From: Bdellovibrionales bacterium
GTDB lineage: Bacteria > Bdellovibrionota > Bdellovibrionia > Bdellovibrionales > UBA1609
DNA: 50,029 nucleotides
Reading direction: 5' to 3'
NCBI GenBank assembly: GCA_050246815.1
Contig: JBFWVI010000022.1
Span: forward strand, 1 to 50,029
The stretch's first letter is position 1, and every line of letters starts with the position of its first letter. The notes under the pieces are model-generated. The model saw only the letters and a list, made by a program, of their open reading frames with translations, ran no database searches and had not been told where the DNA came from. A program made the translations under genes and the position numbers. This document shows positions 1 to 50,029 of the stretch, in pieces.

Positions 1-317
1 AGTCGCCAAGACAAAGCGCCAATCAGCCTTGGTCTTGTCAAGCTTTCCGCAGGCCCATCGCCGGGGTTGTTTAGTCTTGAGTTTTTGTCGCCGCAGAATC
101 ACTTGAGTTTTCAGCATTGCACTCACTCGACACAATGACAGTCGAGTCCCTCGCGAGTTTAAAAAGCACGATCAATGCCAAAGCCTGAAGGCTTTAAGGC
201 AGAGCTTCACGCCCGACCGTGACTCGTTCACACGCCAAAGAGGTGACACTGGTCTTTCGCCCATCGATTCGAAAAGAGTTCGCGCCGATATATTGAAGGC
301 AACAAGGAAAAACACCT

Positions 318-827
318 GTGATTTTAAGGGCGTCCTTTTTCATTTTGATTTTCTGCGCCAGCTTCGCGCTGTGTCTTTTGACCGGCTGCGTATCAGTTTC
401 TATTGAGGGCAAAAAATCTCGCCGCAGCGAAAACTTAAGCTATCAAACGCCACTAGAACCATTTCAAAAAATTGCCGCTGAACAGGTTGATGTGGCCTGG
501 AAAAATCAAAAGACTGGCGCGATCATTAGCGTTGTCAGTGATTGTGGGTCCGATCTTGACCCTACTTTGGAAGCTCTGCGCAGCGAAATTTTGCAGGGCA
601 TAAGCAACGAAAATATCACGCGTGAAGATCGCATCACATTTCTAGGGCGCGCGGCTTTGCGTAGCTGGGTCAGCGGCAAAGTGGATGGCGTGGAAACAGC
701 CTTGGACCTGATGATTGTGAAGAAAGATGGCTGCTCGTATGTTTTCACCTTAGTGTCCACGCCCCCGCAAGTCGTCGCCGACCGCCCATTTTTTGAACGT
801 TTCTTGCAAGGAGTGCAAACGCGATGA
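318..827 (+). CDS. Lipoprotein, possibly DcrB/PsbP-like fold, first gene of the Mla operon
   Basis: Hydrophobic leader with LLTGC lipobox; ATGA overlap with mlaE; fold guess is inference. Confidence 0.7.
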   Translation: MILRASFFILIFCASFALCLLTGCVSVSIEGKKSRRSENLSYQTPLEPFQKIAAEQVDVAWKNQKTGAIISVVSDCGSDLDPTLEALRSEILQGISNENITREDRITFLGRAALRSWVSGKVDGVETALDLMIVKKDGCSYVFTLVSTPPQVVADRPFFERFLQGVQTR

Positions 828-1588
828 GCACGATGCATGACGTATTGCAATTATTTGGCGGCACCGCGCTTTTGGCCGGACAGGCTTTTCGCGAAAGTTT
901 TCGACGCCCCTTTTACATGCGCCTGGTCGGTCAGCAGGTCTATTTGATCGGTGTGGCCTCCATGCCCTTGGTGATTATCACGGCAGCCTCCACCGGAATG
1001 GTCATGGCACTACAGTTCGGCGTGGGCTTAGAAAAATTCGGCGGCGGCCTTTATGTTCCAAAAATTGTTTCGCTTTCGATTGTTCGCGAAATGGGTCCGG
1101 TGTTCACCTGTTTAATGCTTGCGGCTCGCGTCGGCGCTGGCATTGCCTCGGAACTTGGATCCATGACCGTCACGCAACAGATCGACGCCATTCGTGCTCT
1201 TGGCACTTCGCCAATCAAACGCATCGTGATTCCGCGCGTCCTGGGTTGCCTGATCGCCATTCCGTCCCTTGTGGCCATGGCGATCACCATCGGCATCCTA
1301 GGTGGTTTGATGGTGGGCACACAGGAACTCAATCTCACCGCCGACTTTTACCTGGAAAAAGTGTTTCACACCGTCACCGCCACCGATTACTTGGCGGGCC
1401 TGGGAAAAACTCCGTTTTTTGCCTTGTTCATCGCCCTTAGCGCTACGTTTTTTGGCATGAACGTCAAAAGCGGAACTCAAGGAGTCGGCATCGCCACCAC
1501 GAAGGCCGTGGTTTCCAGTTCGATTTTAATTTTGGTGGGCGACTATTTTTTAACTAAACTTTTTTTGGTGTTTGAACAATGGCTGTGA
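824..1588 (+). CDS. mlaE: MlaE-family ABC permease
   Basis: VREMGPV, AARVGAGIASELGSM..TQQIDA and GVGIATTKAVV motifs. Confidence 0.93.
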   Translation: MSTMHDVLQLFGGTALLAGQAFRESFRRPFYMRLVGQQVYLIGVASMPLVIITAASTGMVMALQFGVGLEKFGGGLYVPKIVSLSIVREMGPVFTCLMLAARVGAGIASELGSMTVTQQIDAIRALGTSPIKRIVIPRVLGCLIAIPSLVAMAITIGILGGLMVGTQELNLTADFYLEKVFHTVTATDYLAGLGKTPFFALFIALSATFFGMNVKSGTQGVGIATTKAVVSSSILILVGDYFLTKLFLVFEQWL

Positions 1589-2310
1589 TCGAAGTTCGAA
1601 AATTTGCCAAAAAATTCGGTCAAAAGCTCGTTCACAAAAACGTGAACTTTTCTGTTCATCGCGGCGAGTGTTTGGGACTTATCGGCGGCTCTGGTGTTGG
1701 AAAATCTGTGGTTTTACGTAGCCTTATTGGACTGGAAAAACCGGATCAAGGAGAAATTCTGATCGAAGGCCAGTCAATCATCGGCTTAAGCGAAAACGAT
1801 TTGGTTCCTATTCGTCGTAAAGTTGCCTACGTTTTTCAAAATGGGGCCCTATTTGATTCGATGAGCGTATTTGAAAATCTGGCCTACCCGCTGCGTGAAC
1901 ATACCAAAATGACCCTTTCTGAAATTCGCGAAAAAGTCCGTGAACAGTTGGATGACTGGGGTTTGGGCGGCAGCGAAAAGCTGTTTCCTTCGGAGCTTTC
2001 GGGTGGCATGCAAAAGCGGGTGGGTCTGCTGCGCTCGACAATTCTTAATCCCGAAGTGATCTTGTACGACGAACCCACAGCAGGTTTGGACCCTTACAAC
2101 ACCATCAAAATTCAAGAAACGGTTTTGCGTCTAAAAAAACGCGGCGTGACCTCAATCATCGTGACCCACGACATGCCCACCGCCTTTGCCGTGTGCGACC
2201 GCATGTGCCTGCTCGCCAACGGCGAAGTGGGCGCCGTCGGTACGGTGGACGAATTGCAAAATGACCGCAACGGGCCGCTTCGCCGCTTCACCAGCGGAAT
2301 GGAGGAATAA
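1579..2310 (+). CDS. mlaF: MlaF-family ABC ATPase
   Basis: Walker A GGSGVGKS, FQNGALFDS, LSGGMQKR, YDEPTAGLDP. Confidence 0.93.
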   Translation: MAVIEVRKFAKKFGQKLVHKNVNFSVHRGECLGLIGGSGVGKSVVLRSLIGLEKPDQGEILIEGQSIIGLSENDLVPIRRKVAYVFQNGALFDSMSVFENLAYPLREHTKMTLSEIREKVREQLDDWGLGGSEKLFPSELSGGMQKRVGLLRSTILNPEVILYDEPTAGLDPYNTIKIQETVLRLKKRGVTSIIVTHDMPTAFAVCDRMCLLANGEVGAVGTVDELQNDRNGPLRRFTSGMEE

Positions 2311-3122
2311 TGGATTTCACCTTAGACCAACAAATTAAAGCTGGCATCTTTGTGGCCGTTGGCGTGGTCATTGTGGCCTTGTCGATTTTATTTTTGGGCG
2401 ACGACAAGCTGTCCTTAACCGGCACATATGAGTTGCGTGTCCAACTGAAGCAGGTCCAGGGCCTGAGCCCAGGCAGCCAGGTCGCGCTTTCGGGTCTTCG
2501 GATCGGCCGCATTGATTCCATTCACTTTGCGAAGGACACCTCTGACTTGATTGCCACTCTCGAAATCGACAAACAGCACCAAAAGCGCGTTACCCAGGGG
2601 GCCATCGCGGGCGTCAAAACCCTGGGCGCTTTGGGCGATAAATATATTTACATTACCCCCGGCCCCAAAGACGCGGCCGTGCTGCAAGACGGCGAAATGC
2701 TTGATAGTGACGGCGGCGAAGACTTTTTGGACATGATCGCCAAAAAAAGCACCGACCTCACCAATGTGGTCGATGTGGTGAACGAGTTGAACGCTCTTTT
2801 GAAAAACCTGAATCAAGACGGCCGCAGCCGCGTGATGATGGACAATATGATCACCGCCTCGGCCCAATTCAAGGCCCTGATGAGCGACGCCCGCGAAAGC
2901 CTAAACAAAGATAAGATGCGTGAATTGGTTGCTCACATGTCAAACATCATGGCCAAGCTGGACAAGGGCGATGGCAGCCTGGGTGCCCTGATCAACGATC
3001 CCACCCTGCATCAACGCCTGACCAGTCTTTTGGGAGAATCCCCACGAAGACAGTTCCTAAAACCATTGATTCGTGAAACGATTATTCATCAAGAAAAGGG
3101 CACCAAGGGGGTTGTGAAGTGA
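2310..3122 (+). CDS. mlaD: MCE/MlaD-family protein
   Basis: N-terminal TM, GLSPGSQV..SGLRIGRI, LGDKYI, helical tail ending in GSLGALIND. Confidence 0.9.
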   Translation: MDFTLDQQIKAGIFVAVGVVIVALSILFLGDDKLSLTGTYELRVQLKQVQGLSPGSQVALSGLRIGRIDSIHFAKDTSDLIATLEIDKQHQKRVTQGAIAGVKTLGALGDKYIYITPGPKDAAVLQDGEMLDSDGGEDFLDMIAKKSTDLTNVVDVVNELNALLKNLNQDGRSRVMMDNMITASAQFKALMSDARESLNKDKMRELVAHMSNIMAKLDKGDGSLGALINDPTLHQRLTSLLGESPRRQFLKPLIRETIIHQEKGTKGVVK

Positions 3123-4006
3123 ACGAGCGGGCCGCGATCTACGGATTGCTGCTGGGGCTGATCTGGCCCGCATCGCAGTTGACCGTCCATCACGACCGAC
3201 CCTTCGCTTGGACGGCTCCCAAGTCCTATTATTTGGGCGATGCTGTTTTAATCCCTCACCTACCCAGCCTGCAAGAGGTTCGCCTCAGCGGACGGCGCAT
3301 GAGTTTTTTGCCCAAACAGCAGATGTGGTTGGGCGTTGCACCCCAAGGCCAAGTGGCTTTGACTTTTTTCTGGCAGCCCGATGAATCTTGGGCACGCGGA
3401 TGGCTGAGCCCTGACAAAATAGAATTTTCTGAAAAGGTCATCCCTACCCAAAGTGCCCGGCTGGACACCGCCGGTGAATTGCGTTTGCCCGCCTCAGTTT
3501 GGAAAAAGGTCAACGACCTTCAAAACGAACAACGCGCACGCGATCGACAAACATTAAGCCAAATCATGAACGACTTTTCTGGGGAACTTGAAACCAGCTG
3601 CTGGCAAACCCCATTAAAAAGCCGAATCACTTCAAACTTCGGCTCGCCTCGCCGACTGCCCAACGGTCACGCCTACTTTCACGGCGGTGAAGACCGTCGG
3701 GCGGCTGTGGGTACGCCCGTCATGGCCGCAGGCGCAGGCCAGGTCGCGTTCGCAGGAGAGATGGTGGTCCCGGGAGTCAACGTGGTCATTCGCCACGGCG
3801 GTGGCTGGTTCACGCGCTATTTGCATTTTTCAAAAACCGCGATTGAAACTGGCCATGAAGTGAAAGCCGGTCAAAAGATCGGCTTTTCCGGCGCTAGCGG
3901 CCGGGTTGAGGCTCCCCATCTTCATTGGGAGATTGTTTGGCAAGGAATTGTCGCAGACCCGGGTCGCTTTCTTCAAGCGTGGGCACGTCTTTGCGATCCA
4001 ACGTAA
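3119..4006 (+). CDS. M23 family metallopeptidase
   Basis: ITSNFG, HGGED (HxxxD), YLH and PHLHWE zinc motifs. Confidence 0.88.
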   Translation: MNERAAIYGLLLGLIWPASQLTVHHDRPFAWTAPKSYYLGDAVLIPHLPSLQEVRLSGRRMSFLPKQQMWLGVAPQGQVALTFFWQPDESWARGWLSPDKIEFSEKVIPTQSARLDTAGELRLPASVWKKVNDLQNEQRARDRQTLSQIMNDFSGELETSCWQTPLKSRITSNFGSPRRLPNGHAYFHGGEDRRAAVGTPVMAAGAGQVAFAGEMVVPGVNVVIRHGGGWFTRYLHFSKTAIETGHEVKAGQKIGFSGASGRVEAPHLHWEIVWQGIVADPGRFLQAWARLCDPT

Positions 4007-4307
4007 GCCTCACATTGGTCACCCATTTAAATCCGACAAACTGATTGATTTTGTGTTTGATTAAATCGCGCCCGTAGTTGAGCTCTTGCATGTGGGCCGC
4101 AGTCTTAACCCAGACCACCAAAACGCCTTTTTGAAACCCCACTGGAGTAGAATACGCGCCAATATTGGGGCCGACCAGATCCGCCCAGCAGCTCCATAGG
4201 CGCCAACGCAAAAACTGATCCGACAAAGGCGATTCTCCACGGGCAAAGATAGTCTGCAGAACGTTTGACACGGGCTGTAATTTTTGGTCTTTGTTGCGGC
4301 CTGACAT
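3894..4307 (-). CDS. DUF721/DciA-family protein
   Basis: W..LVG..I...STP....GVLVVWV..AAHMQEL......I..KIN pattern; ATG at 4307 chosen to avoid overlap with trmFO. Confidence 0.78.
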   Translation of the reverse strand: MSGRNKDQKLQPVSNVLQTIFARGESPLSDQFLRWRLWSCWADLVGPNIGAYSTPVGFQKGVLVVWVKTAAHMQELNYGRDLIKHKINQFVGFKWVTNVRLTLDRKDVPTLEESDPGLRQFLAKQSPNEDGEPQPGR

Positions 4308-4322
4308 TGGAGTCAAATTAGC

Positions 4323-5696
4323 ATGGGCGTTTCCAAAACAACAGTGCATATCGTGGGGGCTGGACTGGCGGGCTCTGAATGCGCCTGGCAATTGGCTGAA
4401 AAAGGCCACCGGGTGAAGCTTTATGAAATGCGCGGCCGCACCATGACTCCAGCCCATAAAACCGCTGATTTCGCGGAGTTGGTCTGCTCGAACTCCTTTG
4501 GCTCTGAAACCGATTACTCCGCCCCGGGGCAATTAAAGTGGGAGGCCCGCCAATTGGGCTCGCTTATTTTGCAGTCGGCCGAAGCCTCCAAGATCCCCGC
4601 CGGCATGGCATTAGGCGTGGACCGGGTGCGCTTCGCGGCAGAAATCACAGCCAAAATTCGCAATCACCCACTGATTGAGATTGTGGAAGAAGTCGTGGAC
4701 AACTTGGATGATGTGCCTCGCCCCACCGTGATTGCCACAGGACCGCTGACCCATGACCGCCTGGCCGAAAGTATGCGGGAACATTTTGATTCTGAATTTA
4801 TGTATTTCTTCGACGCGATTGCGCCCGTGATCGAAACCGACAGCATCAACGATTTTGTGGCGTTTAAAGCCGATCGCTTCAACCGCGGTAACAAAGACTA
4901 TTACAACTGCGGCATGGAGCGTGATCAGTACTACGTCTTCATCGAAGAAATCCAAAAAGCACGCAAGATCGAACCCAAAGAATTCGAAAAGAACACGCCT
5001 TACTTTGAGGGCTGCATGCCGATTGAAGCGATGATCGAACGTGGTATTGAAACACCGCGCTTTGGCCCCATGTCGCCCAAAGGAATTCGCAATCCTAAGA
5101 ATGATCGGGGCTACTTCGCGGTGGTGCAGCTGCGCCAAGAAAACAAAGAGGGCACCGCCTACAACATGGTCGGCTTTCAAACCAAAATGGCTTATGGTGA
5201 ACAGCAACGCATTTTCAGGATGATTCCGGGGTTAGAGAACGCCGAGTTTTTAAAACTTGGCAGCATGCATCGCAATTTGTACATTCAATCGCCTAAAAAA
5301 CTGACGCCCTTTCTGCAAAGCCGCAAAGACGAATGGCTGTTTTTCGCTGGCCAAATCACCGGTGTCGAAGGTTATTTCGATTCAACCTGCATTGGCCTGC
5401 AGGTGGCGCGATTTTTGGATGACAAGTTGAACGACCGTCCGATGTCGAAGCCCCCGCGCGAAACCGCCTTTGGTTCTTTACTGAATGCGATCACCGAGGA
5501 CTTTGAACACTTCCAGCCCACCAACATCAACTTCAGTTTATTCCCGAACTTGGTCGACCCACGCATTCGCCACAAGAGCGACAAACAGCTGAAAAAAGAA
5601 TTGCAACTAGAGCGTGCCAAGCGCGCGATGCTGGAATACCTGGGGCGGCCGCAGGATTTGCGGGAATCTACTGACCGGCAGTCCGCACGAGCCTGA
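4323..5696 (+). CDS. trmFO: Folate/FAD-dependent tRNA U54 methyltransferase
   Basis: GAGLAGSECAWQLA, AELVCSNS, YFEGCMPIE, FGPMSPKG, MHRN, AGQITGVEGY. Confidence 0.96.
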   Translation: MGVSKTTVHIVGAGLAGSECAWQLAEKGHRVKLYEMRGRTMTPAHKTADFAELVCSNSFGSETDYSAPGQLKWEARQLGSLILQSAEASKIPAGMALGVDRVRFAAEITAKIRNHPLIEIVEEVVDNLDDVPRPTVIATGPLTHDRLAESMREHFDSEFMYFFDAIAPVIETDSINDFVAFKADRFNRGNKDYYNCGMERDQYYVFIEEIQKARKIEPKEFEKNTPYFEGCMPIEAMIERGIETPRFGPMSPKGIRNPKNDRGYFAVVQLRQENKEGTAYNMVGFQTKMAYGEQQRIFRMIPGLENAEFLKLGSMHRNLYIQSPKKLTPFLQSRKDEWLFFAGQITGVEGYFDSTCIGLQVARFLDDKLNDRPMSKPPRETAFGSLLNAITEDFEHFQPTNINFSLFPNLVDPRIRHKSDKQLKKELQLERAKRAMLEYLGRPQDLRESTDRQSARA

Positions 5697-5782
5697 CAGG
5701 CCCCTCACATATTACAAATTTTTAGTTGTCATCACCACCCCCTTAAGCCATCCTCGGTATTCGTTCTGAGGGGGAATTTCAG

Positions 5783-7600
5783 ATGAGAACAGTCCGTTTT
5801 GTTTTAGTTGTATTTTTGTTTATTGCGACCTTCGCGCACGCCACCACAAAAACAACGCCCACAGCGCCAGCCACCGCCGAAGAGACCACAAAAACCACGG
5901 CCGCCCTGAATAAGCTTGTTGATAACTACACCTTGGCCGTAAAAAAATTGGACCCCTTTTGGTCGCCCTACCTAGACTACGAAGAGGGTTACGATCAGTT
6001 TGGCGATTACCCCAGCGCCGAGTACAAACAGCGCGCCTTTGAACTGAACAAAATGACTCTGGCCGAAGTGCGTCAGATCAATCCCGCCCACTTGCCCGAA
6101 AAGGACTTGCGCACCTACAAACTTTTTCGCGGCAGCCTTGAAATGGAAGAGTCTGGCTTTCAGTTCCCCTGGTTTTATTTGGATTTCAACCAAATGGGCA
6201 ACCGCATGCGCAGTTATTTGGATGACTCCAGCCCTGCCGTAGGCAGCTTTCCCTTCACCAAACTGAAGTACTTCGATGCTTGGGTAAAACGAAGCGAGGG
6301 CTTTTTACCCTACGTGGATCGACACATTGGCTTTATGCGCGAGGGCGTTAAAAATAAATACGTGCTTAACTGCGTGATCGCGAAAAAGGCCTTAAATACA
6401 ATTCAAGATGGCCTTGAGCCCGTGGTTGAAAAACATCCCTTCTACCGGCCCCTGGCCCAGCTACCAAAAGACATCAAGAGCAAAGATCGCGAGCGCATCA
6501 CTGCGGACTTCAAGATGATGATCCAAAATCGCATTCAGCCCGGCTTTCGCAAATTCAATGATTTTTTTACAGTTGAATATATGCCCCATTGCCGCAAAAC
6601 CTATGGCATTGGTGCCTTACCGCGCGGAAAAGAAATCTACAGGCGCGCCATCTATGCCAGCACGGGCCTTAAACTATCCGCCGATGAAATTCATAAAATC
6701 GGCTTGAAAGAAGTCGCCCGCATCCGCGGTGAAATTGACGTCATCAAAAAGAACCTCGGGTTCAAAGGCACTTTGAGCCAGTTCTTCGCCAGCCGCCGCG
6801 CCAATCCATCTCTTTTTTATTCGAACAAAGAGGAGCAACTGCGCGCATACGGAGAGTTGAAGTCCAAAATTGACACCTTATTGCCGAAGTACTTCAATAA
6901 AATTCCTGTGTCGGATTATAAAATCGTCGAAGGCGAAAATCCCGAAGACGCCGCAGCTCGCTACTATCCCGTCACCGACTCGATTCCCTATGGCCGCTTT
7001 GTGGTGAACACACTCAACCTCAAGTCCATTGGCAAAGGTAGTGCCACAACGCTCTCGATGCATGAAGCCAACCCAGGCCATCACTTACAAGGTGCCTTGC
7101 AGTACGAAATGAAGGCCGAGTTAAGTGAGTATCAACGCCGCATCTTCGACTCTAACGCCTTTGTCGAAGGCTGGGCGCTTTACGCCGAATATCTGGGCCG
7201 CGAAATGGGTCTTTTCGGCGACCAAGAGCAGATGCTGGGCCATCTAAGTGAAGAGCTGTGGCGTGCGGTTCGCCTTGTTGTCGACACCGGCATTCACGCA
7301 AAAAACTGGAGCCGCGAGAAAACCATCAAGTACATGAGCGAAAATATGGCTGCGGATTTAAGCGCCATCGAGACTGAAGCCGACCGCTACTCGGTGTGGC
7401 CGGGCCAAGCCCTGGGCTACAAAATCGGCCAGCTTAAAATCTTAGAGCTTCGTCGCAAGGCCGAAAAAACCCTGGGCTCCAAGTTCAATATTCGCGACTT
7501 CCATACCGCCGTCATCGGCCACGGAACAGTCTCGCTGCCTGTTCTGGAAGAGCAAGTGAACAGCTGGATCAAGCGCGTGGCTGAAAGTAAAACGCTCTAA
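5783..7600 (+). CDS. Secreted DUF885 family protein (metallopeptidase-like)
   Basis: Signal peptide; HEANPGHH, EGWALYAE, RLVVDTGIH, PGQALGYKIG. Confidence 0.9.
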   Translation: MRTVRFVLVVFLFIATFAHATTKTTPTAPATAEETTKTTAALNKLVDNYTLAVKKLDPFWSPYLDYEEGYDQFGDYPSAEYKQRAFELNKMTLAEVRQINPAHLPEKDLRTYKLFRGSLEMEESGFQFPWFYLDFNQMGNRMRSYLDDSSPAVGSFPFTKLKYFDAWVKRSEGFLPYVDRHIGFMREGVKNKYVLNCVIAKKALNTIQDGLEPVVEKHPFYRPLAQLPKDIKSKDRERITADFKMMIQNRIQPGFRKFNDFFTVEYMPHCRKTYGIGALPRGKEIYRRAIYASTGLKLSADEIHKIGLKEVARIRGEIDVIKKNLGFKGTLSQFFASRRANPSLFYSNKEEQLRAYGELKSKIDTLLPKYFNKIPVSDYKIVEGENPEDAAARYYPVTDSIPYGRFVVNTLNLKSIGKGSATTLSMHEANPGHHLQGALQYEMKAELSEYQRRIFDSNAFVEGWALYAEYLGREMGLFGDQEQMLGHLSEELWRAVRLVVDTGIHAKNWSREKTIKYMSENMAADLSAIETEADRYSVWPGQALGYKIGQLKILELRRKAEKTLGSKFNIRDFHTAVIGHGTVSLPVLEEQVNSWIKRVAESKTL

Positions 7601-8523
7601 AGAATTGAAAACACCGTTGAAAGATTAAACGTGGTCGACCGGGTGAACGCTTCACCCGGATAACTGGAAAGATATGGCGCCACATAAATATCGCGGCCCG
7701 CCGCGTACGAAATGCCCAAGCGCGCCGAAGGCGTGCGGCGCCATAAAGCCCCTTTGTCGTCCAGCAGCCGCGGATTGTAAAACGACAAGGCATACGACGT
7801 AAACATGCTGACGCGATCACTAAAATTGTATTTAAGGCCCGGGAACAATCCCAAAGAGTACTCTTGCGCCTTGCCATCCCCACCACGGCTGATAGGCCCC
7901 GGAATGTACGAACGCTTATAAATCCACCACGAAAAATTGCCATCCAGGCTTAAAGCAAAGCGGCTACCGGGAATATTCCAAACAGTGGATTGATCTAACG
8001 TCAACCCACCAACCTCGCCGGTGGTGGTGAAGTTCGGAACCGTGGCAATCATAAACCCTGGTGACGTGCGCATCTGCAATTGTCCGAGGCGTATCGAACG
8101 ATCATAGCTCATGAATGGATTGTTCACGTCGGTGCGATCCCAGCCGTGAAAGGGATGATTCACCGCCAAGCCCGTGCCCGCGCTGACGGTCGACACTGAA
8201 CTGATGCGATAACGAAGCATGGCCGAACCCTTTAAGGCCTGGGCATAACTGCCCACCGAACCATCGGGATTGGGCTGATCGGCGGCCGACCAATCGTGCA
8301 ACGTGGGTCCAAAATACGAGACATTGCCTTTCATGCTGTAACGGGAAAGTGAGCCGTCATCCGCGCGCAGCTTTGAATCGGTCAGCGTGTGGGTCTCTTC
8401 AAATTTTTTATTCTGCAGTAAACTTTTTGTGGAAGTTGAAGTCGTCGAATCCGACTCCTGTGCACGTGACTGAAATGAAATGGTCGTCGCGACCAGGACC
8501 CCAAGAACAAATTTGATTGTCAT
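7597..8523 (-). CDS. Probable outer-membrane beta-barrel protein
   Basis: Signal peptide ending SRA-QE; alternating amphipathic, aromatic-rich strands; ends FNLSTVFSIL. Confidence 0.6.
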   Translation of the reverse strand: MTIKFVLGVLVATTISFQSRAQESDSTTSTSTKSLLQNKKFEETHTLTDSKLRADDGSLSRYSMKGNVSYFGPTLHDWSAADQPNPDGSVGSYAQALKGSAMLRYRISSVSTVSAGTGLAVNHPFHGWDRTDVNNPFMSYDRSIRLGQLQMRTSPGFMIATVPNFTTTGEVGGLTLDQSTVWNIPGSRFALSLDGNFSWWIYKRSYIPGPISRGGDGKAQEYSLGLFPGLKYNFSDRVSMFTSYALSFYNPRLLDDKGALWRRTPSARLGISYAAGRDIYVAPYLSSYPGEAFTRSTTFNLSTVFSIL

Positions 8524-8789
8524 ACCCCACCCACCAGAAACTCTTATAGCCAGCGGCAAGTGTTTTAAAAATCAAAATCGCAAAATTGTCACAATTCTAA
8601 CAAGGATGTGGATCACCTGAGCCAAGCTCGAACTCAGCTCAGCGCGTAAATTCACTGTATAGGAAGGTGAACACACCTAACAAGGACGCCACCAGTTCGC
8701 GAATAATTGAACGAAAAGACAAAAAATTTATTTTCCAATGAAATTTTTGCGACTAGCGTGATGAGGGCTCGTTTCCTTGGGGAGGGAAA

Positions 8790-9257
8790 ATGCTAAAATT
8801 GATCGTGACGATTCTTGCTCTGTTGTCCACCACCGCATTCGCCGATGGAAGCTACAGCGGCACTTGGCGCGGCAAAAGCTATCAAGCCAGCATCTCGGAA
8901 ACCTTCGATTATGTACGCGGCCATTGGGGCGAAGAGCAGTTCGATTTTTCAGTGAGTGAAACCTTTCAATACGTGCGTGGCCAATTGCCCGGCGGGCACG
9001 TGGACATTACGGTGTCGAAAACCTTCAGCTATGTGCGCGGCAATCTGCCCTGCGGTCACACCGATTTTTCTTACTCAACCACCTTCAAATACATTCGCGG
9101 TCAGCTTTGCGGCGAAAGTTTTGAAATCAATGTGACCGACGAAGAAGAAGTGGTGGCCACCGCTCGCGCCGTTTTGTTTGAAGAACTGATGGCCGACTTC
9201 CCGATGCCCTTGCGTGGAGTGATCCGTCACTTTATCCGCTCGAAGCTTGAGTTTTAA
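8790..9257 (+). CDS. Secreted protein with four ~20-aa SxTFxY(V/I)RG repeats
   Basis: GGAGGG RBS; signal peptide ending AFA-D; internal repeats. Confidence 0.8.
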   Translation: MLKLIVTILALLSTTAFADGSYSGTWRGKSYQASISETFDYVRGHWGEEQFDFSVSETFQYVRGQLPGGHVDITVSKTFSYVRGNLPCGHTDFSYSTTFKYIRGQLCGESFEINVTDEEEVVATARAVLFEELMADFPMPLRGVIRHFIRSKLEF

Positions 9258-9300
9258 CAAACACTTGCTTTGCCAAGTGGCGGTTGCATAAACTTTGTTC

Positions 9301-9402
9301 ATGATGACTAAAAAGAAACAAACCCTATGGCTTTGGCTGCTTTCACCTTTTTTATTAATGGCCTGTGCTCAAGAAAGTCCGGTTGAAAACTTCGCACGAT
9401 AG
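9301..9402 (+). CDS. Candidate 33-aa lipopeptide or truncated lipoprotein
   Basis: Manual translation MMTKKKQTLWLWLLSPFLLMACAQESPVENFAR*; basic n-region, h-region, LMAC lipobox. Confidence 0.45.
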   Translation: MMTKKKQTLWLWLLSPFLLMACAQESPVENFAR

Positions 9403-9714
9403 GCAAGTTTGAAAGTTTGCCTTTGCATTCGAGATCGTTTGCCCAGCCCCTTCATGGTAAAGTTTCCGGCTGGTGAAAATTAGGCCTCATTACTGGTTTT
9501 ATGCTTTTTTAAGTCGAATAAGAACGGCAAGGGCACTTGATTTTCAGCAATCAGAAACTTCGGCGTTAAGGGAGCGTGACTGGCTGATCAAAGCGAGTCT
9601 ATGCCAAAAACATACATTCGATCTCGGCAAGCGATGGTGTGTTGATCGTCTGACAGCTTTTTGTAGGCATCACGGCTCATTGTCATAATCCGCGAGTCCT
9701 TATGCTCCACAAGT

Positions 9715-11601
9715 CTATTCGACCGTTACCGATTTCGCCAGATTGCGCGGCTGATCCACGTCGTGACCCAAAGAATCGGCCACGTGATAAGCCAAAAGCT
9801 GCACAGGAATCACTTCAAGTAGCGGCGCGATAAAGCCATCAACCTCAGGCAGCGCCAAATAATAATCCGATAGCGCCTTTAGCTTTTTGTTATCACCCGT
9901 TCCCAGTGACACGATTTTACCGCCACGGGCTTTGGCTTCTTCCAGGTTGCTGACTGTCTTGTCGTAAAGATCATCGCTTGGAGCCAGCATGACGATCACC
10001 ATTTTCTCGTCGATCAAGGCTAAGGGACCGTGTTTCATTTCGCCAGCGGCGTAACCTTCGGCGTGCATGTAAGCCAGCTCCTTCAGCTTCAGGGCGCCCT
10101 CTAAAGCGATCGGATAGTGGGCACCGCGGCCCATGTACAAAAATCCCTTCACTTTTTTCAAGATGCCGGCGGCTTCGCTAAAAAATTTGTCGTGGTTCAA
10201 AACCGTTTCCATGTGACTGGGCGCCGACAACAGCGAACGCACCAAAGTTTGCTCTTGTTTGCCATCTAATTTGTTTTTCGCTTTAGCGAGTGCCAGTGAC
10301 AACAAACTCATCAAGGACAAGGTGGCCGTAAACGCCTTGGTTGATGCCACACCGATTTCGGGGCCGGCATTCATGTACAAATGGCCGCTGGCTTCGCGAT
10401 CGATCGATGAATTTCGCACATTGCAGACACTTAAAACGCGGCCCCCTTGCTCTTTCACCAAACGAACCGCAGCCAAAGTGTCTGCGGTCTCGCCACTTTG
10501 CGAGATCACAATGGTCAAAGAATTTTTTGGAACAACCGGATGGCGGTAGCGAAATTCCGACGCAATGTCGGTTTCGCAGGAAATTCGGGCGAATTTTTCG
10601 ATGAGGTATTTACCAACCATGCCGGCATAAAAGGAGGTGCCGCAGGCGATGATAAATACCTTTTCCACTTCGCCGAAAACCTTCAAAGTTTTAGCCCAAT
10701 CCGCGGCCACGTCCAGCTTCGCCAACTCTTGCGGACTGACTCCATCAAAGCCAACTTGCGACAAACGCACTTGAGCTTCGTCCACCAACACATGGGGCGC
10801 CAAAGCCGCCGCCACGGCCCGGGGCTGCTCGAAAATTTCTTTCAGCATAAAGTGGCGATAACCGCCCTTTTGCACTTGCTCCGGACTCCATTCAAGTTTG
10901 GTTGGCTTTTTTGAAAGAGGCCTTCCTTGCGGATCAAATACCGCATAGCTTGCGCCCTGCACGCGCACCACTTCATTGTCTTCCAAAAAAATCACATTGC
11001 GGGTGTGGGGCATGATGGCCTGAATGTCGCTGGCCACCAGCATTTCTTTTTCACCCACGCCCACCACCAAAGGCGGGCCGTTTTTAAAGGCCACCATGAC
11101 GTCCGGCTGTTGTTCCCATACCGACAAGATCGAATAAGCACCATGCAGGCGTGGCAAAACTTCCAAAACCGCCGTGAACAAATCTTTGTTTTTCGCTAAG
11201 TGCTGGTGCAGCAAATGGGCGACAAGCTCTGAATCGGTTTCGGATTCAAAGATCGAGCCGGTGCGAATCAGTTCTTCTTTGAGCTCCGCGTAATTTTCGA
11301 TAATGCCGTTGTGGACGATGCTGACGCCACCCACACAGTGCGGGTGTGCGTTGCGCTCGCTGGGGCGGCCGTGCGTGGCCCAACGGGTGTGGCCAATGCC
11401 CAACCGACCGTCGAATGTTTCGTTGACCAATTTGGTTTCTAAGTTTCCCAGCTTGCCTTCGGCGCGCACGCGCTTGAAGTGGCCCTGATCCAAGATCGAC
11501 ACGCCGGCGCTGTCGTAGCCGCGGTACTCGAGCGCTTTTAAGCCTTTGACGATGACGTCTTTGGGCTGCTGCGGGCCAAAATATCCGACGATGCCACACA
11601 T
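9715..11601 (-). CDS. glmS: Glutamine-fructose-6-phosphate aminotransferase
   Basis: MCGIVG, GHTRWATHG, SQSGETADT, PRNLAKSVTVE. Confidence 0.98.
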   Translation of the reverse strand: MCGIVGYFGPQQPKDVIVKGLKALEYRGYDSAGVSILDQGHFKRVRAEGKLGNLETKLVNETFDGRLGIGHTRWATHGRPSERNAHPHCVGGVSIVHNGIIENYAELKEELIRTGSIFESETDSELVAHLLHQHLAKNKDLFTAVLEVLPRLHGAYSILSVWEQQPDVMVAFKNGPPLVVGVGEKEMLVASDIQAIMPHTRNVIFLEDNEVVRVQGASYAVFDPQGRPLSKKPTKLEWSPEQVQKGGYRHFMLKEIFEQPRAVAAALAPHVLVDEAQVRLSQVGFDGVSPQELAKLDVAADWAKTLKVFGEVEKVFIIACGTSFYAGMVGKYLIEKFARISCETDIASEFRYRHPVVPKNSLTIVISQSGETADTLAAVRLVKEQGGRVLSVCNVRNSSIDREASGHLYMNAGPEIGVASTKAFTATLSLMSLLSLALAKAKNKLDGKQEQTLVRSLLSAPSHMETVLNHDKFFSEAAGILKKVKGFLYMGRGAHYPIALEGALKLKELAYMHAEGYAAGEMKHGPLALIDEKMVIVMLAPSDDLYDKTVSNLEEAKARGGKIVSLGTGDNKKLKALSDYYLALPEVDGFIAPLLEVIPVQLLAYHVADSLGHDVDQPRNLAKSVTVE

Positions 11602-11604
11602 GGC

Positions 11605-12987
11605 TTACTCCTTGGCCGCGCCAGGAACTTTTGGCGTGTAGTTTTCTTTGATCACCTGTTTGCCGCGGGCCACAGCTAATGCTTTGGCCGGCACATCTTT
11701 AGTGATCGTCGAGCCAGAGCCAATCACCGCGTTATCACCCACTGTCACCGGAGCCACGAACTGAGTGTCGCTGCCCACGAAGACATTGTTGCCGATTATG
11801 GTTTTGTACTTTTGGTGATCGGCGGCGTAGTTGCAAGTGATCGTGCCACAACCGATGTTTGTGTCAGTACCAACTTCGGCATCCCCCAAATACGTCAGGT
11901 GGGACGCTTTCGAACGATCACCAAACTTTACCTTTTTCATTTCAACAAAGTTGCCCACTTTGCAATCTTGGCCGATCACCGTGCCGGGGCGAAGATGCGC
12001 ATAGGGGCCCACTTGAGTCAGATTTCCAATTTGAGCCTGCTCGATGTAGCAACCTGATTTCACCACCACGCCGTCGCCAATAACCGAGCTTTGAATCATG
12101 CAGCCAGGCTCCACGACGACCATTTTACCAAGTTTAGTGTTGCCACGTAAATGCACGCCCGGAAACAACACCGCACCTTCGCCCACTTGCACCTGGCTTT
12201 CAACGTAGGTCTGATCAGGGTCAAGCACGACAACGCCGTCTTTCATCAACGAATGAATCTTGCGTTTGAACAAAGTTTTGCTGGCCATGGCCAATTCGAT
12301 TTGATCATTCACACCCACCGATACATGCACCGGTGCTTGAATCGCTTGAACTTGTTTACCGTCTTCCACGGCAAGTGACACGATGTCGGTTAGGTAAAAT
12401 TCTTTTTGTGCGTTTTGCGCGGTGATCTGCGACAGATACTGCTGCAATATTTCTGCACGAGTGATGTAAAAGCCGGTGTTGACCTCTTTGATCTTGCGGG
12501 TCTCATGCGAGGCATCCTTGACTTCCACAATGGCGCGCACAGTGCCTTGGTGGCGAACGATACGGCCATAATTCCCGGGCTCATCCAAAGTCACCGTCAC
12601 CACGGCCAAGTGGGCCGACGAGGCAATGAACTCATTCACGATTTTCTGTAAATCTTCGGCTTCGATCAACGGATGATCGCCGTTCAAAATCAGAACCAAA
12701 CCACTCAAGGAGTCGGGTTGTGCGGCCCGCACTGCGTCAGCAGTGCCCAACTGTTGTTGTTGCCTAAAACACACAGCGCCCAAGGGTTCGATCGCCTGCC
12801 GTACCAAGTCTTCGCCATGGCCCAGCACCACGCGAATCTCTTGTGAGCCGCTGGCCTTCACGGTTTCAATCACCTGCTGAATCATGGGTCGGCCCGCCAC
12901 GGGGTGCAGGACCTTAGGCAAGGGCGACTTCATCCTGGTGCCTTTTCCGGCGGCCAGCACAATCGTTGAAAACGGTGACTTAACCAT
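11605..12987 (-). CDS. glmU: Bifunctional UDP-GlcNAc pyrophosphorylase/acetyltransferase
   Basis: LAAGKGTRMKS, hexapeptide repeats, HLTYLGDA; adjacent to glmS. Confidence 0.97.
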   Translation of the reverse strand: MVKSPFSTIVLAAGKGTRMKSPLPKVLHPVAGRPMIQQVIETVKASGSQEIRVVLGHGEDLVRQAIEPLGAVCFRQQQQLGTADAVRAAQPDSLSGLVLILNGDHPLIEAEDLQKIVNEFIASSAHLAVVTVTLDEPGNYGRIVRHQGTVRAIVEVKDASHETRKIKEVNTGFYITRAEILQQYLSQITAQNAQKEFYLTDIVSLAVEDGKQVQAIQAPVHVSVGVNDQIELAMASKTLFKRKIHSLMKDGVVVLDPDQTYVESQVQVGEGAVLFPGVHLRGNTKLGKMVVVEPGCMIQSSVIGDGVVVKSGCYIEQAQIGNLTQVGPYAHLRPGTVIGQDCKVGNFVEMKKVKFGDRSKASHLTYLGDAEVGTDTNIGCGTITCNYAADHQKYKTIIGNNVFVGSDTQFVAPVTVGDNAVIGSGSTITKDVPAKALAVARGKQVIKENYTPKVPGAAKE

Positions 12988-13040
12988 CCTACCGGTTTTG
13001 GCCTACACTATTAAAAAGGTCAAGGAAGGACGTTTTTAAC

Positions 13041-13736
13041 GTGAGCATTAAACACCTGCCCAAGTGGGCCACCTCACGCGGGGGACTTGCGATCGAGCTC
13101 TACCACTCCGCCGATATGAGTTGGAAAAAAACAACTCATCCGCTGGTGATGATAGGCGGCGTTCACGGCGATGAACCCGAGGGTGTCGAATTAGCAACGG
13201 CCACGCTGAAGTGGCTTAAAAGCAATTCACAAAAAGCGAGAGTGCCCTGGATTTTGATTCCCTGCTTAAATCCTGATGGCTACAAGGCCGGCACCCGCAC
13301 CAATGCCGCCGGCGTTGATCTGAATCGCAATTACCCAGCAAAAAGCTGGTCACCCGAAGCCAAAGAGCCGCGTTACTTCCCCGGCCCAAGCCCCGGCAGC
13401 GAGCCCGAGGTGCAGGCCGTGGTGCGCTTGATCGAAGAGCTTGAGCCGCGCTTAGTGATTCATTGTCATTCTTGGAACCCCTGCATTGTTGTCACTGGAC
13501 ATATTGCGATCGCCGATGCCGAGCGTTTGGCAAAAATCACCGGCTATCCGCTGCAAAAGACCATCGGCTACGACACTCCCGGAAGCTTGAGTCAATACGG
13601 TTGGTTTGATCGCCATGTGCCGATCATTTGCATCGAAGAGCAAGAAGGCACCGCGCTAGAAAATGTCTGGCCCCATTTCGCCGCGGCCATCGAGCAGATT
13701 TTCACAGATGCTTCACCTCGCGGAGCAAAGGCATGA
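13041..13736 (+). CDS. M14 zinc peptidase, murein peptide amidase A (MpaA)-like
   Basis: GGVHGDEPEG, NPDG, RTNAAGVDLNRNY, IGYDTPGSL. Confidence 0.85.
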   Translation: MSIKHLPKWATSRGGLAIELYHSADMSWKKTTHPLVMIGGVHGDEPEGVELATATLKWLKSNSQKARVPWILIPCLNPDGYKAGTRTNAAGVDLNRNYPAKSWSPEAKEPRYFPGPSPGSEPEVQAVVRLIEELEPRLVIHCHSWNPCIVVTGHIAIADAERLAKITGYPLQKTIGYDTPGSLSQYGWFDRHVPIICIEEQEGTALENVWPHFAAAIEQIFTDASPRGAKA

Positions 13737-15655
13737 GTTCTGCGGTACTTTTAGTCACACCACCAACCGGTTGGACCGATGACTTTGGCAATGAGAAAGC
13801 CGACTCTTTGAGTCAAGCCATGGCACGTATTCGCGTGCAGCCATGGGGCGGTATCGCCATCTTCACTGCTAAGCTGAAAAGCAAAGACGTGCAAAATCTT
13901 TTGGAGCTAATCAAAACTCAAGATCCGACGCCTGCGGTGGTTCTGATTACTCCGCGGCCAGAAGCCGAAGAGGTTTGGGCTTGGCTCAAGTTGCTGACGC
14001 CTTTACGCCTTGTTGCGGCCGGCGAAACTGATGCCATCGTTGAATCCATCACCGCTCTTATTGAGCACAGCCAACTGCAAAGCCAAGAGGAGCAGCGGCG
14101 ACGTCTGGTGGCCGAGCAAAATTACCGATTGCAACAACTCAATCGCGACTTAGAAACTCGCGTTGAGCGTCGGCAAAAAACTTTAAAAAACGCACGTCAG
14201 CGTTTGTTGGTTGCCAACCAACATATCGAAATTTTGCATGCGGCTTCACTGGCGATCCATCGCGCGCGCGCGCTAGGCGAACTTGAAAATTCCCTGTGCG
14301 AAGCTTTGCGCCTGCACATGAAGGTATCAGCAATCCGTATTCGCTTTCGCGCCCAAAGCACTTTGGCGCAAGCCCAGCAAGGCGATGCTTTTTCGAAAGC
14401 ATTTTATGAAACTTTGGTCTTGTCCGGTGTCACCATCGGTGAGCTGGCGGTGTTTCCGCAAGAAGGATATACGTTTAGCGAAAGCGACATCAATTTGTTG
14501 CATCAAATCGCCGAGACCGCGGCCCTTGGTGTGGACCGCTTGGCCAAGCTTGAACAGGCCGAAGTGTTAAAACAACAGTGGCAGGCCACCTTTGATTCGA
14601 TTTCGGAGCCCTTGTGTTTAACCGATGCCAACTTCAATATCCTGCGCACCAATCGCAGCTACGCCAAATTAGTGGGCCGCAATTTTAATACTGTTCTAAA
14701 TAAAAATTGCTTCGCCGAATTTTTTGATTCTAAAACCGCGACTGAATTAAATCGCTTAGGCCGGGTTTTTAAGGCCCGCCAGAACCGCTGGGTTCAAGAC
14801 ACTCCACACACCTACGAAATCAGCACCCAGCCCCTGCACTTTGAATCTTTGCAAGGCGAAGTCACCTTGGTGCTGTTTCGTGACATCAGCTCACGATTGC
14901 AGATCGAGCGACAGCTCTTGGAGTCGTCGAAGATGGCCGAGCTTGGCCTGATCGGCAGCAGCATCGCGCACGAGCTGAATAATCCTTTGGGTGGCATGCT
15001 CTCTTTTATCCAACTGATCCGCATGGGTCTGAAGGGCAATGAACCATATGCCGAGGATATCGCCGCCATGGAGGACGCCGCCAATCGCTGCCGTGAAATC
15101 ATTCAACGTTTATTGGGCTTTGCGCGCAAAAGCGACGCCAGCGATCGTCGCACCACAGACCTTCGTGAAGTCTTAAAGCAAGCCTTAAGCATCACCGAAC
15201 TTTTGACCAGGTCGCAAGGTATCGTGGTGGAAGTTCAAACACCCGAGCAGGCCCTACCACTCGAAGCCCAAGCCAACCAACTCAGTCAGGCCCTGTGCAA
15301 TCTGGTGCAAAACGCGGCTGAGGCGATTTTGGAAAAGCGCCGACAAGACCCGCGTGCAATGGGTAAAATTCAAATCCAGCTGCAAGCCAAAGATCAAGGT
15401 TATGTGCTTGAAATTCATGATAGCGGCATCGGCATCGCACCCGAGGTCCAGGACAAAATCTTCAATCCTCTCTTCAGCACCAAGTCTTCTGGCGTGAATT
15501 CAGGGCTTGGGTTAACGATGTCTTACAAAATTATTTCCGAACACGGCGGGCGACTGGAAATCTCTTCCCAGCCTGGAGTCGGGACGACGGCAAGAATTGC
15601 ATTTCAAAGTCTAGATTTGAAGTCGAGCAGCCAAGTTTTTGACTCAAAAATTTGA
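13733..15655 (+). CDS. Cytoplasmic sensor histidine kinase (coiled coil, GAF-like, PAS, HisKA, HATPase)
   Basis: AHELNNPL H-box, NLVQNA, DSGIG, FNPLFSTK, GLGL; ATGA coupling to upstream gene gives start 13733. Confidence 0.9.
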   Translation: MSSAVLLVTPPTGWTDDFGNEKADSLSQAMARIRVQPWGGIAIFTAKLKSKDVQNLLELIKTQDPTPAVVLITPRPEAEEVWAWLKLLTPLRLVAAGETDAIVESITALIEHSQLQSQEEQRRRLVAEQNYRLQQLNRDLETRVERRQKTLKNARQRLLVANQHIEILHAASLAIHRARALGELENSLCEALRLHMKVSAIRIRFRAQSTLAQAQQGDAFSKAFYETLVLSGVTIGELAVFPQEGYTFSESDINLLHQIAETAALGVDRLAKLEQAEVLKQQWQATFDSISEPLCLTDANFNILRTNRSYAKLVGRNFNTVLNKNCFAEFFDSKTATELNRLGRVFKARQNRWVQDTPHTYEISTQPLHFESLQGEVTLVLFRDISSRLQIERQLLESSKMAELGLIGSSIAHELNNPLGGMLSFIQLIRMGLKGNEPYAEDIAAMEDAANRCREIIQRLLGFARKSDASDRRTTDLREVLKQALSITELLTRSQGIVVEVQTPEQALPLEAQANQLSQALCNLVQNAAEAILEKRRQDPRAMGKIQIQLQAKDQGYVLEIHDSGIGIAPEVQDKIFNPLFSTKSSGVNSGLGLTMSYKIISEHGGRLEISSQPGVGTTARIAFQSLDLKSSSQVFDSKI

Positions 15656-15656
15656 C
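15630..15656. promoter_or_regulatory. Tandem 14-bp boxes GCCAAGTTTTTGAC and CTCAAAAATTTGAC, possible activator binding sites
   Basis: Resemble the GTCA-N6-TGAC-type FleQ box; about 120 bp upstream of the activator gene. Confidence 0.4.
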
Positions 15657-15772
15657 GCCGCCAAAATCACTTTAGTAACATGAAAGAGTGCAGTCGCGGT
15701 ACGTCACTGTTCATCTCTCTGCACAACGAATTTCTATGATGGAAGTTCAAGCCCCACCACGGAAGGAATTGA

Positions 15773-17170
15773 ATGCAAGGCGCAAGAATCCTTATTGTCG
15801 ATGATGAAGCGGGACTCAGAACCGCACTGTTCCGCGCCCTTGACCGCAAGGGCTATCAAGTCATCACGGCCGCCTCCAAGAAAGAGGCCGAGACCATCAG
15901 CCAGTCAGAAAAACCCATCGACCTGGCTTTGGTCGACTTGCGCTTACCTGACGGCGACGGTCTTGAGCTCATGACCCATATCAAAACTTTGCATCGCAAC
16001 ACCCAAGTCATCATCTTGACCGGATTTGGCAGTATCGAAAAAGCCGTGGAAGCCACCCAGCGCGGCGCCTTTCACTTCATCACCAAACCGTTCAACCTTG
16101 ACGCCATCTTAACTTTGATCGAGCGCGCGCTGTCGCAAGCGCATTTAGAACGAGAAAATCACCAGCTTCGCTCTGCCCTTCATAAAAAATATCACTTCGA
16201 CAATATCATTGGTCAAAGTGAGGGCATTAGTCGTGTGCTTGAAATGATCGAACGTGTGGCCGATTCAGACTCGACCGTGCTGGTAATGGGTGAAAGCGGC
16301 ACAGGCAAAGAGCTGGTCGCCAAAGCCGTGCACTACAACTCGCCCCGCGCGAGCAAGCCCTTTATCCCGATCAACTGTGGCGCGATCCCGGCCGACCTTT
16401 TAGAGAGTGAGTTATTTGGCCACGTCAAAGGTGCTTTCACCGGCGCCATCGCCAATCGTATGGGCCGCTTTGAAATGGCTGAAAGCGGCACTTTGTTCTT
16501 AGATGAAATCGGCGACATGAGCCCGGCGCTGCAAGTGAAACTGCTGCGTGTGCTGCAAGAGCGCCGCTTTGAACCCGTTGGTAGCGGCAAAACTTTAACT
16601 GCAAATGTGCGCGTGATTGCGGCGACCAACGTCGACCTTGAACGCGCCGTTGAAGATGGTCGCTTTCGCGAGGATTTGTTTTACCGCTTAAATGTGATTC
16701 CCATCCGCATTCCGGCTTTACGTGAAAGAAAAAGTGATATCCCTTTGCTGCTTCACCATTTTATCGAAAACTTCAACCGCCTACGCGGACGCACTCTGAG
16801 TGGCGTGACCCCGGACGCGATGGAGCTTTTGACCAACTACGGCTGGCCCGGCAACATCCGCGAATTGGAGAATTTGATTGAACGCGTGGCGATCTTAAAA
16901 GGTCAAGGTTTGGTCGAAGCTCAAGACCTGCCTGAACGCTACCGCAGAACGGCTGCACCCGAAGCCGGCTCGATGGAACTTCCCGGTAGCGGCATGGATT
17001 TTAACTCAGCCGTGGATGCTTACGAAAACGCGCTGATCATGCGAGCCCTTGAAAAGACCGGCTGGAACCGCAACCAAGCGGCATTGCTCCTGAAACTCAA
17101 CCGCACCACTCTGGTTGAGAAGATCAAAAAGAAGGGCCTGCGCCCCCCAGAAAACGATCAGGGGCTCTAG
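15773..17170 (+). CDS. Sigma54-dependent response regulator (REC-AAA+-HTH), FleQ/FlrA-like HTH
   Basis: REC DD..D; GESGTGKE, GAFTGA, FLDEIGD, WPGNIREL; HTH ending NRTTLVEK. Confidence 0.93.
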   Translation: MQGARILIVDDEAGLRTALFRALDRKGYQVITAASKKEAETISQSEKPIDLALVDLRLPDGDGLELMTHIKTLHRNTQVIILTGFGSIEKAVEATQRGAFHFITKPFNLDAILTLIERALSQAHLERENHQLRSALHKKYHFDNIIGQSEGISRVLEMIERVADSDSTVLVMGESGTGKELVAKAVHYNSPRASKPFIPINCGAIPADLLESELFGHVKGAFTGAIANRMGRFEMAESGTLFLDEIGDMSPALQVKLLRVLQERRFEPVGSGKTLTANVRVIAATNVDLERAVEDGRFREDLFYRLNVIPIRIPALRERKSDIPLLLHHFIENFNRLRGRTLSGVTPDAMELLTNYGWPGNIRELENLIERVAILKGQGLVEAQDLPERYRRTAAPEAGSMELPGSGMDFNSAVDAYENALIMRALEKTGWNRNQAALLLKLNRTTLVEKIKKKGLRPPENDQGL

Positions 17171-17173
17171 TTC

Positions 17174-17189
17174 TGGCTTAAGCCTTGCA
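17174..17189 (+). promoter_or_regulatory. Sigma54 -24/-12 promoter TGGCTTAAGCCTTGCA
   Basis: GG-N10-GC with TGGC and TTGCA. Confidence 0.7.
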
Positions 17190-17217
17190 AATTCAGCCTC
17201 CTCTCAATGAGGTGGGT

Positions 17218-18915
17218 TTGAGGCAATTGGCTCTTTACTTTTTTCTAGTATTGACTGACTTGGCGACGGCCACCCCCCTTTCTTTGTTCAGGCCCTGCGA
17301 CGAACTATTGGCCGTGGTCCAAGGCTCAGGGAATGCCAATCCCACTTTACGAGGCCAACGAAACGGCAAGTCGGTCACGGTGGCCCCCCAGCCGCGGCCC
17401 GTGCGCCGAATTTCACTCGTGATTCCCACCTACCACGAGTTGGACAATGGCAATGTGATGCGAATTCTGCAGACCGCCCGCCGGCAGACACTGCCACACC
17501 ACCTGCTTGAGCTTGTGTTTGTGGTGAACAACTCGCCTGCCATTGCTGGCAACCCCAACCATCCCATTTTGATTGAAAACCTGAAAACTTTGGCTTTGCT
17601 TAAAAATATCAAGGCCGATTTTCGCATACGCGTTCTTGATTTGGCCACTCAGGGTATTGAAACCAATATGGGCATTTTACGACAAAAGGGATCTGAACTG
17701 GCCATTCGCGAATCTGGCTTGCCGGCCGAACAGCACGTCGTGATGCACATGGATGCCGACACGGTTTTCCAGGATGACTTTCTACAACGACTCTACGACC
17801 TTTATGCCCATTATCCTTTTGACGCCGTTCTCGTGCAGCGCTACCACACCTTGGCGCCAGACATTGACGACTTCACACTCAAAACATTTTATAAATTCAA
17901 GCAAGATGACACCGAATATAAACTGAGTCAGGCGCTGTCTTACGCACGTTTTGGTGTCGCCACTCCCCAGATCAGCTCTCGAGCCTCAGCCTTTGTGGTC
18001 GCGCAGGGGTTTCCGCCAATCCGTCAGGATGAAGATTTTCGCTTCACGACTCGTCTGTCTGAAAGCGCGCTTTATTATTACAGCCCTGATCTCAAGGTGA
18101 CTGCGCAAGACCGCGTCCGCCCCGATGGCTTCGATGCGCGTATTCGCCATCTCTGGAACCTTTTTTTTCGGGAACACTCTGACTACTTAACGCAGACTGA
18201 AAACAAGGCCCTTCTTTGGGACCTGACTTACTACGGCCAAGCTGTCACTTTAGCCAACAAAATTAAAAACCATCGCCTCTCGGCCTACGACGCCGTTGAG
18301 TCCTATGCCAAAGTAATTTCCAAAATCCTAGGCCGCCCCGCGAATGTGAATGCCGACGCGTTGGAAGCATTTGCAGAATGGGCCACGTACTATCGCGCCG
18401 CCTGGAGCGACAGCGATCTTGTCTTCTCAAATCCACTGTTTAGCGAAACCAGTCAAACGACCCCAGGTCAAACTTTGATCGTTTGGCTTGAAAACCTGGC
18501 CTCGCCAGCGGAACGAAATCAGCTGCGCAACCGTTTTTGGCCCGAGGTCGACAGCCACAATAAAAGTGTTATCGCCCGCAGAACATCGATCCAGTCACTG
18601 TTGCACGGCAACACGGCGGCCTTGAAAAAAGACTGCTTTGAAAATTCACATGATATTTTTATACAGGTTTTGTGCCGCCCCAAGTCCGCTCTACACGATC
18701 GGGTGCGCCAATTGGCGAATCACGGGCTTTCTCTCCAACCGGCCCTTCAGACCCTCGAACTCGAATACCCAGATTGGCTTTTACCTATGATGCAGACCCC
18801 AAATAAACTGAACATGCTCAGCTACCGTTTGGCCGCAGAACTGTTGGTGGCGGCCCATAACCAACCGGAACTTTATCCAGCATTTAGCAAATTGTACGAA
18901 GAGCTGCGCCATTAG
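17218..18915 (+). CDS. Glycosyltransferase family 2 domain protein with signal-peptide-like N-terminus
   Basis: ISLVIPTYHE, VVNN, MDAD (DxD), GF....DED; TTG start after GAGG, downstream of the sigma54 site. Confidence 0.75.
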   Translation: MRQLALYFFLVLTDLATATPLSLFRPCDELLAVVQGSGNANPTLRGQRNGKSVTVAPQPRPVRRISLVIPTYHELDNGNVMRILQTARRQTLPHHLLELVFVVNNSPAIAGNPNHPILIENLKTLALLKNIKADFRIRVLDLATQGIETNMGILRQKGSELAIRESGLPAEQHVVMHMDADTVFQDDFLQRLYDLYAHYPFDAVLVQRYHTLAPDIDDFTLKTFYKFKQDDTEYKLSQALSYARFGVATPQISSRASAFVVAQGFPPIRQDEDFRFTTRLSESALYYYSPDLKVTAQDRVRPDGFDARIRHLWNLFFREHSDYLTQTENKALLWDLTYYGQAVTLANKIKNHRLSAYDAVESYAKVISKILGRPANVNADALEAFAEWATYYRAAWSDSDLVFSNPLFSETSQTTPGQTLIVWLENLASPAERNQLRNRFWPEVDSHNKSVIARRTSIQSLLHGNTAALKKDCFENSHDIFIQVLCRPKSALHDRVRQLANHGLSLQPALQTLELEYPDWLLPMMQTPNKLNMLSYRLAAELLVAAHNQPELYPAFSKLYEELRH

Positions 18916-19047
18916 GCTAACGCACCGATTTCATAAAATCCTTATCGTATTTTTGGGTAAGACCCCTTGAATTCGTCAAATCTGTAGACGTCCGTACAGT
19001 GTTTAACACTGCGAAAGACTTCGCCTAATACCTGACGCGTACCGCAT

Positions 19048-19063
19048 TGGTCCGCCGTTTGCT
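19048..19063 (+). promoter_or_regulatory. Sigma54 promoter TGGTCCGCCGTTTGCT
   Basis: GG-N10-GC with TTGCT. Confidence 0.65.
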
Positions 19064-19094
19064 CTCTCATCAGGGTACAAGGGCGATGGGGATC

Positions 19095-19109
19095 GTCTCA
19101 AACTGAGAC
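19095..19109. promoter_or_regulatory. Palindrome GTCTCA-AAC-TGAGAC
   Basis: Same dyad recurs at 44152-44166. Confidence 0.5.
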
Positions 19110-19121
19110 AAAGAGTGGGGA

Positions 19122-19751
19122 ATGAGAAACAACTTTAAACTTCTTAAAGTCACTATGGCCGCGGTTATCAGCGCGGTCAGCACGCCATGCTTCTCCGCGA
19201 TTCCTCAGACCATTAATTTCATCACCTACAATATGAGCCTGCAGCAAACCTCTTTTGTCCGTGATGAGCGCGGCCACACAGAGCTTGACCTAAGCTATAT
19301 CCGCCAACTGAGCCAATTGGCCCGCAACGAACTTAAAATGAGCGCTGCGGATTTTATCCCCAGTGGTTTGAAAAACACCGACTCTGAAATCAAAGTGGCC
19401 CAACAAATCATCGGTCATTCCCTTGAACGCTGGTTTTCAAGCAGCGAAATTGCCAATGGTGCCATCGGCGACGCCATTCGCACAATTGAAGAGCCAATGG
19501 CACAGTCCATGGATGTGCGCGACTCTTCAGGCCGCCACCACAAAGTCGCTATGAATGTGAAAGCATCGCGTGCTATCGCCTCTGTGACGTACACAGGAGT
19601 GATCAATGCCACCCTGGCCTATCAAGTGACTTCGCGAACGATCGCTTTCGAAGCTATACACAAGCTCAAAAGCGATCAAAAGATCGTGTTCAACAGCACT
19701 TCGCACCCGCAAGAAACCCGTCAAATGATCGCCTGGCAAATGTCGTGGTAA
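19122..19751 (+). CDS. Secreted hypothetical protein with beta-rich C-terminus
   Basis: Purine-rich RBS, signal-like N-terminus, ends WQMSW. Confidence 0.75.
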   Translation: MRNNFKLLKVTMAAVISAVSTPCFSAIPQTINFITYNMSLQQTSFVRDERGHTELDLSYIRQLSQLARNELKMSAADFIPSGLKNTDSEIKVAQQIIGHSLERWFSSSEIANGAIGDAIRTIEEPMAQSMDVRDSSGRHHKVAMNVKASRAIASVTYTGVINATLAYQVTSRTIAFEAIHKLKSDQKIVFNSTSHPQETRQMIAWQMSW

Positions 19752-19813
19752 TTGACCGCGACAATTTCCTGCCTTACCCTTAAAAAGACGTAACTCATCT
19801 TGGACAAACACAC

Positions 19814-21202
19814 GTGATGACAGCACAAATTTCAGTGATAGTTCACGGTCCCGTGCAGGCGGCTTCGCTTTCGGCCTGCCTTGACAGTCTGCTGGCACAA
19901 AAACGCGTGGCTTGGATCAAAGAGATTCTGGTGCTTGTCCCGCCTCACGCTCTGACCCATCACAATGCTCTTGCGGTACGCCAACGCAAAGCGCCCGAAT
20001 TGATCAAAATCCTTGTGGGCGATCTGAACTTGGCCTCTCAAGTTGCTCAGGCGCCCTGGGTGGCCTTTTTAGCCAGTGATGGCATTGCCCCAATGGATTG
20101 GCTAGAGCGGCTTTGGAACGCCTTTCAAAAAGCGCAAACCATCAGCCCTTTGGTCGTTGGCGTCGGCGCCCCCACTCGCCTGGTCGACATAGGCGGTTTT
20201 AGCCAGGCGCTGAATATCTTGATGAGCTCGCCTTTCGCTCATTTTTACGATGCCAGGTGGTGGCAGCCTGAATTGGAAACTCAGGTGGACTTCGTGGGCC
20301 TGGACAATGCCCTTTTTCAACGCACAACTTTACGCCGAGTAGGGTGGTTTGAATCTGAGTTCGTTGCCAGCGGCAGCCCCGAAGTTGAACTGGGCCTACG
20401 CCTTAAGGATGAGGGTTCCCTGTTGATGCTTTTCCCCACGCCACTGGTGATGCGACGCGAGCTTTCGAAACCCTCCGCGTGGCTGGCTCGCTGGCGCGAC
20501 TTGGGTCGGGCCCAGGAGTTGGTGGACCGCAAAGTCAGTCCGTCTTGGTCTTGGGCCTCGGGTTGTGCATGGATTTTGGGTGGAATTTTGTTTTTGTCAG
20601 TGCTCGCGCTGCCGTTCAGCAATTGGATGGCATCCACCCTGCTAATTTATCTGTTGATCGTCTTAAATGCGGCAGCCTCGGCGGCATTCCGAGTCAACGA
20701 AGGCCTGCGCACCTTCAGCATTTCAGGCTGGATGCTGACAAGCCACTTCAACTTCACGCGAAGCTATTGGTCAGCACGTTTGATCTTTTGGTCAAAACGG
20801 ATCATGGCCCAAGCCCGTCTGTATTACGGTCAAGCTAGACAGTCGAAGCTTTGGCACCGATATCATGACGCATTTGCAGTCCCGGCCAAGCGACTTTTTG
20901 CGCTTGCGAGTAAGCGTTGCGAAGCGCTTCTGCGCGAGAGCTTCCAACACCAATTGCGTTCAGAACCCGTCCCCCAGCCGTTACCCATGAACCATCCGCT
21001 TGTTGTTCAGTCGCCGCATGCAGAAAGTAACTCGCGGCGGTTTGATATCCAATCTCGCCCGCAATCCGCACTCCTTTTTGTGGTTGATCAGGGTAACCAC
21101 CAGCGGCCAAAACCACACAAGCCAGATGCAGAGGCTGCCACTCCAAGTCTGACAATTCGCCCTTCGCAAGGCGAAGCATCACCTGACCCCAATCGCCCTT
21201 AA
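19814..21202 (+). CDS. Divergent membrane-bound GT2-like protein
   Basis: ISVIV..., LSACLDSL, VAFLASDG, DWLERL, C-terminal TM helices; tail overlaps purD antisense. Confidence 0.65.
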   Translation: MMTAQISVIVHGPVQAASLSACLDSLLAQKRVAWIKEILVLVPPHALTHHNALAVRQRKAPELIKILVGDLNLASQVAQAPWVAFLASDGIAPMDWLERLWNAFQKAQTISPLVVGVGAPTRLVDIGGFSQALNILMSSPFAHFYDARWWQPELETQVDFVGLDNALFQRTTLRRVGWFESEFVASGSPEVELGLRLKDEGSLLMLFPTPLVMRRELSKPSAWLARWRDLGRAQELVDRKVSPSWSWASGCAWILGGILFLSVLALPFSNWMASTLLIYLLIVLNAAASAAFRVNEGLRTFSISGWMLTSHFNFTRSYWSARLIFWSKRIMAQARLYYGQARQSKLWHRYHDAFAVPAKRLFALASKRCEALLRESFQHQLRSEPVPQPLPMNHPLVVQSPHAESNSRRFDIQSRPQSALLFVVDQGNHQRPKPHKPDAEAATPSLTIRPSQGEASPDPNRP

Positions 21203-22106
21203 GCAGAGGCAAAATACTTTGCGCCTCCGGATCACCAAAGCGCACGTTGAACTCCAGCACCGATGGTCCAGAAGGGGTGATCATGAGCCCAACAAATAAG
21301 ACCCCACGATAAAGCAAGCCCATCGACTTCAACGTTTGTACGGCTGGCCCCAAAACTTGCTCGCGAATATGTTCATCCAAATCGAGCGCGATGCTAAGCG
21401 GCGCCACTGTGCCCATTCCGCCGGTGTTGGGCCCCTTGTCTTGATCTTTTAAGCGCTTGTGATCTTGGGCCAAAGGCAAAGAGCGATAGTCTTCTCCGTT
21501 GGTCAAAATCAGGTAGGATAGCTCCCAACCAGGCTGAAACTGCTCAAGCATGGCACGGTCTGCGGCGGCACCCAAAGTTTTCTCTTCAAAGATCTGTCGG
21601 GCGGCGACGCCGAGTTCACTGCGATCTTGGCAAATAAAAACACCCTTACCCGCCGCCAAACCATCTGCCTTCAAAACATACGGCGCAGTAAAGCGATCTG
21701 CCGCGCGCAAAGTATCGTCCACAGAACTCACTTCTAAATACTCCGAAGTGGGAATACCGGCACGAACCATAAACTGTTTCGCAAAAATCTTGCTGGCTTC
21801 CAGCTGGGCCGCTGCACGCGATGGTCCAAAGACTAAAATTCCCGCGGCTCGCAGATCATCCGCTAAACCTGCGGCCAAAGGCGCCTCAGGCCCGATGACG
21901 ACCAAGTCGAAGTTCAAGCGGCGGCAAAGCTCCAAAACCGGGCCACTTTGCATAGAGGGCAAGGCGTGGCACAAAGTTTCACTGGCAATGCCGGCATTAC
22001 CGGGCGCACAGTGAACCTCGCGGACGGAAGCCGAATTTTTCAAGGCTTTCACCAGCGCGTGTTCGCGCCCGCCCTGACCAATCACCAAAACCTTCAAATC
22101 GCTCAT
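20835..22106 (-). CDS. purD: Phosphoribosylamine-glycine ligase
   Basis: GQGGREHAL, GPEAPL, KADGLAAGKGV, QDHKR, NTGGMG, EFNVRFGDPE. Confidence 0.97.
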   Translation of the reverse strand: MSDLKVLVIGQGGREHALVKALKNSASVREVHCAPGNAGIASETLCHALPSMQSGPVLELCRRLNFDLVVIGPEAPLAAGLADDLRAAGILVFGPSRAAAQLEASKIFAKQFMVRAGIPTSEYLEVSSVDDTLRAADRFTAPYVLKADGLAAGKGVFICQDRSELGVAARQIFEEKTLGAAADRAMLEQFQPGWELSYLILTNGEDYRSLPLAQDHKRLKDQDKGPNTGGMGTVAPLSIALDLDEHIREQVLGPAVQTLKSMGLLYRGVLFVGLMITPSGPSVLEFNVRFGDPEAQSILPLLKGDWGQVMLRLAKGELSDLEWQPLHLACVVLAAGGYPDQPQKGVRIAGEIGYQTAASYFLHAATEQQADGSWVTAGGRVLNAIGVGSSRAEALRNAYSQAQKVAWPGLQMRHDIGAKASTV

Positions 22107-22177
22107 GCTTGGGGATGTAGTGCACCCCGATGAGAGAGTCAATTGACCCACGTTAAGATTATCCTTACAGTGTCTTC

Positions 22178-22918
22178 ATGGCAGGCCGTGATTCACTTCT
22201 AAAACTCAACGACAAGACCGTGGCCATCGTGGGCGCGTTCAACACCATGACTCAGATGATCCTGACCCATCTCTCCGAGCAGGGGGCCGATGTGGCCCTG
22301 GTTGGTAAGGAATCGCCCGAAGCCCGTCGCTATGTGGAGCACTTAAACGACCAACGTGAGATTTACCCTCATTACGGACGCGCCGGCGTAATCAACACCG
22401 AACTCAGCAATGACAAAGAAGCCGCTGATTTAGTGGGCCGCGTGGTGCACTCTTTTGGTCGCTTGGACACTTTGGTCGACACCCTGCCTTTGGTACGCAC
22501 CGACCTGACGCTTTCTGAAAGTCTGGCCCAAGAGAGCCTGAAGTTTTTGACCTCGCGACCGCGCAGCCGCCTGATGTGGCTCAGTCCCCATCCTGCCCTT
22601 GAACCCGCGCCCGAAACCGCCAAAACCTTAAGCCGTTGGCGCCAATATTACTCCACCGAATACATTTCTAAAAACTTAACCGCCAACGAACTTGTGATCG
22701 GCGTGTCCGATGAATTTTTGCTGCGCAAATCCCCTAAAAGTCCTTCGATTAAAATGACCTTTGAAGAGTTGAAAAAAACCACGCCCAAAGCACGCATGCT
22801 GGACCCTTCAGAACTGGCGGCTTGGGTGATGTTTTTGTCGAGCCCGTTAAGCCAGGCGGTGAACGGCCAACAGCTGTTTATCGACCACGGGCTCTCAATG
22901 GCTGAAGCCGGCAGATAA
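22178..22918 (+). CDS. Atypical SDR-fold protein
   Basis: LNDKTVAIVG, FGRLDTLV, FLSS....VNGQQLFIDHG; no GxxxGxG or catalytically positioned YxxxK. Confidence 0.7.
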   Translation: MAGRDSLLKLNDKTVAIVGAFNTMTQMILTHLSEQGADVALVGKESPEARRYVEHLNDQREIYPHYGRAGVINTELSNDKEAADLVGRVVHSFGRLDTLVDTLPLVRTDLTLSESLAQESLKFLTSRPRSRLMWLSPHPALEPAPETAKTLSRWRQYYSTEYISKNLTANELVIGVSDEFLLRKSPKSPSIKMTFEELKKTTPKARMLDPSELAAWVMFLSSPLSQAVNGQQLFIDHGLSMAEAGR

Positions 22919-24083
22919 AGGTCCGGATGCGCGGGCTGACGAGTGCCGGACAATCGCGATAACCCTCTAAACGAAAATTCAGCGACAAAGTCTGATCCGC
23001 CGACACATCGATTTGCACGGGCGTCACGTAAGTTGTCAGTTGGCCGTCTTTGTAGATCGCTGCACCCGACGGTACGGTTTGCAATTTCAGTGACAAGATC
23101 TCACCACCCGCGGGTGCGATTGTTGCCCCCTCTGTGATGGCCGCTACGGTTGAGGCTTCTGCTGTGACCGCATCGGCCGCGGCGCCACTTTTGGTCAGTG
23201 CTTTAGAGCTGCCTGGCATCAAAATTTCTTTGACGTCCTTGCTTGTCCACTCTTCCACTTTGGCCTGGCTTTGTTTGATGATCTGCTTCAAATCTGTTTT
23301 CAGCGCGGCGCCCACAGCGGCAGTGCCTTGGGTTTGGAATTGGGTGTAATAGCGCTGCGCTCCTGCCGCGGTGATCACCAGAATCACAAACAGCCAGCGC
23401 TTCCAAGCAAATGGGGGCTGATAGACCGGCAGCGGCGCTAAATCCACTTCGCGATTGCCCGTTAAAATTCCACCCAAAGGATCTTGGGTCGCCACATTTT
23501 GCAATGGAGCCAGTCGCTGCGAAAAGGTCGCTTGTGCATAACCGGGTTTGTCGCGCTTTAAAAAGTTGCCAAGCTCCGTGTGGACGGCTTTGGGTGACAA
23601 GCGGTCCACAGGATTTACGGCCAACATTTTGCTGAGCACGCGGCGAACGTCGGGCGCGAGTTCGCGCGTGGTGGGAAACTGTGGACTTGAAAACTGGCTG
23701 ATCTTTTCGATTAGTTCACCCGGCACGCTATCGGCAAACAGATCACGGCCAAAAAGCAAACGCCAAAACACCAACCCCAAAGCAAAAACATCGCTGGCTG
23801 CGTTGGGTGGCTGATTTTGAATACGTTCCGGGCTTAAATAGCGCAGTCGTTCGGGTGAATCCAAAGAAGTGACTTCCACTTTACCTCGACCCAAACCCAC
23901 AAGGCCGATCTCTCCGTTTGCAGCCACGCTGATCAACGCCGGCGATAAATCGCCAAACAATGTGCTTTGGTCCAATCGGGCGGCCACCTCTTTGATCAAA
24001 TAGATGGTGTCAGCCTGATCGAGCAGACGCCCTTTGCTTCTTAGGGTTTGAAGCAACAGCTGTAACGTGGCGGTTTGTGACAT
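22878..24083 (-). CDS. Truncated Ser/Thr kinase-like protein with TM and C-terminal PEGA domain
   Basis: YLSPE, SDVFALG, DR C-lobe motifs; TM; TVPSGAAIYKDG..TP..L.GY. Confidence 0.75.
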   Translation of the reverse strand: MSQTATLQLLLQTLRSKGRLLDQADTIYLIKEVAARLDQSTLFGDLSPALISVAANGEIGLVGLGRGKVEVTSLDSPERLRYLSPERIQNQPPNAASDVFALGLVFWRLLFGRDLFADSVPGELIEKISQFSSPQFPTTRELAPDVRRVLSKMLAVNPVDRLSPKAVHTELGNFLKRDKPGYAQATFSQRLAPLQNVATQDPLGGILTGNREVDLAPLPVYQPPFAWKRWLFVILVITAAGAQRYYTQFQTQGTAAVGAALKTDLKQIIKQSQAKVEEWTSKDVKEILMPGSSKALTKSGAAADAVTAEASTVAAITEGATIAPAGGEILSLKLQTVPSGAAIYKDGQLTTYVTPVQIDVSADQTLSLNFRLEGYRDCPALVSPRIRTFICRLQPLRARGR

Positions 24084-24109
24084 GATTTAAGCGTGACTCG
24101 AAACCCCGC

Positions 24110-25264
24110 CTAGTTCAAGGGATTGGTCGAGGCGCGACGCAGATACTCTTGAAAGGCCGATTGGGGCCTTAGATTCAACGGATCATGAGAATCAATTTGT
24201 ACACCTTTGCTGACCAGCGCTTCGCGCGCGGCACCAGCCGCCATCAACAGCGGCTCATCTTGTAATCCCAGTAGTTGGCAATTCAGCGGCAAACGACGCC
24301 ACTTGCTTTTCATGCGATCAAACAATGGGCCCTGACCACGCACATTGAGCTGCTGCAATTTCATGTCTTCCAAGGCGAAACGGCCCACTTCATCAATCCA
24401 CTCGTGAAGGACCACCACCAAAGAGTGAGCCAAATCGATTTCACGCGAGCTGATGGGCTGGTCCGCACGACGTGGTCCATCTTGGATCAACGGATCCAAG
24501 CGGGTCCAGTCCGTTTCAAGATTGGGTTCCATCACCAAGATGTCATTGTTCACGCGAAAACGCGCCGACTCTTCGATCTGGAACAATTCCGTCTTGAGCA
24601 TCTCAACAAAGCGCGGATCACCATACTCGGATAGTTGCAAAAATTGACGTTGGCCCATGCGGCCCCGAAAGCCGCAAAAACCGGCTAAATTAGCCACCAA
24701 CAGCTCAAGCGATTGGGGAAATTCCTGCAGCCAAATTGATTCCAAGTTTTTTTCGCGTGCAACCCAAAGGCCCGTGGCCATTTTTGCAAAGGGCATATCG
24801 AAAAGCAAAAAGCCCACATCTTCCATCGGCTTTTGTGAGTAGAGGCCCTGAACAATCGCTTGCTCATCTGCCACCAGCACCACTTCGGGCAATTGCACGG
24901 CCTCACCACCCAATTGCGCAAGTTCGCGCCGAAGTTCGGCACGGAAACGCAGTTCGTGGCGAAGATTCGCCGGTAAAGAGAGCAGGCCTTCGATCCAGCT
25001 TTTTTCTTCAGCGAATTGATTGGCTAAAAAGTCCACCCAGTCGCGGGCATGGCGCGATTGCAAACTGATCACGTCCACTGAGCTTAGATCTTTGACTCCG
25101 GCCTGGTTCAAGCAAAATTGAATCGCTTGCAGCGGCAACGCCGGCCGACGATTGGACATGCGCTCTTCAACCGCGGAGGCCACAACACCCTTAGGATGCA
25201 TCAAGACGGCAGCACCAGCGCGCTGGCCGAGAGACAAACCTAAACTGATTAAGGGGCTGGACAA
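24110..25264 (-). CDS. Degenerate carbamoyltransferase (NodU/CmcH) N-terminal-domain protein
   Basis: AVEERM...PLQAIQFCLNQAG, FPQSL, LSEYGDP, DLAHSL; GAGGAG RBS before TTG. Confidence 0.7.
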   Translation of the reverse strand: MSSPLISLGLSLGQRAGAAVLMHPKGVVASAVEERMSNRRPALPLQAIQFCLNQAGVKDLSSVDVISLQSRHARDWVDFLANQFAEEKSWIEGLLSLPANLRHELRFRAELRRELAQLGGEAVQLPEVVLVADEQAIVQGLYSQKPMEDVGFLLFDMPFAKMATGLWVAREKNLESIWLQEFPQSLELLVANLAGFCGFRGRMGQRQFLQLSEYGDPRFVEMLKTELFQIEESARFRVNNDILVMEPNLETDWTRLDPLIQDGPRRADQPISSREIDLAHSLVVVLHEWIDEVGRFALEDMKLQQLNVRGQGPLFDRMKSKWRRLPLNCQLLGLQDEPLLMAAGAAREALVSKGVQIDSHDPLNLRPQSAFQEYLRRASTNPLN

Positions 25265-25440
25265 AAAAGAAACTCCTCAAGGGGGAAAACAAACTCAGTA
25301 TACCCCAGTTTGAGCTCGCAATCATCAAGACGAAAAAATAATTATATACCTGAAATCACAGGTCTTTTTCGGTTGATGCATAGAATCATTAAGGGCTTGG
25401 CGCAGGTCTTCTCGTCTTCACTTTTCGCCGAAAGTCCAGC

Positions 25441-26721
25441 TTAAAGCTTGCGATCAATGATGATTTTCTCGGCGGCCCCAAACTTCTCGGGTGGCACGTA
25501 AAGCCGATCAATCTGGCGAATCTCTTCGTATTTGGCGAAAATCTGGGTGCCCTCTTGCAGCGGAAACGGCTGACTTTGGCGATCGTATTCGTCGACCACA
25601 AAGATGGTTAGCGCTCGCTCGGTTTCAGAGGCCGTGTGATACTTACTCAAGCGAGCCTGCGAACTGGAGTGAATCACGGGCACGTCCTCGGCCTCCAAGG
25701 TCTTTTTCATTTTTTCTGGTCTGTCGGTGCGGCTGTTGGAATGCAGCTCAAACAACATGCGATAGGGCTTGCGGTCGGCGATCCGACGTGCCCATGGGTT
25801 ATGAACCGACGAAAGATGCTCATAAAGGGCATAGTCCGTGCACTTGATGTAGTCTTCAATGTTGGCAGGCAAAAAGAAGCTGCAGTCATTCGAGGTCAAA
25901 TAACGATGTAAAAGCTCTTCGTAAATAATCGCCTTGTGATGGAAGTACACCATCAGATGCATATGGTGGCGAGCCAACAAAAAATCGTCAAAGGTGTAAA
26001 GGGCGCGGCGGTTCAAGGCCAAATGAACGTTTTGCTCCACACGATGCCAAGTCAAATTGGTCAAAAGCCAGTTCAACTCGACTTTGCCGTAGTTGGTGCC
26101 GCAAAAATACGCGTCACGCTCAAGGTAGTCCATGCGATCCACATCCAACTCGGAACTGACGATCTGACTTAAGATCGTGCGAAAATCCAAACCCTGATCG
26201 CGAAAGAAATCATCCGGGCACTCTAAGGTTTTATCAACCAAGCAGGCCACATGTTGCGGCGTCAGCATCGGAAAATTTTTAAGCAGAGTTTCGGTCAGCG
26301 AAGAATCGGTTAAAAACTTAATGGTGTAGTCTTCGTGATTGGCCTGGCGGTCGGGGCATTTTTCATAAACAGGCACATGCAGCTCATGAAGGGTCGGCAT
26401 GACCTCTTCGGTGGTGTGACTTAAGGGGCCGTGGCCGATATCGTGCAGCAGGGCCGCCAAACGCAAGGCGATACGCAAGCGTTCACGCACCTCGGCTTTC
26501 GAAAATTTATAATTGCGAAAAACACTGTCGAAGGCGAGGCCGGCAAGATGCTCCACGCCAATGGAGTGCAAAAATCGATTGTGCGTCGCCCCAGGAAAGC
26601 TAAACTCCGAAAAGCCCAGCTGCTTAATCGCGCGAAGCCTTTGATAGGCACGGGAATCCAGCAGGGCCACTTCGGCATCGCTCAAATCCAAAGTGCCATG
26701 AATAGGGTCACGAATCTCCAT
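25441..26721 (-). CDS. HD-domain phosphohydrolase (SAMHD1/dNTPase-like)
   Basis: IRDPIHG, QRLRAIKQLG, HNRFLHS, LLHDIGHGPLSH, DVDRMDY. Confidence 0.92.
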   Translation of the reverse strand: MEIRDPIHGTLDLSDAEVALLDSRAYQRLRAIKQLGFSEFSFPGATHNRFLHSIGVEHLAGLAFDSVFRNYKFSKAEVRERLRIALRLAALLHDIGHGPLSHTTEEVMPTLHELHVPVYEKCPDRQANHEDYTIKFLTDSSLTETLLKNFPMLTPQHVACLVDKTLECPDDFFRDQGLDFRTILSQIVSSELDVDRMDYLERDAYFCGTNYGKVELNWLLTNLTWHRVEQNVHLALNRRALYTFDDFLLARHHMHLMVYFHHKAIIYEELLHRYLTSNDCSFFLPANIEDYIKCTDYALYEHLSSVHNPWARRIADRKPYRMLFELHSNSRTDRPEKMKKTLEAEDVPVIHSSSQARLSKYHTASETERALTIFVVDEYDRQSQPFPLQEGTQIFAKYEEIRQIDRLYVPPEKFGAAEKIIIDRKL

Positions 26722-26827
26722 AGGCCCTTTTATCCACCCGAACCTGCCCGGCGTCAAACTGTTCAGCTGGACTGGAGCTTTAGACCCAAAATGCGCTATC
26801 GTCGGCAAAAGAAAACGGGGGTAAGAC

Positions 26828-27622
26828 ATGCAACAATACCACGATCTGTTAGAGCGTGTTTTGAATGAAGGATTCGTCAAGGAAGACCGCACCGGCACCG
26901 GCACCATCAGCGTGTTTGGTCATCAGATGCGCTTTGATCTTGGGGCGGGCTTTCCGTTGGTCACCACCAAAAAAGTCCACACCAAATCCATCATTCACGA
27001 ACTTTTATGGTTTTTGCGCGGAGACACCAACACCAAATACCTCACTGAAAATGGCGTTTCGATATGGAATGAATGGGCCGACGAAAACGGCAACTTGGGC
27101 CGCGTTTACGGTGCCCAGTGGCGCTCGTGGCAAACGCCTGACGGCAAACAGATCGATCAAATTAAAAACGTCGTGGAGCAAATCAAAATCAATCCTGATT
27201 CGCGCCGCTTGTTGGTGGTCGCCTTTAACCCCGGCGAAGTCGAAGGCATGGCGCTGCCGCCTTGCCACGCGTTCTTTCAGTTTTATGTGGCCAAGGGCAA
27301 ACTCTCTTGCCAGATGTATCAACGAAGCGCCGATGTGTTTTTAGGCGTGCCCTTTAATATCGCAAGCTATGCTTTACTAACGATGATGGTGGCGCAAGTC
27401 TGCAACCTTCAGCCCGGTGAATTCATTCACACCTTGGGCGACGCTCACCTCTACAGCAATCACTTGGAGCAAGCACGGCTGCAACTGACCCGCGACATCA
27501 AACCTCTGCCGCGCATGCTGATCAACCCAAGCGTTCACTCCATTTTCGATTTCAAATACGAAGACTTTCAATTGGTCGATTATCAACCCCATCCGCATAT
27601 CAAAGCCGAAGTGGCGGTCTGA
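26828..27622 (+). CDS. thyA: Thymidylate synthase
   Basis: DRTGTGT, ALPPCH, YQRSAD, PFNIASY, HLYSNH. Confidence 0.98.
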
Positions 27623-28113
27623 TGATGAAGCTCGCGCACATTGCCGCCGCTGACGAAAACAACGTGATCGGCGTCGCCGGGAAACTTCCGTGGAGTATCG
27701 CTGAAGACTTGAAATTCTTCCGCGACACCACTCGCGGTCATGCGGTGATCATGGGACGCAAAACCTTTGAGTCCTTAGGCAAACCTCTACCCAATCGCCT
27801 GAATGTGATCGTCACCCGCCAAACTGATTTTGAAGCACCCGGCGCCGCCGTGGTGGAATCACTTGAGGCCGCTTATCATTATTGTCGCGAGCAAAGCGCC
27901 CAATGGGGCGAACTGGTTTTTATTATTGGCGGTGGTGAAATTTATCAACAATCGCTCAAAGACGTCAGCCTAGTGTATTTAACCCGCGTGCACAGCCGTT
28001 ACAAAGGCGACGCCAAGTATCCCACCCTCAACCCCAGCGAATTCAAAGAAGTCTCCCGCCGCGAACGCAAAGGCGAACCCAACTACACATTCCTAACCTA
28101 TGAAAGAAGGTAG
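27622..28113 (+). CDS. folA: Dihydrofolate reductase
   Basis: LPW...DLKFF, IMGRKTFES, PLPNR, IIGGGEIY. Confidence 0.97.
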   Translation: MMKLAHIAAADENNVIGVAGKLPWSIAEDLKFFRDTTRGHAVIMGRKTFESLGKPLPNRLNVIVTRQTDFEAPGAAVVESLEAAYHYCREQSAQWGELVFIIGGGEIYQQSLKDVSLVYLTRVHSRYKGDAKYPTLNPSEFKEVSRRERKGEPNYTFLTYERR

Positions 28114-28143
28114 GCCCTTCTTTTTCCGTCTGCGTTGCGTTAC
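28108..28143 (+). repeat. REP-like repeat, single arm (copy A)
   Basis: AGGTAGGCCCTTCTTTTTCCGTCTGCGTTGCGTTAC; contains the folA stop codon. Confidence 0.85.
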
Positions 28144-28148
28144 CAAAA

Positions 28149-29837
28149 CTACTGGCAGTTCAAAACATCCGCGGCGTATTGAATCTGATAATCAAAGATC
28201 TGGCTACGTCGTCTGCTATCTTCGTATTTTTGCAGCGCCACGCCTTTTTCCATCACACAGGCCTCGATTTGCGCCACTTGCTCAGGACGTGGCTGCTGCC
28301 AAGCCTCACCCAAGGCATGTAGGGCGTTGGGCATTGCTTCGGCTTCGCGCAGGCGAAATCTTTCTTCTTCCGTCGCCCCCGGCTTAAAGGGAACCGTAAA
28401 GTCTGGGCTGATACCCACAATTTGATTGGTTCGCCCCGAAACAAAATGAAATCGCGCAATCATCGACAAAATCCAGATCTCAGCCACGGCAGGATTAGGA
28501 TGGTCGTAACCTATTGGGCTTAGCACACTGCCCTTGCCAAAGCTTCGCTCACCCAAAATCCACGCACGCTTTTCATCTTGCAAAGATCCGGCAACAATTT
28601 CTGAAGCGCTGCCCGATGAAGCATCAATTACGACCACCAAAGGTAAGTCCGTGATTTTGTCTACGGGGCTGACCAGATCCTCATCTTTCAATATACCACC
28701 CGACATCGCTTTGACATGATCCAATACGCGCTGTCGCATGATTAATTTTTTACCAACAAACAGACCGGCGATACATGCGGCCTCGGCTGTGCTGCCCCCT
28801 GAGTTTTCGCGCAAATCCAAGATCAAACCTTGGGCCTTGGCCTTTTGGTGTTTTAAAATGGCCGTACGCACGTCCTTGCAACTGCTTTTATTTAAGAACG
28901 AGTGCAACCGCATATAACCCAACCGACGACGACCGTCTTCGACCGGACTGCTTTCGACGTTGCCCACTTTGATGGCCCCGCGAACAATACTCGTTTCAAA
29001 TGCAGGTCGCCCCTCGCGCTCAATTAAAAGCTTCACTCTTGAGCCGGCTTTGCCACGCAATTTTTCAACCAACTGGCCCATGGTCAAATCGCTCACGCCA
29101 AACCCATCCACTTTTACAATGGCGTCATTGGTTATCAACTTCGCTTTGGCCGCCGGCCCACCCCTTTGCGGCTTGATGATATACTTGCTGTTAATGTGCG
29201 CAAGTTCGACACCTATGCCAACGAATTGTGTGGTGCCCGCAGTCTTTGTTTGGTCTTCCATCTTTTTACGGGGCACTAAAGAAGCATGGGCCTCTGCAAA
29301 CGAGAAAAACTCGTTAATCGCCGTAGCTGTTTGAAAGCTCTCAAGTTTGGGGTTCAAAACTAAAGGCGTGATCTGATCGAGTAACTTTTCAAAATCGACC
29401 GTTCCGCTGACCGTGACTTGGTCATACGCGGCATACAAGCGCGTCAAATCCTGCTTCTGCTGACTGTACCTTTGGTACAACGAAGGCATTGGCTTGGGTG
29501 CCGACACCGGCTTGATTTGTGCTAAGACAAAATCTCCCAAATCCAATTCTTCCACTTTTACAATTCGGTCCGCATACTCCTGCACCATGCTCTTTGGGAA
29601 AAAGCCTCGCATGGGCTGACCAAATCGTGCCAACGTATCCAAAGCACTTACGCAACCACGCGCGAAAATCAAAGCCTTGTTACAGTTGGAATTAACAATA
29701 ACTCTGATTTTAATGTTGTCGAGTTTAAGCCCGGTTTCGGCCCAATAATCTTCGATGGGCTTTTGCTCCGCTTGGGCCTGGCCGGCAAAGACTAAAGCGG
29801 CCAAAACGAATAAAACCACAGCTTTACGTAGCAGCAT
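28149..29837 (-). CDS. Secreted S41 carboxy-terminal processing protease with PDZ domain
   Basis: Signal peptide; FVGIGV PDZ; DLRENSGG, SGSASEIVAG, FGKGS. Confidence 0.9.
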   Translation of the reverse strand: MLLRKAVVLFVLAALVFAGQAQAEQKPIEDYWAETGLKLDNIKIRVIVNSNCNKALIFARGCVSALDTLARFGQPMRGFFPKSMVQEYADRIVKVEELDLGDFVLAQIKPVSAPKPMPSLYQRYSQQKQDLTRLYAAYDQVTVSGTVDFEKLLDQITPLVLNPKLESFQTATAINEFFSFAEAHASLVPRKKMEDQTKTAGTTQFVGIGVELAHINSKYIIKPQRGGPAAKAKLITNDAIVKVDGFGVSDLTMGQLVEKLRGKAGSRVKLLIEREGRPAFETSIVRGAIKVGNVESSPVEDGRRRLGYMRLHSFLNKSSCKDVRTAILKHQKAKAQGLILDLRENSGGSTAEAACIAGLFVGKKLIMRQRVLDHVKAMSGGILKDEDLVSPVDKITDLPLVVVIDASSGSASEIVAGSLQDEKRAWILGERSFGKGSVLSPIGYDHPNPAVAEIWILSMIARFHFVSGRTNQIVGISPDFTVPFKPGATEEERFRLREAEAMPNALHALGEAWQQPRPEQVAQIEACVMEKGVALQKYEDSRRRSQIFDYQIQYAADVLNCQ

Positions 29838-29914
29838 ACGAACCCCTTGTTGAGACACTAAGTAGCACAAAAGACGCGCCGCATTCAATCCTATATTTTC
29901 GTAATCATTACACA

Positions 29915-29948
29915 AAGGTGCCTGGCACCTTTTGGTTTAGCATTGCGT
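29915..29948 (+). repeat. Left inverted repeat with internal palindrome AAGGTGCC-T-GGCACCTT
   Basis: AAGGTGCCTGGCACCTTTTGGTTTAGCATTGCGT. Confidence 0.92.
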
Positions 29949-29954
29949 CGAAGC

Positions 29955-30593
29955 TTAAAGAAGTTGGGATTCAAGCGCACTGGGCGCGCGCGAACTACGC
30001 TTATTTGGCAAGGAAAACTCGGACTTACGAAGCGCCAGCCTGACGGCCTCGAGATCTTGATCTTTCGGAGCCGAATTTAGCCACTCTAAACAACCCTCCA
30101 CATCCAAAAATAAAGTTGTGTCCTCAACCACAGGCACGATCATTCTTCTAAATCCCAACAAACCATGCAGCGTTGAAAAGGGATACTCTTCGACCCTAGA
30201 ACAAAGCCTGGCCTTAACGGGGTTCCTATAGACATATTTGTAAGCCAGCAAATAATAGTGGTTTGATCTCAAAATGCTTCTAAAAAATCTCCCACCATAG
30301 GTCTGATTAATCCGCTTTGAGTAAAAATTAATCTGCCGACTGGTCTCGCCCATAAAATACTGCATCGCCGCAGATAAATTGCCATCTGGAAAGCTCGCCA
30401 ATAAGTGAAAATGATTCTGCATCAACACAAACGAATGCAAACGGGCATGATGTATGTGCGTAAGCCCATACAAATAGTCCTGCATAATTTCCCAGGTTTC
30501 TTCCATCGGCAGCGGAAACGGCCCGCGGTTCACCCCACGAGCGCTTATGTGATAGGGAAACTCCGTTGTGACTTGGACGGGCATTCGAGGCAT
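29955..30593 (-). CDS. REP-associated tyrosine transposase-like protein (Y1/IS200 superfamily)
   Basis: MPR start, YHISARG, FVLMQNHFHLL (HUH), GRF, YVYRNPVKA, YPFST. Confidence 0.9.
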   Translation of the reverse strand: MPRMPVQVTTEFPYHISARGVNRGPFPLPMEETWEIMQDYLYGLTHIHHARLHSFVLMQNHFHLLASFPDGNLSAAMQYFMGETSRQINFYSKRINQTYGGRFFRSILRSNHYYLLAYKYVYRNPVKARLCSRVEEYPFSTLHGLLGFRRMIVPVVEDTTLFLDVEGCLEWLNSAPKDQDLEAVRLALRKSEFSLPNKRSSRAPSALESQLL

Positions 30594-30691
30594 ATCCATC
30601 GTACTTCTGCACGACCTTAGCCAAGCTTCAAACCCTGCAAAATAGGGAATAAGCGTCTTAAGCACCGGTTTTCGACCATTTGGCCGAAATA

Positions 30692-30725
30692 ACGCAATGC
30701 TAAACCAAAAGGTGCCAGGCACCTT
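30692..30725 (-). repeat. Right inverted repeat
   Basis: ACGCAATGCTAAACCAAAAGGTGCCAGGCACCTT. Confidence 0.92.
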
Positions 30726-30747
30726 GGGCTAGATTTCTCATTTTGAT

Positions 30748-30775
30748 TCAAGGATCAGAATGAGACGCCCGATCA
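30748..30775 (+). promoter_or_regulatory. Sigma28-like promoter TCAAG-N15-CCCGATCA
   Basis: Resembles the FliA consensus TAAA-N15-GCCGATAA; upstream of flagellin. Confidence 0.6.
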
Positions 30776-30869
30776 GCTTGATGACAGGGAATTGCACCCA
30801 CACACCGTGGCCAGAATGGTCCGGCGAGTCTCAAGGAATGAGACTTGATTCTTCAAGGAGGAGGAAACA

Positions 30870-31715
30870 ATGGGTTTGCGGATTAATACCAATACCGCGT
30901 CTTTGAATGCCCAAAGAAATTTGATGGGCACAAAGCTAGGGTTGGATAAAAACTTGGAGCGTTTGTCTTCAGGTTACCGAATCAATCGCGCCGGCGACGA
31001 TGCTGCCGGTCTTGCGATCTCAGAAAATTTACGAGCGCAAATTCGAGGCTTGAAACAAGCCTCACGTAACGCCCAAGACGGCGTGTCGCTCGTGCAGGTG
31101 GCAGAGGGCGGGTTAAACGAACTCAGCTCCATCTTGATCCGTTTGCGCGAATTATCAGTGCAAGCGGCCAGTGACACGATCGGTCCGGTCGAGCGTCAAT
31201 TCCTGAACGTGGAATATGACCAACTCGTCTCCGAGATCGATCGGATCGCCGATGGAACTGAATTCAACGGCACGCAACTCTTAAGCGGAACCGGTTCGAT
31301 TCTGGACTTCCAAGTGGGAACCCGAAACGACCCGAACATCGACCGCTTGTCGTTTGACGCCTCAAAGGCCGACGCCAACTCGGCGGCTTTGGGGGTGAAT
31401 CTGACCTCGGTGGCCGATAAAGCCTCGGCGCAAAACGCGCTGTCGGCCATCGACCAAGCGATCGTCAGCGTGTCCGCGATGCGCGCCGACTTTGGTGCGA
31501 TCCAGAACCGTCTGCAATCGACGATTAGTAACATTGCCGTTTCAGTCGAGAACATGTCCGCAGCCAACTCGCGTATTCGTGACGTTGATGTGGCCGAAGA
31601 GACCGCCGAACTCACTAGGAACAACATCCTGCTGAATGCTGGCACCTCAGTTCTTGCTCAAGCGAACCAAACAGCACAAACCGCTTTAAGCCTTTTGAAC
31701 AGAACTTTCTCTTAA
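30870..31715 (+). CDS. fliC: Flagellin (short, 281 aa)
   Basis: LRINTN, RLSSGYRINRAGDDAAGLAI, GAIQNRL, SRIRDVDVA. Confidence 0.97.
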   Translation: MGLRINTNTASLNAQRNLMGTKLGLDKNLERLSSGYRINRAGDDAAGLAISENLRAQIRGLKQASRNAQDGVSLVQVAEGGLNELSSILIRLRELSVQAASDTIGPVERQFLNVEYDQLVSEIDRIADGTEFNGTQLLSGTGSILDFQVGTRNDPNIDRLSFDASKADANSAALGVNLTSVADKASAQNALSAIDQAIVSVSAMRADFGAIQNRLQSTISNIAVSVENMSAANSRIRDVDVAEETAELTRNNILLNAGTSVLAQANQTAQTALSLLNRTFS

Positions 31716-31866
31716 TTGAGAATTAATGGCGCGATTCACCCTCGCGCCTAAAAACCTGGTTCAAAGTCTTTAGCTCACCCGGGATTCTTCAGGACGAAGA
31801 TTCCCACCTCGAGTGGACTCGGGGCTGAACAGAAAATACTTGTTTCCTGCGATGATTTTTTTTGCG

Positions 31867-31897
31867 GGGCGGATGGATCAAACCATTCGCCCTTTTT
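31867..31897 (+). terminator. Intrinsic terminator downstream of flagellin 1
   Basis: GGGCGGATGG-ATCAAA-CCATTCGCCC followed by TTTTT. Confidence 0.7.
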
Positions 31898-31978
31898 GAA
31901 TGCAGGCCCTTCTTTTTCCGTCTGCGCCGCGTCGCTTGCGACGCTGCGCAGACGGAAAAAGAAGGGCCTGCATTCAAA
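31895..31978. repeat. REPIN-like palindrome (copy B)
   Basis: Two inverted 41-nt arms, one mismatch, TT loop; core CAGGCCCTTCTTTTTCCGTCTGC. Confidence 0.9.
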
Positions 31979-33227
31979 GAGGGACGTCGGCGTGCTTGTA
32001 CTTGGGTTGCGTGGTTTTTTTGCCACCAGCGAAGCTTTCAACCTCCGCAACAAATTCCGCCAAGTCCTGCCGCAGTTTAGAGTCCGCGAAGATAGCTGTC
32101 GAAAGTTGAGGAAAAATCTCCAACTCCAGCTGGTTGACTGGCTGCTTGGTCAACAGCAGGCCCGTTTTTAGATCATGAACATAAAAACGATCCACGGTCA
32201 TAAAACCTAACTTATCTTCTTTGTCGCCATCCGTGTCGATAAGATTGATCCCAATGCGCTGATTGTCGACACGACGACGCGCCTGCAATGTTTCAAGCTG
32301 TTCCGGTTTAAAACCAAGCTTATGGATCAAAATCTCACGAATCAAATGCACGGACTCCATCACCGGGCGGTCCTTGGGCCACACGCCCTGGATCTCTTGC
32401 CGCCGAGTAAAACCCTGCTGCTCACCCAGGTTCTTTTTAATCGTCACCATTCTTTGCACCACGTGCTCAAGTTCGCTGTCTTGGGGCGCGCGATGCGGCG
32501 ATCCTAACTCATGTTGCTTCGACGACCACAATTTCAAACGAGCCGCAACACCGGAACGCTCAAGCAACCCGTCCTCAGTATCGAAATAAAGGCCTAATTC
32601 ACTTTGACGACCGACCAAATAAGTTGTTTCGACGTAGTCGGACCAAGGGTTACTACCCGGGTCGCGAAATCTGGAATCTAGAGGCCGTAGTGAAATGCGA
32701 CTGCCATAAAGTGTGTCGACCAATGCTCCATCAGGAGTTTCCCCCTCGCCCCACTGATTCACCATGCGCCGGCTGCCGGGACCGCGGACGGTGGCCATGC
32801 CTCCATCGTGGAAGTGCTCATAAATCGAACGCAAAGGTTGCAGCTGGATGCGGCCCTGCCAATGTGGCGGAACCATCGCACCACCGTAGGTTTTGCCCTT
32901 CATCATCTGATACTGAGACCCGTAGAAGTTCCCAAGCAAAGAGCCGGCATGATCCAATCCTGAGCGCTGACGGTCGGCCAAGTTGATCCGTCTTTCCCAC
33001 TCGACCTGAGACAGCACGTCAAACGAGAGGATTTGCGCGCCTATGGCCACGTGAAGAATTTCCCTGTCACCTGCCGGCTGAGTGATCAAACCGTCGTAAT
33101 CGAGACGCCCGTTTTGGTTATCTTGGGACAAAAATGGGTCACAAGGGCCCTGCCCAATAGACGCTGAGCTTGCCAGAGAGCTTAGAAAAACCAATAAAAT
33201 TAAGGCCACGCGACCCCAGCAACCCAT
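31974..33227 (-). CDS. CYTH-like domain protein with signal peptide
   Basis: LYFDT..LL..SG..ARLK, VTIK, RQE, TVD, QLELE, PKY; start is 33227 or 33239. Confidence 0.7.
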   Translation of the reverse strand: MGCWGRVALILLVFLSSLASSASIGQGPCDPFLSQDNQNGRLDYDGLITQPAGDREILHVAIGAQILSFDVLSQVEWERRINLADRQRSGLDHAGSLLGNFYGSQYQMMKGKTYGGAMVPPHWQGRIQLQPLRSIYEHFHDGGMATVRGPGSRRMVNQWGEGETPDGALVDTLYGSRISLRPLDSRFRDPGSNPWSDYVETTYLVGRQSELGLYFDTEDGLLERSGVAARLKLWSSKQHELGSPHRAPQDSELEHVVQRMVTIKKNLGEQQGFTRRQEIQGVWPKDRPVMESVHLIREILIHKLGFKPEQLETLQARRRVDNQRIGINLIDTDGDKEDKLGFMTVDRFYVHDLKTGLLLTKQPVNQLELEIFPQLSTAIFADSKLRQDLAEFVAEVESFAGGKKTTQPKYKHADVPL

Positions 33228-33254
33228 TAACTGTTCCATGTTACGCTTTGGCCT

Positions 33255-33270
33255 CGCAAGAAAAGGGCCA
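33255..33270 (-). promoter_or_regulatory. Sigma54 promoter TGGCCCTTTTCTTGCG
   Basis: GG-N10-GC on the minus strand. Confidence 0.65.
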
Positions 33271-33432
33271 CTTTTGATGCTCTAAATGATGCTTCTCAAG
33301 GCAAATATTTTCAGAGCTGTCCAATGTTTGTTCATCGTGAACGATATCGCCCTTAGTTCGAGCGGCCTACGGATAATCCACTGTCATTGCGGCGGCCGCC
33401 CGACATCCTGTGCCCTCAGCACTTGTCGAAGG

Positions 33433-33915
33433 TTAACCCGCGCAAACCGCTTTGTTGTAACGATCCGCCAACGCTTTGGCCTGATCATTGTAACGGGCCT
33501 GAGCGCGGCTGGTTTGTTGAGTGTAACTGGCTAAAGCGTCTTGGGTTGCCAGACTGTATTTGAGTTGAGCCGCTTTTGTGGTGTTGTTGAACTTCAAGGT
33601 TAAAGTATCCACGGCTTCGCGCCAGCCGGCCTCTGTGGTTTCGCGGATCGATGCGAGCTCTTGATCAAAGGTGACACGCGCTTCGGCGATAGTGCGATTG
33701 TATTCCGACATCTCATAAGCCACAACACGATCATATTCAGCCACAGAATAGGCATAAGAATTTTTTAATTCCGCCATGATCATAGCAACACCTGCGTCAT
33801 ACTCAGCACGAGCCTGTTCAACCGTGGCGGTGGGTTTACATACATTCTCATTGGCTATGGCCTGAAGGCTCAAAGCCGCCGAAATCAGCAGGGCCGAAAC
33901 CAGAATTGCTCGCAT
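33433..33915 (-). CDS. Secreted all-helical protein with 11-residue periodicity
   Basis: AAGGAG RBS, signal peptide ending AIA-N, Cys near each end. Confidence 0.8.
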   Translation of the reverse strand: MRAILVSALLISAALSLQAIANENVCKPTATVEQARAEYDAGVAMIMAELKNSYAYSVAEYDRVVAYEMSEYNRTIAEARVTFDQELASIRETTEAGWREAVDTLTLKFNNTTKAAQLKYSLATQDALASYTQQTSRAQARYNDQAKALADRYNKAVCAG

Positions 33916-34077
33916 AAAATCTCCTTGATGTGTGTTTGGGTTCACGAACGAAGCTCGGTCGAACATAGTCGACATCAAGACGTTTGGCTTGTGAGTATTT
34001 TGTGAAATTGCCACGACAATCATGGCACGTAAGACCATGGCCTCGTCGAGTTCGCCTCATAATGCGGCAATCTAGAC

Positions 34078-34105
34078 TCCACATGCCTGTCGTGCGTCCC
34101 GATCA
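34078..34105 (+). promoter_or_regulatory. Sigma28-like promoter, same -10 (CCCGATCA) as flagellin 1
   Basis: CCCGATCAG-N4-ATGA is shared by both flagellin upstream regions; -35 is weak. Confidence 0.45.
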
Positions 34106-34238
34106 GAGACATGAAGGGCTGCAAGCTCTTCAAGTCAGGCGCTCACGCGTTTGGCTCAATATTAATCGGATACAGAATGTGTCCGCTGCCAATTGGATGG
34201 CACGAATCAAGGAGGATGAGAGATGCAGGGAGGATAAT

Positions 34239-35072
34239 ATGTCTTTAAGGATTTCGACAAACGTGGCGTCATTGAACGCCCAAAAAAGTTTGTCGGGAAA
34301 CAACAGAGCGCTTGAGCAATCGCTTGCGCGCTTAAGCTCAGGTTTTCGCATTAACCAAGCCGCAGACGATGCGGCGGGGCTGGCGATCAGCGAAAACTTA
34401 AGGGGCCAAATCCGCGGATTGCGACAAGCCAGTCGCAACTCTGAGGATGGGATTTCGCTGGTTCAGGTGGCCGAAGGCGGCTTGAACGAAACGTCTTCTA
34501 TGTTGATCCGATTGCGGGAGTTGGCGATCCAAGCCTCTTCTGACACCATCGGCGACGTCGAGAGAAAATTTCTTGATGTCGAATATCAACAGTTGAAGTC
34601 AGAGATGCAGCGGATCTCGGAAGTGACCCAGTTCAACGGCCGCGATCTATTGAACGGAACCGGCGGGATCATGGACATCCAAGTGGGTGTGCACAATGAT
34701 CCCTTCAAAGACCGAATTTCGTTTAATGCTTCGGCCGCGAACTCGACGCTGGAAGCACTTGGCATGACCGCTGAGTCTTTGGCGACCAAAGAGATGGCTC
34801 AGCAAAGCATCTCGGTTGTCGACACGGCGATGGTTTCGGTGAATGCCATGCGCGCCAATTTCGGCGCCATGCAGAACCGCCTGACCTCGACGATCAGCAA
34901 CTTGGCCGTGGCACACGAGAACTTGTCAGCCGCCAATTCGCGTATTCGCGATGCGGACGTGGCTGAAGAGACCTCGCAACTGACTCGCAACTCGATTTTG
35001 TTGCAAGCCGGTGTCTCGGTTCTGGGTCAAGCCAACTCGATTCAGCAAGTGGCTCTTAAATTATTATCGTAA
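34239..35072 (+). CDS. fliC: Flagellin (second paralog, 277 aa)
   Basis: GGAGG RBS; MSLRISTN, RLSSGFRINQAADDAAGL, GAMQNRL, SRIRDAD. Confidence 0.97.
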   Translation: MSLRISTNVASLNAQKSLSGNNRALEQSLARLSSGFRINQAADDAAGLAISENLRGQIRGLRQASRNSEDGISLVQVAEGGLNETSSMLIRLRELAIQASSDTIGDVERKFLDVEYQQLKSEMQRISEVTQFNGRDLLNGTGGIMDIQVGVHNDPFKDRISFNASAANSTLEALGMTAESLATKEMAQQSISVVDTAMVSVNAMRANFGAMQNRLTSTISNLAVAHENLSAANSRIRDADVAEETSQLTRNSILLQAGVSVLGQANSIQQVALKLLS

Positions 35073-35079
35073 GTTTTGT

Positions 35080-35109
35080 GGCCTCGGTGTATGCACCGAG
35101 GCCTTGTTT
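35080..35109 (+). terminator. Terminator hairpin after flagellin 2
   Basis: GGCCTCGGTG-TATG-CACCGAGGCC then TTGTTT. Confidence 0.75.
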
Positions 35110-35127
35110 CTAAAGTTGGCGCCGAGA

Positions 35128-35559
35128 TTACTGATTGTCACAGCTGATCACTTGGTCGCTGACCGTGACTTGTTTTTGCGCTTTGTTGTAGGTGGCAATA
35201 ACAACACTTGTTCCATCCGGGGTTGCATTTGAATAGGTGTCCACTTCGCCCTCGCTGGTCACTTGCACTTCGTTCAAAGTCAGCGTGCGGCCACCCACAA
35301 CAAAACCTTTTTGGCCCGCGCCCACAGAGCGGACGCTGGTTTCAAAAATAATACTTTCGCCATTTTTCGATTTGAAGACGCTTGCCACAACCCCTTCTTG
35401 CCCAACTTTACTGGCCTCTTTCGAAATGCAGGTCATCACCAGATCGTGGCCCGCCATCTTACCGGCGATCATTTCGTTGGTGACCGGATTTTTGCGGCCC
35501 TCCATCTTAGAGCAACCAACAGCCAACAAGGCCAAAGCCAAAGTCCATTGCATTTTCAT
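35128..35559 (-). CDS. Hypothetical beta-rich lipoprotein
   Basis: LAVGC lipobox, GGGAG RBS, two further Cys. Confidence 0.78.
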   Translation of the reverse strand: MKMQWTLALALLAVGCSKMEGRKNPVTNEMIAGKMAGHDLVMTCISKEASKVGQEGVVASVFKSKNGESIIFETSVRSVGAGQKGFVVGGRTLTLNEVQVTSEGEVDTYSNATPDGTSVVIATYNKAQKQVTVSDQVISCDNQ

Positions 35560-35620
35560 AAACATCTCCCAACCAAAGGGTTCAAAATTTTAATTTCTAA
35601 TGAAAGCCAAAGGCCCCTAG

Positions 35621-35636
35621 AGCAAGGCCAACGCCA
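35621..35636 (-). promoter_or_regulatory. Sigma54 promoter TGGCGTTGGCCTTGCT
   Basis: GG-N10-GC with TGGC and TTGCT. Confidence 0.7.
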
Positions 35637-35892
35637 CGCTTGGCCCGAGACCCGCGCCTATTTAATTTGATCTGGTCGAAACTCGCCCTAAAGATATTAC
35701 AGACACAGGCGCAAACTGGGCCTCGCGAAAAGCTTGGACGCTTTCGCCACTGCTTTTTCCTTATATATATAGGCTGACACTTTCGCTATGGTGCCGCCCA
35801 TGAAAAAGTCGCTTTAGATTTTATGAGTGCTGCTAACAGGCCACCTTCAAACTCAGTAGGCTCATCCTTTCTTTTTTTGTTGTCCGTTTTAG

Positions 35893-35908
35893 CGGCATTC
35901 GCCTTGCA
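35893..35908 (+). promoter_or_regulatory. Sigma54 promoter CGGCATTCGCCTTGCA
   Basis: GG-N10-GC with GGCA and TTGCA. Confidence 0.7.
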
Positions 35909-35955
35909 GTATACCGGCTGGAATCGAACGTAATATGGTTTAAAGGAGTTCTGCG

Positions 35956-37911
35956 ATGAAATTAAAGGACGTTTATCGACTTCTGGTGACTGTTTTTGTC
36001 AGTGCCAGCTTTGCGGTGGGTTGTACGAATAATGCTGAAAAAAAGGCTAATAATGAGCGCAAGCAGCTAGCAGCTGAACGCGCTAAGGTCTCCCAGTTGA
36101 CCACTGAAGCCGAGCAAAAGAAGAAAGAGATAGAAGCGATCGAAGCTGACTTAAAACAAAAAATGGAAGCCTTGAGCGGCGAAAAAGCCGAATGGGACCA
36201 AAATCGCAGCGCTCGTGAGCTTGAAATCACCAACCTTTCAGCTACTTTGGCTGGCAAAAAGGAAGAGCTTACTAAAGTCGAAGATGATATCAAAAAGCTG
36301 ACCGCTCAAAATGCAGCCGAAACCGCATCAATTGAAGCCGAACGCGCGTCTTTGGAAGAAGCCAAAAAGAAAACCGAGAGTGAAATAGCCACATTGAAGA
36401 GCCAGTCTGAAACCGAGGCAAAAACTAAGCTCGACGAGGCCCAAAAGGCGCTGGACATTATTAAAGAACAGCAACAAACATTAGAAGCTCGCGAAATCGC
36501 CTTAAAAGCTTCTGAAGCGGCCAACCTCAAGGCTCAATCCGCTTTGACGGAACTGCAAATCAGCTTAAAAGCAGCTGAGCAGAGATTGCAGAACAGCGTA
36601 CAAGAATCGCGTGCACTGTTTGCACGTGACGGTTTAGGCGATGTTTTCGATAAGTTGCAAGAAAACAAAAGAATGAAGTTTTTGGTGTCCATTGTCGGCC
36701 GCGGCTCAGACAAATATGCGGAAAAACTTCAGAATGAACTAAATGTCATTAATCAAGGTGATAAAAGTCACTCACGCATCACCAGCAAACCGCCTAAAGC
36801 CGGCGACTCTTATGTCGTCGACAACAGCATGATTGTGGATGCTCAAGCCGGCGTCGTCAAAAAATTCCGCGACGATGCGAATGCTTTCCTGGAAAGCGAA
36901 AATAAAAGTGGTGTGGCAGCCTCATCGACTTCGTTATTCGTGGTTGCCCGCCCCATTCAAAAAATTCGCGTCGGCATGAAATTGACCGTGCGTGGTTCGA
37001 AAGCCGCCGGCTTCGAAAAGCGCAACTCAGGCGTTATCATGGAGCTGAACCAAGTTCGTTCAATAGAGTCGAAACTACTCAACATCGACGACGTCAAGTT
37101 GAACAATCCTGGCGAGTATGTTTTTGCTTCAGATGCGGACGGAAGAAAGTGCAAAAATATCGATCTTGAGTGCCTAAAAGTGCTCAAGGACAAAGGCTTG
37201 CTGGAAAGTCAAAACGTCTTCACCGTTGGCAATTCAACGACTAAGATCACAAACCGCGAAGCTTTGACTGAAGCCTTATCGGCTTCGATCAATCAAATGA
37301 ATATCGACTATGAGCTTTACAGCAAAGGCTTAGCGATCTTGGCTATCGATTACACGATGGAAGATGGCCTGAGCCCGCGCCTCAACACGGACTCGGTAAA
37401 AAAATTGGGATCGATCTGGCTAGGCCTTGGCGAAACCCGCGCACCAATCATCGACCAACTAGAGCTTAGCTACCGTATCGTAATGATCGACGAAATCGGC
37501 AATGCCGGCAACCACATCGATGCCTGGAAATACATGAGTTCTGGCGTCATTCAAAATGTGCAGATGTTTGCAGCCGACCGCTCTCGTAATGAAATTGAAA
37601 TTCAATTGCCCGTCGGCAATTTGAAGTCATCCACTTTCACCTTTGATGATTTAGGTTTATCTGACTACAAACTGAAGACCGTAAAACCACAGATTCCAAC
37701 TGAGGCCCTCAAGAAGCTCGAAGGTAATGTGTTAAGTACGGATATGAACGGTGGCGATCAGAATGCACTGGCGGAAGCAGGTCGTTATCGCAAAGCTTAC
37801 AAAACCTATAAAGATGACGTCAAAAAAGAAAAAATCAGCGTTTATAAAGACCGCCTGAAAACCAACATGGGTATGCAGCAAATTTACGTCAGGACCCTTC
37901 AGGAGAAATAA
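35956..37911 (+). CDS. Lipoprotein with ~190-aa coiled coil and unknown C-terminal domain
   Basis: AAGGAG RBS, FAVGC lipobox, E/K/A/L-rich heptads. Confidence 0.85.
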   Translation: MKLKDVYRLLVTVFVSASFAVGCTNNAEKKANNERKQLAAERAKVSQLTTEAEQKKKEIEAIEADLKQKMEALSGEKAEWDQNRSARELEITNLSATLAGKKEELTKVEDDIKKLTAQNAAETASIEAERASLEEAKKKTESEIATLKSQSETEAKTKLDEAQKALDIIKEQQQTLEAREIALKASEAANLKAQSALTELQISLKAAEQRLQNSVQESRALFARDGLGDVFDKLQENKRMKFLVSIVGRGSDKYAEKLQNELNVINQGDKSHSRITSKPPKAGDSYVVDNSMIVDAQAGVVKKFRDDANAFLESENKSGVAASSTSLFVVARPIQKIRVGMKLTVRGSKAAGFEKRNSGVIMELNQVRSIESKLLNIDDVKLNNPGEYVFASDADGRKCKNIDLECLKVLKDKGLLESQNVFTVGNSTTKITNREALTEALSASINQMNIDYELYSKGLAILAIDYTMEDGLSPRLNTDSVKKLGSIWLGLGETRAPIIDQLELSYRIVMIDEIGNAGNHIDAWKYMSSGVIQNVQMFAADRSRNEIEIQLPVGNLKSSTFTFDDLGLSDYKLKTVKPQIPTEALKKLEGNVLSTDMNGGDQNALAEAGRYRKAYKTYKDDVKKEKISVYKDRLKTNMGMQQIYVRTLQEK

Positions 37912-37946
37912 TCTCCTTTTAGGAAGTCAAAACTGCAGTGTCTTTG

Positions 37947-37983
37947 AAAGGCGGGTTGCGCACAGAGCGCAACCCGCCTTTTT
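37947..37983. terminator. Probable bidirectional terminator
   Basis: AAAGGCGGGTTGCGC-ACAGA-GCGCAACCCGCCTTT between convergent genes. Confidence 0.85.
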
Positions 37984-39646
37984 ATCTCTTAATGTAATTG
38001 TAAAATGCCAAAAGCGTCAAAAATCCCGCCAGCCCCAAAGTGATCGCACTTAAAAGAGGCAAGCCCAGCACCCAGGTCTCGCCGGGATGTTGCCAGAACA
38101 AAGCACTGCTGATGGTCAAACCCGCGATCACTAGGCCCAAAAAGTTGAGGTTCGCGGATTTTTCCATGGAGCGCTGAAGGCCGCTTAACTCACCCACGCT
38201 GAGTTTTAATTGCCAATCCGGACTGTTCACGCGGCGAAATAGCTGACGCAGTTGGCGCGGAAGCACGCTTAATAGCGCGTTGACATCGCGGCTCATCAAC
38301 GCGGCTTCTTTAAGAAGCTTGGTGCTTTCATGGCGAGCTTTGACCAGATCGGAAGCGAACTCCAGCGCGTAAGTCATAAAATCAAAATCACCCATGATGA
38401 TACGGCCCATGCCCTCGATGGTGACGATGGATTTAAAGAACAACACCAGTTCGCTGGGCAAAATCAAACCGTGGCGCGCGGCCACGGCCGTGGAATCCAA
38501 AAGCAAGCGGCCCACGTTCACATGTTTGAGTGTCAAACCAAAATAGGGAGCGATCAGATCGCGCAGATCCCGGGCAAAGCGATCGACGTCCACGCCTTCG
38601 ATGTACGGCGCCAAATCAAAGTACAAATAGGCCAGACGGTCATAATCTTCTTCAGCCAAGGCCACCAGCATATTGGCGATAGCGGTTTGACTTTTGCGAT
38701 TCAGCCGCCCCACCACGCCAAAGTCGATTAAGCCAATTTTGCTGTCTGGCAGAACAAACATATTGCCCGCGTGCAAATCGCCGTGGAACAAGCCGTCGCT
38801 AAACACCATTTTCAAGTATGCGCGAAGCCCCCGCTTTAAAACAGTTTCAGGTTCGATCCCTTCTTGGCTTAAGGCATTGCGGTGGCTTAACGGAATGCCG
38901 TCCAAGGCTTCCATCACCAAAACGCGGCGACCAGTGTATTCACCGAAGACGTTGGGGATTTTGATATTGGGTTCGCCCGCAAAATTTTGTTGAAACCGAC
39001 GGATGTTGTTGGCTTCAATCACGAAGTTGGTTTCCATGGCCAGGGTCTTCGCAAACTCCTCCACCACACCAATCGGATTAAATGGCTTCACTTGCGGCAC
39101 ATAGCGATCCAGCACTTGAGCCAAAAACTGCAGCAGCACCAAATCTTCGCCGATGACCTTTTCAATCCCGGGGCGCTGAACTTTCACCACCACAGCTTGA
39201 CCGTTTTTCAAGCGCGCCCGGTGCACTTGGGCGATGCTGGCGGCACCCAGGGGCTGTTGCTCAAACTCGATAAACACTTCGCTCAACTCTTTGCCGAAGT
39301 GATTGCTAATCACCCGCTCGATTTCAGAAAACGCCACCGTGGGCACTTGGTCGTGCAGCTTTCGAAACTCTTCTAAAAAATCGGGCGGCACCAGATCGGG
39401 GCGTGAAGCCATCAACTGCCCCAGCTTCACGAAGGTCGGCCCCAGCTCTTCAAAGGCCAAACGCATGCGCACGGGCGCAGGCTGATCTTCGATGTCTTTG
39501 CTCATGAAGCGGTCTAAAACAAAGCGGCCTAACTTAGCCTCTTCGACGACCTGGTGGAACCCGTTTCGAACGAAAACGCTTATTATTGTTTTTAGCCGGG
39601 CGGCGTTTTTCAGAGGGCTTGTTTTTCGATTGGGAATGATCAACAC
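37982..39646 (-). CDS. AarF/ABC1/UbiB-family kinase
   Basis: LGPTFVKLGQ, AASIAQVH, VKVQRP, FHGDLHAGN, IDFG; start uncertain. Confidence 0.92.
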   Translation of the reverse strand: MLIIPNRKTSPLKNAARLKTIISVFVRNGFHQVVEEAKLGRFVLDRFMSKDIEDQPAPVRMRLAFEELGPTFVKLGQLMASRPDLVPPDFLEEFRKLHDQVPTVAFSEIERVISNHFGKELSEVFIEFEQQPLGAASIAQVHRARLKNGQAVVVKVQRPGIEKVIGEDLVLLQFLAQVLDRYVPQVKPFNPIGVVEEFAKTLAMETNFVIEANNIRRFQQNFAGEPNIKIPNVFGEYTGRRVLVMEALDGIPLSHRNALSQEGIEPETVLKRGLRAYLKMVFSDGLFHGDLHAGNMFVLPDSKIGLIDFGVVGRLNRKSQTAIANMLVALAEEDYDRLAYLYFDLAPYIEGVDVDRFARDLRDLIAPYFGLTLKHVNVGRLLLDSTAVAARHGLILPSELVLFFKSIVTIEGMGRIIMGDFDFMTYALEFASDLVKARHESTKLLKEAALMSRDVNALLSVLPRQLRQLFRRVNSPDWQLKLSVGELSGLQRSMEKSANLNFLGLVIAGLTISSALFWQHPGETWVLGLPLLSAITLGLAGFLTLLAFYNYIKR

Positions 39647-41633
39647 GCTCTCGACCTTTGTTTTGAGGCTCTTTCGTCGCCAGTTCGACTTTGACTCCGG
39701 CGGGCACAAAATCGATCCGGCCCTCATCCACATTCACCGCAGCCACGGTCACGGTGAAGGGATCGCCGATCTTGATCACATGCCCTGACCTTCTGCCTAC
39801 CAGTCGCATATTTTTCTCGTCAAATTCAAAACGATCCCCAGGCAGGGTTTCCAGGCGCACAAGGCCATCCACGTCAAATTGGCGTAAGATCACAAATAGA
39901 CCGAATTTGGTGACGGAGCTGACCATACCCTCAAATTCATTGCCCAATTGCTTTTGCATGAAGCGAGCTTTTTTGATGGCCTTGATTTGACGCTCTGCCT
40001 TCGCCGAACGCTGCTCACAGGCGCTTAAAAAGGCGCCCGTCGAGCCTAAATCATCGCCCGAGATCATTTCATAGCCCCGAATCTTGAGCAAAGCCTTCAT
40101 CTGGCGATGCACGATCAGATCGGGGTAACGGCGAATGGGGGAGGTGAAATGCGCATAGTCTTGAAAGCCCAAACCAAAGTGGCCGATGTTTTCAGAACTG
40201 TATTGGGCCTGTGCCATGGACCTGAGGGTTAAAACGTTCAAGATGTGCTCTTGCGGATGACCCGCGAAGTCTTGTAACGCCTTGGTGATTTTCTTTTGCA
40301 GTCCACCGCCCACGATTTGGCGCTTTGAACCCAAGGTGGCCATGAATTTTTCAAGATTCGAGATCGCATCCGGATTCGGCGAATCATGAATACGATAAAG
40401 CGCCGGCACGGATCTGGCAGTGAATTGTTTGGCCACCGCCACATTGGCCATCAACATCAGCTCTTCGATCAAGCGATGCGCAAACAGGCGCTCGGATTGC
40501 AAAACGTCCACCGGCTGGCCGGTCTCGTCGATTTCAAGTTCGGTCTCGGGGATTTCCAAATCCAAAGAGCCTTCTTTAAAACGCTTGGCCATTAAAATTT
40601 TAGCTAAATCACCCGCCCGCTTAATGTCAGCCGCCACATGAGCCAGATCTTTGGGAATGTTGTTGTCGATGACCTCTTGGGCCTCGCCGTAGGTAACGCG
40701 CGCTTTGCTTTCGATCACGGCCTCATAAAACTGGCTGTCCAACAAATCGCCGGTGAAGCTGAGCTGCATTTCAGAAACAAACGACAACCGTGGAACTTTG
40801 GGCTTGAGCGAACAAAGCTCATTGCTTAATTTTTCTGGCAGCATCGGCGCCACGAAGTTCGGAAAGTACGTGCTGGTTCCGCGCTCGTAGGCATCTTGGT
40901 CGATACCGGTGCCCGGCTTCACATAATGGCTGACGTCCGCAATGGCCACCCAAAGCCGAAAGCCACGATCGCTGGATTCCACATAAATCGCGTCATCGAA
41001 ATCTTTGGCGGTGCGCCCATCAATGGTGATGAAATTTAAATTGCGCAGGTCTTTGCGGCCGCTCAAATCGCGTTCGCTGACTTCGTTGGGTAAACGCGCG
41101 GCCTCTTGTAAAGCCCTTGCTGAAAATTCGTGAGGAATGTTGTGGGTATGTAAAACGCGAATGGAATCATTTAGCGGATTTGCAGCATCGCCGATCACGG
41201 CGACAGCTTTGCCGGTCAGACCTTCACCGGCATCCGGATAAGTGACCACATCCACCGAAATCCAATCGCCTGGTTTAATGTGCAAATTCATCGGGTTTTT
41301 GACGATCACATCGGCGCCCCATGCAAAACTGTGGTCGCGCAAACAGCCCTGACCACCACCCAACTCTTCATAGCGCCCCGTCACCCGCTTCACGGCGCGG
41401 CTGATGATTTGCTGAATCTCACCGCGAAAGCGCTGGCCACCGGGTTCGCGCATCACTCGCACGGTGACACGGTCATTGGCCATCACCCCTGACATTTCAT
41501 GGCGCGGAATGTAGACATCAGGTGCTTCAGTGTCGTCGGGGACGAAAAAGCCAAACCCATCCGGGTGCCTTTTTACGATTCCAGTTAATGATTGATTTTT
41601 TGCTGCTGAACGTTGCCGAGGAATTTTTGACAT
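39534..41633 (-). CDS. rnr: Ribonuclease R
   Basis: HPDGFGF, TIDGRTAKDFDDA, HFTSPIRRYPD, S1 domain, basic tail. Confidence 0.95.
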   Translation of the reverse strand: MSKIPRQRSAAKNQSLTGIVKRHPDGFGFFVPDDTEAPDVYIPRHEMSGVMANDRVTVRVMREPGGQRFRGEIQQIISRAVKRVTGRYEELGGGQGCLRDHSFAWGADVIVKNPMNLHIKPGDWISVDVVTYPDAGEGLTGKAVAVIGDAANPLNDSIRVLHTHNIPHEFSARALQEAARLPNEVSERDLSGRKDLRNLNFITIDGRTAKDFDDAIYVESSDRGFRLWVAIADVSHYVKPGTGIDQDAYERGTSTYFPNFVAPMLPEKLSNELCSLKPKVPRLSFVSEMQLSFTGDLLDSQFYEAVIESKARVTYGEAQEVIDNNIPKDLAHVAADIKRAGDLAKILMAKRFKEGSLDLEIPETELEIDETGQPVDVLQSERLFAHRLIEELMLMANVAVAKQFTARSVPALYRIHDSPNPDAISNLEKFMATLGSKRQIVGGGLQKKITKALQDFAGHPQEHILNVLTLRSMAQAQYSSENIGHFGLGFQDYAHFTSPIRRYPDLIVHRQMKALLKIRGYEMISGDDLGSTGAFLSACEQRSAKAERQIKAIKKARFMQKQLGNEFEGMVSSVTKFGLFVILRQFDVDGLVRLETLPGDRFEFDEKNMRLVGRRSGHVIKIGDPFTVTVAAVNVDEGRIDFVPAGVKVELATKEPQNKGRERVDHSQSKNKPSEKRRPAKNNNKRFRSKRVPPGRRRG

Positions 41634-41693
41634 GATCTTCGCTTAACGTAACACGATTGCGGCGGACTCACAATGCCGGATTGCGCAATAACT

Positions 41694-42191
41694 TTAAATC
41701 CGCCGATACTTGAGAAAGTTAAAATACTTAGAGGGGATAATATCAATCTCAGTTTTGGCTCCACAAGATTTGCAAACACCATTTTCAGGCAATGACGAGC
41801 CCTCTTTGGTGTCAACGCTGCCTTCCATATAGTCTTTGCCTCGTACCGCCAAATAAGATTCTTCCTTGCCGCAGGCCGGACAAGCATAAGGAACAAAAAA
41901 TGATTCCACGATGGCGCCCATGGGCAAAAAGCCCTGCAAGATGTTCATCTGATCGACCACCGTGCGTGGACAATTGCGAAACACCATCTGGCTTTTGACT
42001 TTCAGTTGTTTGATCCACATCACCCAGTTGCGAAGTCCCATGGAATTGAGATTTTTGACCTCGCTCAAATCCAGATAGATCAGCTTGCTGCCTTCCAAAC
42101 GCAACTGTGAAAAATCACTGTTTTCGTTGATGGTGCCGCTGATGTGGATGACACACTCGTTGCCTTTATTCTCAACCCGGAATTGTTTCAA
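41694..42191 (-). CDS. STAS-like domain protein with C-terminal CxxC/CxxC zinc ribbon
   Basis: ISGTINE, LDLSEVKNLNSMGL, CPAC and CKSC. Confidence 0.75.
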   Translation of the reverse strand: MKQFRVENKGNECVIHISGTINENSDFSQLRLEGSKLIYLDLSEVKNLNSMGLRNWVMWIKQLKVKSQMVFRNCPRTVVDQMNILQGFLPMGAIVESFFVPYACPACGKEESYLAVRGKDYMEGSVDTKEGSSLPENGVCKSCGAKTEIDIIPSKYFNFLKYRRI

Positions 42192-42193
42192 TC

Positions 42194-43174
42194 TTAAACC
42201 TCAATCACCATGCCCTCGCGGGCAAAACACCAGTCGACTTCGTGCACCGGCTCGTTCTGCTCTTTTAGACTTCGCACGATAGCCTGGTAGTATTCGCGTG
42301 TCTGCCCTTCGATCTTGGCAATTTTGCCATCTGAAGCGGCAGGATCGTGATGGATGAAAAACACCCGCTTCACTTTTTCGCGCATGGCCAGATCCAATCC
42401 AATCGGCGCCGAAGCATGGCCCCAATTGATGCGCTCAGTGGCTTCGACAAACGAATACTGAGCATCGAAAATCATCGCATCGACGTTTTGATAAAGGGGC
42501 AGGTCGGGCCCCAATTCACTGGCACTCATACGGATACATTCGGAGTCCACGCAGTACGCCAGAACTTTTTTATCGTGTTCAAAGCGATAGCCCCAACAGG
42601 GATCCGGATGATCGAGTTCATACGGAGTGTATTCAATGTCGCGCAGTTGAACCTTTTGGCGTGGCGACAACCGATGAAAATGGATCTTGGCACCCAATTG
42701 ATCAAAGGGCACCGGAAAGCGCGGCTTTTCGAACATCGAGCGCACATGATCGGGTAAGTCTTCTTGCACGGCGTACATATGGATTTGATTGCCGGGAATA
42801 AACATCGGCAAAAAAAACGGCAGGCCGATCAAGTGATCCCAGTGAAAGTGAGTGAATAAAATATGAACTTCACCGCGACCCAAACCACATGGGCCCATCA
42901 CCAACTGTTCACCCAAACGACGCAAACCGCTGCCACCATCGATGATCACATTGGCTTTGGGAGTGGTGACTTGAATGCATGCGGTATGGCCGCCAAAGCC
43001 GCCCTTGCGACTATGTGGCAAACTATTAAGAAATTCTTTAACCGACTTGCCGCCCTTTGACTGGTAAGCGACAAATTCTTCAAGCGTCTGCAAAAGACGC
43101 TCTTCAAGCTGGGCTGGAGTGTGGGGCGCGGGCAAGGATCCGCGAATCCCCCAAAGGTGAACTTTCATCGCCAT
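42194..43174 (-). CDS. Metallo-beta-lactamase-fold hydrolase (phosphodiesterase-like)
   Basis: WGIRGS, DGGSG, THFHWDH, DAQY, WGH, HHDP. Confidence 0.9.
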   Translation of the reverse strand: MAMKVHLWGIRGSLPAPHTPAQLEERLLQTLEEFVAYQSKGGKSVKEFLNSLPHSRKGGFGGHTACIQVTTPKANVIIDGGSGLRRLGEQLVMGPCGLGRGEVHILFTHFHWDHLIGLPFFLPMFIPGNQIHMYAVQEDLPDHVRSMFEKPRFPVPFDQLGAKIHFHRLSPRQKVQLRDIEYTPYELDHPDPCWGYRFEHDKKVLAYCVDSECIRMSASELGPDLPLYQNVDAMIFDAQYSFVEATERINWGHASAPIGLDLAMREKVKRVFFIHHDPAASDGKIAKIEGQTREYYQAIVRSLKEQNEPVHEVDWCFAREGMVIEV

Positions 43175-43234
43175 TTAAAGATGTTAGCAAGAGAATCAAA
43201 GGCCAAGCAACCGGCCTAGGCCTGGACGGCCAGT

Positions 43235-44071
43235 CTACTTTTTCAAGCAAAGCTTGCGAATTGAGACTGAGTCTAACAACCCGCCATAAGTATTCTGTGC
43301 CCCGGAGGCACGGAACAAGATCTTGTTCAAACCCTTGTTGATCGGCACCACAACCTTGACCTTTTGCCAGGTCGAACTGGGCACATCCGCCACGGATCTG
43401 ATTTTTGAATTGCCCACAAACACGTCAATGCGATTGTCGTCGGCGGTTTGGACGCGGCCGCGATACTGAAAGCTCACACAATACTTGGCGCTGTATTTCA
43501 CATTCAAGACTTGATACATCCCTGAGTTGGTTTTGCCACCGCGAGCGGTGTTTGAGTGACTGTCGAGTTCGACCAGATGTTTGCCAGATGCGGCCGCAAC
43601 CACTCCGCCAGATTGAATTTCAATACCAGAAGTGCCGTCTTCGGCGTACCACGAAACATCACAATCTTGTCCGGGCAAGCTGGCGAACACATCCCAAAGC
43701 TTGCCGTCCGCCAAAGCATTCAGGGCAACGCCGTTGGTTAAGCCAACGCGGCTATCGACGACTTCAAAGTCTCCATTGTCGATCAATTCAGAGCCGCACT
43801 CTTCATATTGACCGCCAACCGAACAATCAGCCACGTCCTCGGGTGGACCATCATCTGGAGGATCTTGCGGATCATCCGGGGTGATCGGCGGCTCGTCTGT
43901 GGGCGGAATATCCTGGGAAATATTGTCCCCACCTTTTTCGGAACCCGCGATGCTGAAACGAGCCGGCGAGCAGTTTTGAAAGAACGAGGTCACCGAGGCT
44001 AAGATTAGCACATGAACCGCAACTAAAATAGCTGTGGCGGTTTTTGATTTCAGTAAATGCAGATGGCTCAT
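43235..44071 (-). CDS. FQNC-type lipoprotein with Pro/Asp linker and carbohydrate-binding-like beta-sandwich
   Basis: FFQNCS, PPTDEPP linker, LIDNGDFE, VELDS, GGLLDSVS. Confidence 0.75.
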   Translation of the reverse strand: MSHLHLLKSKTATAILVAVHVLILASVTSFFQNCSPARFSIAGSEKGGDNISQDIPPTDEPPITPDDPQDPPDDGPPEDVADCSVGGQYEECGSELIDNGDFEVVDSRVGLTNGVALNALADGKLWDVFASLPGQDCDVSWYAEDGTSGIEIQSGGVVAAASGKHLVELDSHSNTARGGKTNSGMYQVLNVKYSAKYCVSFQYRGRVQTADDNRIDVFVGNSKIRSVADVPSSTWQKVKVVVPINKGLNKILFRASGAQNTYGGLLDSVSIRKLCLKK

Positions 44072-44095
44072 GTCTCCCCCGACATGTTGATAAAG

Positions 44096-44111
44096 AGCAA
44101 AGGCCAGACCA
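44096..44111 (-). promoter_or_regulatory. Sigma54 promoter TGGTCTGGCCTTTGCT
   Basis: GG-N10-GC, 25 bp upstream of the ATG at 44071. Confidence 0.65.
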
Positions 44112-44151
44112 ACGGCCAAAACTCCAAATCGAAATTAAGAGGCCGGCGATT

Positions 44152-44166
44152 GTCTCAGCCTGAGAC
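44152..44166. promoter_or_regulatory. Palindrome GTCTCA-GCC-TGAGAC
   Basis: Same dyad as 19095-19109. Confidence 0.5.
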
Positions 44167-44392
44167 TGACTTGCTTCTCAGTAAAAAAGTGTCATCTGCA
44201 AAACCCGCTTTGCCCCGCTGAGTAGCATAAAACATGAGTAAAATTGATCCGTTATGACCTTGTCGTAAAAAGTCTAAACAGCCGACCATCACCCCCCGGC
44301 TCCTGTTTGATTAGGAACTCCGCGTTTGCACTTCGAAAAGCCGCGGGCGTAAATTAATCTCAAAACAAAACACCTTGGCCCCCGAGGATTGA

Positions 44393-45178
44393 GTGGAGCG
44401 ACTGCTGAGTTTGGCGCAAAAAACGGTGGATTTGGTTGCGGATCATTGGACGGTCGCTCACCCTGCGACTGATCAACTGCGCCGATTAAAAATCGTCGGC
44501 CATCGTGGAATTGGCTCTGGTCCCGGCGAAAATCAAATCGCGGGTTTTGTGGCCTGCGCCGAAGCCGGAGTATGGGGTGTTGAGCTGGATGTGCGCTGGA
44601 CCCGCGACAATGTTCCCATCGTGCTGCATGATGCAAACACCCGTCGCGTCTTCGCTGCTCCTGTGTGTCACCCTCAGCAGCTTACCTGGATTGAGCTGCA
44701 GTGCTGTCAACCGGGTGTGCCCTCGCTGCAACAAGTGCTCAGCGCTTTGCGCGGGCGCTGCCACCTGATGATCGAAATCAAAGAAGAGTTCACGCCTGAG
44801 CGCGAAGAGATTTTGTCGCACATCCTTTCGCTGCTTCGTCCTAAAGAACACTATCATCTACTGACTTTGGAGCCCGCTTTGCTTGAGAACTGCCAGAAAT
44901 TCAAGGCGGACTGTCGTGTGCTGGTCAGCGAGCTCAATGCGGCCCAGGCCTCGCGCTATGTTTTGAGGAATGCTTGGGGTGGCACCGCGGGCCATTATTT
45001 GCTGCAGACCACCAAACAAATTGCCGCCCATCATCACGCGGGACAGGCTGTGGGTGCGGGTTTTATCACTAGCTTCAATAATGTTTGTCGACAGTTACAC
45101 CGTCAAATCGACTGGATTTTTAGCGACCAGGCCGTGAATTTACAGCAGGCCATTCGACGCCATCTTGACCAAACTTAA
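44393..45178 (+). CDS. Glycerophosphodiester phosphodiesterase family protein
   Basis: GHRG, EN, ELDV, HD, IEIK. Confidence 0.88.
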   Translation: MERLLSLAQKTVDLVADHWTVAHPATDQLRRLKIVGHRGIGSGPGENQIAGFVACAEAGVWGVELDVRWTRDNVPIVLHDANTRRVFAAPVCHPQQLTWIELQCCQPGVPSLQQVLSALRGRCHLMIEIKEEFTPEREEILSHILSLLRPKEHYHLLTLEPALLENCQKFKADCRVLVSELNAAQASRYVLRNAWGGTAGHYLLQTTKQIAAHHHAGQAVGAGFITSFNNVCRQLHRQIDWIFSDQAVNLQQAIRRHLDQT

Positions 45179-45191
45179 GGAGCCACGTTAA

Positions 45192-46181
45192 ATGGCTCTT
45201 CCAAATGGGGAGGGCCAGATGGAAGTCGTGCAATCGCGTTTTACCACGGAACAAGTTCCCGAGCTGAGCCTGGCCGATTATTTGAGTGGTTCAAGTGAAG
45301 CCCGCCGCCAATTCATCGAGGATCTGTTTCGCGGCCTGAAGTATTTCGGTTTCATCGTCTTGAAGGACCACCCGATCGACGAAGATCTTCTGGCCCACGC
45401 TTATGATTTAAGCCAACGTCTGTTCGCCCTACCTGAAGAGCGCAAGCGCTCTTACATTTGCTCCGCTGGAGCCGGGCAACGTGGCTATACGCCCTTTGGT
45501 CGCGAACACGCCAAAGATTCCAAATTTCCCGATTTGAAAGAGTTCTGGCATGTGGGCCGTGACTTTGCGCCCACCAGCAAATTTATAGATCAATATCCCG
45601 CGAATATCTGGCCCGAAGAATTCCCTGATTTCAAACCCGTGTACCAACGCCTTTATGAATCCTTGGACGGTGTGGGTCGCGTGATCCTGCGCGCGTTGAC
45701 CGAGCCCTTGCAACTTGAAGCCAACTACTTTGACAAAATGGTCAACCAAGGCAATTCGATTTTGCGTATGCTGCACTATCCTCCACTTGCACCCGATGTC
45801 GATCCCAATTGCATCCGTGCGGCCGCCCATGAAGATATCAATTTGATCACCATTTTGGTTTCGGCTTCCGCTTCGGGCCTGCAGCTGAAAGATCGTCGTG
45901 GTGAGTGGCTGCCGATCGAAACCAAGGCCAACAACTTAATTGTGGATGCGGGAGACATGCTGGCGCGAATCACCAATGAAGTAATTCCGTCGACCACTCA
46001 TCGCGTGGTGAACCCCGAAGGCCCCAATTTGCCACGTTATTCCATGCCGTTCTTTATGCATCCCAATCCCGATGCCTTGCTGACCTGCATTCCGTCATGC
46101 AAGGGCGACGGCGCCAAATACCCAGACATTTTGTCTGAAGACTTTTTGCAGCAGCGCTTACGAGAAATCGGGCTGAGGTAG
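45192..46181 (+). CDS. Fe(II)/2-oxoglutarate oxygenase, isopenicillin N synthase family
   Basis: RGY, LRMLHYPP, HED, GDML, HRV, RYS; alternative start 45219. Confidence 0.92.
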   Translation: MALPNGEGQMEVVQSRFTTEQVPELSLADYLSGSSEARRQFIEDLFRGLKYFGFIVLKDHPIDEDLLAHAYDLSQRLFALPEERKRSYICSAGAGQRGYTPFGREHAKDSKFPDLKEFWHVGRDFAPTSKFIDQYPANIWPEEFPDFKPVYQRLYESLDGVGRVILRALTEPLQLEANYFDKMVNQGNSILRMLHYPPLAPDVDPNCIRAAAHEDINLITILVSASASGLQLKDRRGEWLPIETKANNLIVDAGDMLARITNEVIPSTTHRVVNPEGPNLPRYSMPFFMHPNPDALLTCIPSCKGDGAKYPDILSEDFLQQRLREIGLR

Positions 46182-46269
46182 GCCCTTCTTTTCCCGTCTG
46201 CACAGCGTTACGGCAAGCAAAGCTAGCAGGGTAACGCTGTGCAGACGGGAAAAGAAGGGCCTACCTCAG
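46173..46269. repeat. REPIN-like palindrome (copy C)
   Basis: Perfect 39-bp arms (46173-46211, 46231-46269) around a 19-nt spacer. Confidence 0.92.
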
Positions 46270-46277
46270 GGGGAAAT

Positions 46278-46994
46278 ATGAGAATCATCGCATCGTCTAC
46301 GGTCTTTGCTGCCGTACTGACTTTTGCCAGCACTGCGGCGCATGCCGAAACGATCGGCTGGAATGAATGGGCTGATCGTTATCCAGGAGTTGCAAAGTAC
46401 TACACACCAGAATACTCGGGGCTAACTCTCGTTGAACAAGAAGATCGCTTTACTCCGCACTCAGGCCTTATTATCCCTGACGATTGCCAACCTCCTCGGA
46501 TCAGTGAGTCCGTCCCGGGCCTTGAAGACATGGATCCGATTATCGCCCTAGGCGAAAAAGTCTGGAAATTGATCGATGCCGGCCGCCCTGTGGTCAACTT
46601 CCAAGCACCGGTTGCGCACGCTCTTCCTAACGCCACTACCTGCTGGACCGAACTTGAAAACTGGCGCCCACCAGCCAGTCAAACGTGGGAAGTAAATTAT
46701 AAAAATGGCTTCGATATGAACGTGGTGAGATTTCGCTTTAAGGTCGTCTATTCAGCCGGAGGCAAATGGGAGAGCAAAGGCGCCTATCTTGCGAACGTCA
46801 CAGTGTTGCCCGCAGCCTTGGATGTGGCCTGGGGCTACACCGTGAACGCCCAAACCATGGTTGGCCGCGCCCTAAACCTTGGCACCAAAGAAAATCCAGT
46901 GGCGGGCTTGCAACTCTTGGTCTCGTGGAACGTGAAGACGGTGGTCAAAGATAGCACCATGAGTGAATCAATTTTCGTTCGAGCGGATCGGTAA
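46278..46994 (+). CDS. Secreted hypothetical protein with beta-rich C-terminal half
   Basis: AGGGGGA RBS, signal peptide ending AHA-E. Confidence 0.8.
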   Translation: MRIIASSTVFAAVLTFASTAAHAETIGWNEWADRYPGVAKYYTPEYSGLTLVEQEDRFTPHSGLIIPDDCQPPRISESVPGLEDMDPIIALGEKVWKLIDAGRPVVNFQAPVAHALPNATTCWTELENWRPPASQTWEVNYKNGFDMNVVRFRFKVVYSAGGKWESKGAYLANVTVLPAALDVAWGYTVNAQTMVGRALNLGTKENPVAGLQLLVSWNVKTVVKDSTMSESIFVRADR

Positions 46995-47188
46995 ATCGGG
47001 AGACACTCGGCATGCGGACCATCCGTTTCTGGTCTAAGCCACTGCCCAAAGAATTTTTACAGCGATCGATCAAATCATAAAATAGAGTTATCGACATCTT
47101 AAATGCGCACCTAAATCGCCGAGCGAATCGACGAACACATGCCGCGCGGATATGTAAAGTTGGTGCCTTCGCACCAACACTCCTGCAA

Positions 47189-47227
47189 GCAACGCAGTGC
47201 AGACGGGAAAAGAAGGGCCTACCTCAG
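47189..47227 (-). repeat. REP-like repeat, single arm (copy D)
   Basis: Reverse complement CTGAGGTAGGCCCTTCTTTTCCCGTCTGCACTGCGTTGC, 37/39 identical to the copy C arm; contains the valS stop codon. Confidence 0.9.
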
Positions 47228-49891
47228 TCGCTTCAGCGAGGCTTCGAGTGTTTCGATTTGGCTTTTTAGTTCAAGTAACTGCGCTTTGCCTTGCTCGACG
47301 ATGTCTTCGGGGGCGTTCTTCAAAAAGTTGGCGTCTTCTAGGCGCTTGGCCAGCGAAGCGTGCTCTTTTTGAAGTTTTTCGACATTTTTGGTGATGCGTT
47401 TTACTTCTTCGTCGATATCGACTAGGCCGTCCAGCGGCACTATCACATCAATCTGCACACCACCACGACGAATCGGTGTCAAAGCGCATTTGCTCAGACT
47501 TCCTTCGGTGCTGACCTCGCAGGTCTCAAGCCCTGCCAATCGCATGATGATGGTTTTGTTGGCCAGCAACATTTTTTGGCCGTGATCGTCACTGGGGGCG
47601 ATGCGAGCGTTGATCTTGAGACCGGGCTTGATACGGTTTTCGCCGCGGATGTTGCGGATCGCGGTGATCACGTCAATGACAACATCCATTTCAAGGGCGG
47701 CTTGCTCGCTACCCAAAGCCAAAAGCGCGCGATCTGACTTCACCGTCGGATAAACATCCGCAATGCAAGCTGCGCCCTTAATCGGCAGTTTTTGGTACAA
47801 CTCTTCCGAGATAAACGGCGCAAAGGGGTGCAGCAAGCGCATGATGCGATTTAAAACCTGTGACAACACCAGCTGGGCCGCCGCCTTGTCGGCATTCGCA
47901 GGTCCTTGCATAATCGGCTTTAAAAACTCAACATACCAATCACAAAACTGAAACCACACGAAGCTGTAGACCGAAAGCGCGGCCTCTGAAAAGCGCATAC
48001 TCGTCAAGGCTTGATCCACTTCTTTTTCCACTTGGCCAAGCTTGAACAAGATCCACTGGTCCGCCGTCGACAGATCGGCTTTGTTCGGTAGCGCCTCAAC
48101 GCCTTCGCTGGGCGCCTTGAAATCACCTAAGACTTGCAGCGAGAATCGCGTGGCATTCCACACTTTGTTCATGAAGTTGCGATAGCCCTCTAAACGTTGC
48201 AGCGAAAATTTTAAATCGCGGCCAGCGGCCAGTTGCGCAGCTAACGAAAACCTTAAAGCATCAGCGCCGTGTTCATCGATCAGCTTCACCGGATCAAGTG
48301 CGTTGCCGCTGGATTTCGACATCTTGGTGCCGTCAGCCTCACGAATCAGACCGTGCACGTACACAGTTCGAAACGGCACGTCTTTTTTGAACTCCAGTCC
48401 CATCATGATCATGCGCGCGACCCAGAAGAAAATAATATCATGACCCGTGACCAAAACATTGGTTGGATAAAAGGTCCGCTGCGTTTCAGTTTCATTCGGC
48501 CACCCCATCGTACTGAAAGGCCAAAGTCCTGACGAAAACCAGGTGTCCAAAACATCTTCATCTTGTTTTAAATTTTTATCGCCGCAATGCTCGCAAACGC
48601 TTGGATCCTCTTCGGCAACGGTTTGTTTGCCGCACGCACCGCATGTCCATGCCGGAATACGATGCCCCCACCACAATTGGCGCGAGATGCACCAATCTTG
48701 AATGATGTTCATCCAGTGCAGATAAGTTTTGGTCCAGATGTCAGGCTCAAACTGAATAGTACCGCTTTCGACCACGCGTTTTGCAGGACCCGCTAAAGAG
48801 GCGGTGCGCACAAACCATTGCTCCGACAACAAAGGCTCCACCACCGCGCCCGTGCGTGAGCAATGGCCGACTTGGTGAACATGAGGCTCGGTTTTCACTA
48901 GAAATCCCTGCGTCTCGAGGTCGGCCACCACTTTTTTGCGCGCTTCCGCAGCCGGCAAACCTTTGTAAGCTCCAGCCTGCTCATTCAAAGTTCCGTTCAG
49001 GTTCAAAATATTGATCATGGGTAGCTTGTGGCGCGTGCCCATTTCATAATCGTTAAAATCATGGGCCGGAGTGATCTTAACCGCACCGGTGCCGAACTCT
49101 TTGTCCACCGAGGCATCGGCGATCACCGGAATCTCGCGTCCTGTCAGAGGCAGTTTTAATTTTTTGCCAATCAAACTTTGATAGCGTTCATCTTCAGGAT
49201 GAACCGCCACGGCCGTGTCGCCAAGCATGGTCTCGGGACGAGTGGTGGCCACCACCACTTCGGCTTTACCGTCCGCAGTCGGATAGCGCAGGTGGTAAAG
49301 CTGCCCTTTGACCTCGCGATAATCCACTTCCAAATCTGACAAAGCCGACTCCAAAGCCGGACTCCAGTTGATTAATCGGGTGCCGCGATAAATTAAATTT
49401 TTCTTATAAAGCGTGACAAAAACTTTGCGCACGGCTTTTGAAACACCCTCATCCAACGTGAAAGTCAGACGATCCCAGTCGCAAGAATCGCCCAGACGCT
49501 TCATTTGCTCGACGATGCGATTGCCGTATTGATTTTTCCATTGCCACACGCGCTCGACAAAAGCGTCGCGGCCCATCTCTTTGCGATTTTTATTTTCTTT
49601 ACGCAATTCGCGTTCGACCACGCTTTGGGTGGCGATGCCGGCATGATCGGTGCCCGGCAACCACATCACGTTGTAACCTGACATGCGTTTCCAGCGGACC
49701 AAAATATCTTGAAGGGTATGATCCAAAGCATGACCTAAATGCAAAGAGCCAGTCACATTGGGTGGGGGCAAAATGATGCTATAAGGGGGGCGGGTTGAAA
49801 CGTCCTGGCTTTTAAAAAAACCTTTGGTTTCCCACCAATTGTAAATGCGCGCCTCAACCTCTTGAGGCGAATAGCGATCTGAGAGTTGCAT
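47219..49891 (-). CDS. valS: Valyl-tRNA synthetase
   Basis: PPPNVTGSLHLGH, DWCISRQLWWGH, KMSKS, C-terminal coiled coil. Confidence 0.98.
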   Translation of the reverse strand: MQLSDRYSPQEVEARIYNWWETKGFFKSQDVSTRPPYSIILPPPNVTGSLHLGHALDHTLQDILVRWKRMSGYNVMWLPGTDHAGIATQSVVERELRKENKNRKEMGRDAFVERVWQWKNQYGNRIVEQMKRLGDSCDWDRLTFTLDEGVSKAVRKVFVTLYKKNLIYRGTRLINWSPALESALSDLEVDYREVKGQLYHLRYPTADGKAEVVVATTRPETMLGDTAVAVHPEDERYQSLIGKKLKLPLTGREIPVIADASVDKEFGTGAVKITPAHDFNDYEMGTRHKLPMINILNLNGTLNEQAGAYKGLPAAEARKKVVADLETQGFLVKTEPHVHQVGHCSRTGAVVEPLLSEQWFVRTASLAGPAKRVVESGTIQFEPDIWTKTYLHWMNIIQDWCISRQLWWGHRIPAWTCGACGKQTVAEEDPSVCEHCGDKNLKQDEDVLDTWFSSGLWPFSTMGWPNETETQRTFYPTNVLVTGHDIIFFWVARMIMMGLEFKKDVPFRTVYVHGLIREADGTKMSKSSGNALDPVKLIDEHGADALRFSLAAQLAAGRDLKFSLQRLEGYRNFMNKVWNATRFSLQVLGDFKAPSEGVEALPNKADLSTADQWILFKLGQVEKEVDQALTSMRFSEAALSVYSFVWFQFCDWYVEFLKPIMQGPANADKAAAQLVLSQVLNRIMRLLHPFAPFISEELYQKLPIKGAACIADVYPTVKSDRALLALGSEQAALEMDVVIDVITAIRNIRGENRIKPGLKINARIAPSDDHGQKMLLANKTIIMRLAGLETCEVSTEGSLSKCALTPIRRGGVQIDVIVPLDGLVDIDEEVKRITKNVEKLQKEHASLAKRLEDANFLKNAPEDIVEQGKAQLLELKSQIETLEASLKRLR

Positions 49892-50029
49892 GGAGCCTCC
49901 ACCAATGGAGGCAATGTAGCTTAAGATTAGCGTTGGGACAAGGTGGCACGGCGCGGTGTACGGTGTGATTTAGGCCCTTCAAAGCCGCTGACGGCCACTT
50001 GATCGGCGTCACCATGCCCGTCATTCATC

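Follow-up and report, generated by a model that had tools for sequence, protein, structure and literature searches.

Stop-Codon Placement and a Local A/C Shift at Silent Sites Accompany a Dispersed Terminal Repeat of a Y1/HUH Transposase Element in a Bdellovibrionales Genome

The window is the whole stretch of DNA that was analysed, 50,029 nucleotides of a Bdellovibrionales contig (JBFWVI010000022.1). A 22-nt core occurs in it as six exact copies with no mismatches and was matched in none of 100 shuffled sequences, which bears out the six arms at four loci described in the initial annotation (Table 1). That folA, the 2OG oxygenase and valS end AGG TAG within an arm also held at all three genes. 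At the fourth host gene the TGA ends 7 nt before the core; the CYTH label once given to this gene has no Pfam or NCBIfam support. The inverted arms are complementary at 96% in doublet B and 100% in doublet C, and both doublets form long hairpins (folding z against shuffles −16.0 and −14.6, respectively), that of doublet B being about 12 nt longer through an inverted copy of the host gene end. Four single arms were no more stable than their shuffles (z −0.07, +1.19, +0.83 and +2.06), in agreement with the earlier remark that the single arm has no obvious palindrome; arm A reached z −2.21 with a stem that draws on host bases.

Table 1. Arms, host genes and the sister element in the window
Feature	Positions	Strand	Remarks
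Core copies (22 nt)	28112, 31904, 31948–31969, 46180, 46241–46262, 47199–47220	+, +, −, +, −, −	Exact match
folA (DHFR), host gene of arm A	27622–28113	+	Ends AGG TAG in arm
Arm A, single arm	28108–28143	+	Head holds folA last codon AGG and TAG stop
Sister element	29915–30725		Y1 transposase gene between 34-bp inverted arms belonging to a second family
Y1 transposase gene of sister element	29955–30593	−	46% identical to the C39 transposase
Doublet B, two GCAG-headed arms	31890–31983		Inverted arms
Host gene, no assigned family	31974–33131	−	TGA precedes doublet B head
2OG-Fe(II) oxygenase	45192–46181	+	Ends CTG AGG TAG
Doublet C, two GTAG-headed arms	46173–46269		39-bp perfect stem
Arm D, single arm	47191–47227	−	Head holds valS AGG TAG
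valS, host gene of arm D	47219–49891	−	Ends AGG TAG in arm

The Y1 gene in the window was considered as the carrier of the studied arms and rejected, being flanked by different arms. Dispersed arms of this sister element likewise sit on stops: three that have the long head CACCAAAAGG are placed 1, 3 and 14 nt past a stop, and short heads overlap it. The sister arms look like two-way terminators and occupy convergent gaps.

The genome as a whole contains 31 arms at 21 loci (28 exact, three with one mismatch), and no further arm was found at up to three mismatches. They make up nine doublets, 11 singles and two element ends, with heads reading GTAG (22/31), GCAG (8/31) or CTAG (1/31). At 18 of the 21 loci the stop of a gene called with a purpose-built, hexamer-trained caller lies in or just before an arm head, so the initial claim that every locus falls on a stop codon is correct for the window (4/4) and too strong for the genome. 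The exceptions are a doublet 18 nt beyond the Rfam-modelled 3′ end of the SRP RNA, which was the sole RNA match in an Rfam search of five sources, a doublet 170 nt beyond rpoN, and a 150-bp local duplicate of the dksA copy. Sixteen arms supply the TAG of their head as the stop, and three GCAG-headed arms come after a host TGA or TAG; among arms touching a stop, the TAG comes from the arm itself in all 15 with a GTAG head and the host stop is retained in all three with a GCAG head, and the second doublet of contig C45 has a stop at both arms.

Genome-wide copies are enriched at stop codons, in support of the early view of a Y1-transposase-linked, non-autonomous repeat concentrated there. Counted without the dksA-locus duplicate, 15 of 21 GTAG arms coincide with real stops, against 144 of 1746 non-coding-compatible GTAG sites (P about 2e-12). 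When each arm was compared with its own intergenic gap, 19 of the 21 arms facing a same-strand gene end lay within −9 to +1 of it (expected 7.3, P 5e-12). The head probably also supplies letters to the gene end. AGG is the last codon in 8/16 genes with the TAG in a head and in 8/717 other TAG genes, the ending CTG AGG TAG occurs in five genes of the genome, each of them at an arm, and the last codon ends in G in 15/16 versus 144/717 genes, the sole exception being ATC, for Ile, which has no G-ending codon.

An 803-nt element encoding a Y1/HUH transposase has the arm as its terminal inverted repeat. It was assembled from contigs C99 and C39 through an exact 127-nt overlap that gives the order arm–gene–arm; its downstream neighbour is syntenic in the related genomes G001–G003. 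The C39 copy of the transposase has lost the usual stop and reads through the right arm. Residues H61, H63, Y120, N124 and P125 (HuH and Y120-x3-NP) are invariant in 95 sequences. The transposase model (pLDDT 90) found its best structural match in TnpA-REP (4er8; Z 16.8, rmsd 2.5 over 158 residues) in a search that spanned residues 7–194 and barely covered the C-terminal part, and the IS608 structure 2vhg gave Z 9.9 and rmsd 7.3 over 111 residues. The RAYT model NF047646 scored 61.8 bits, its cut-off being 80. The available part of PMC6006769 names W94, Q95, E100, H101 and R104 as the residues of TnpA-REP that contact GTAG; this E. coli motif is absent from the present transposase (aligned stretch IFGGPHYKCAIQN vs. 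IWQPRFWEHAIRN). Two members of the transposase family, 46% identical to each other, are found in G000.

To what extent the arms alter proteins was assessed against orthologs. Ten of the 13 testable host genes, the partial genes at C20, C21, C66, B and C94 being left out, are as long as at least one arm-less ortholog, which mostly refutes the proposal that C-termini are rewritten. valS has the length of all three of its orthologs, and the one in G006 ends AGG TAG with no arm; the rpoD of G003 ends GAG TAG, and dksA ends YAR in 5/5 orthologs. Three genes are exceptions: the oxygenase, at least one residue shorter than all four orthologs, iscS, shorter than all four, and lexA, longer by one than all five. 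The oxygenase is the best candidate for an altered C-terminus; its ortholog in G002 carries a different arm type on the same stop. The 465-aa host gene at C45 had no match in five relatives with the query used. The rewriting affects mainly the silent sites upstream of the arm, a change that the initial annotation did not notice.

Over the last 30–40 codons of arm-ended genes, silent sites are shifted toward A and C in 16/18 and 18/18 genes by a within-gene test for which 49% of 2498 genes are positive as background. At four-fold sites of the last 20 codons, C stood at 0.55 and T at 0.07 (n = 164), or C at 0.68 with G and T at 0.06 each (n = 175), compared with C 0.35, G 0.28 and T 0.22. The shift fades by 40–60 codons, and two-fold sites move in the same direction. 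In folA, A or C stands at each of the 14 four-fold third positions within the final 30 codons and at 28/47 of those further upstream. The lost G goes mostly to C, A rising only from 0.15 to 0.19–0.20. Avoidance of a cleavage motif is unsupported as the cause, since T is depleted in all seven flanking-base contexts. Arm-less orthologs (56) are nearly flat, orthologs with their own arms (4) are shifted, and 119 genes with ordinary terminators show no shift. The pattern is repeated in G002, G055 and the g62 set. It is weaker at doublets than at single arms and slight in non-coding DNA beside single arms (A+C 0.55–0.56 vs. 0.51). A mirror G/T shift on the tail side appeared in raw composition; in a closer test it was limited to convergent genes lying no more than about 60 nt from the tail. 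Near shared arms, silent divergence is only marginally raised (78/171 vs. 578/1528, P 0.057, from pairs that are not independent). The arms leave two marks, a base-exact placement on the stop that is independent of the arm sequence and a strand-specific A/C gradient over 30–40 codons, and codon bias at 3′ ends in these genomes need not reflect translation.

Homologous transposases were detected in 180 of 301 genomes of the order, with named matches in the cultured species Bdellovibrio bacteriovorus and Pseudobdellovibrio exovorus, and a TIR pair was present at 32 of 44 homolog loci. At these loci 30 of 61 usable ends fall on a stop, against 3.6% of non-coding positions; among dispersed homologous arms the figure is 82/151 in six sets, 62 of the 82 lying at −4, −3 or +1. 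The homologous arms differ in sequence, most have no TAG, and they read GTAC, GTGC or GTTC in the place of GTAG, yet they sit on stops alike: stop adjacency is independent of a TAG in the repeat. The head junction varies between three related genomes, with a 9-nt indel, a 21-nt duplication and a whole-gene indel that ends at the head, and in the g62 set a native terminator is lost there. The core was found neither in 60 relatives nor in metagenome contigs, and no empty allele of the same species was found and no insertion junction mapped. In four sequencing runs compared with window positions 27500–47499, full cover came from two possible source runs only, and none of the joints listed skipped a whole arm locus; no RNA data set with the sequence was among those listed.

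We hypothesize that the transposase nicks the sense strand at the arms, and that repeated nicking, trimming and refilling draws the arm to the stop and shifts silent sites toward A and C; we give this favoured reading a little less than an even chance. Arms would initially arrive in the short interval following a gene, which tolerates them. The HUH cut would leave a free 3′ end on the gene side for host nucleases to shorten; as this end is rejoined to the A/G-rich head at small matches, the spacer would be lost, up to the point where selection on the protein halts the process. A TAG-bearing head could then take over the stop and wobble base, or the last Arg codon, and a GCAG head would leave the native stop. 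Single-stranded template would deaminate (A to I, C to U), giving T to C and G to A on the sense strand. In E. coli, according to the available part of PMC3333891, TnpA-REP cleaves single strands on either side of a REP over more than 400 nt and rejoins them. In favour of trimming are the stops, taken from the head at GTAG arms and from the host at GCAG arms, the long-headed sister arms behind stops that short heads overlap, and the indels, duplication and lost terminator at the head junctions. Against nicking and refilling count the shift in non-coding DNA, smaller than a purely mutational process suggests; the loss of G mostly to C, which deamination alone does not predict; the native terminators persisting behind the arm at rpoD, glnA and dksA, which fit simple insertion at the stop; the marginal rise in silent divergence; the little shift in G056 and its absence from glnA and lexA in the within-gene test; and the read-through C39 transposase.

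That simple insertion might be the whole story, the enzyme placing arms directly where translation ends (for example, on the non-template strand exposed behind a terminating ribosome) with no trimming and the A/C shift as a separate after-effect, appears rather unlikely to us. Arms peak sharply at −4, −3 and +1 and are few 10–60 nt off, which speaks for it, as do the native stop and C-terminus kept in arm-less orthologs and the repeated occupation of one gene end by different arm types (seen for the oxygenase, rpoD, dksA and the C99 gene, at the last of which the G002 transposase is only 36% identical and G001 and G003 have none). Alone, however, direct targeting does not explain why AGG and CTG AGG have taken the place of other codons, why long heads stand a few bases past stops or why the terminator was lost in the g62 set; occupancy is shared by only 2 of the 11 G002 host genes with a G000 match, and no targeting domain is apparent in the enzyme. 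We also consider it unlikely that the host selects the layout, with arms acting on mRNA (3′ protection, termination or ribosome release) and working best flush with the stop behind unstructured, A/C-rich RNA. Such selection fits the shift, which is strongest at silent sites of genes read toward the arm and weak in non-coding DNA, as well as the arms identical over 36 nt between genomes 84% alike, the terminator-like sister arms in convergent gaps and the description of E. coli REPs as local 3′UTR regulators in the available part of 10.64898/2026.03.23.713779. Yet genes with ordinary terminators are unshifted and only 6/119 of their hairpins begin 2 nt or less from the stop, there is no drop in silent divergence near arms, the studied single arm folds no better than shuffles, and doublets, the strongest RNA hairpins, show the weaker shift.

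The model of the initial annotation, in which GTAG guides an enzyme to cut at CT close to gene ends and new last residues and a stop come from the arm, now seems very improbable. It would account for the enrichment of AGG, the five arm-bearing CTG AGG TAG genes and the shortened oxygenase and iscS, and TnpA-REP does cleave at CT in the part of PMC8266576 available. But CT-GAG precedes only 8 of the 31 arms; homologous arms with neither GTAG nor TAG act alike, 10/13 C-termini are unchanged in length, and the GTAG-contact residues are missing from the enzyme, which leaves the REP-type GTAG/CT reading unsupported. We attach almost no weight to an account with no special process, in which stop-adjacent copies are all that remains under a short target motif, dense genes and selection against disruption, the shift being older than the arms. 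Several gaps barely exceed the arm length, and up to 100 nt behind a stop 160/312 GTAG sites have a stop in the preceding 7 nt; the gap-conditioned test still gave P 5e-12 and 5e-7, however, and a stop-like triplet stands at the head of only 31/69 non-stop homologous arms, near chance by estimate. That test and the unshifted arm-less orthologs already contradict it.

Returning to nicking, trimming and refilling, we tentatively suggest a broader picture, less probable than the mechanism itself, in which the HUH transposase and its arms constitute a gene-end editing system across Bdellovibrionales. Arms would be homed or ratcheted onto core-gene stops, the enzyme would act as a strand-specific local mutator of the last 100–150 bases, and the junction would occasionally serve for whole-gene gain or loss. 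If true, this would provide a sequence-readable record of the in vivo activity of a domesticated RAYT-like enzyme. It bears on the open question of the cellular role and persistence of RAYT-like enzymes and repeats: in the available portions, 10.1101/2021.07.10.451892 holds that a host benefit must be assumed, and PMC8266576 that how spreading occurs remains to be elucidated. With homologous enzymes in cultured species, nick-and-refill and RNA-level selection are experimentally separable. The literature searched, with few subscription papers, contained no work on RAYT/TIR repeats of Bdellovibrio and none on codon shifts next to repeats of this kind, and Bdellovibrio is not named in the searchable supplements of PMC3733652 or PMC6006769.

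Compared with known systems, REP/BIME/REPIN repeats with RAYT groups 2 and 3 (PMC2817692, PMC3333891, PMC8266576, PMC5581495) resemble the present system in the enzyme fold (4er8), in inverted doublets as hairpins and in lying at the 3′ ends of genes. An overlap with stops is in itself already known, because according to section 15 of Di Nocera (PMC3733652), within the part available, flanking ORFs often take their TAG stop from GTAG REP termini. REPs differ in having a conserved GTAG tag, which the present family as a whole does not, and a palindromic single unit, whereas the single arms here form no stable palindrome and are intact and common; the RAYT score is below the cut-off, and stop adjacency needs no TAG in the repeat. 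IS200/IS605 elements share the HUH/Y1 core (IS608, 2vhg) but, as stated in the accessible text of PMC2817692, have no terminal inverted repeats, and they are multi-copy, whereas here TIRs are present and one gene serves each arm family. Bacterial MITEs (ERIC, NEMIS/Correia and RUP), as covered by the available sections of PMC3733652 and PMC3184786, are likewise short non-coding TIR–TIR doublets beside coding sequences; here, the partner enzyme belongs to the HUH proteins, single arms account for over half of the loci and no target duplication could be defined.

The closest likeness is to TIRtrons/TIRYT (Di Nocera 2013, PMC3733652; TnpA-Y1 subclass 2.1, Quentin 2018, PMC6006769), which, in the parts of these papers available, have a RAYT-like Y1 gene between TIRs, moderately abundant dispersed TIR copies as singles and dimers, and the HuH motif, catalytic tyrosine and class-2 signature Y---NP also present here. 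Subclass 2.1 has a C-terminal HTH, whereas 0/95 members of the present family match Pfam HTH at E 0.05, unlike the homologs L283 and L281, which do. TIRYT TIRs are mostly GGGG[AT][CG]A[CG], whereas the arms here begin AGGT or AGGC; among 32 TIR pairs that motif occurs only in L283, the nearest outside homolog seen (HTH_23, GGGGTCAC arm, 99% probability to the family profile over 160 columns). The available descriptions of TIRtrons contain neither base-exact stop placement nor a local codon shift. We therefore regard the arms and their transposase as a variant of TIR-flanked RAYT-like systems.

All six copies of the 22-nt core of the repeat unit (the arm) lie in the window exactly where the initial annotation had placed them, and none occurred in shuffled sequence. 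As it had also described, folA, the 2OG oxygenase gene and valS end in an AGG TAG inside an arm; its 'CYTH' label for the gene whose TGA stands just before doublet B is unsupported, with no family match. Across the genome under study (G000; 149 contigs, 99% complete), a clean cut-off yielded 31 arms at 21 loci: 9 doublets, 11 singles and 2 element ends. The claim that every locus overlaps a stop codon holds genome-wide for 18 of the 21 loci, with gene ends taken from our own gene caller. Conditioned on each arm's own gap, 19 of the 21 arms that face a same-strand gene end stand on its stop versus 7.3 expected, the two arms of one doublet not being independent; among comparable GTAG sites in the background, stops account for 144 of 1746. 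Host genes above the NCBIfam cut-off include rplI, rpoD, rpoN, glnA and lexA, and among the further hosts are iscA and dksA-like, iscS-like, mlaD-like and transketolase-like genes. Within the tail, which is otherwise constant and ends in GCG(T/C), every arm of the two G000 families and of G002 has three hypervariable spacer bases, an arrangement resembling a protein-binding site split by a spacer. In several doublets the stem continues outward into an inverted copy of the host flank that is particular to the locus, a pattern suggestive of template switching once the arms had arrived.

Nine Y1 matches were found in G000. One Y1 gene opens contig C39 and is followed by an arm, the opposite arm ends contig C99, and the two contigs overlap exactly by 127 nt; the joined element measures 803 nt, and the join is supported by neighbouring gene order in the relatives G001-G003. 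The C39 transposase contains the HuH and Y---NP motifs, and structure search with its predicted structure returned a TnpA-REP fold; it may be impaired by read-through of the right arm. The Y1 gene in the window is that of a sister element whose arms are different; of the 22 such arms that face a gene end, 14 stand on its stop. A search of 301 genomes of the order detected transposase homologs in 180. Homologs with a named source are from Bdellovibrio, Pseudobdellovibrio, Bacteriovoracaceae and Oligoflexia, which is our basis for inferring the group of the host. Among 44 loci with a homolog (the 29 top non-self matches of the 301-genome search plus 15 from a second homolog set), a strict seed test detected a TIR pair in 32, spaced 680-1090 nt, and a related GG[T/C] head starts all but one of these pairs.

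Features and arm counts in G000 and related genomes
Feature	Location	Observation
Sister TIR-transposase element	window 29915-30725	28 arms genome-wide; hairpin near-perfect, terminator-like
Y1 gene of sister element	window 29955-30593	
Flagellin paralogs	window 30870-31715 and 34272-35072	71% alike over 225 nt
Doublet B	window 31890-31983	stem extended by ~12 nt
Gene ending at doublet B	window 31974-33131	
Other extended doublet stems	G000 C15, C5, C45; G141 L288	
Cognate transposase (C99/C39 element)	L041:105-797	no stop where most homologs end; ~18 residues read through right arm
Seven Y1 proteins of another type	L001, L003-L005, L007-L009	without these arms; three nearly identical; 57-60 bp inverted repeats near two of the genes
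Doublet between SRP RNA gene 3' end and start of a presumably dnaX-like gene (named from its sequence)	G000 C15:20898-21081 (L042:2984-3082, minus)	
Local duplication	G000 C37:26950-27100 and 27770-27920	~150 bp with arm and terminator
Accessory-looking genes between or beside arms	window 46239-46994; G000 C94:6450-7623, C45:23120-24517, C5:93424-94299	
~90-nt repeat	G000 C98, C120, C126, C129, C138, C149	33 copies between short stretches; we take it to resemble integron attC sites
4.4-kb contig	G000 C125	telomere-like six-base tandem repeats; possible contamination
Family of C99/C39 element		arms on stop 18/30
Sister family		arms on stop 14/28
G055		arms on stop 9/14
G056		arms on stop 12/18
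G002		arms on stop 12/30
g62 genomes (relatives with homologous arms) and G028		arms on stop 17/31

Adjacency to stops characterises arms throughout the clade. An ORF of at least 100 codons has its stop at 30 of 61 usable element ends, versus 1163 of 32115 non-coding positions. Dispersed arms stand on a stop in 82 of 151 cases over six sets together, a count from genomes picked because arms were visible in them, with loci taken from 30 of 34, 30 of 47 and 29 of 32 matches and partly common to the g62 genomes, and with arms less than 330 nt from a locus edge excluded. In most of these arms TAG is absent, and the stop of the host gene (TAA, TAG or TGA) merges into the A/G run of the head.

The proposed rewriting of host C-termini was for the most part not borne out by the orthologs of 13 host genes: ten (folA, valS, rpoN, glnA, iscA, rpoD, rplI, mlaD, dksA and the C99 gene) are exactly as long as one or more orthologs without an arm. 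The last codon and stop are identical without the repeat for rpoD (GAG TAG, G003), rpoN (TTC TGA, G002) and valS (AGG TAG, G006), and alleles without an arm in three related g62 genomes retain the C-terminus together with an equivalent stop. The oxygenase and iscS are each shorter than 4/4 orthologs; lexA exceeds 5/5 by one residue. The head does seem, as suggested earlier, to donate bases to the gene end. The last codon is AGG in 8 of 16 genes with TAG in the head versus 8 of 717 other TAG genes, and ends in G in 15 of 16 versus 144 of 717; all five CTG AGG TAG endings in the genome have an arm. In dksA the change to AGG is silent (Arg in 5/5 orthologs, never AGG).

Whole genes also differ at arm heads. 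One ~600-nt gene (L139), confined to G091 in a comparison of 9 genomes, has its TAG joined to a doublet head, and the same doublet stands without it in G160 (L251; L252 of G141 was also compared); in sequence comparison, the difference appears to be whole-gene gain or loss ending at the head. Gene capture at arms is possible: the oxygenase gene and valS are adjacent in G001, searches of 5 relatives did not recover the C45 gene, and in 4 relatives mlaD is followed directly by the next conserved gene. At orthologous stops in the g62 set, arms become perfect terminator-like palindromes or shrink to an 8-bp palindrome (L261, L131 and L289 versus L122 and L296).

Genes ending at arms show an excess of A and C at silent third positions. 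At four-fold sites of the last 20 codons, the C99/C39 family has C 0.55 and T 0.07 and the sister family, with the strongest shift, C 0.68, G 0.06 and T 0.06; the 2498 other genes have C 0.35, G 0.28 and T 0.22. Across 40-60 codons the shift dies away; T is deficient in every flanking-base context, and two-fold sites are shifted too. A within-gene test was positive for 16/18 and 18/18 genes of the two families, respectively, versus 49% of the background. From the end inwards, A+C was 0.53, 0.51, 0.47 and 0.46 in 56 arm-less orthologs and 0.74, 0.67, 0.50 and 0.51 in 4 orthologs with their own arms. The shift recurs in G002, G055 and the g62 set and is hardly seen in G056. In the first 60 nt, A+C reached 0.85 at single arms versus 0.62 at doublets; convergent genes near the arm tail are likewise shifted (0.75, n=59), and non-coding flanks little (0.55-0.56 versus 0.51). 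Silent divergence near shared arms is neither lowered nor clearly raised (78/171 versus 578/1528 upstream, P 0.057).

Our best reading, held tentatively, is that a putative enzyme activity nicks at the arm, followed by trimming and refilling. HUH enzymes hold the 5' side of the cut and free the 3' side. On the gene side, shortening and subsequent refilling of the free 3' end would leave the template strand exposed to deamination, and the spacer could be lost through occasional rejoining at small matches until protein-level selection stops the loss. TnpA-REP is reported in PMC3333891 to cut REPs on both sides over >400 nt, with strand transfer. A cycle of nicking, trimming and refilling is consistent with the GTAG/GCAG head split, with the position of long sister heads a few bases past the stop, and with the lability of g62 heads; it sits less well with the weak non-coding shift, G flowing to C and the terminators retained behind some arms.

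The sharp peak of arm positions, and the fact that the same gene end carries different elements, would suit direct targeting of translation ends, which we nevertheless consider unlikely. Selection at the RNA level could account for how the shift is distributed, strong in genes read towards the arm and slight in non-coding flanks, but the 119 genes ending at ordinary terminators are unshifted, and we regard this explanation as improbable. GTAG-guided cutting at CT, the model of the initial annotation, fails when compared across the family and is very doubtful.

The dispersed stop-codon arms are a real feature of a system whose type is already known. By the description in PMC3733652, the arm element works like a TIRtron and falls within the broad TIRtron definition; REP termini supplying TAG stops are also in print there, a precedent for the stop overlap. 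Literature searches brought up no paper describing arms in this clade, base-exact placement that is independent of TAG, or a codon shift beside such repeats. Of TnpA-Y1 subclass 2.1, as described in PMC6006769, the arm element and its transposase lack two marks, the HTH and the GGGG motif, and the marks of REP/RAYT are likewise missing from arms and transposase, so we file the element under neither. Set beside these systems, what surprises is that placement is precise across the clade whatever the arm sequence, and that the shift is local and strand-specific.
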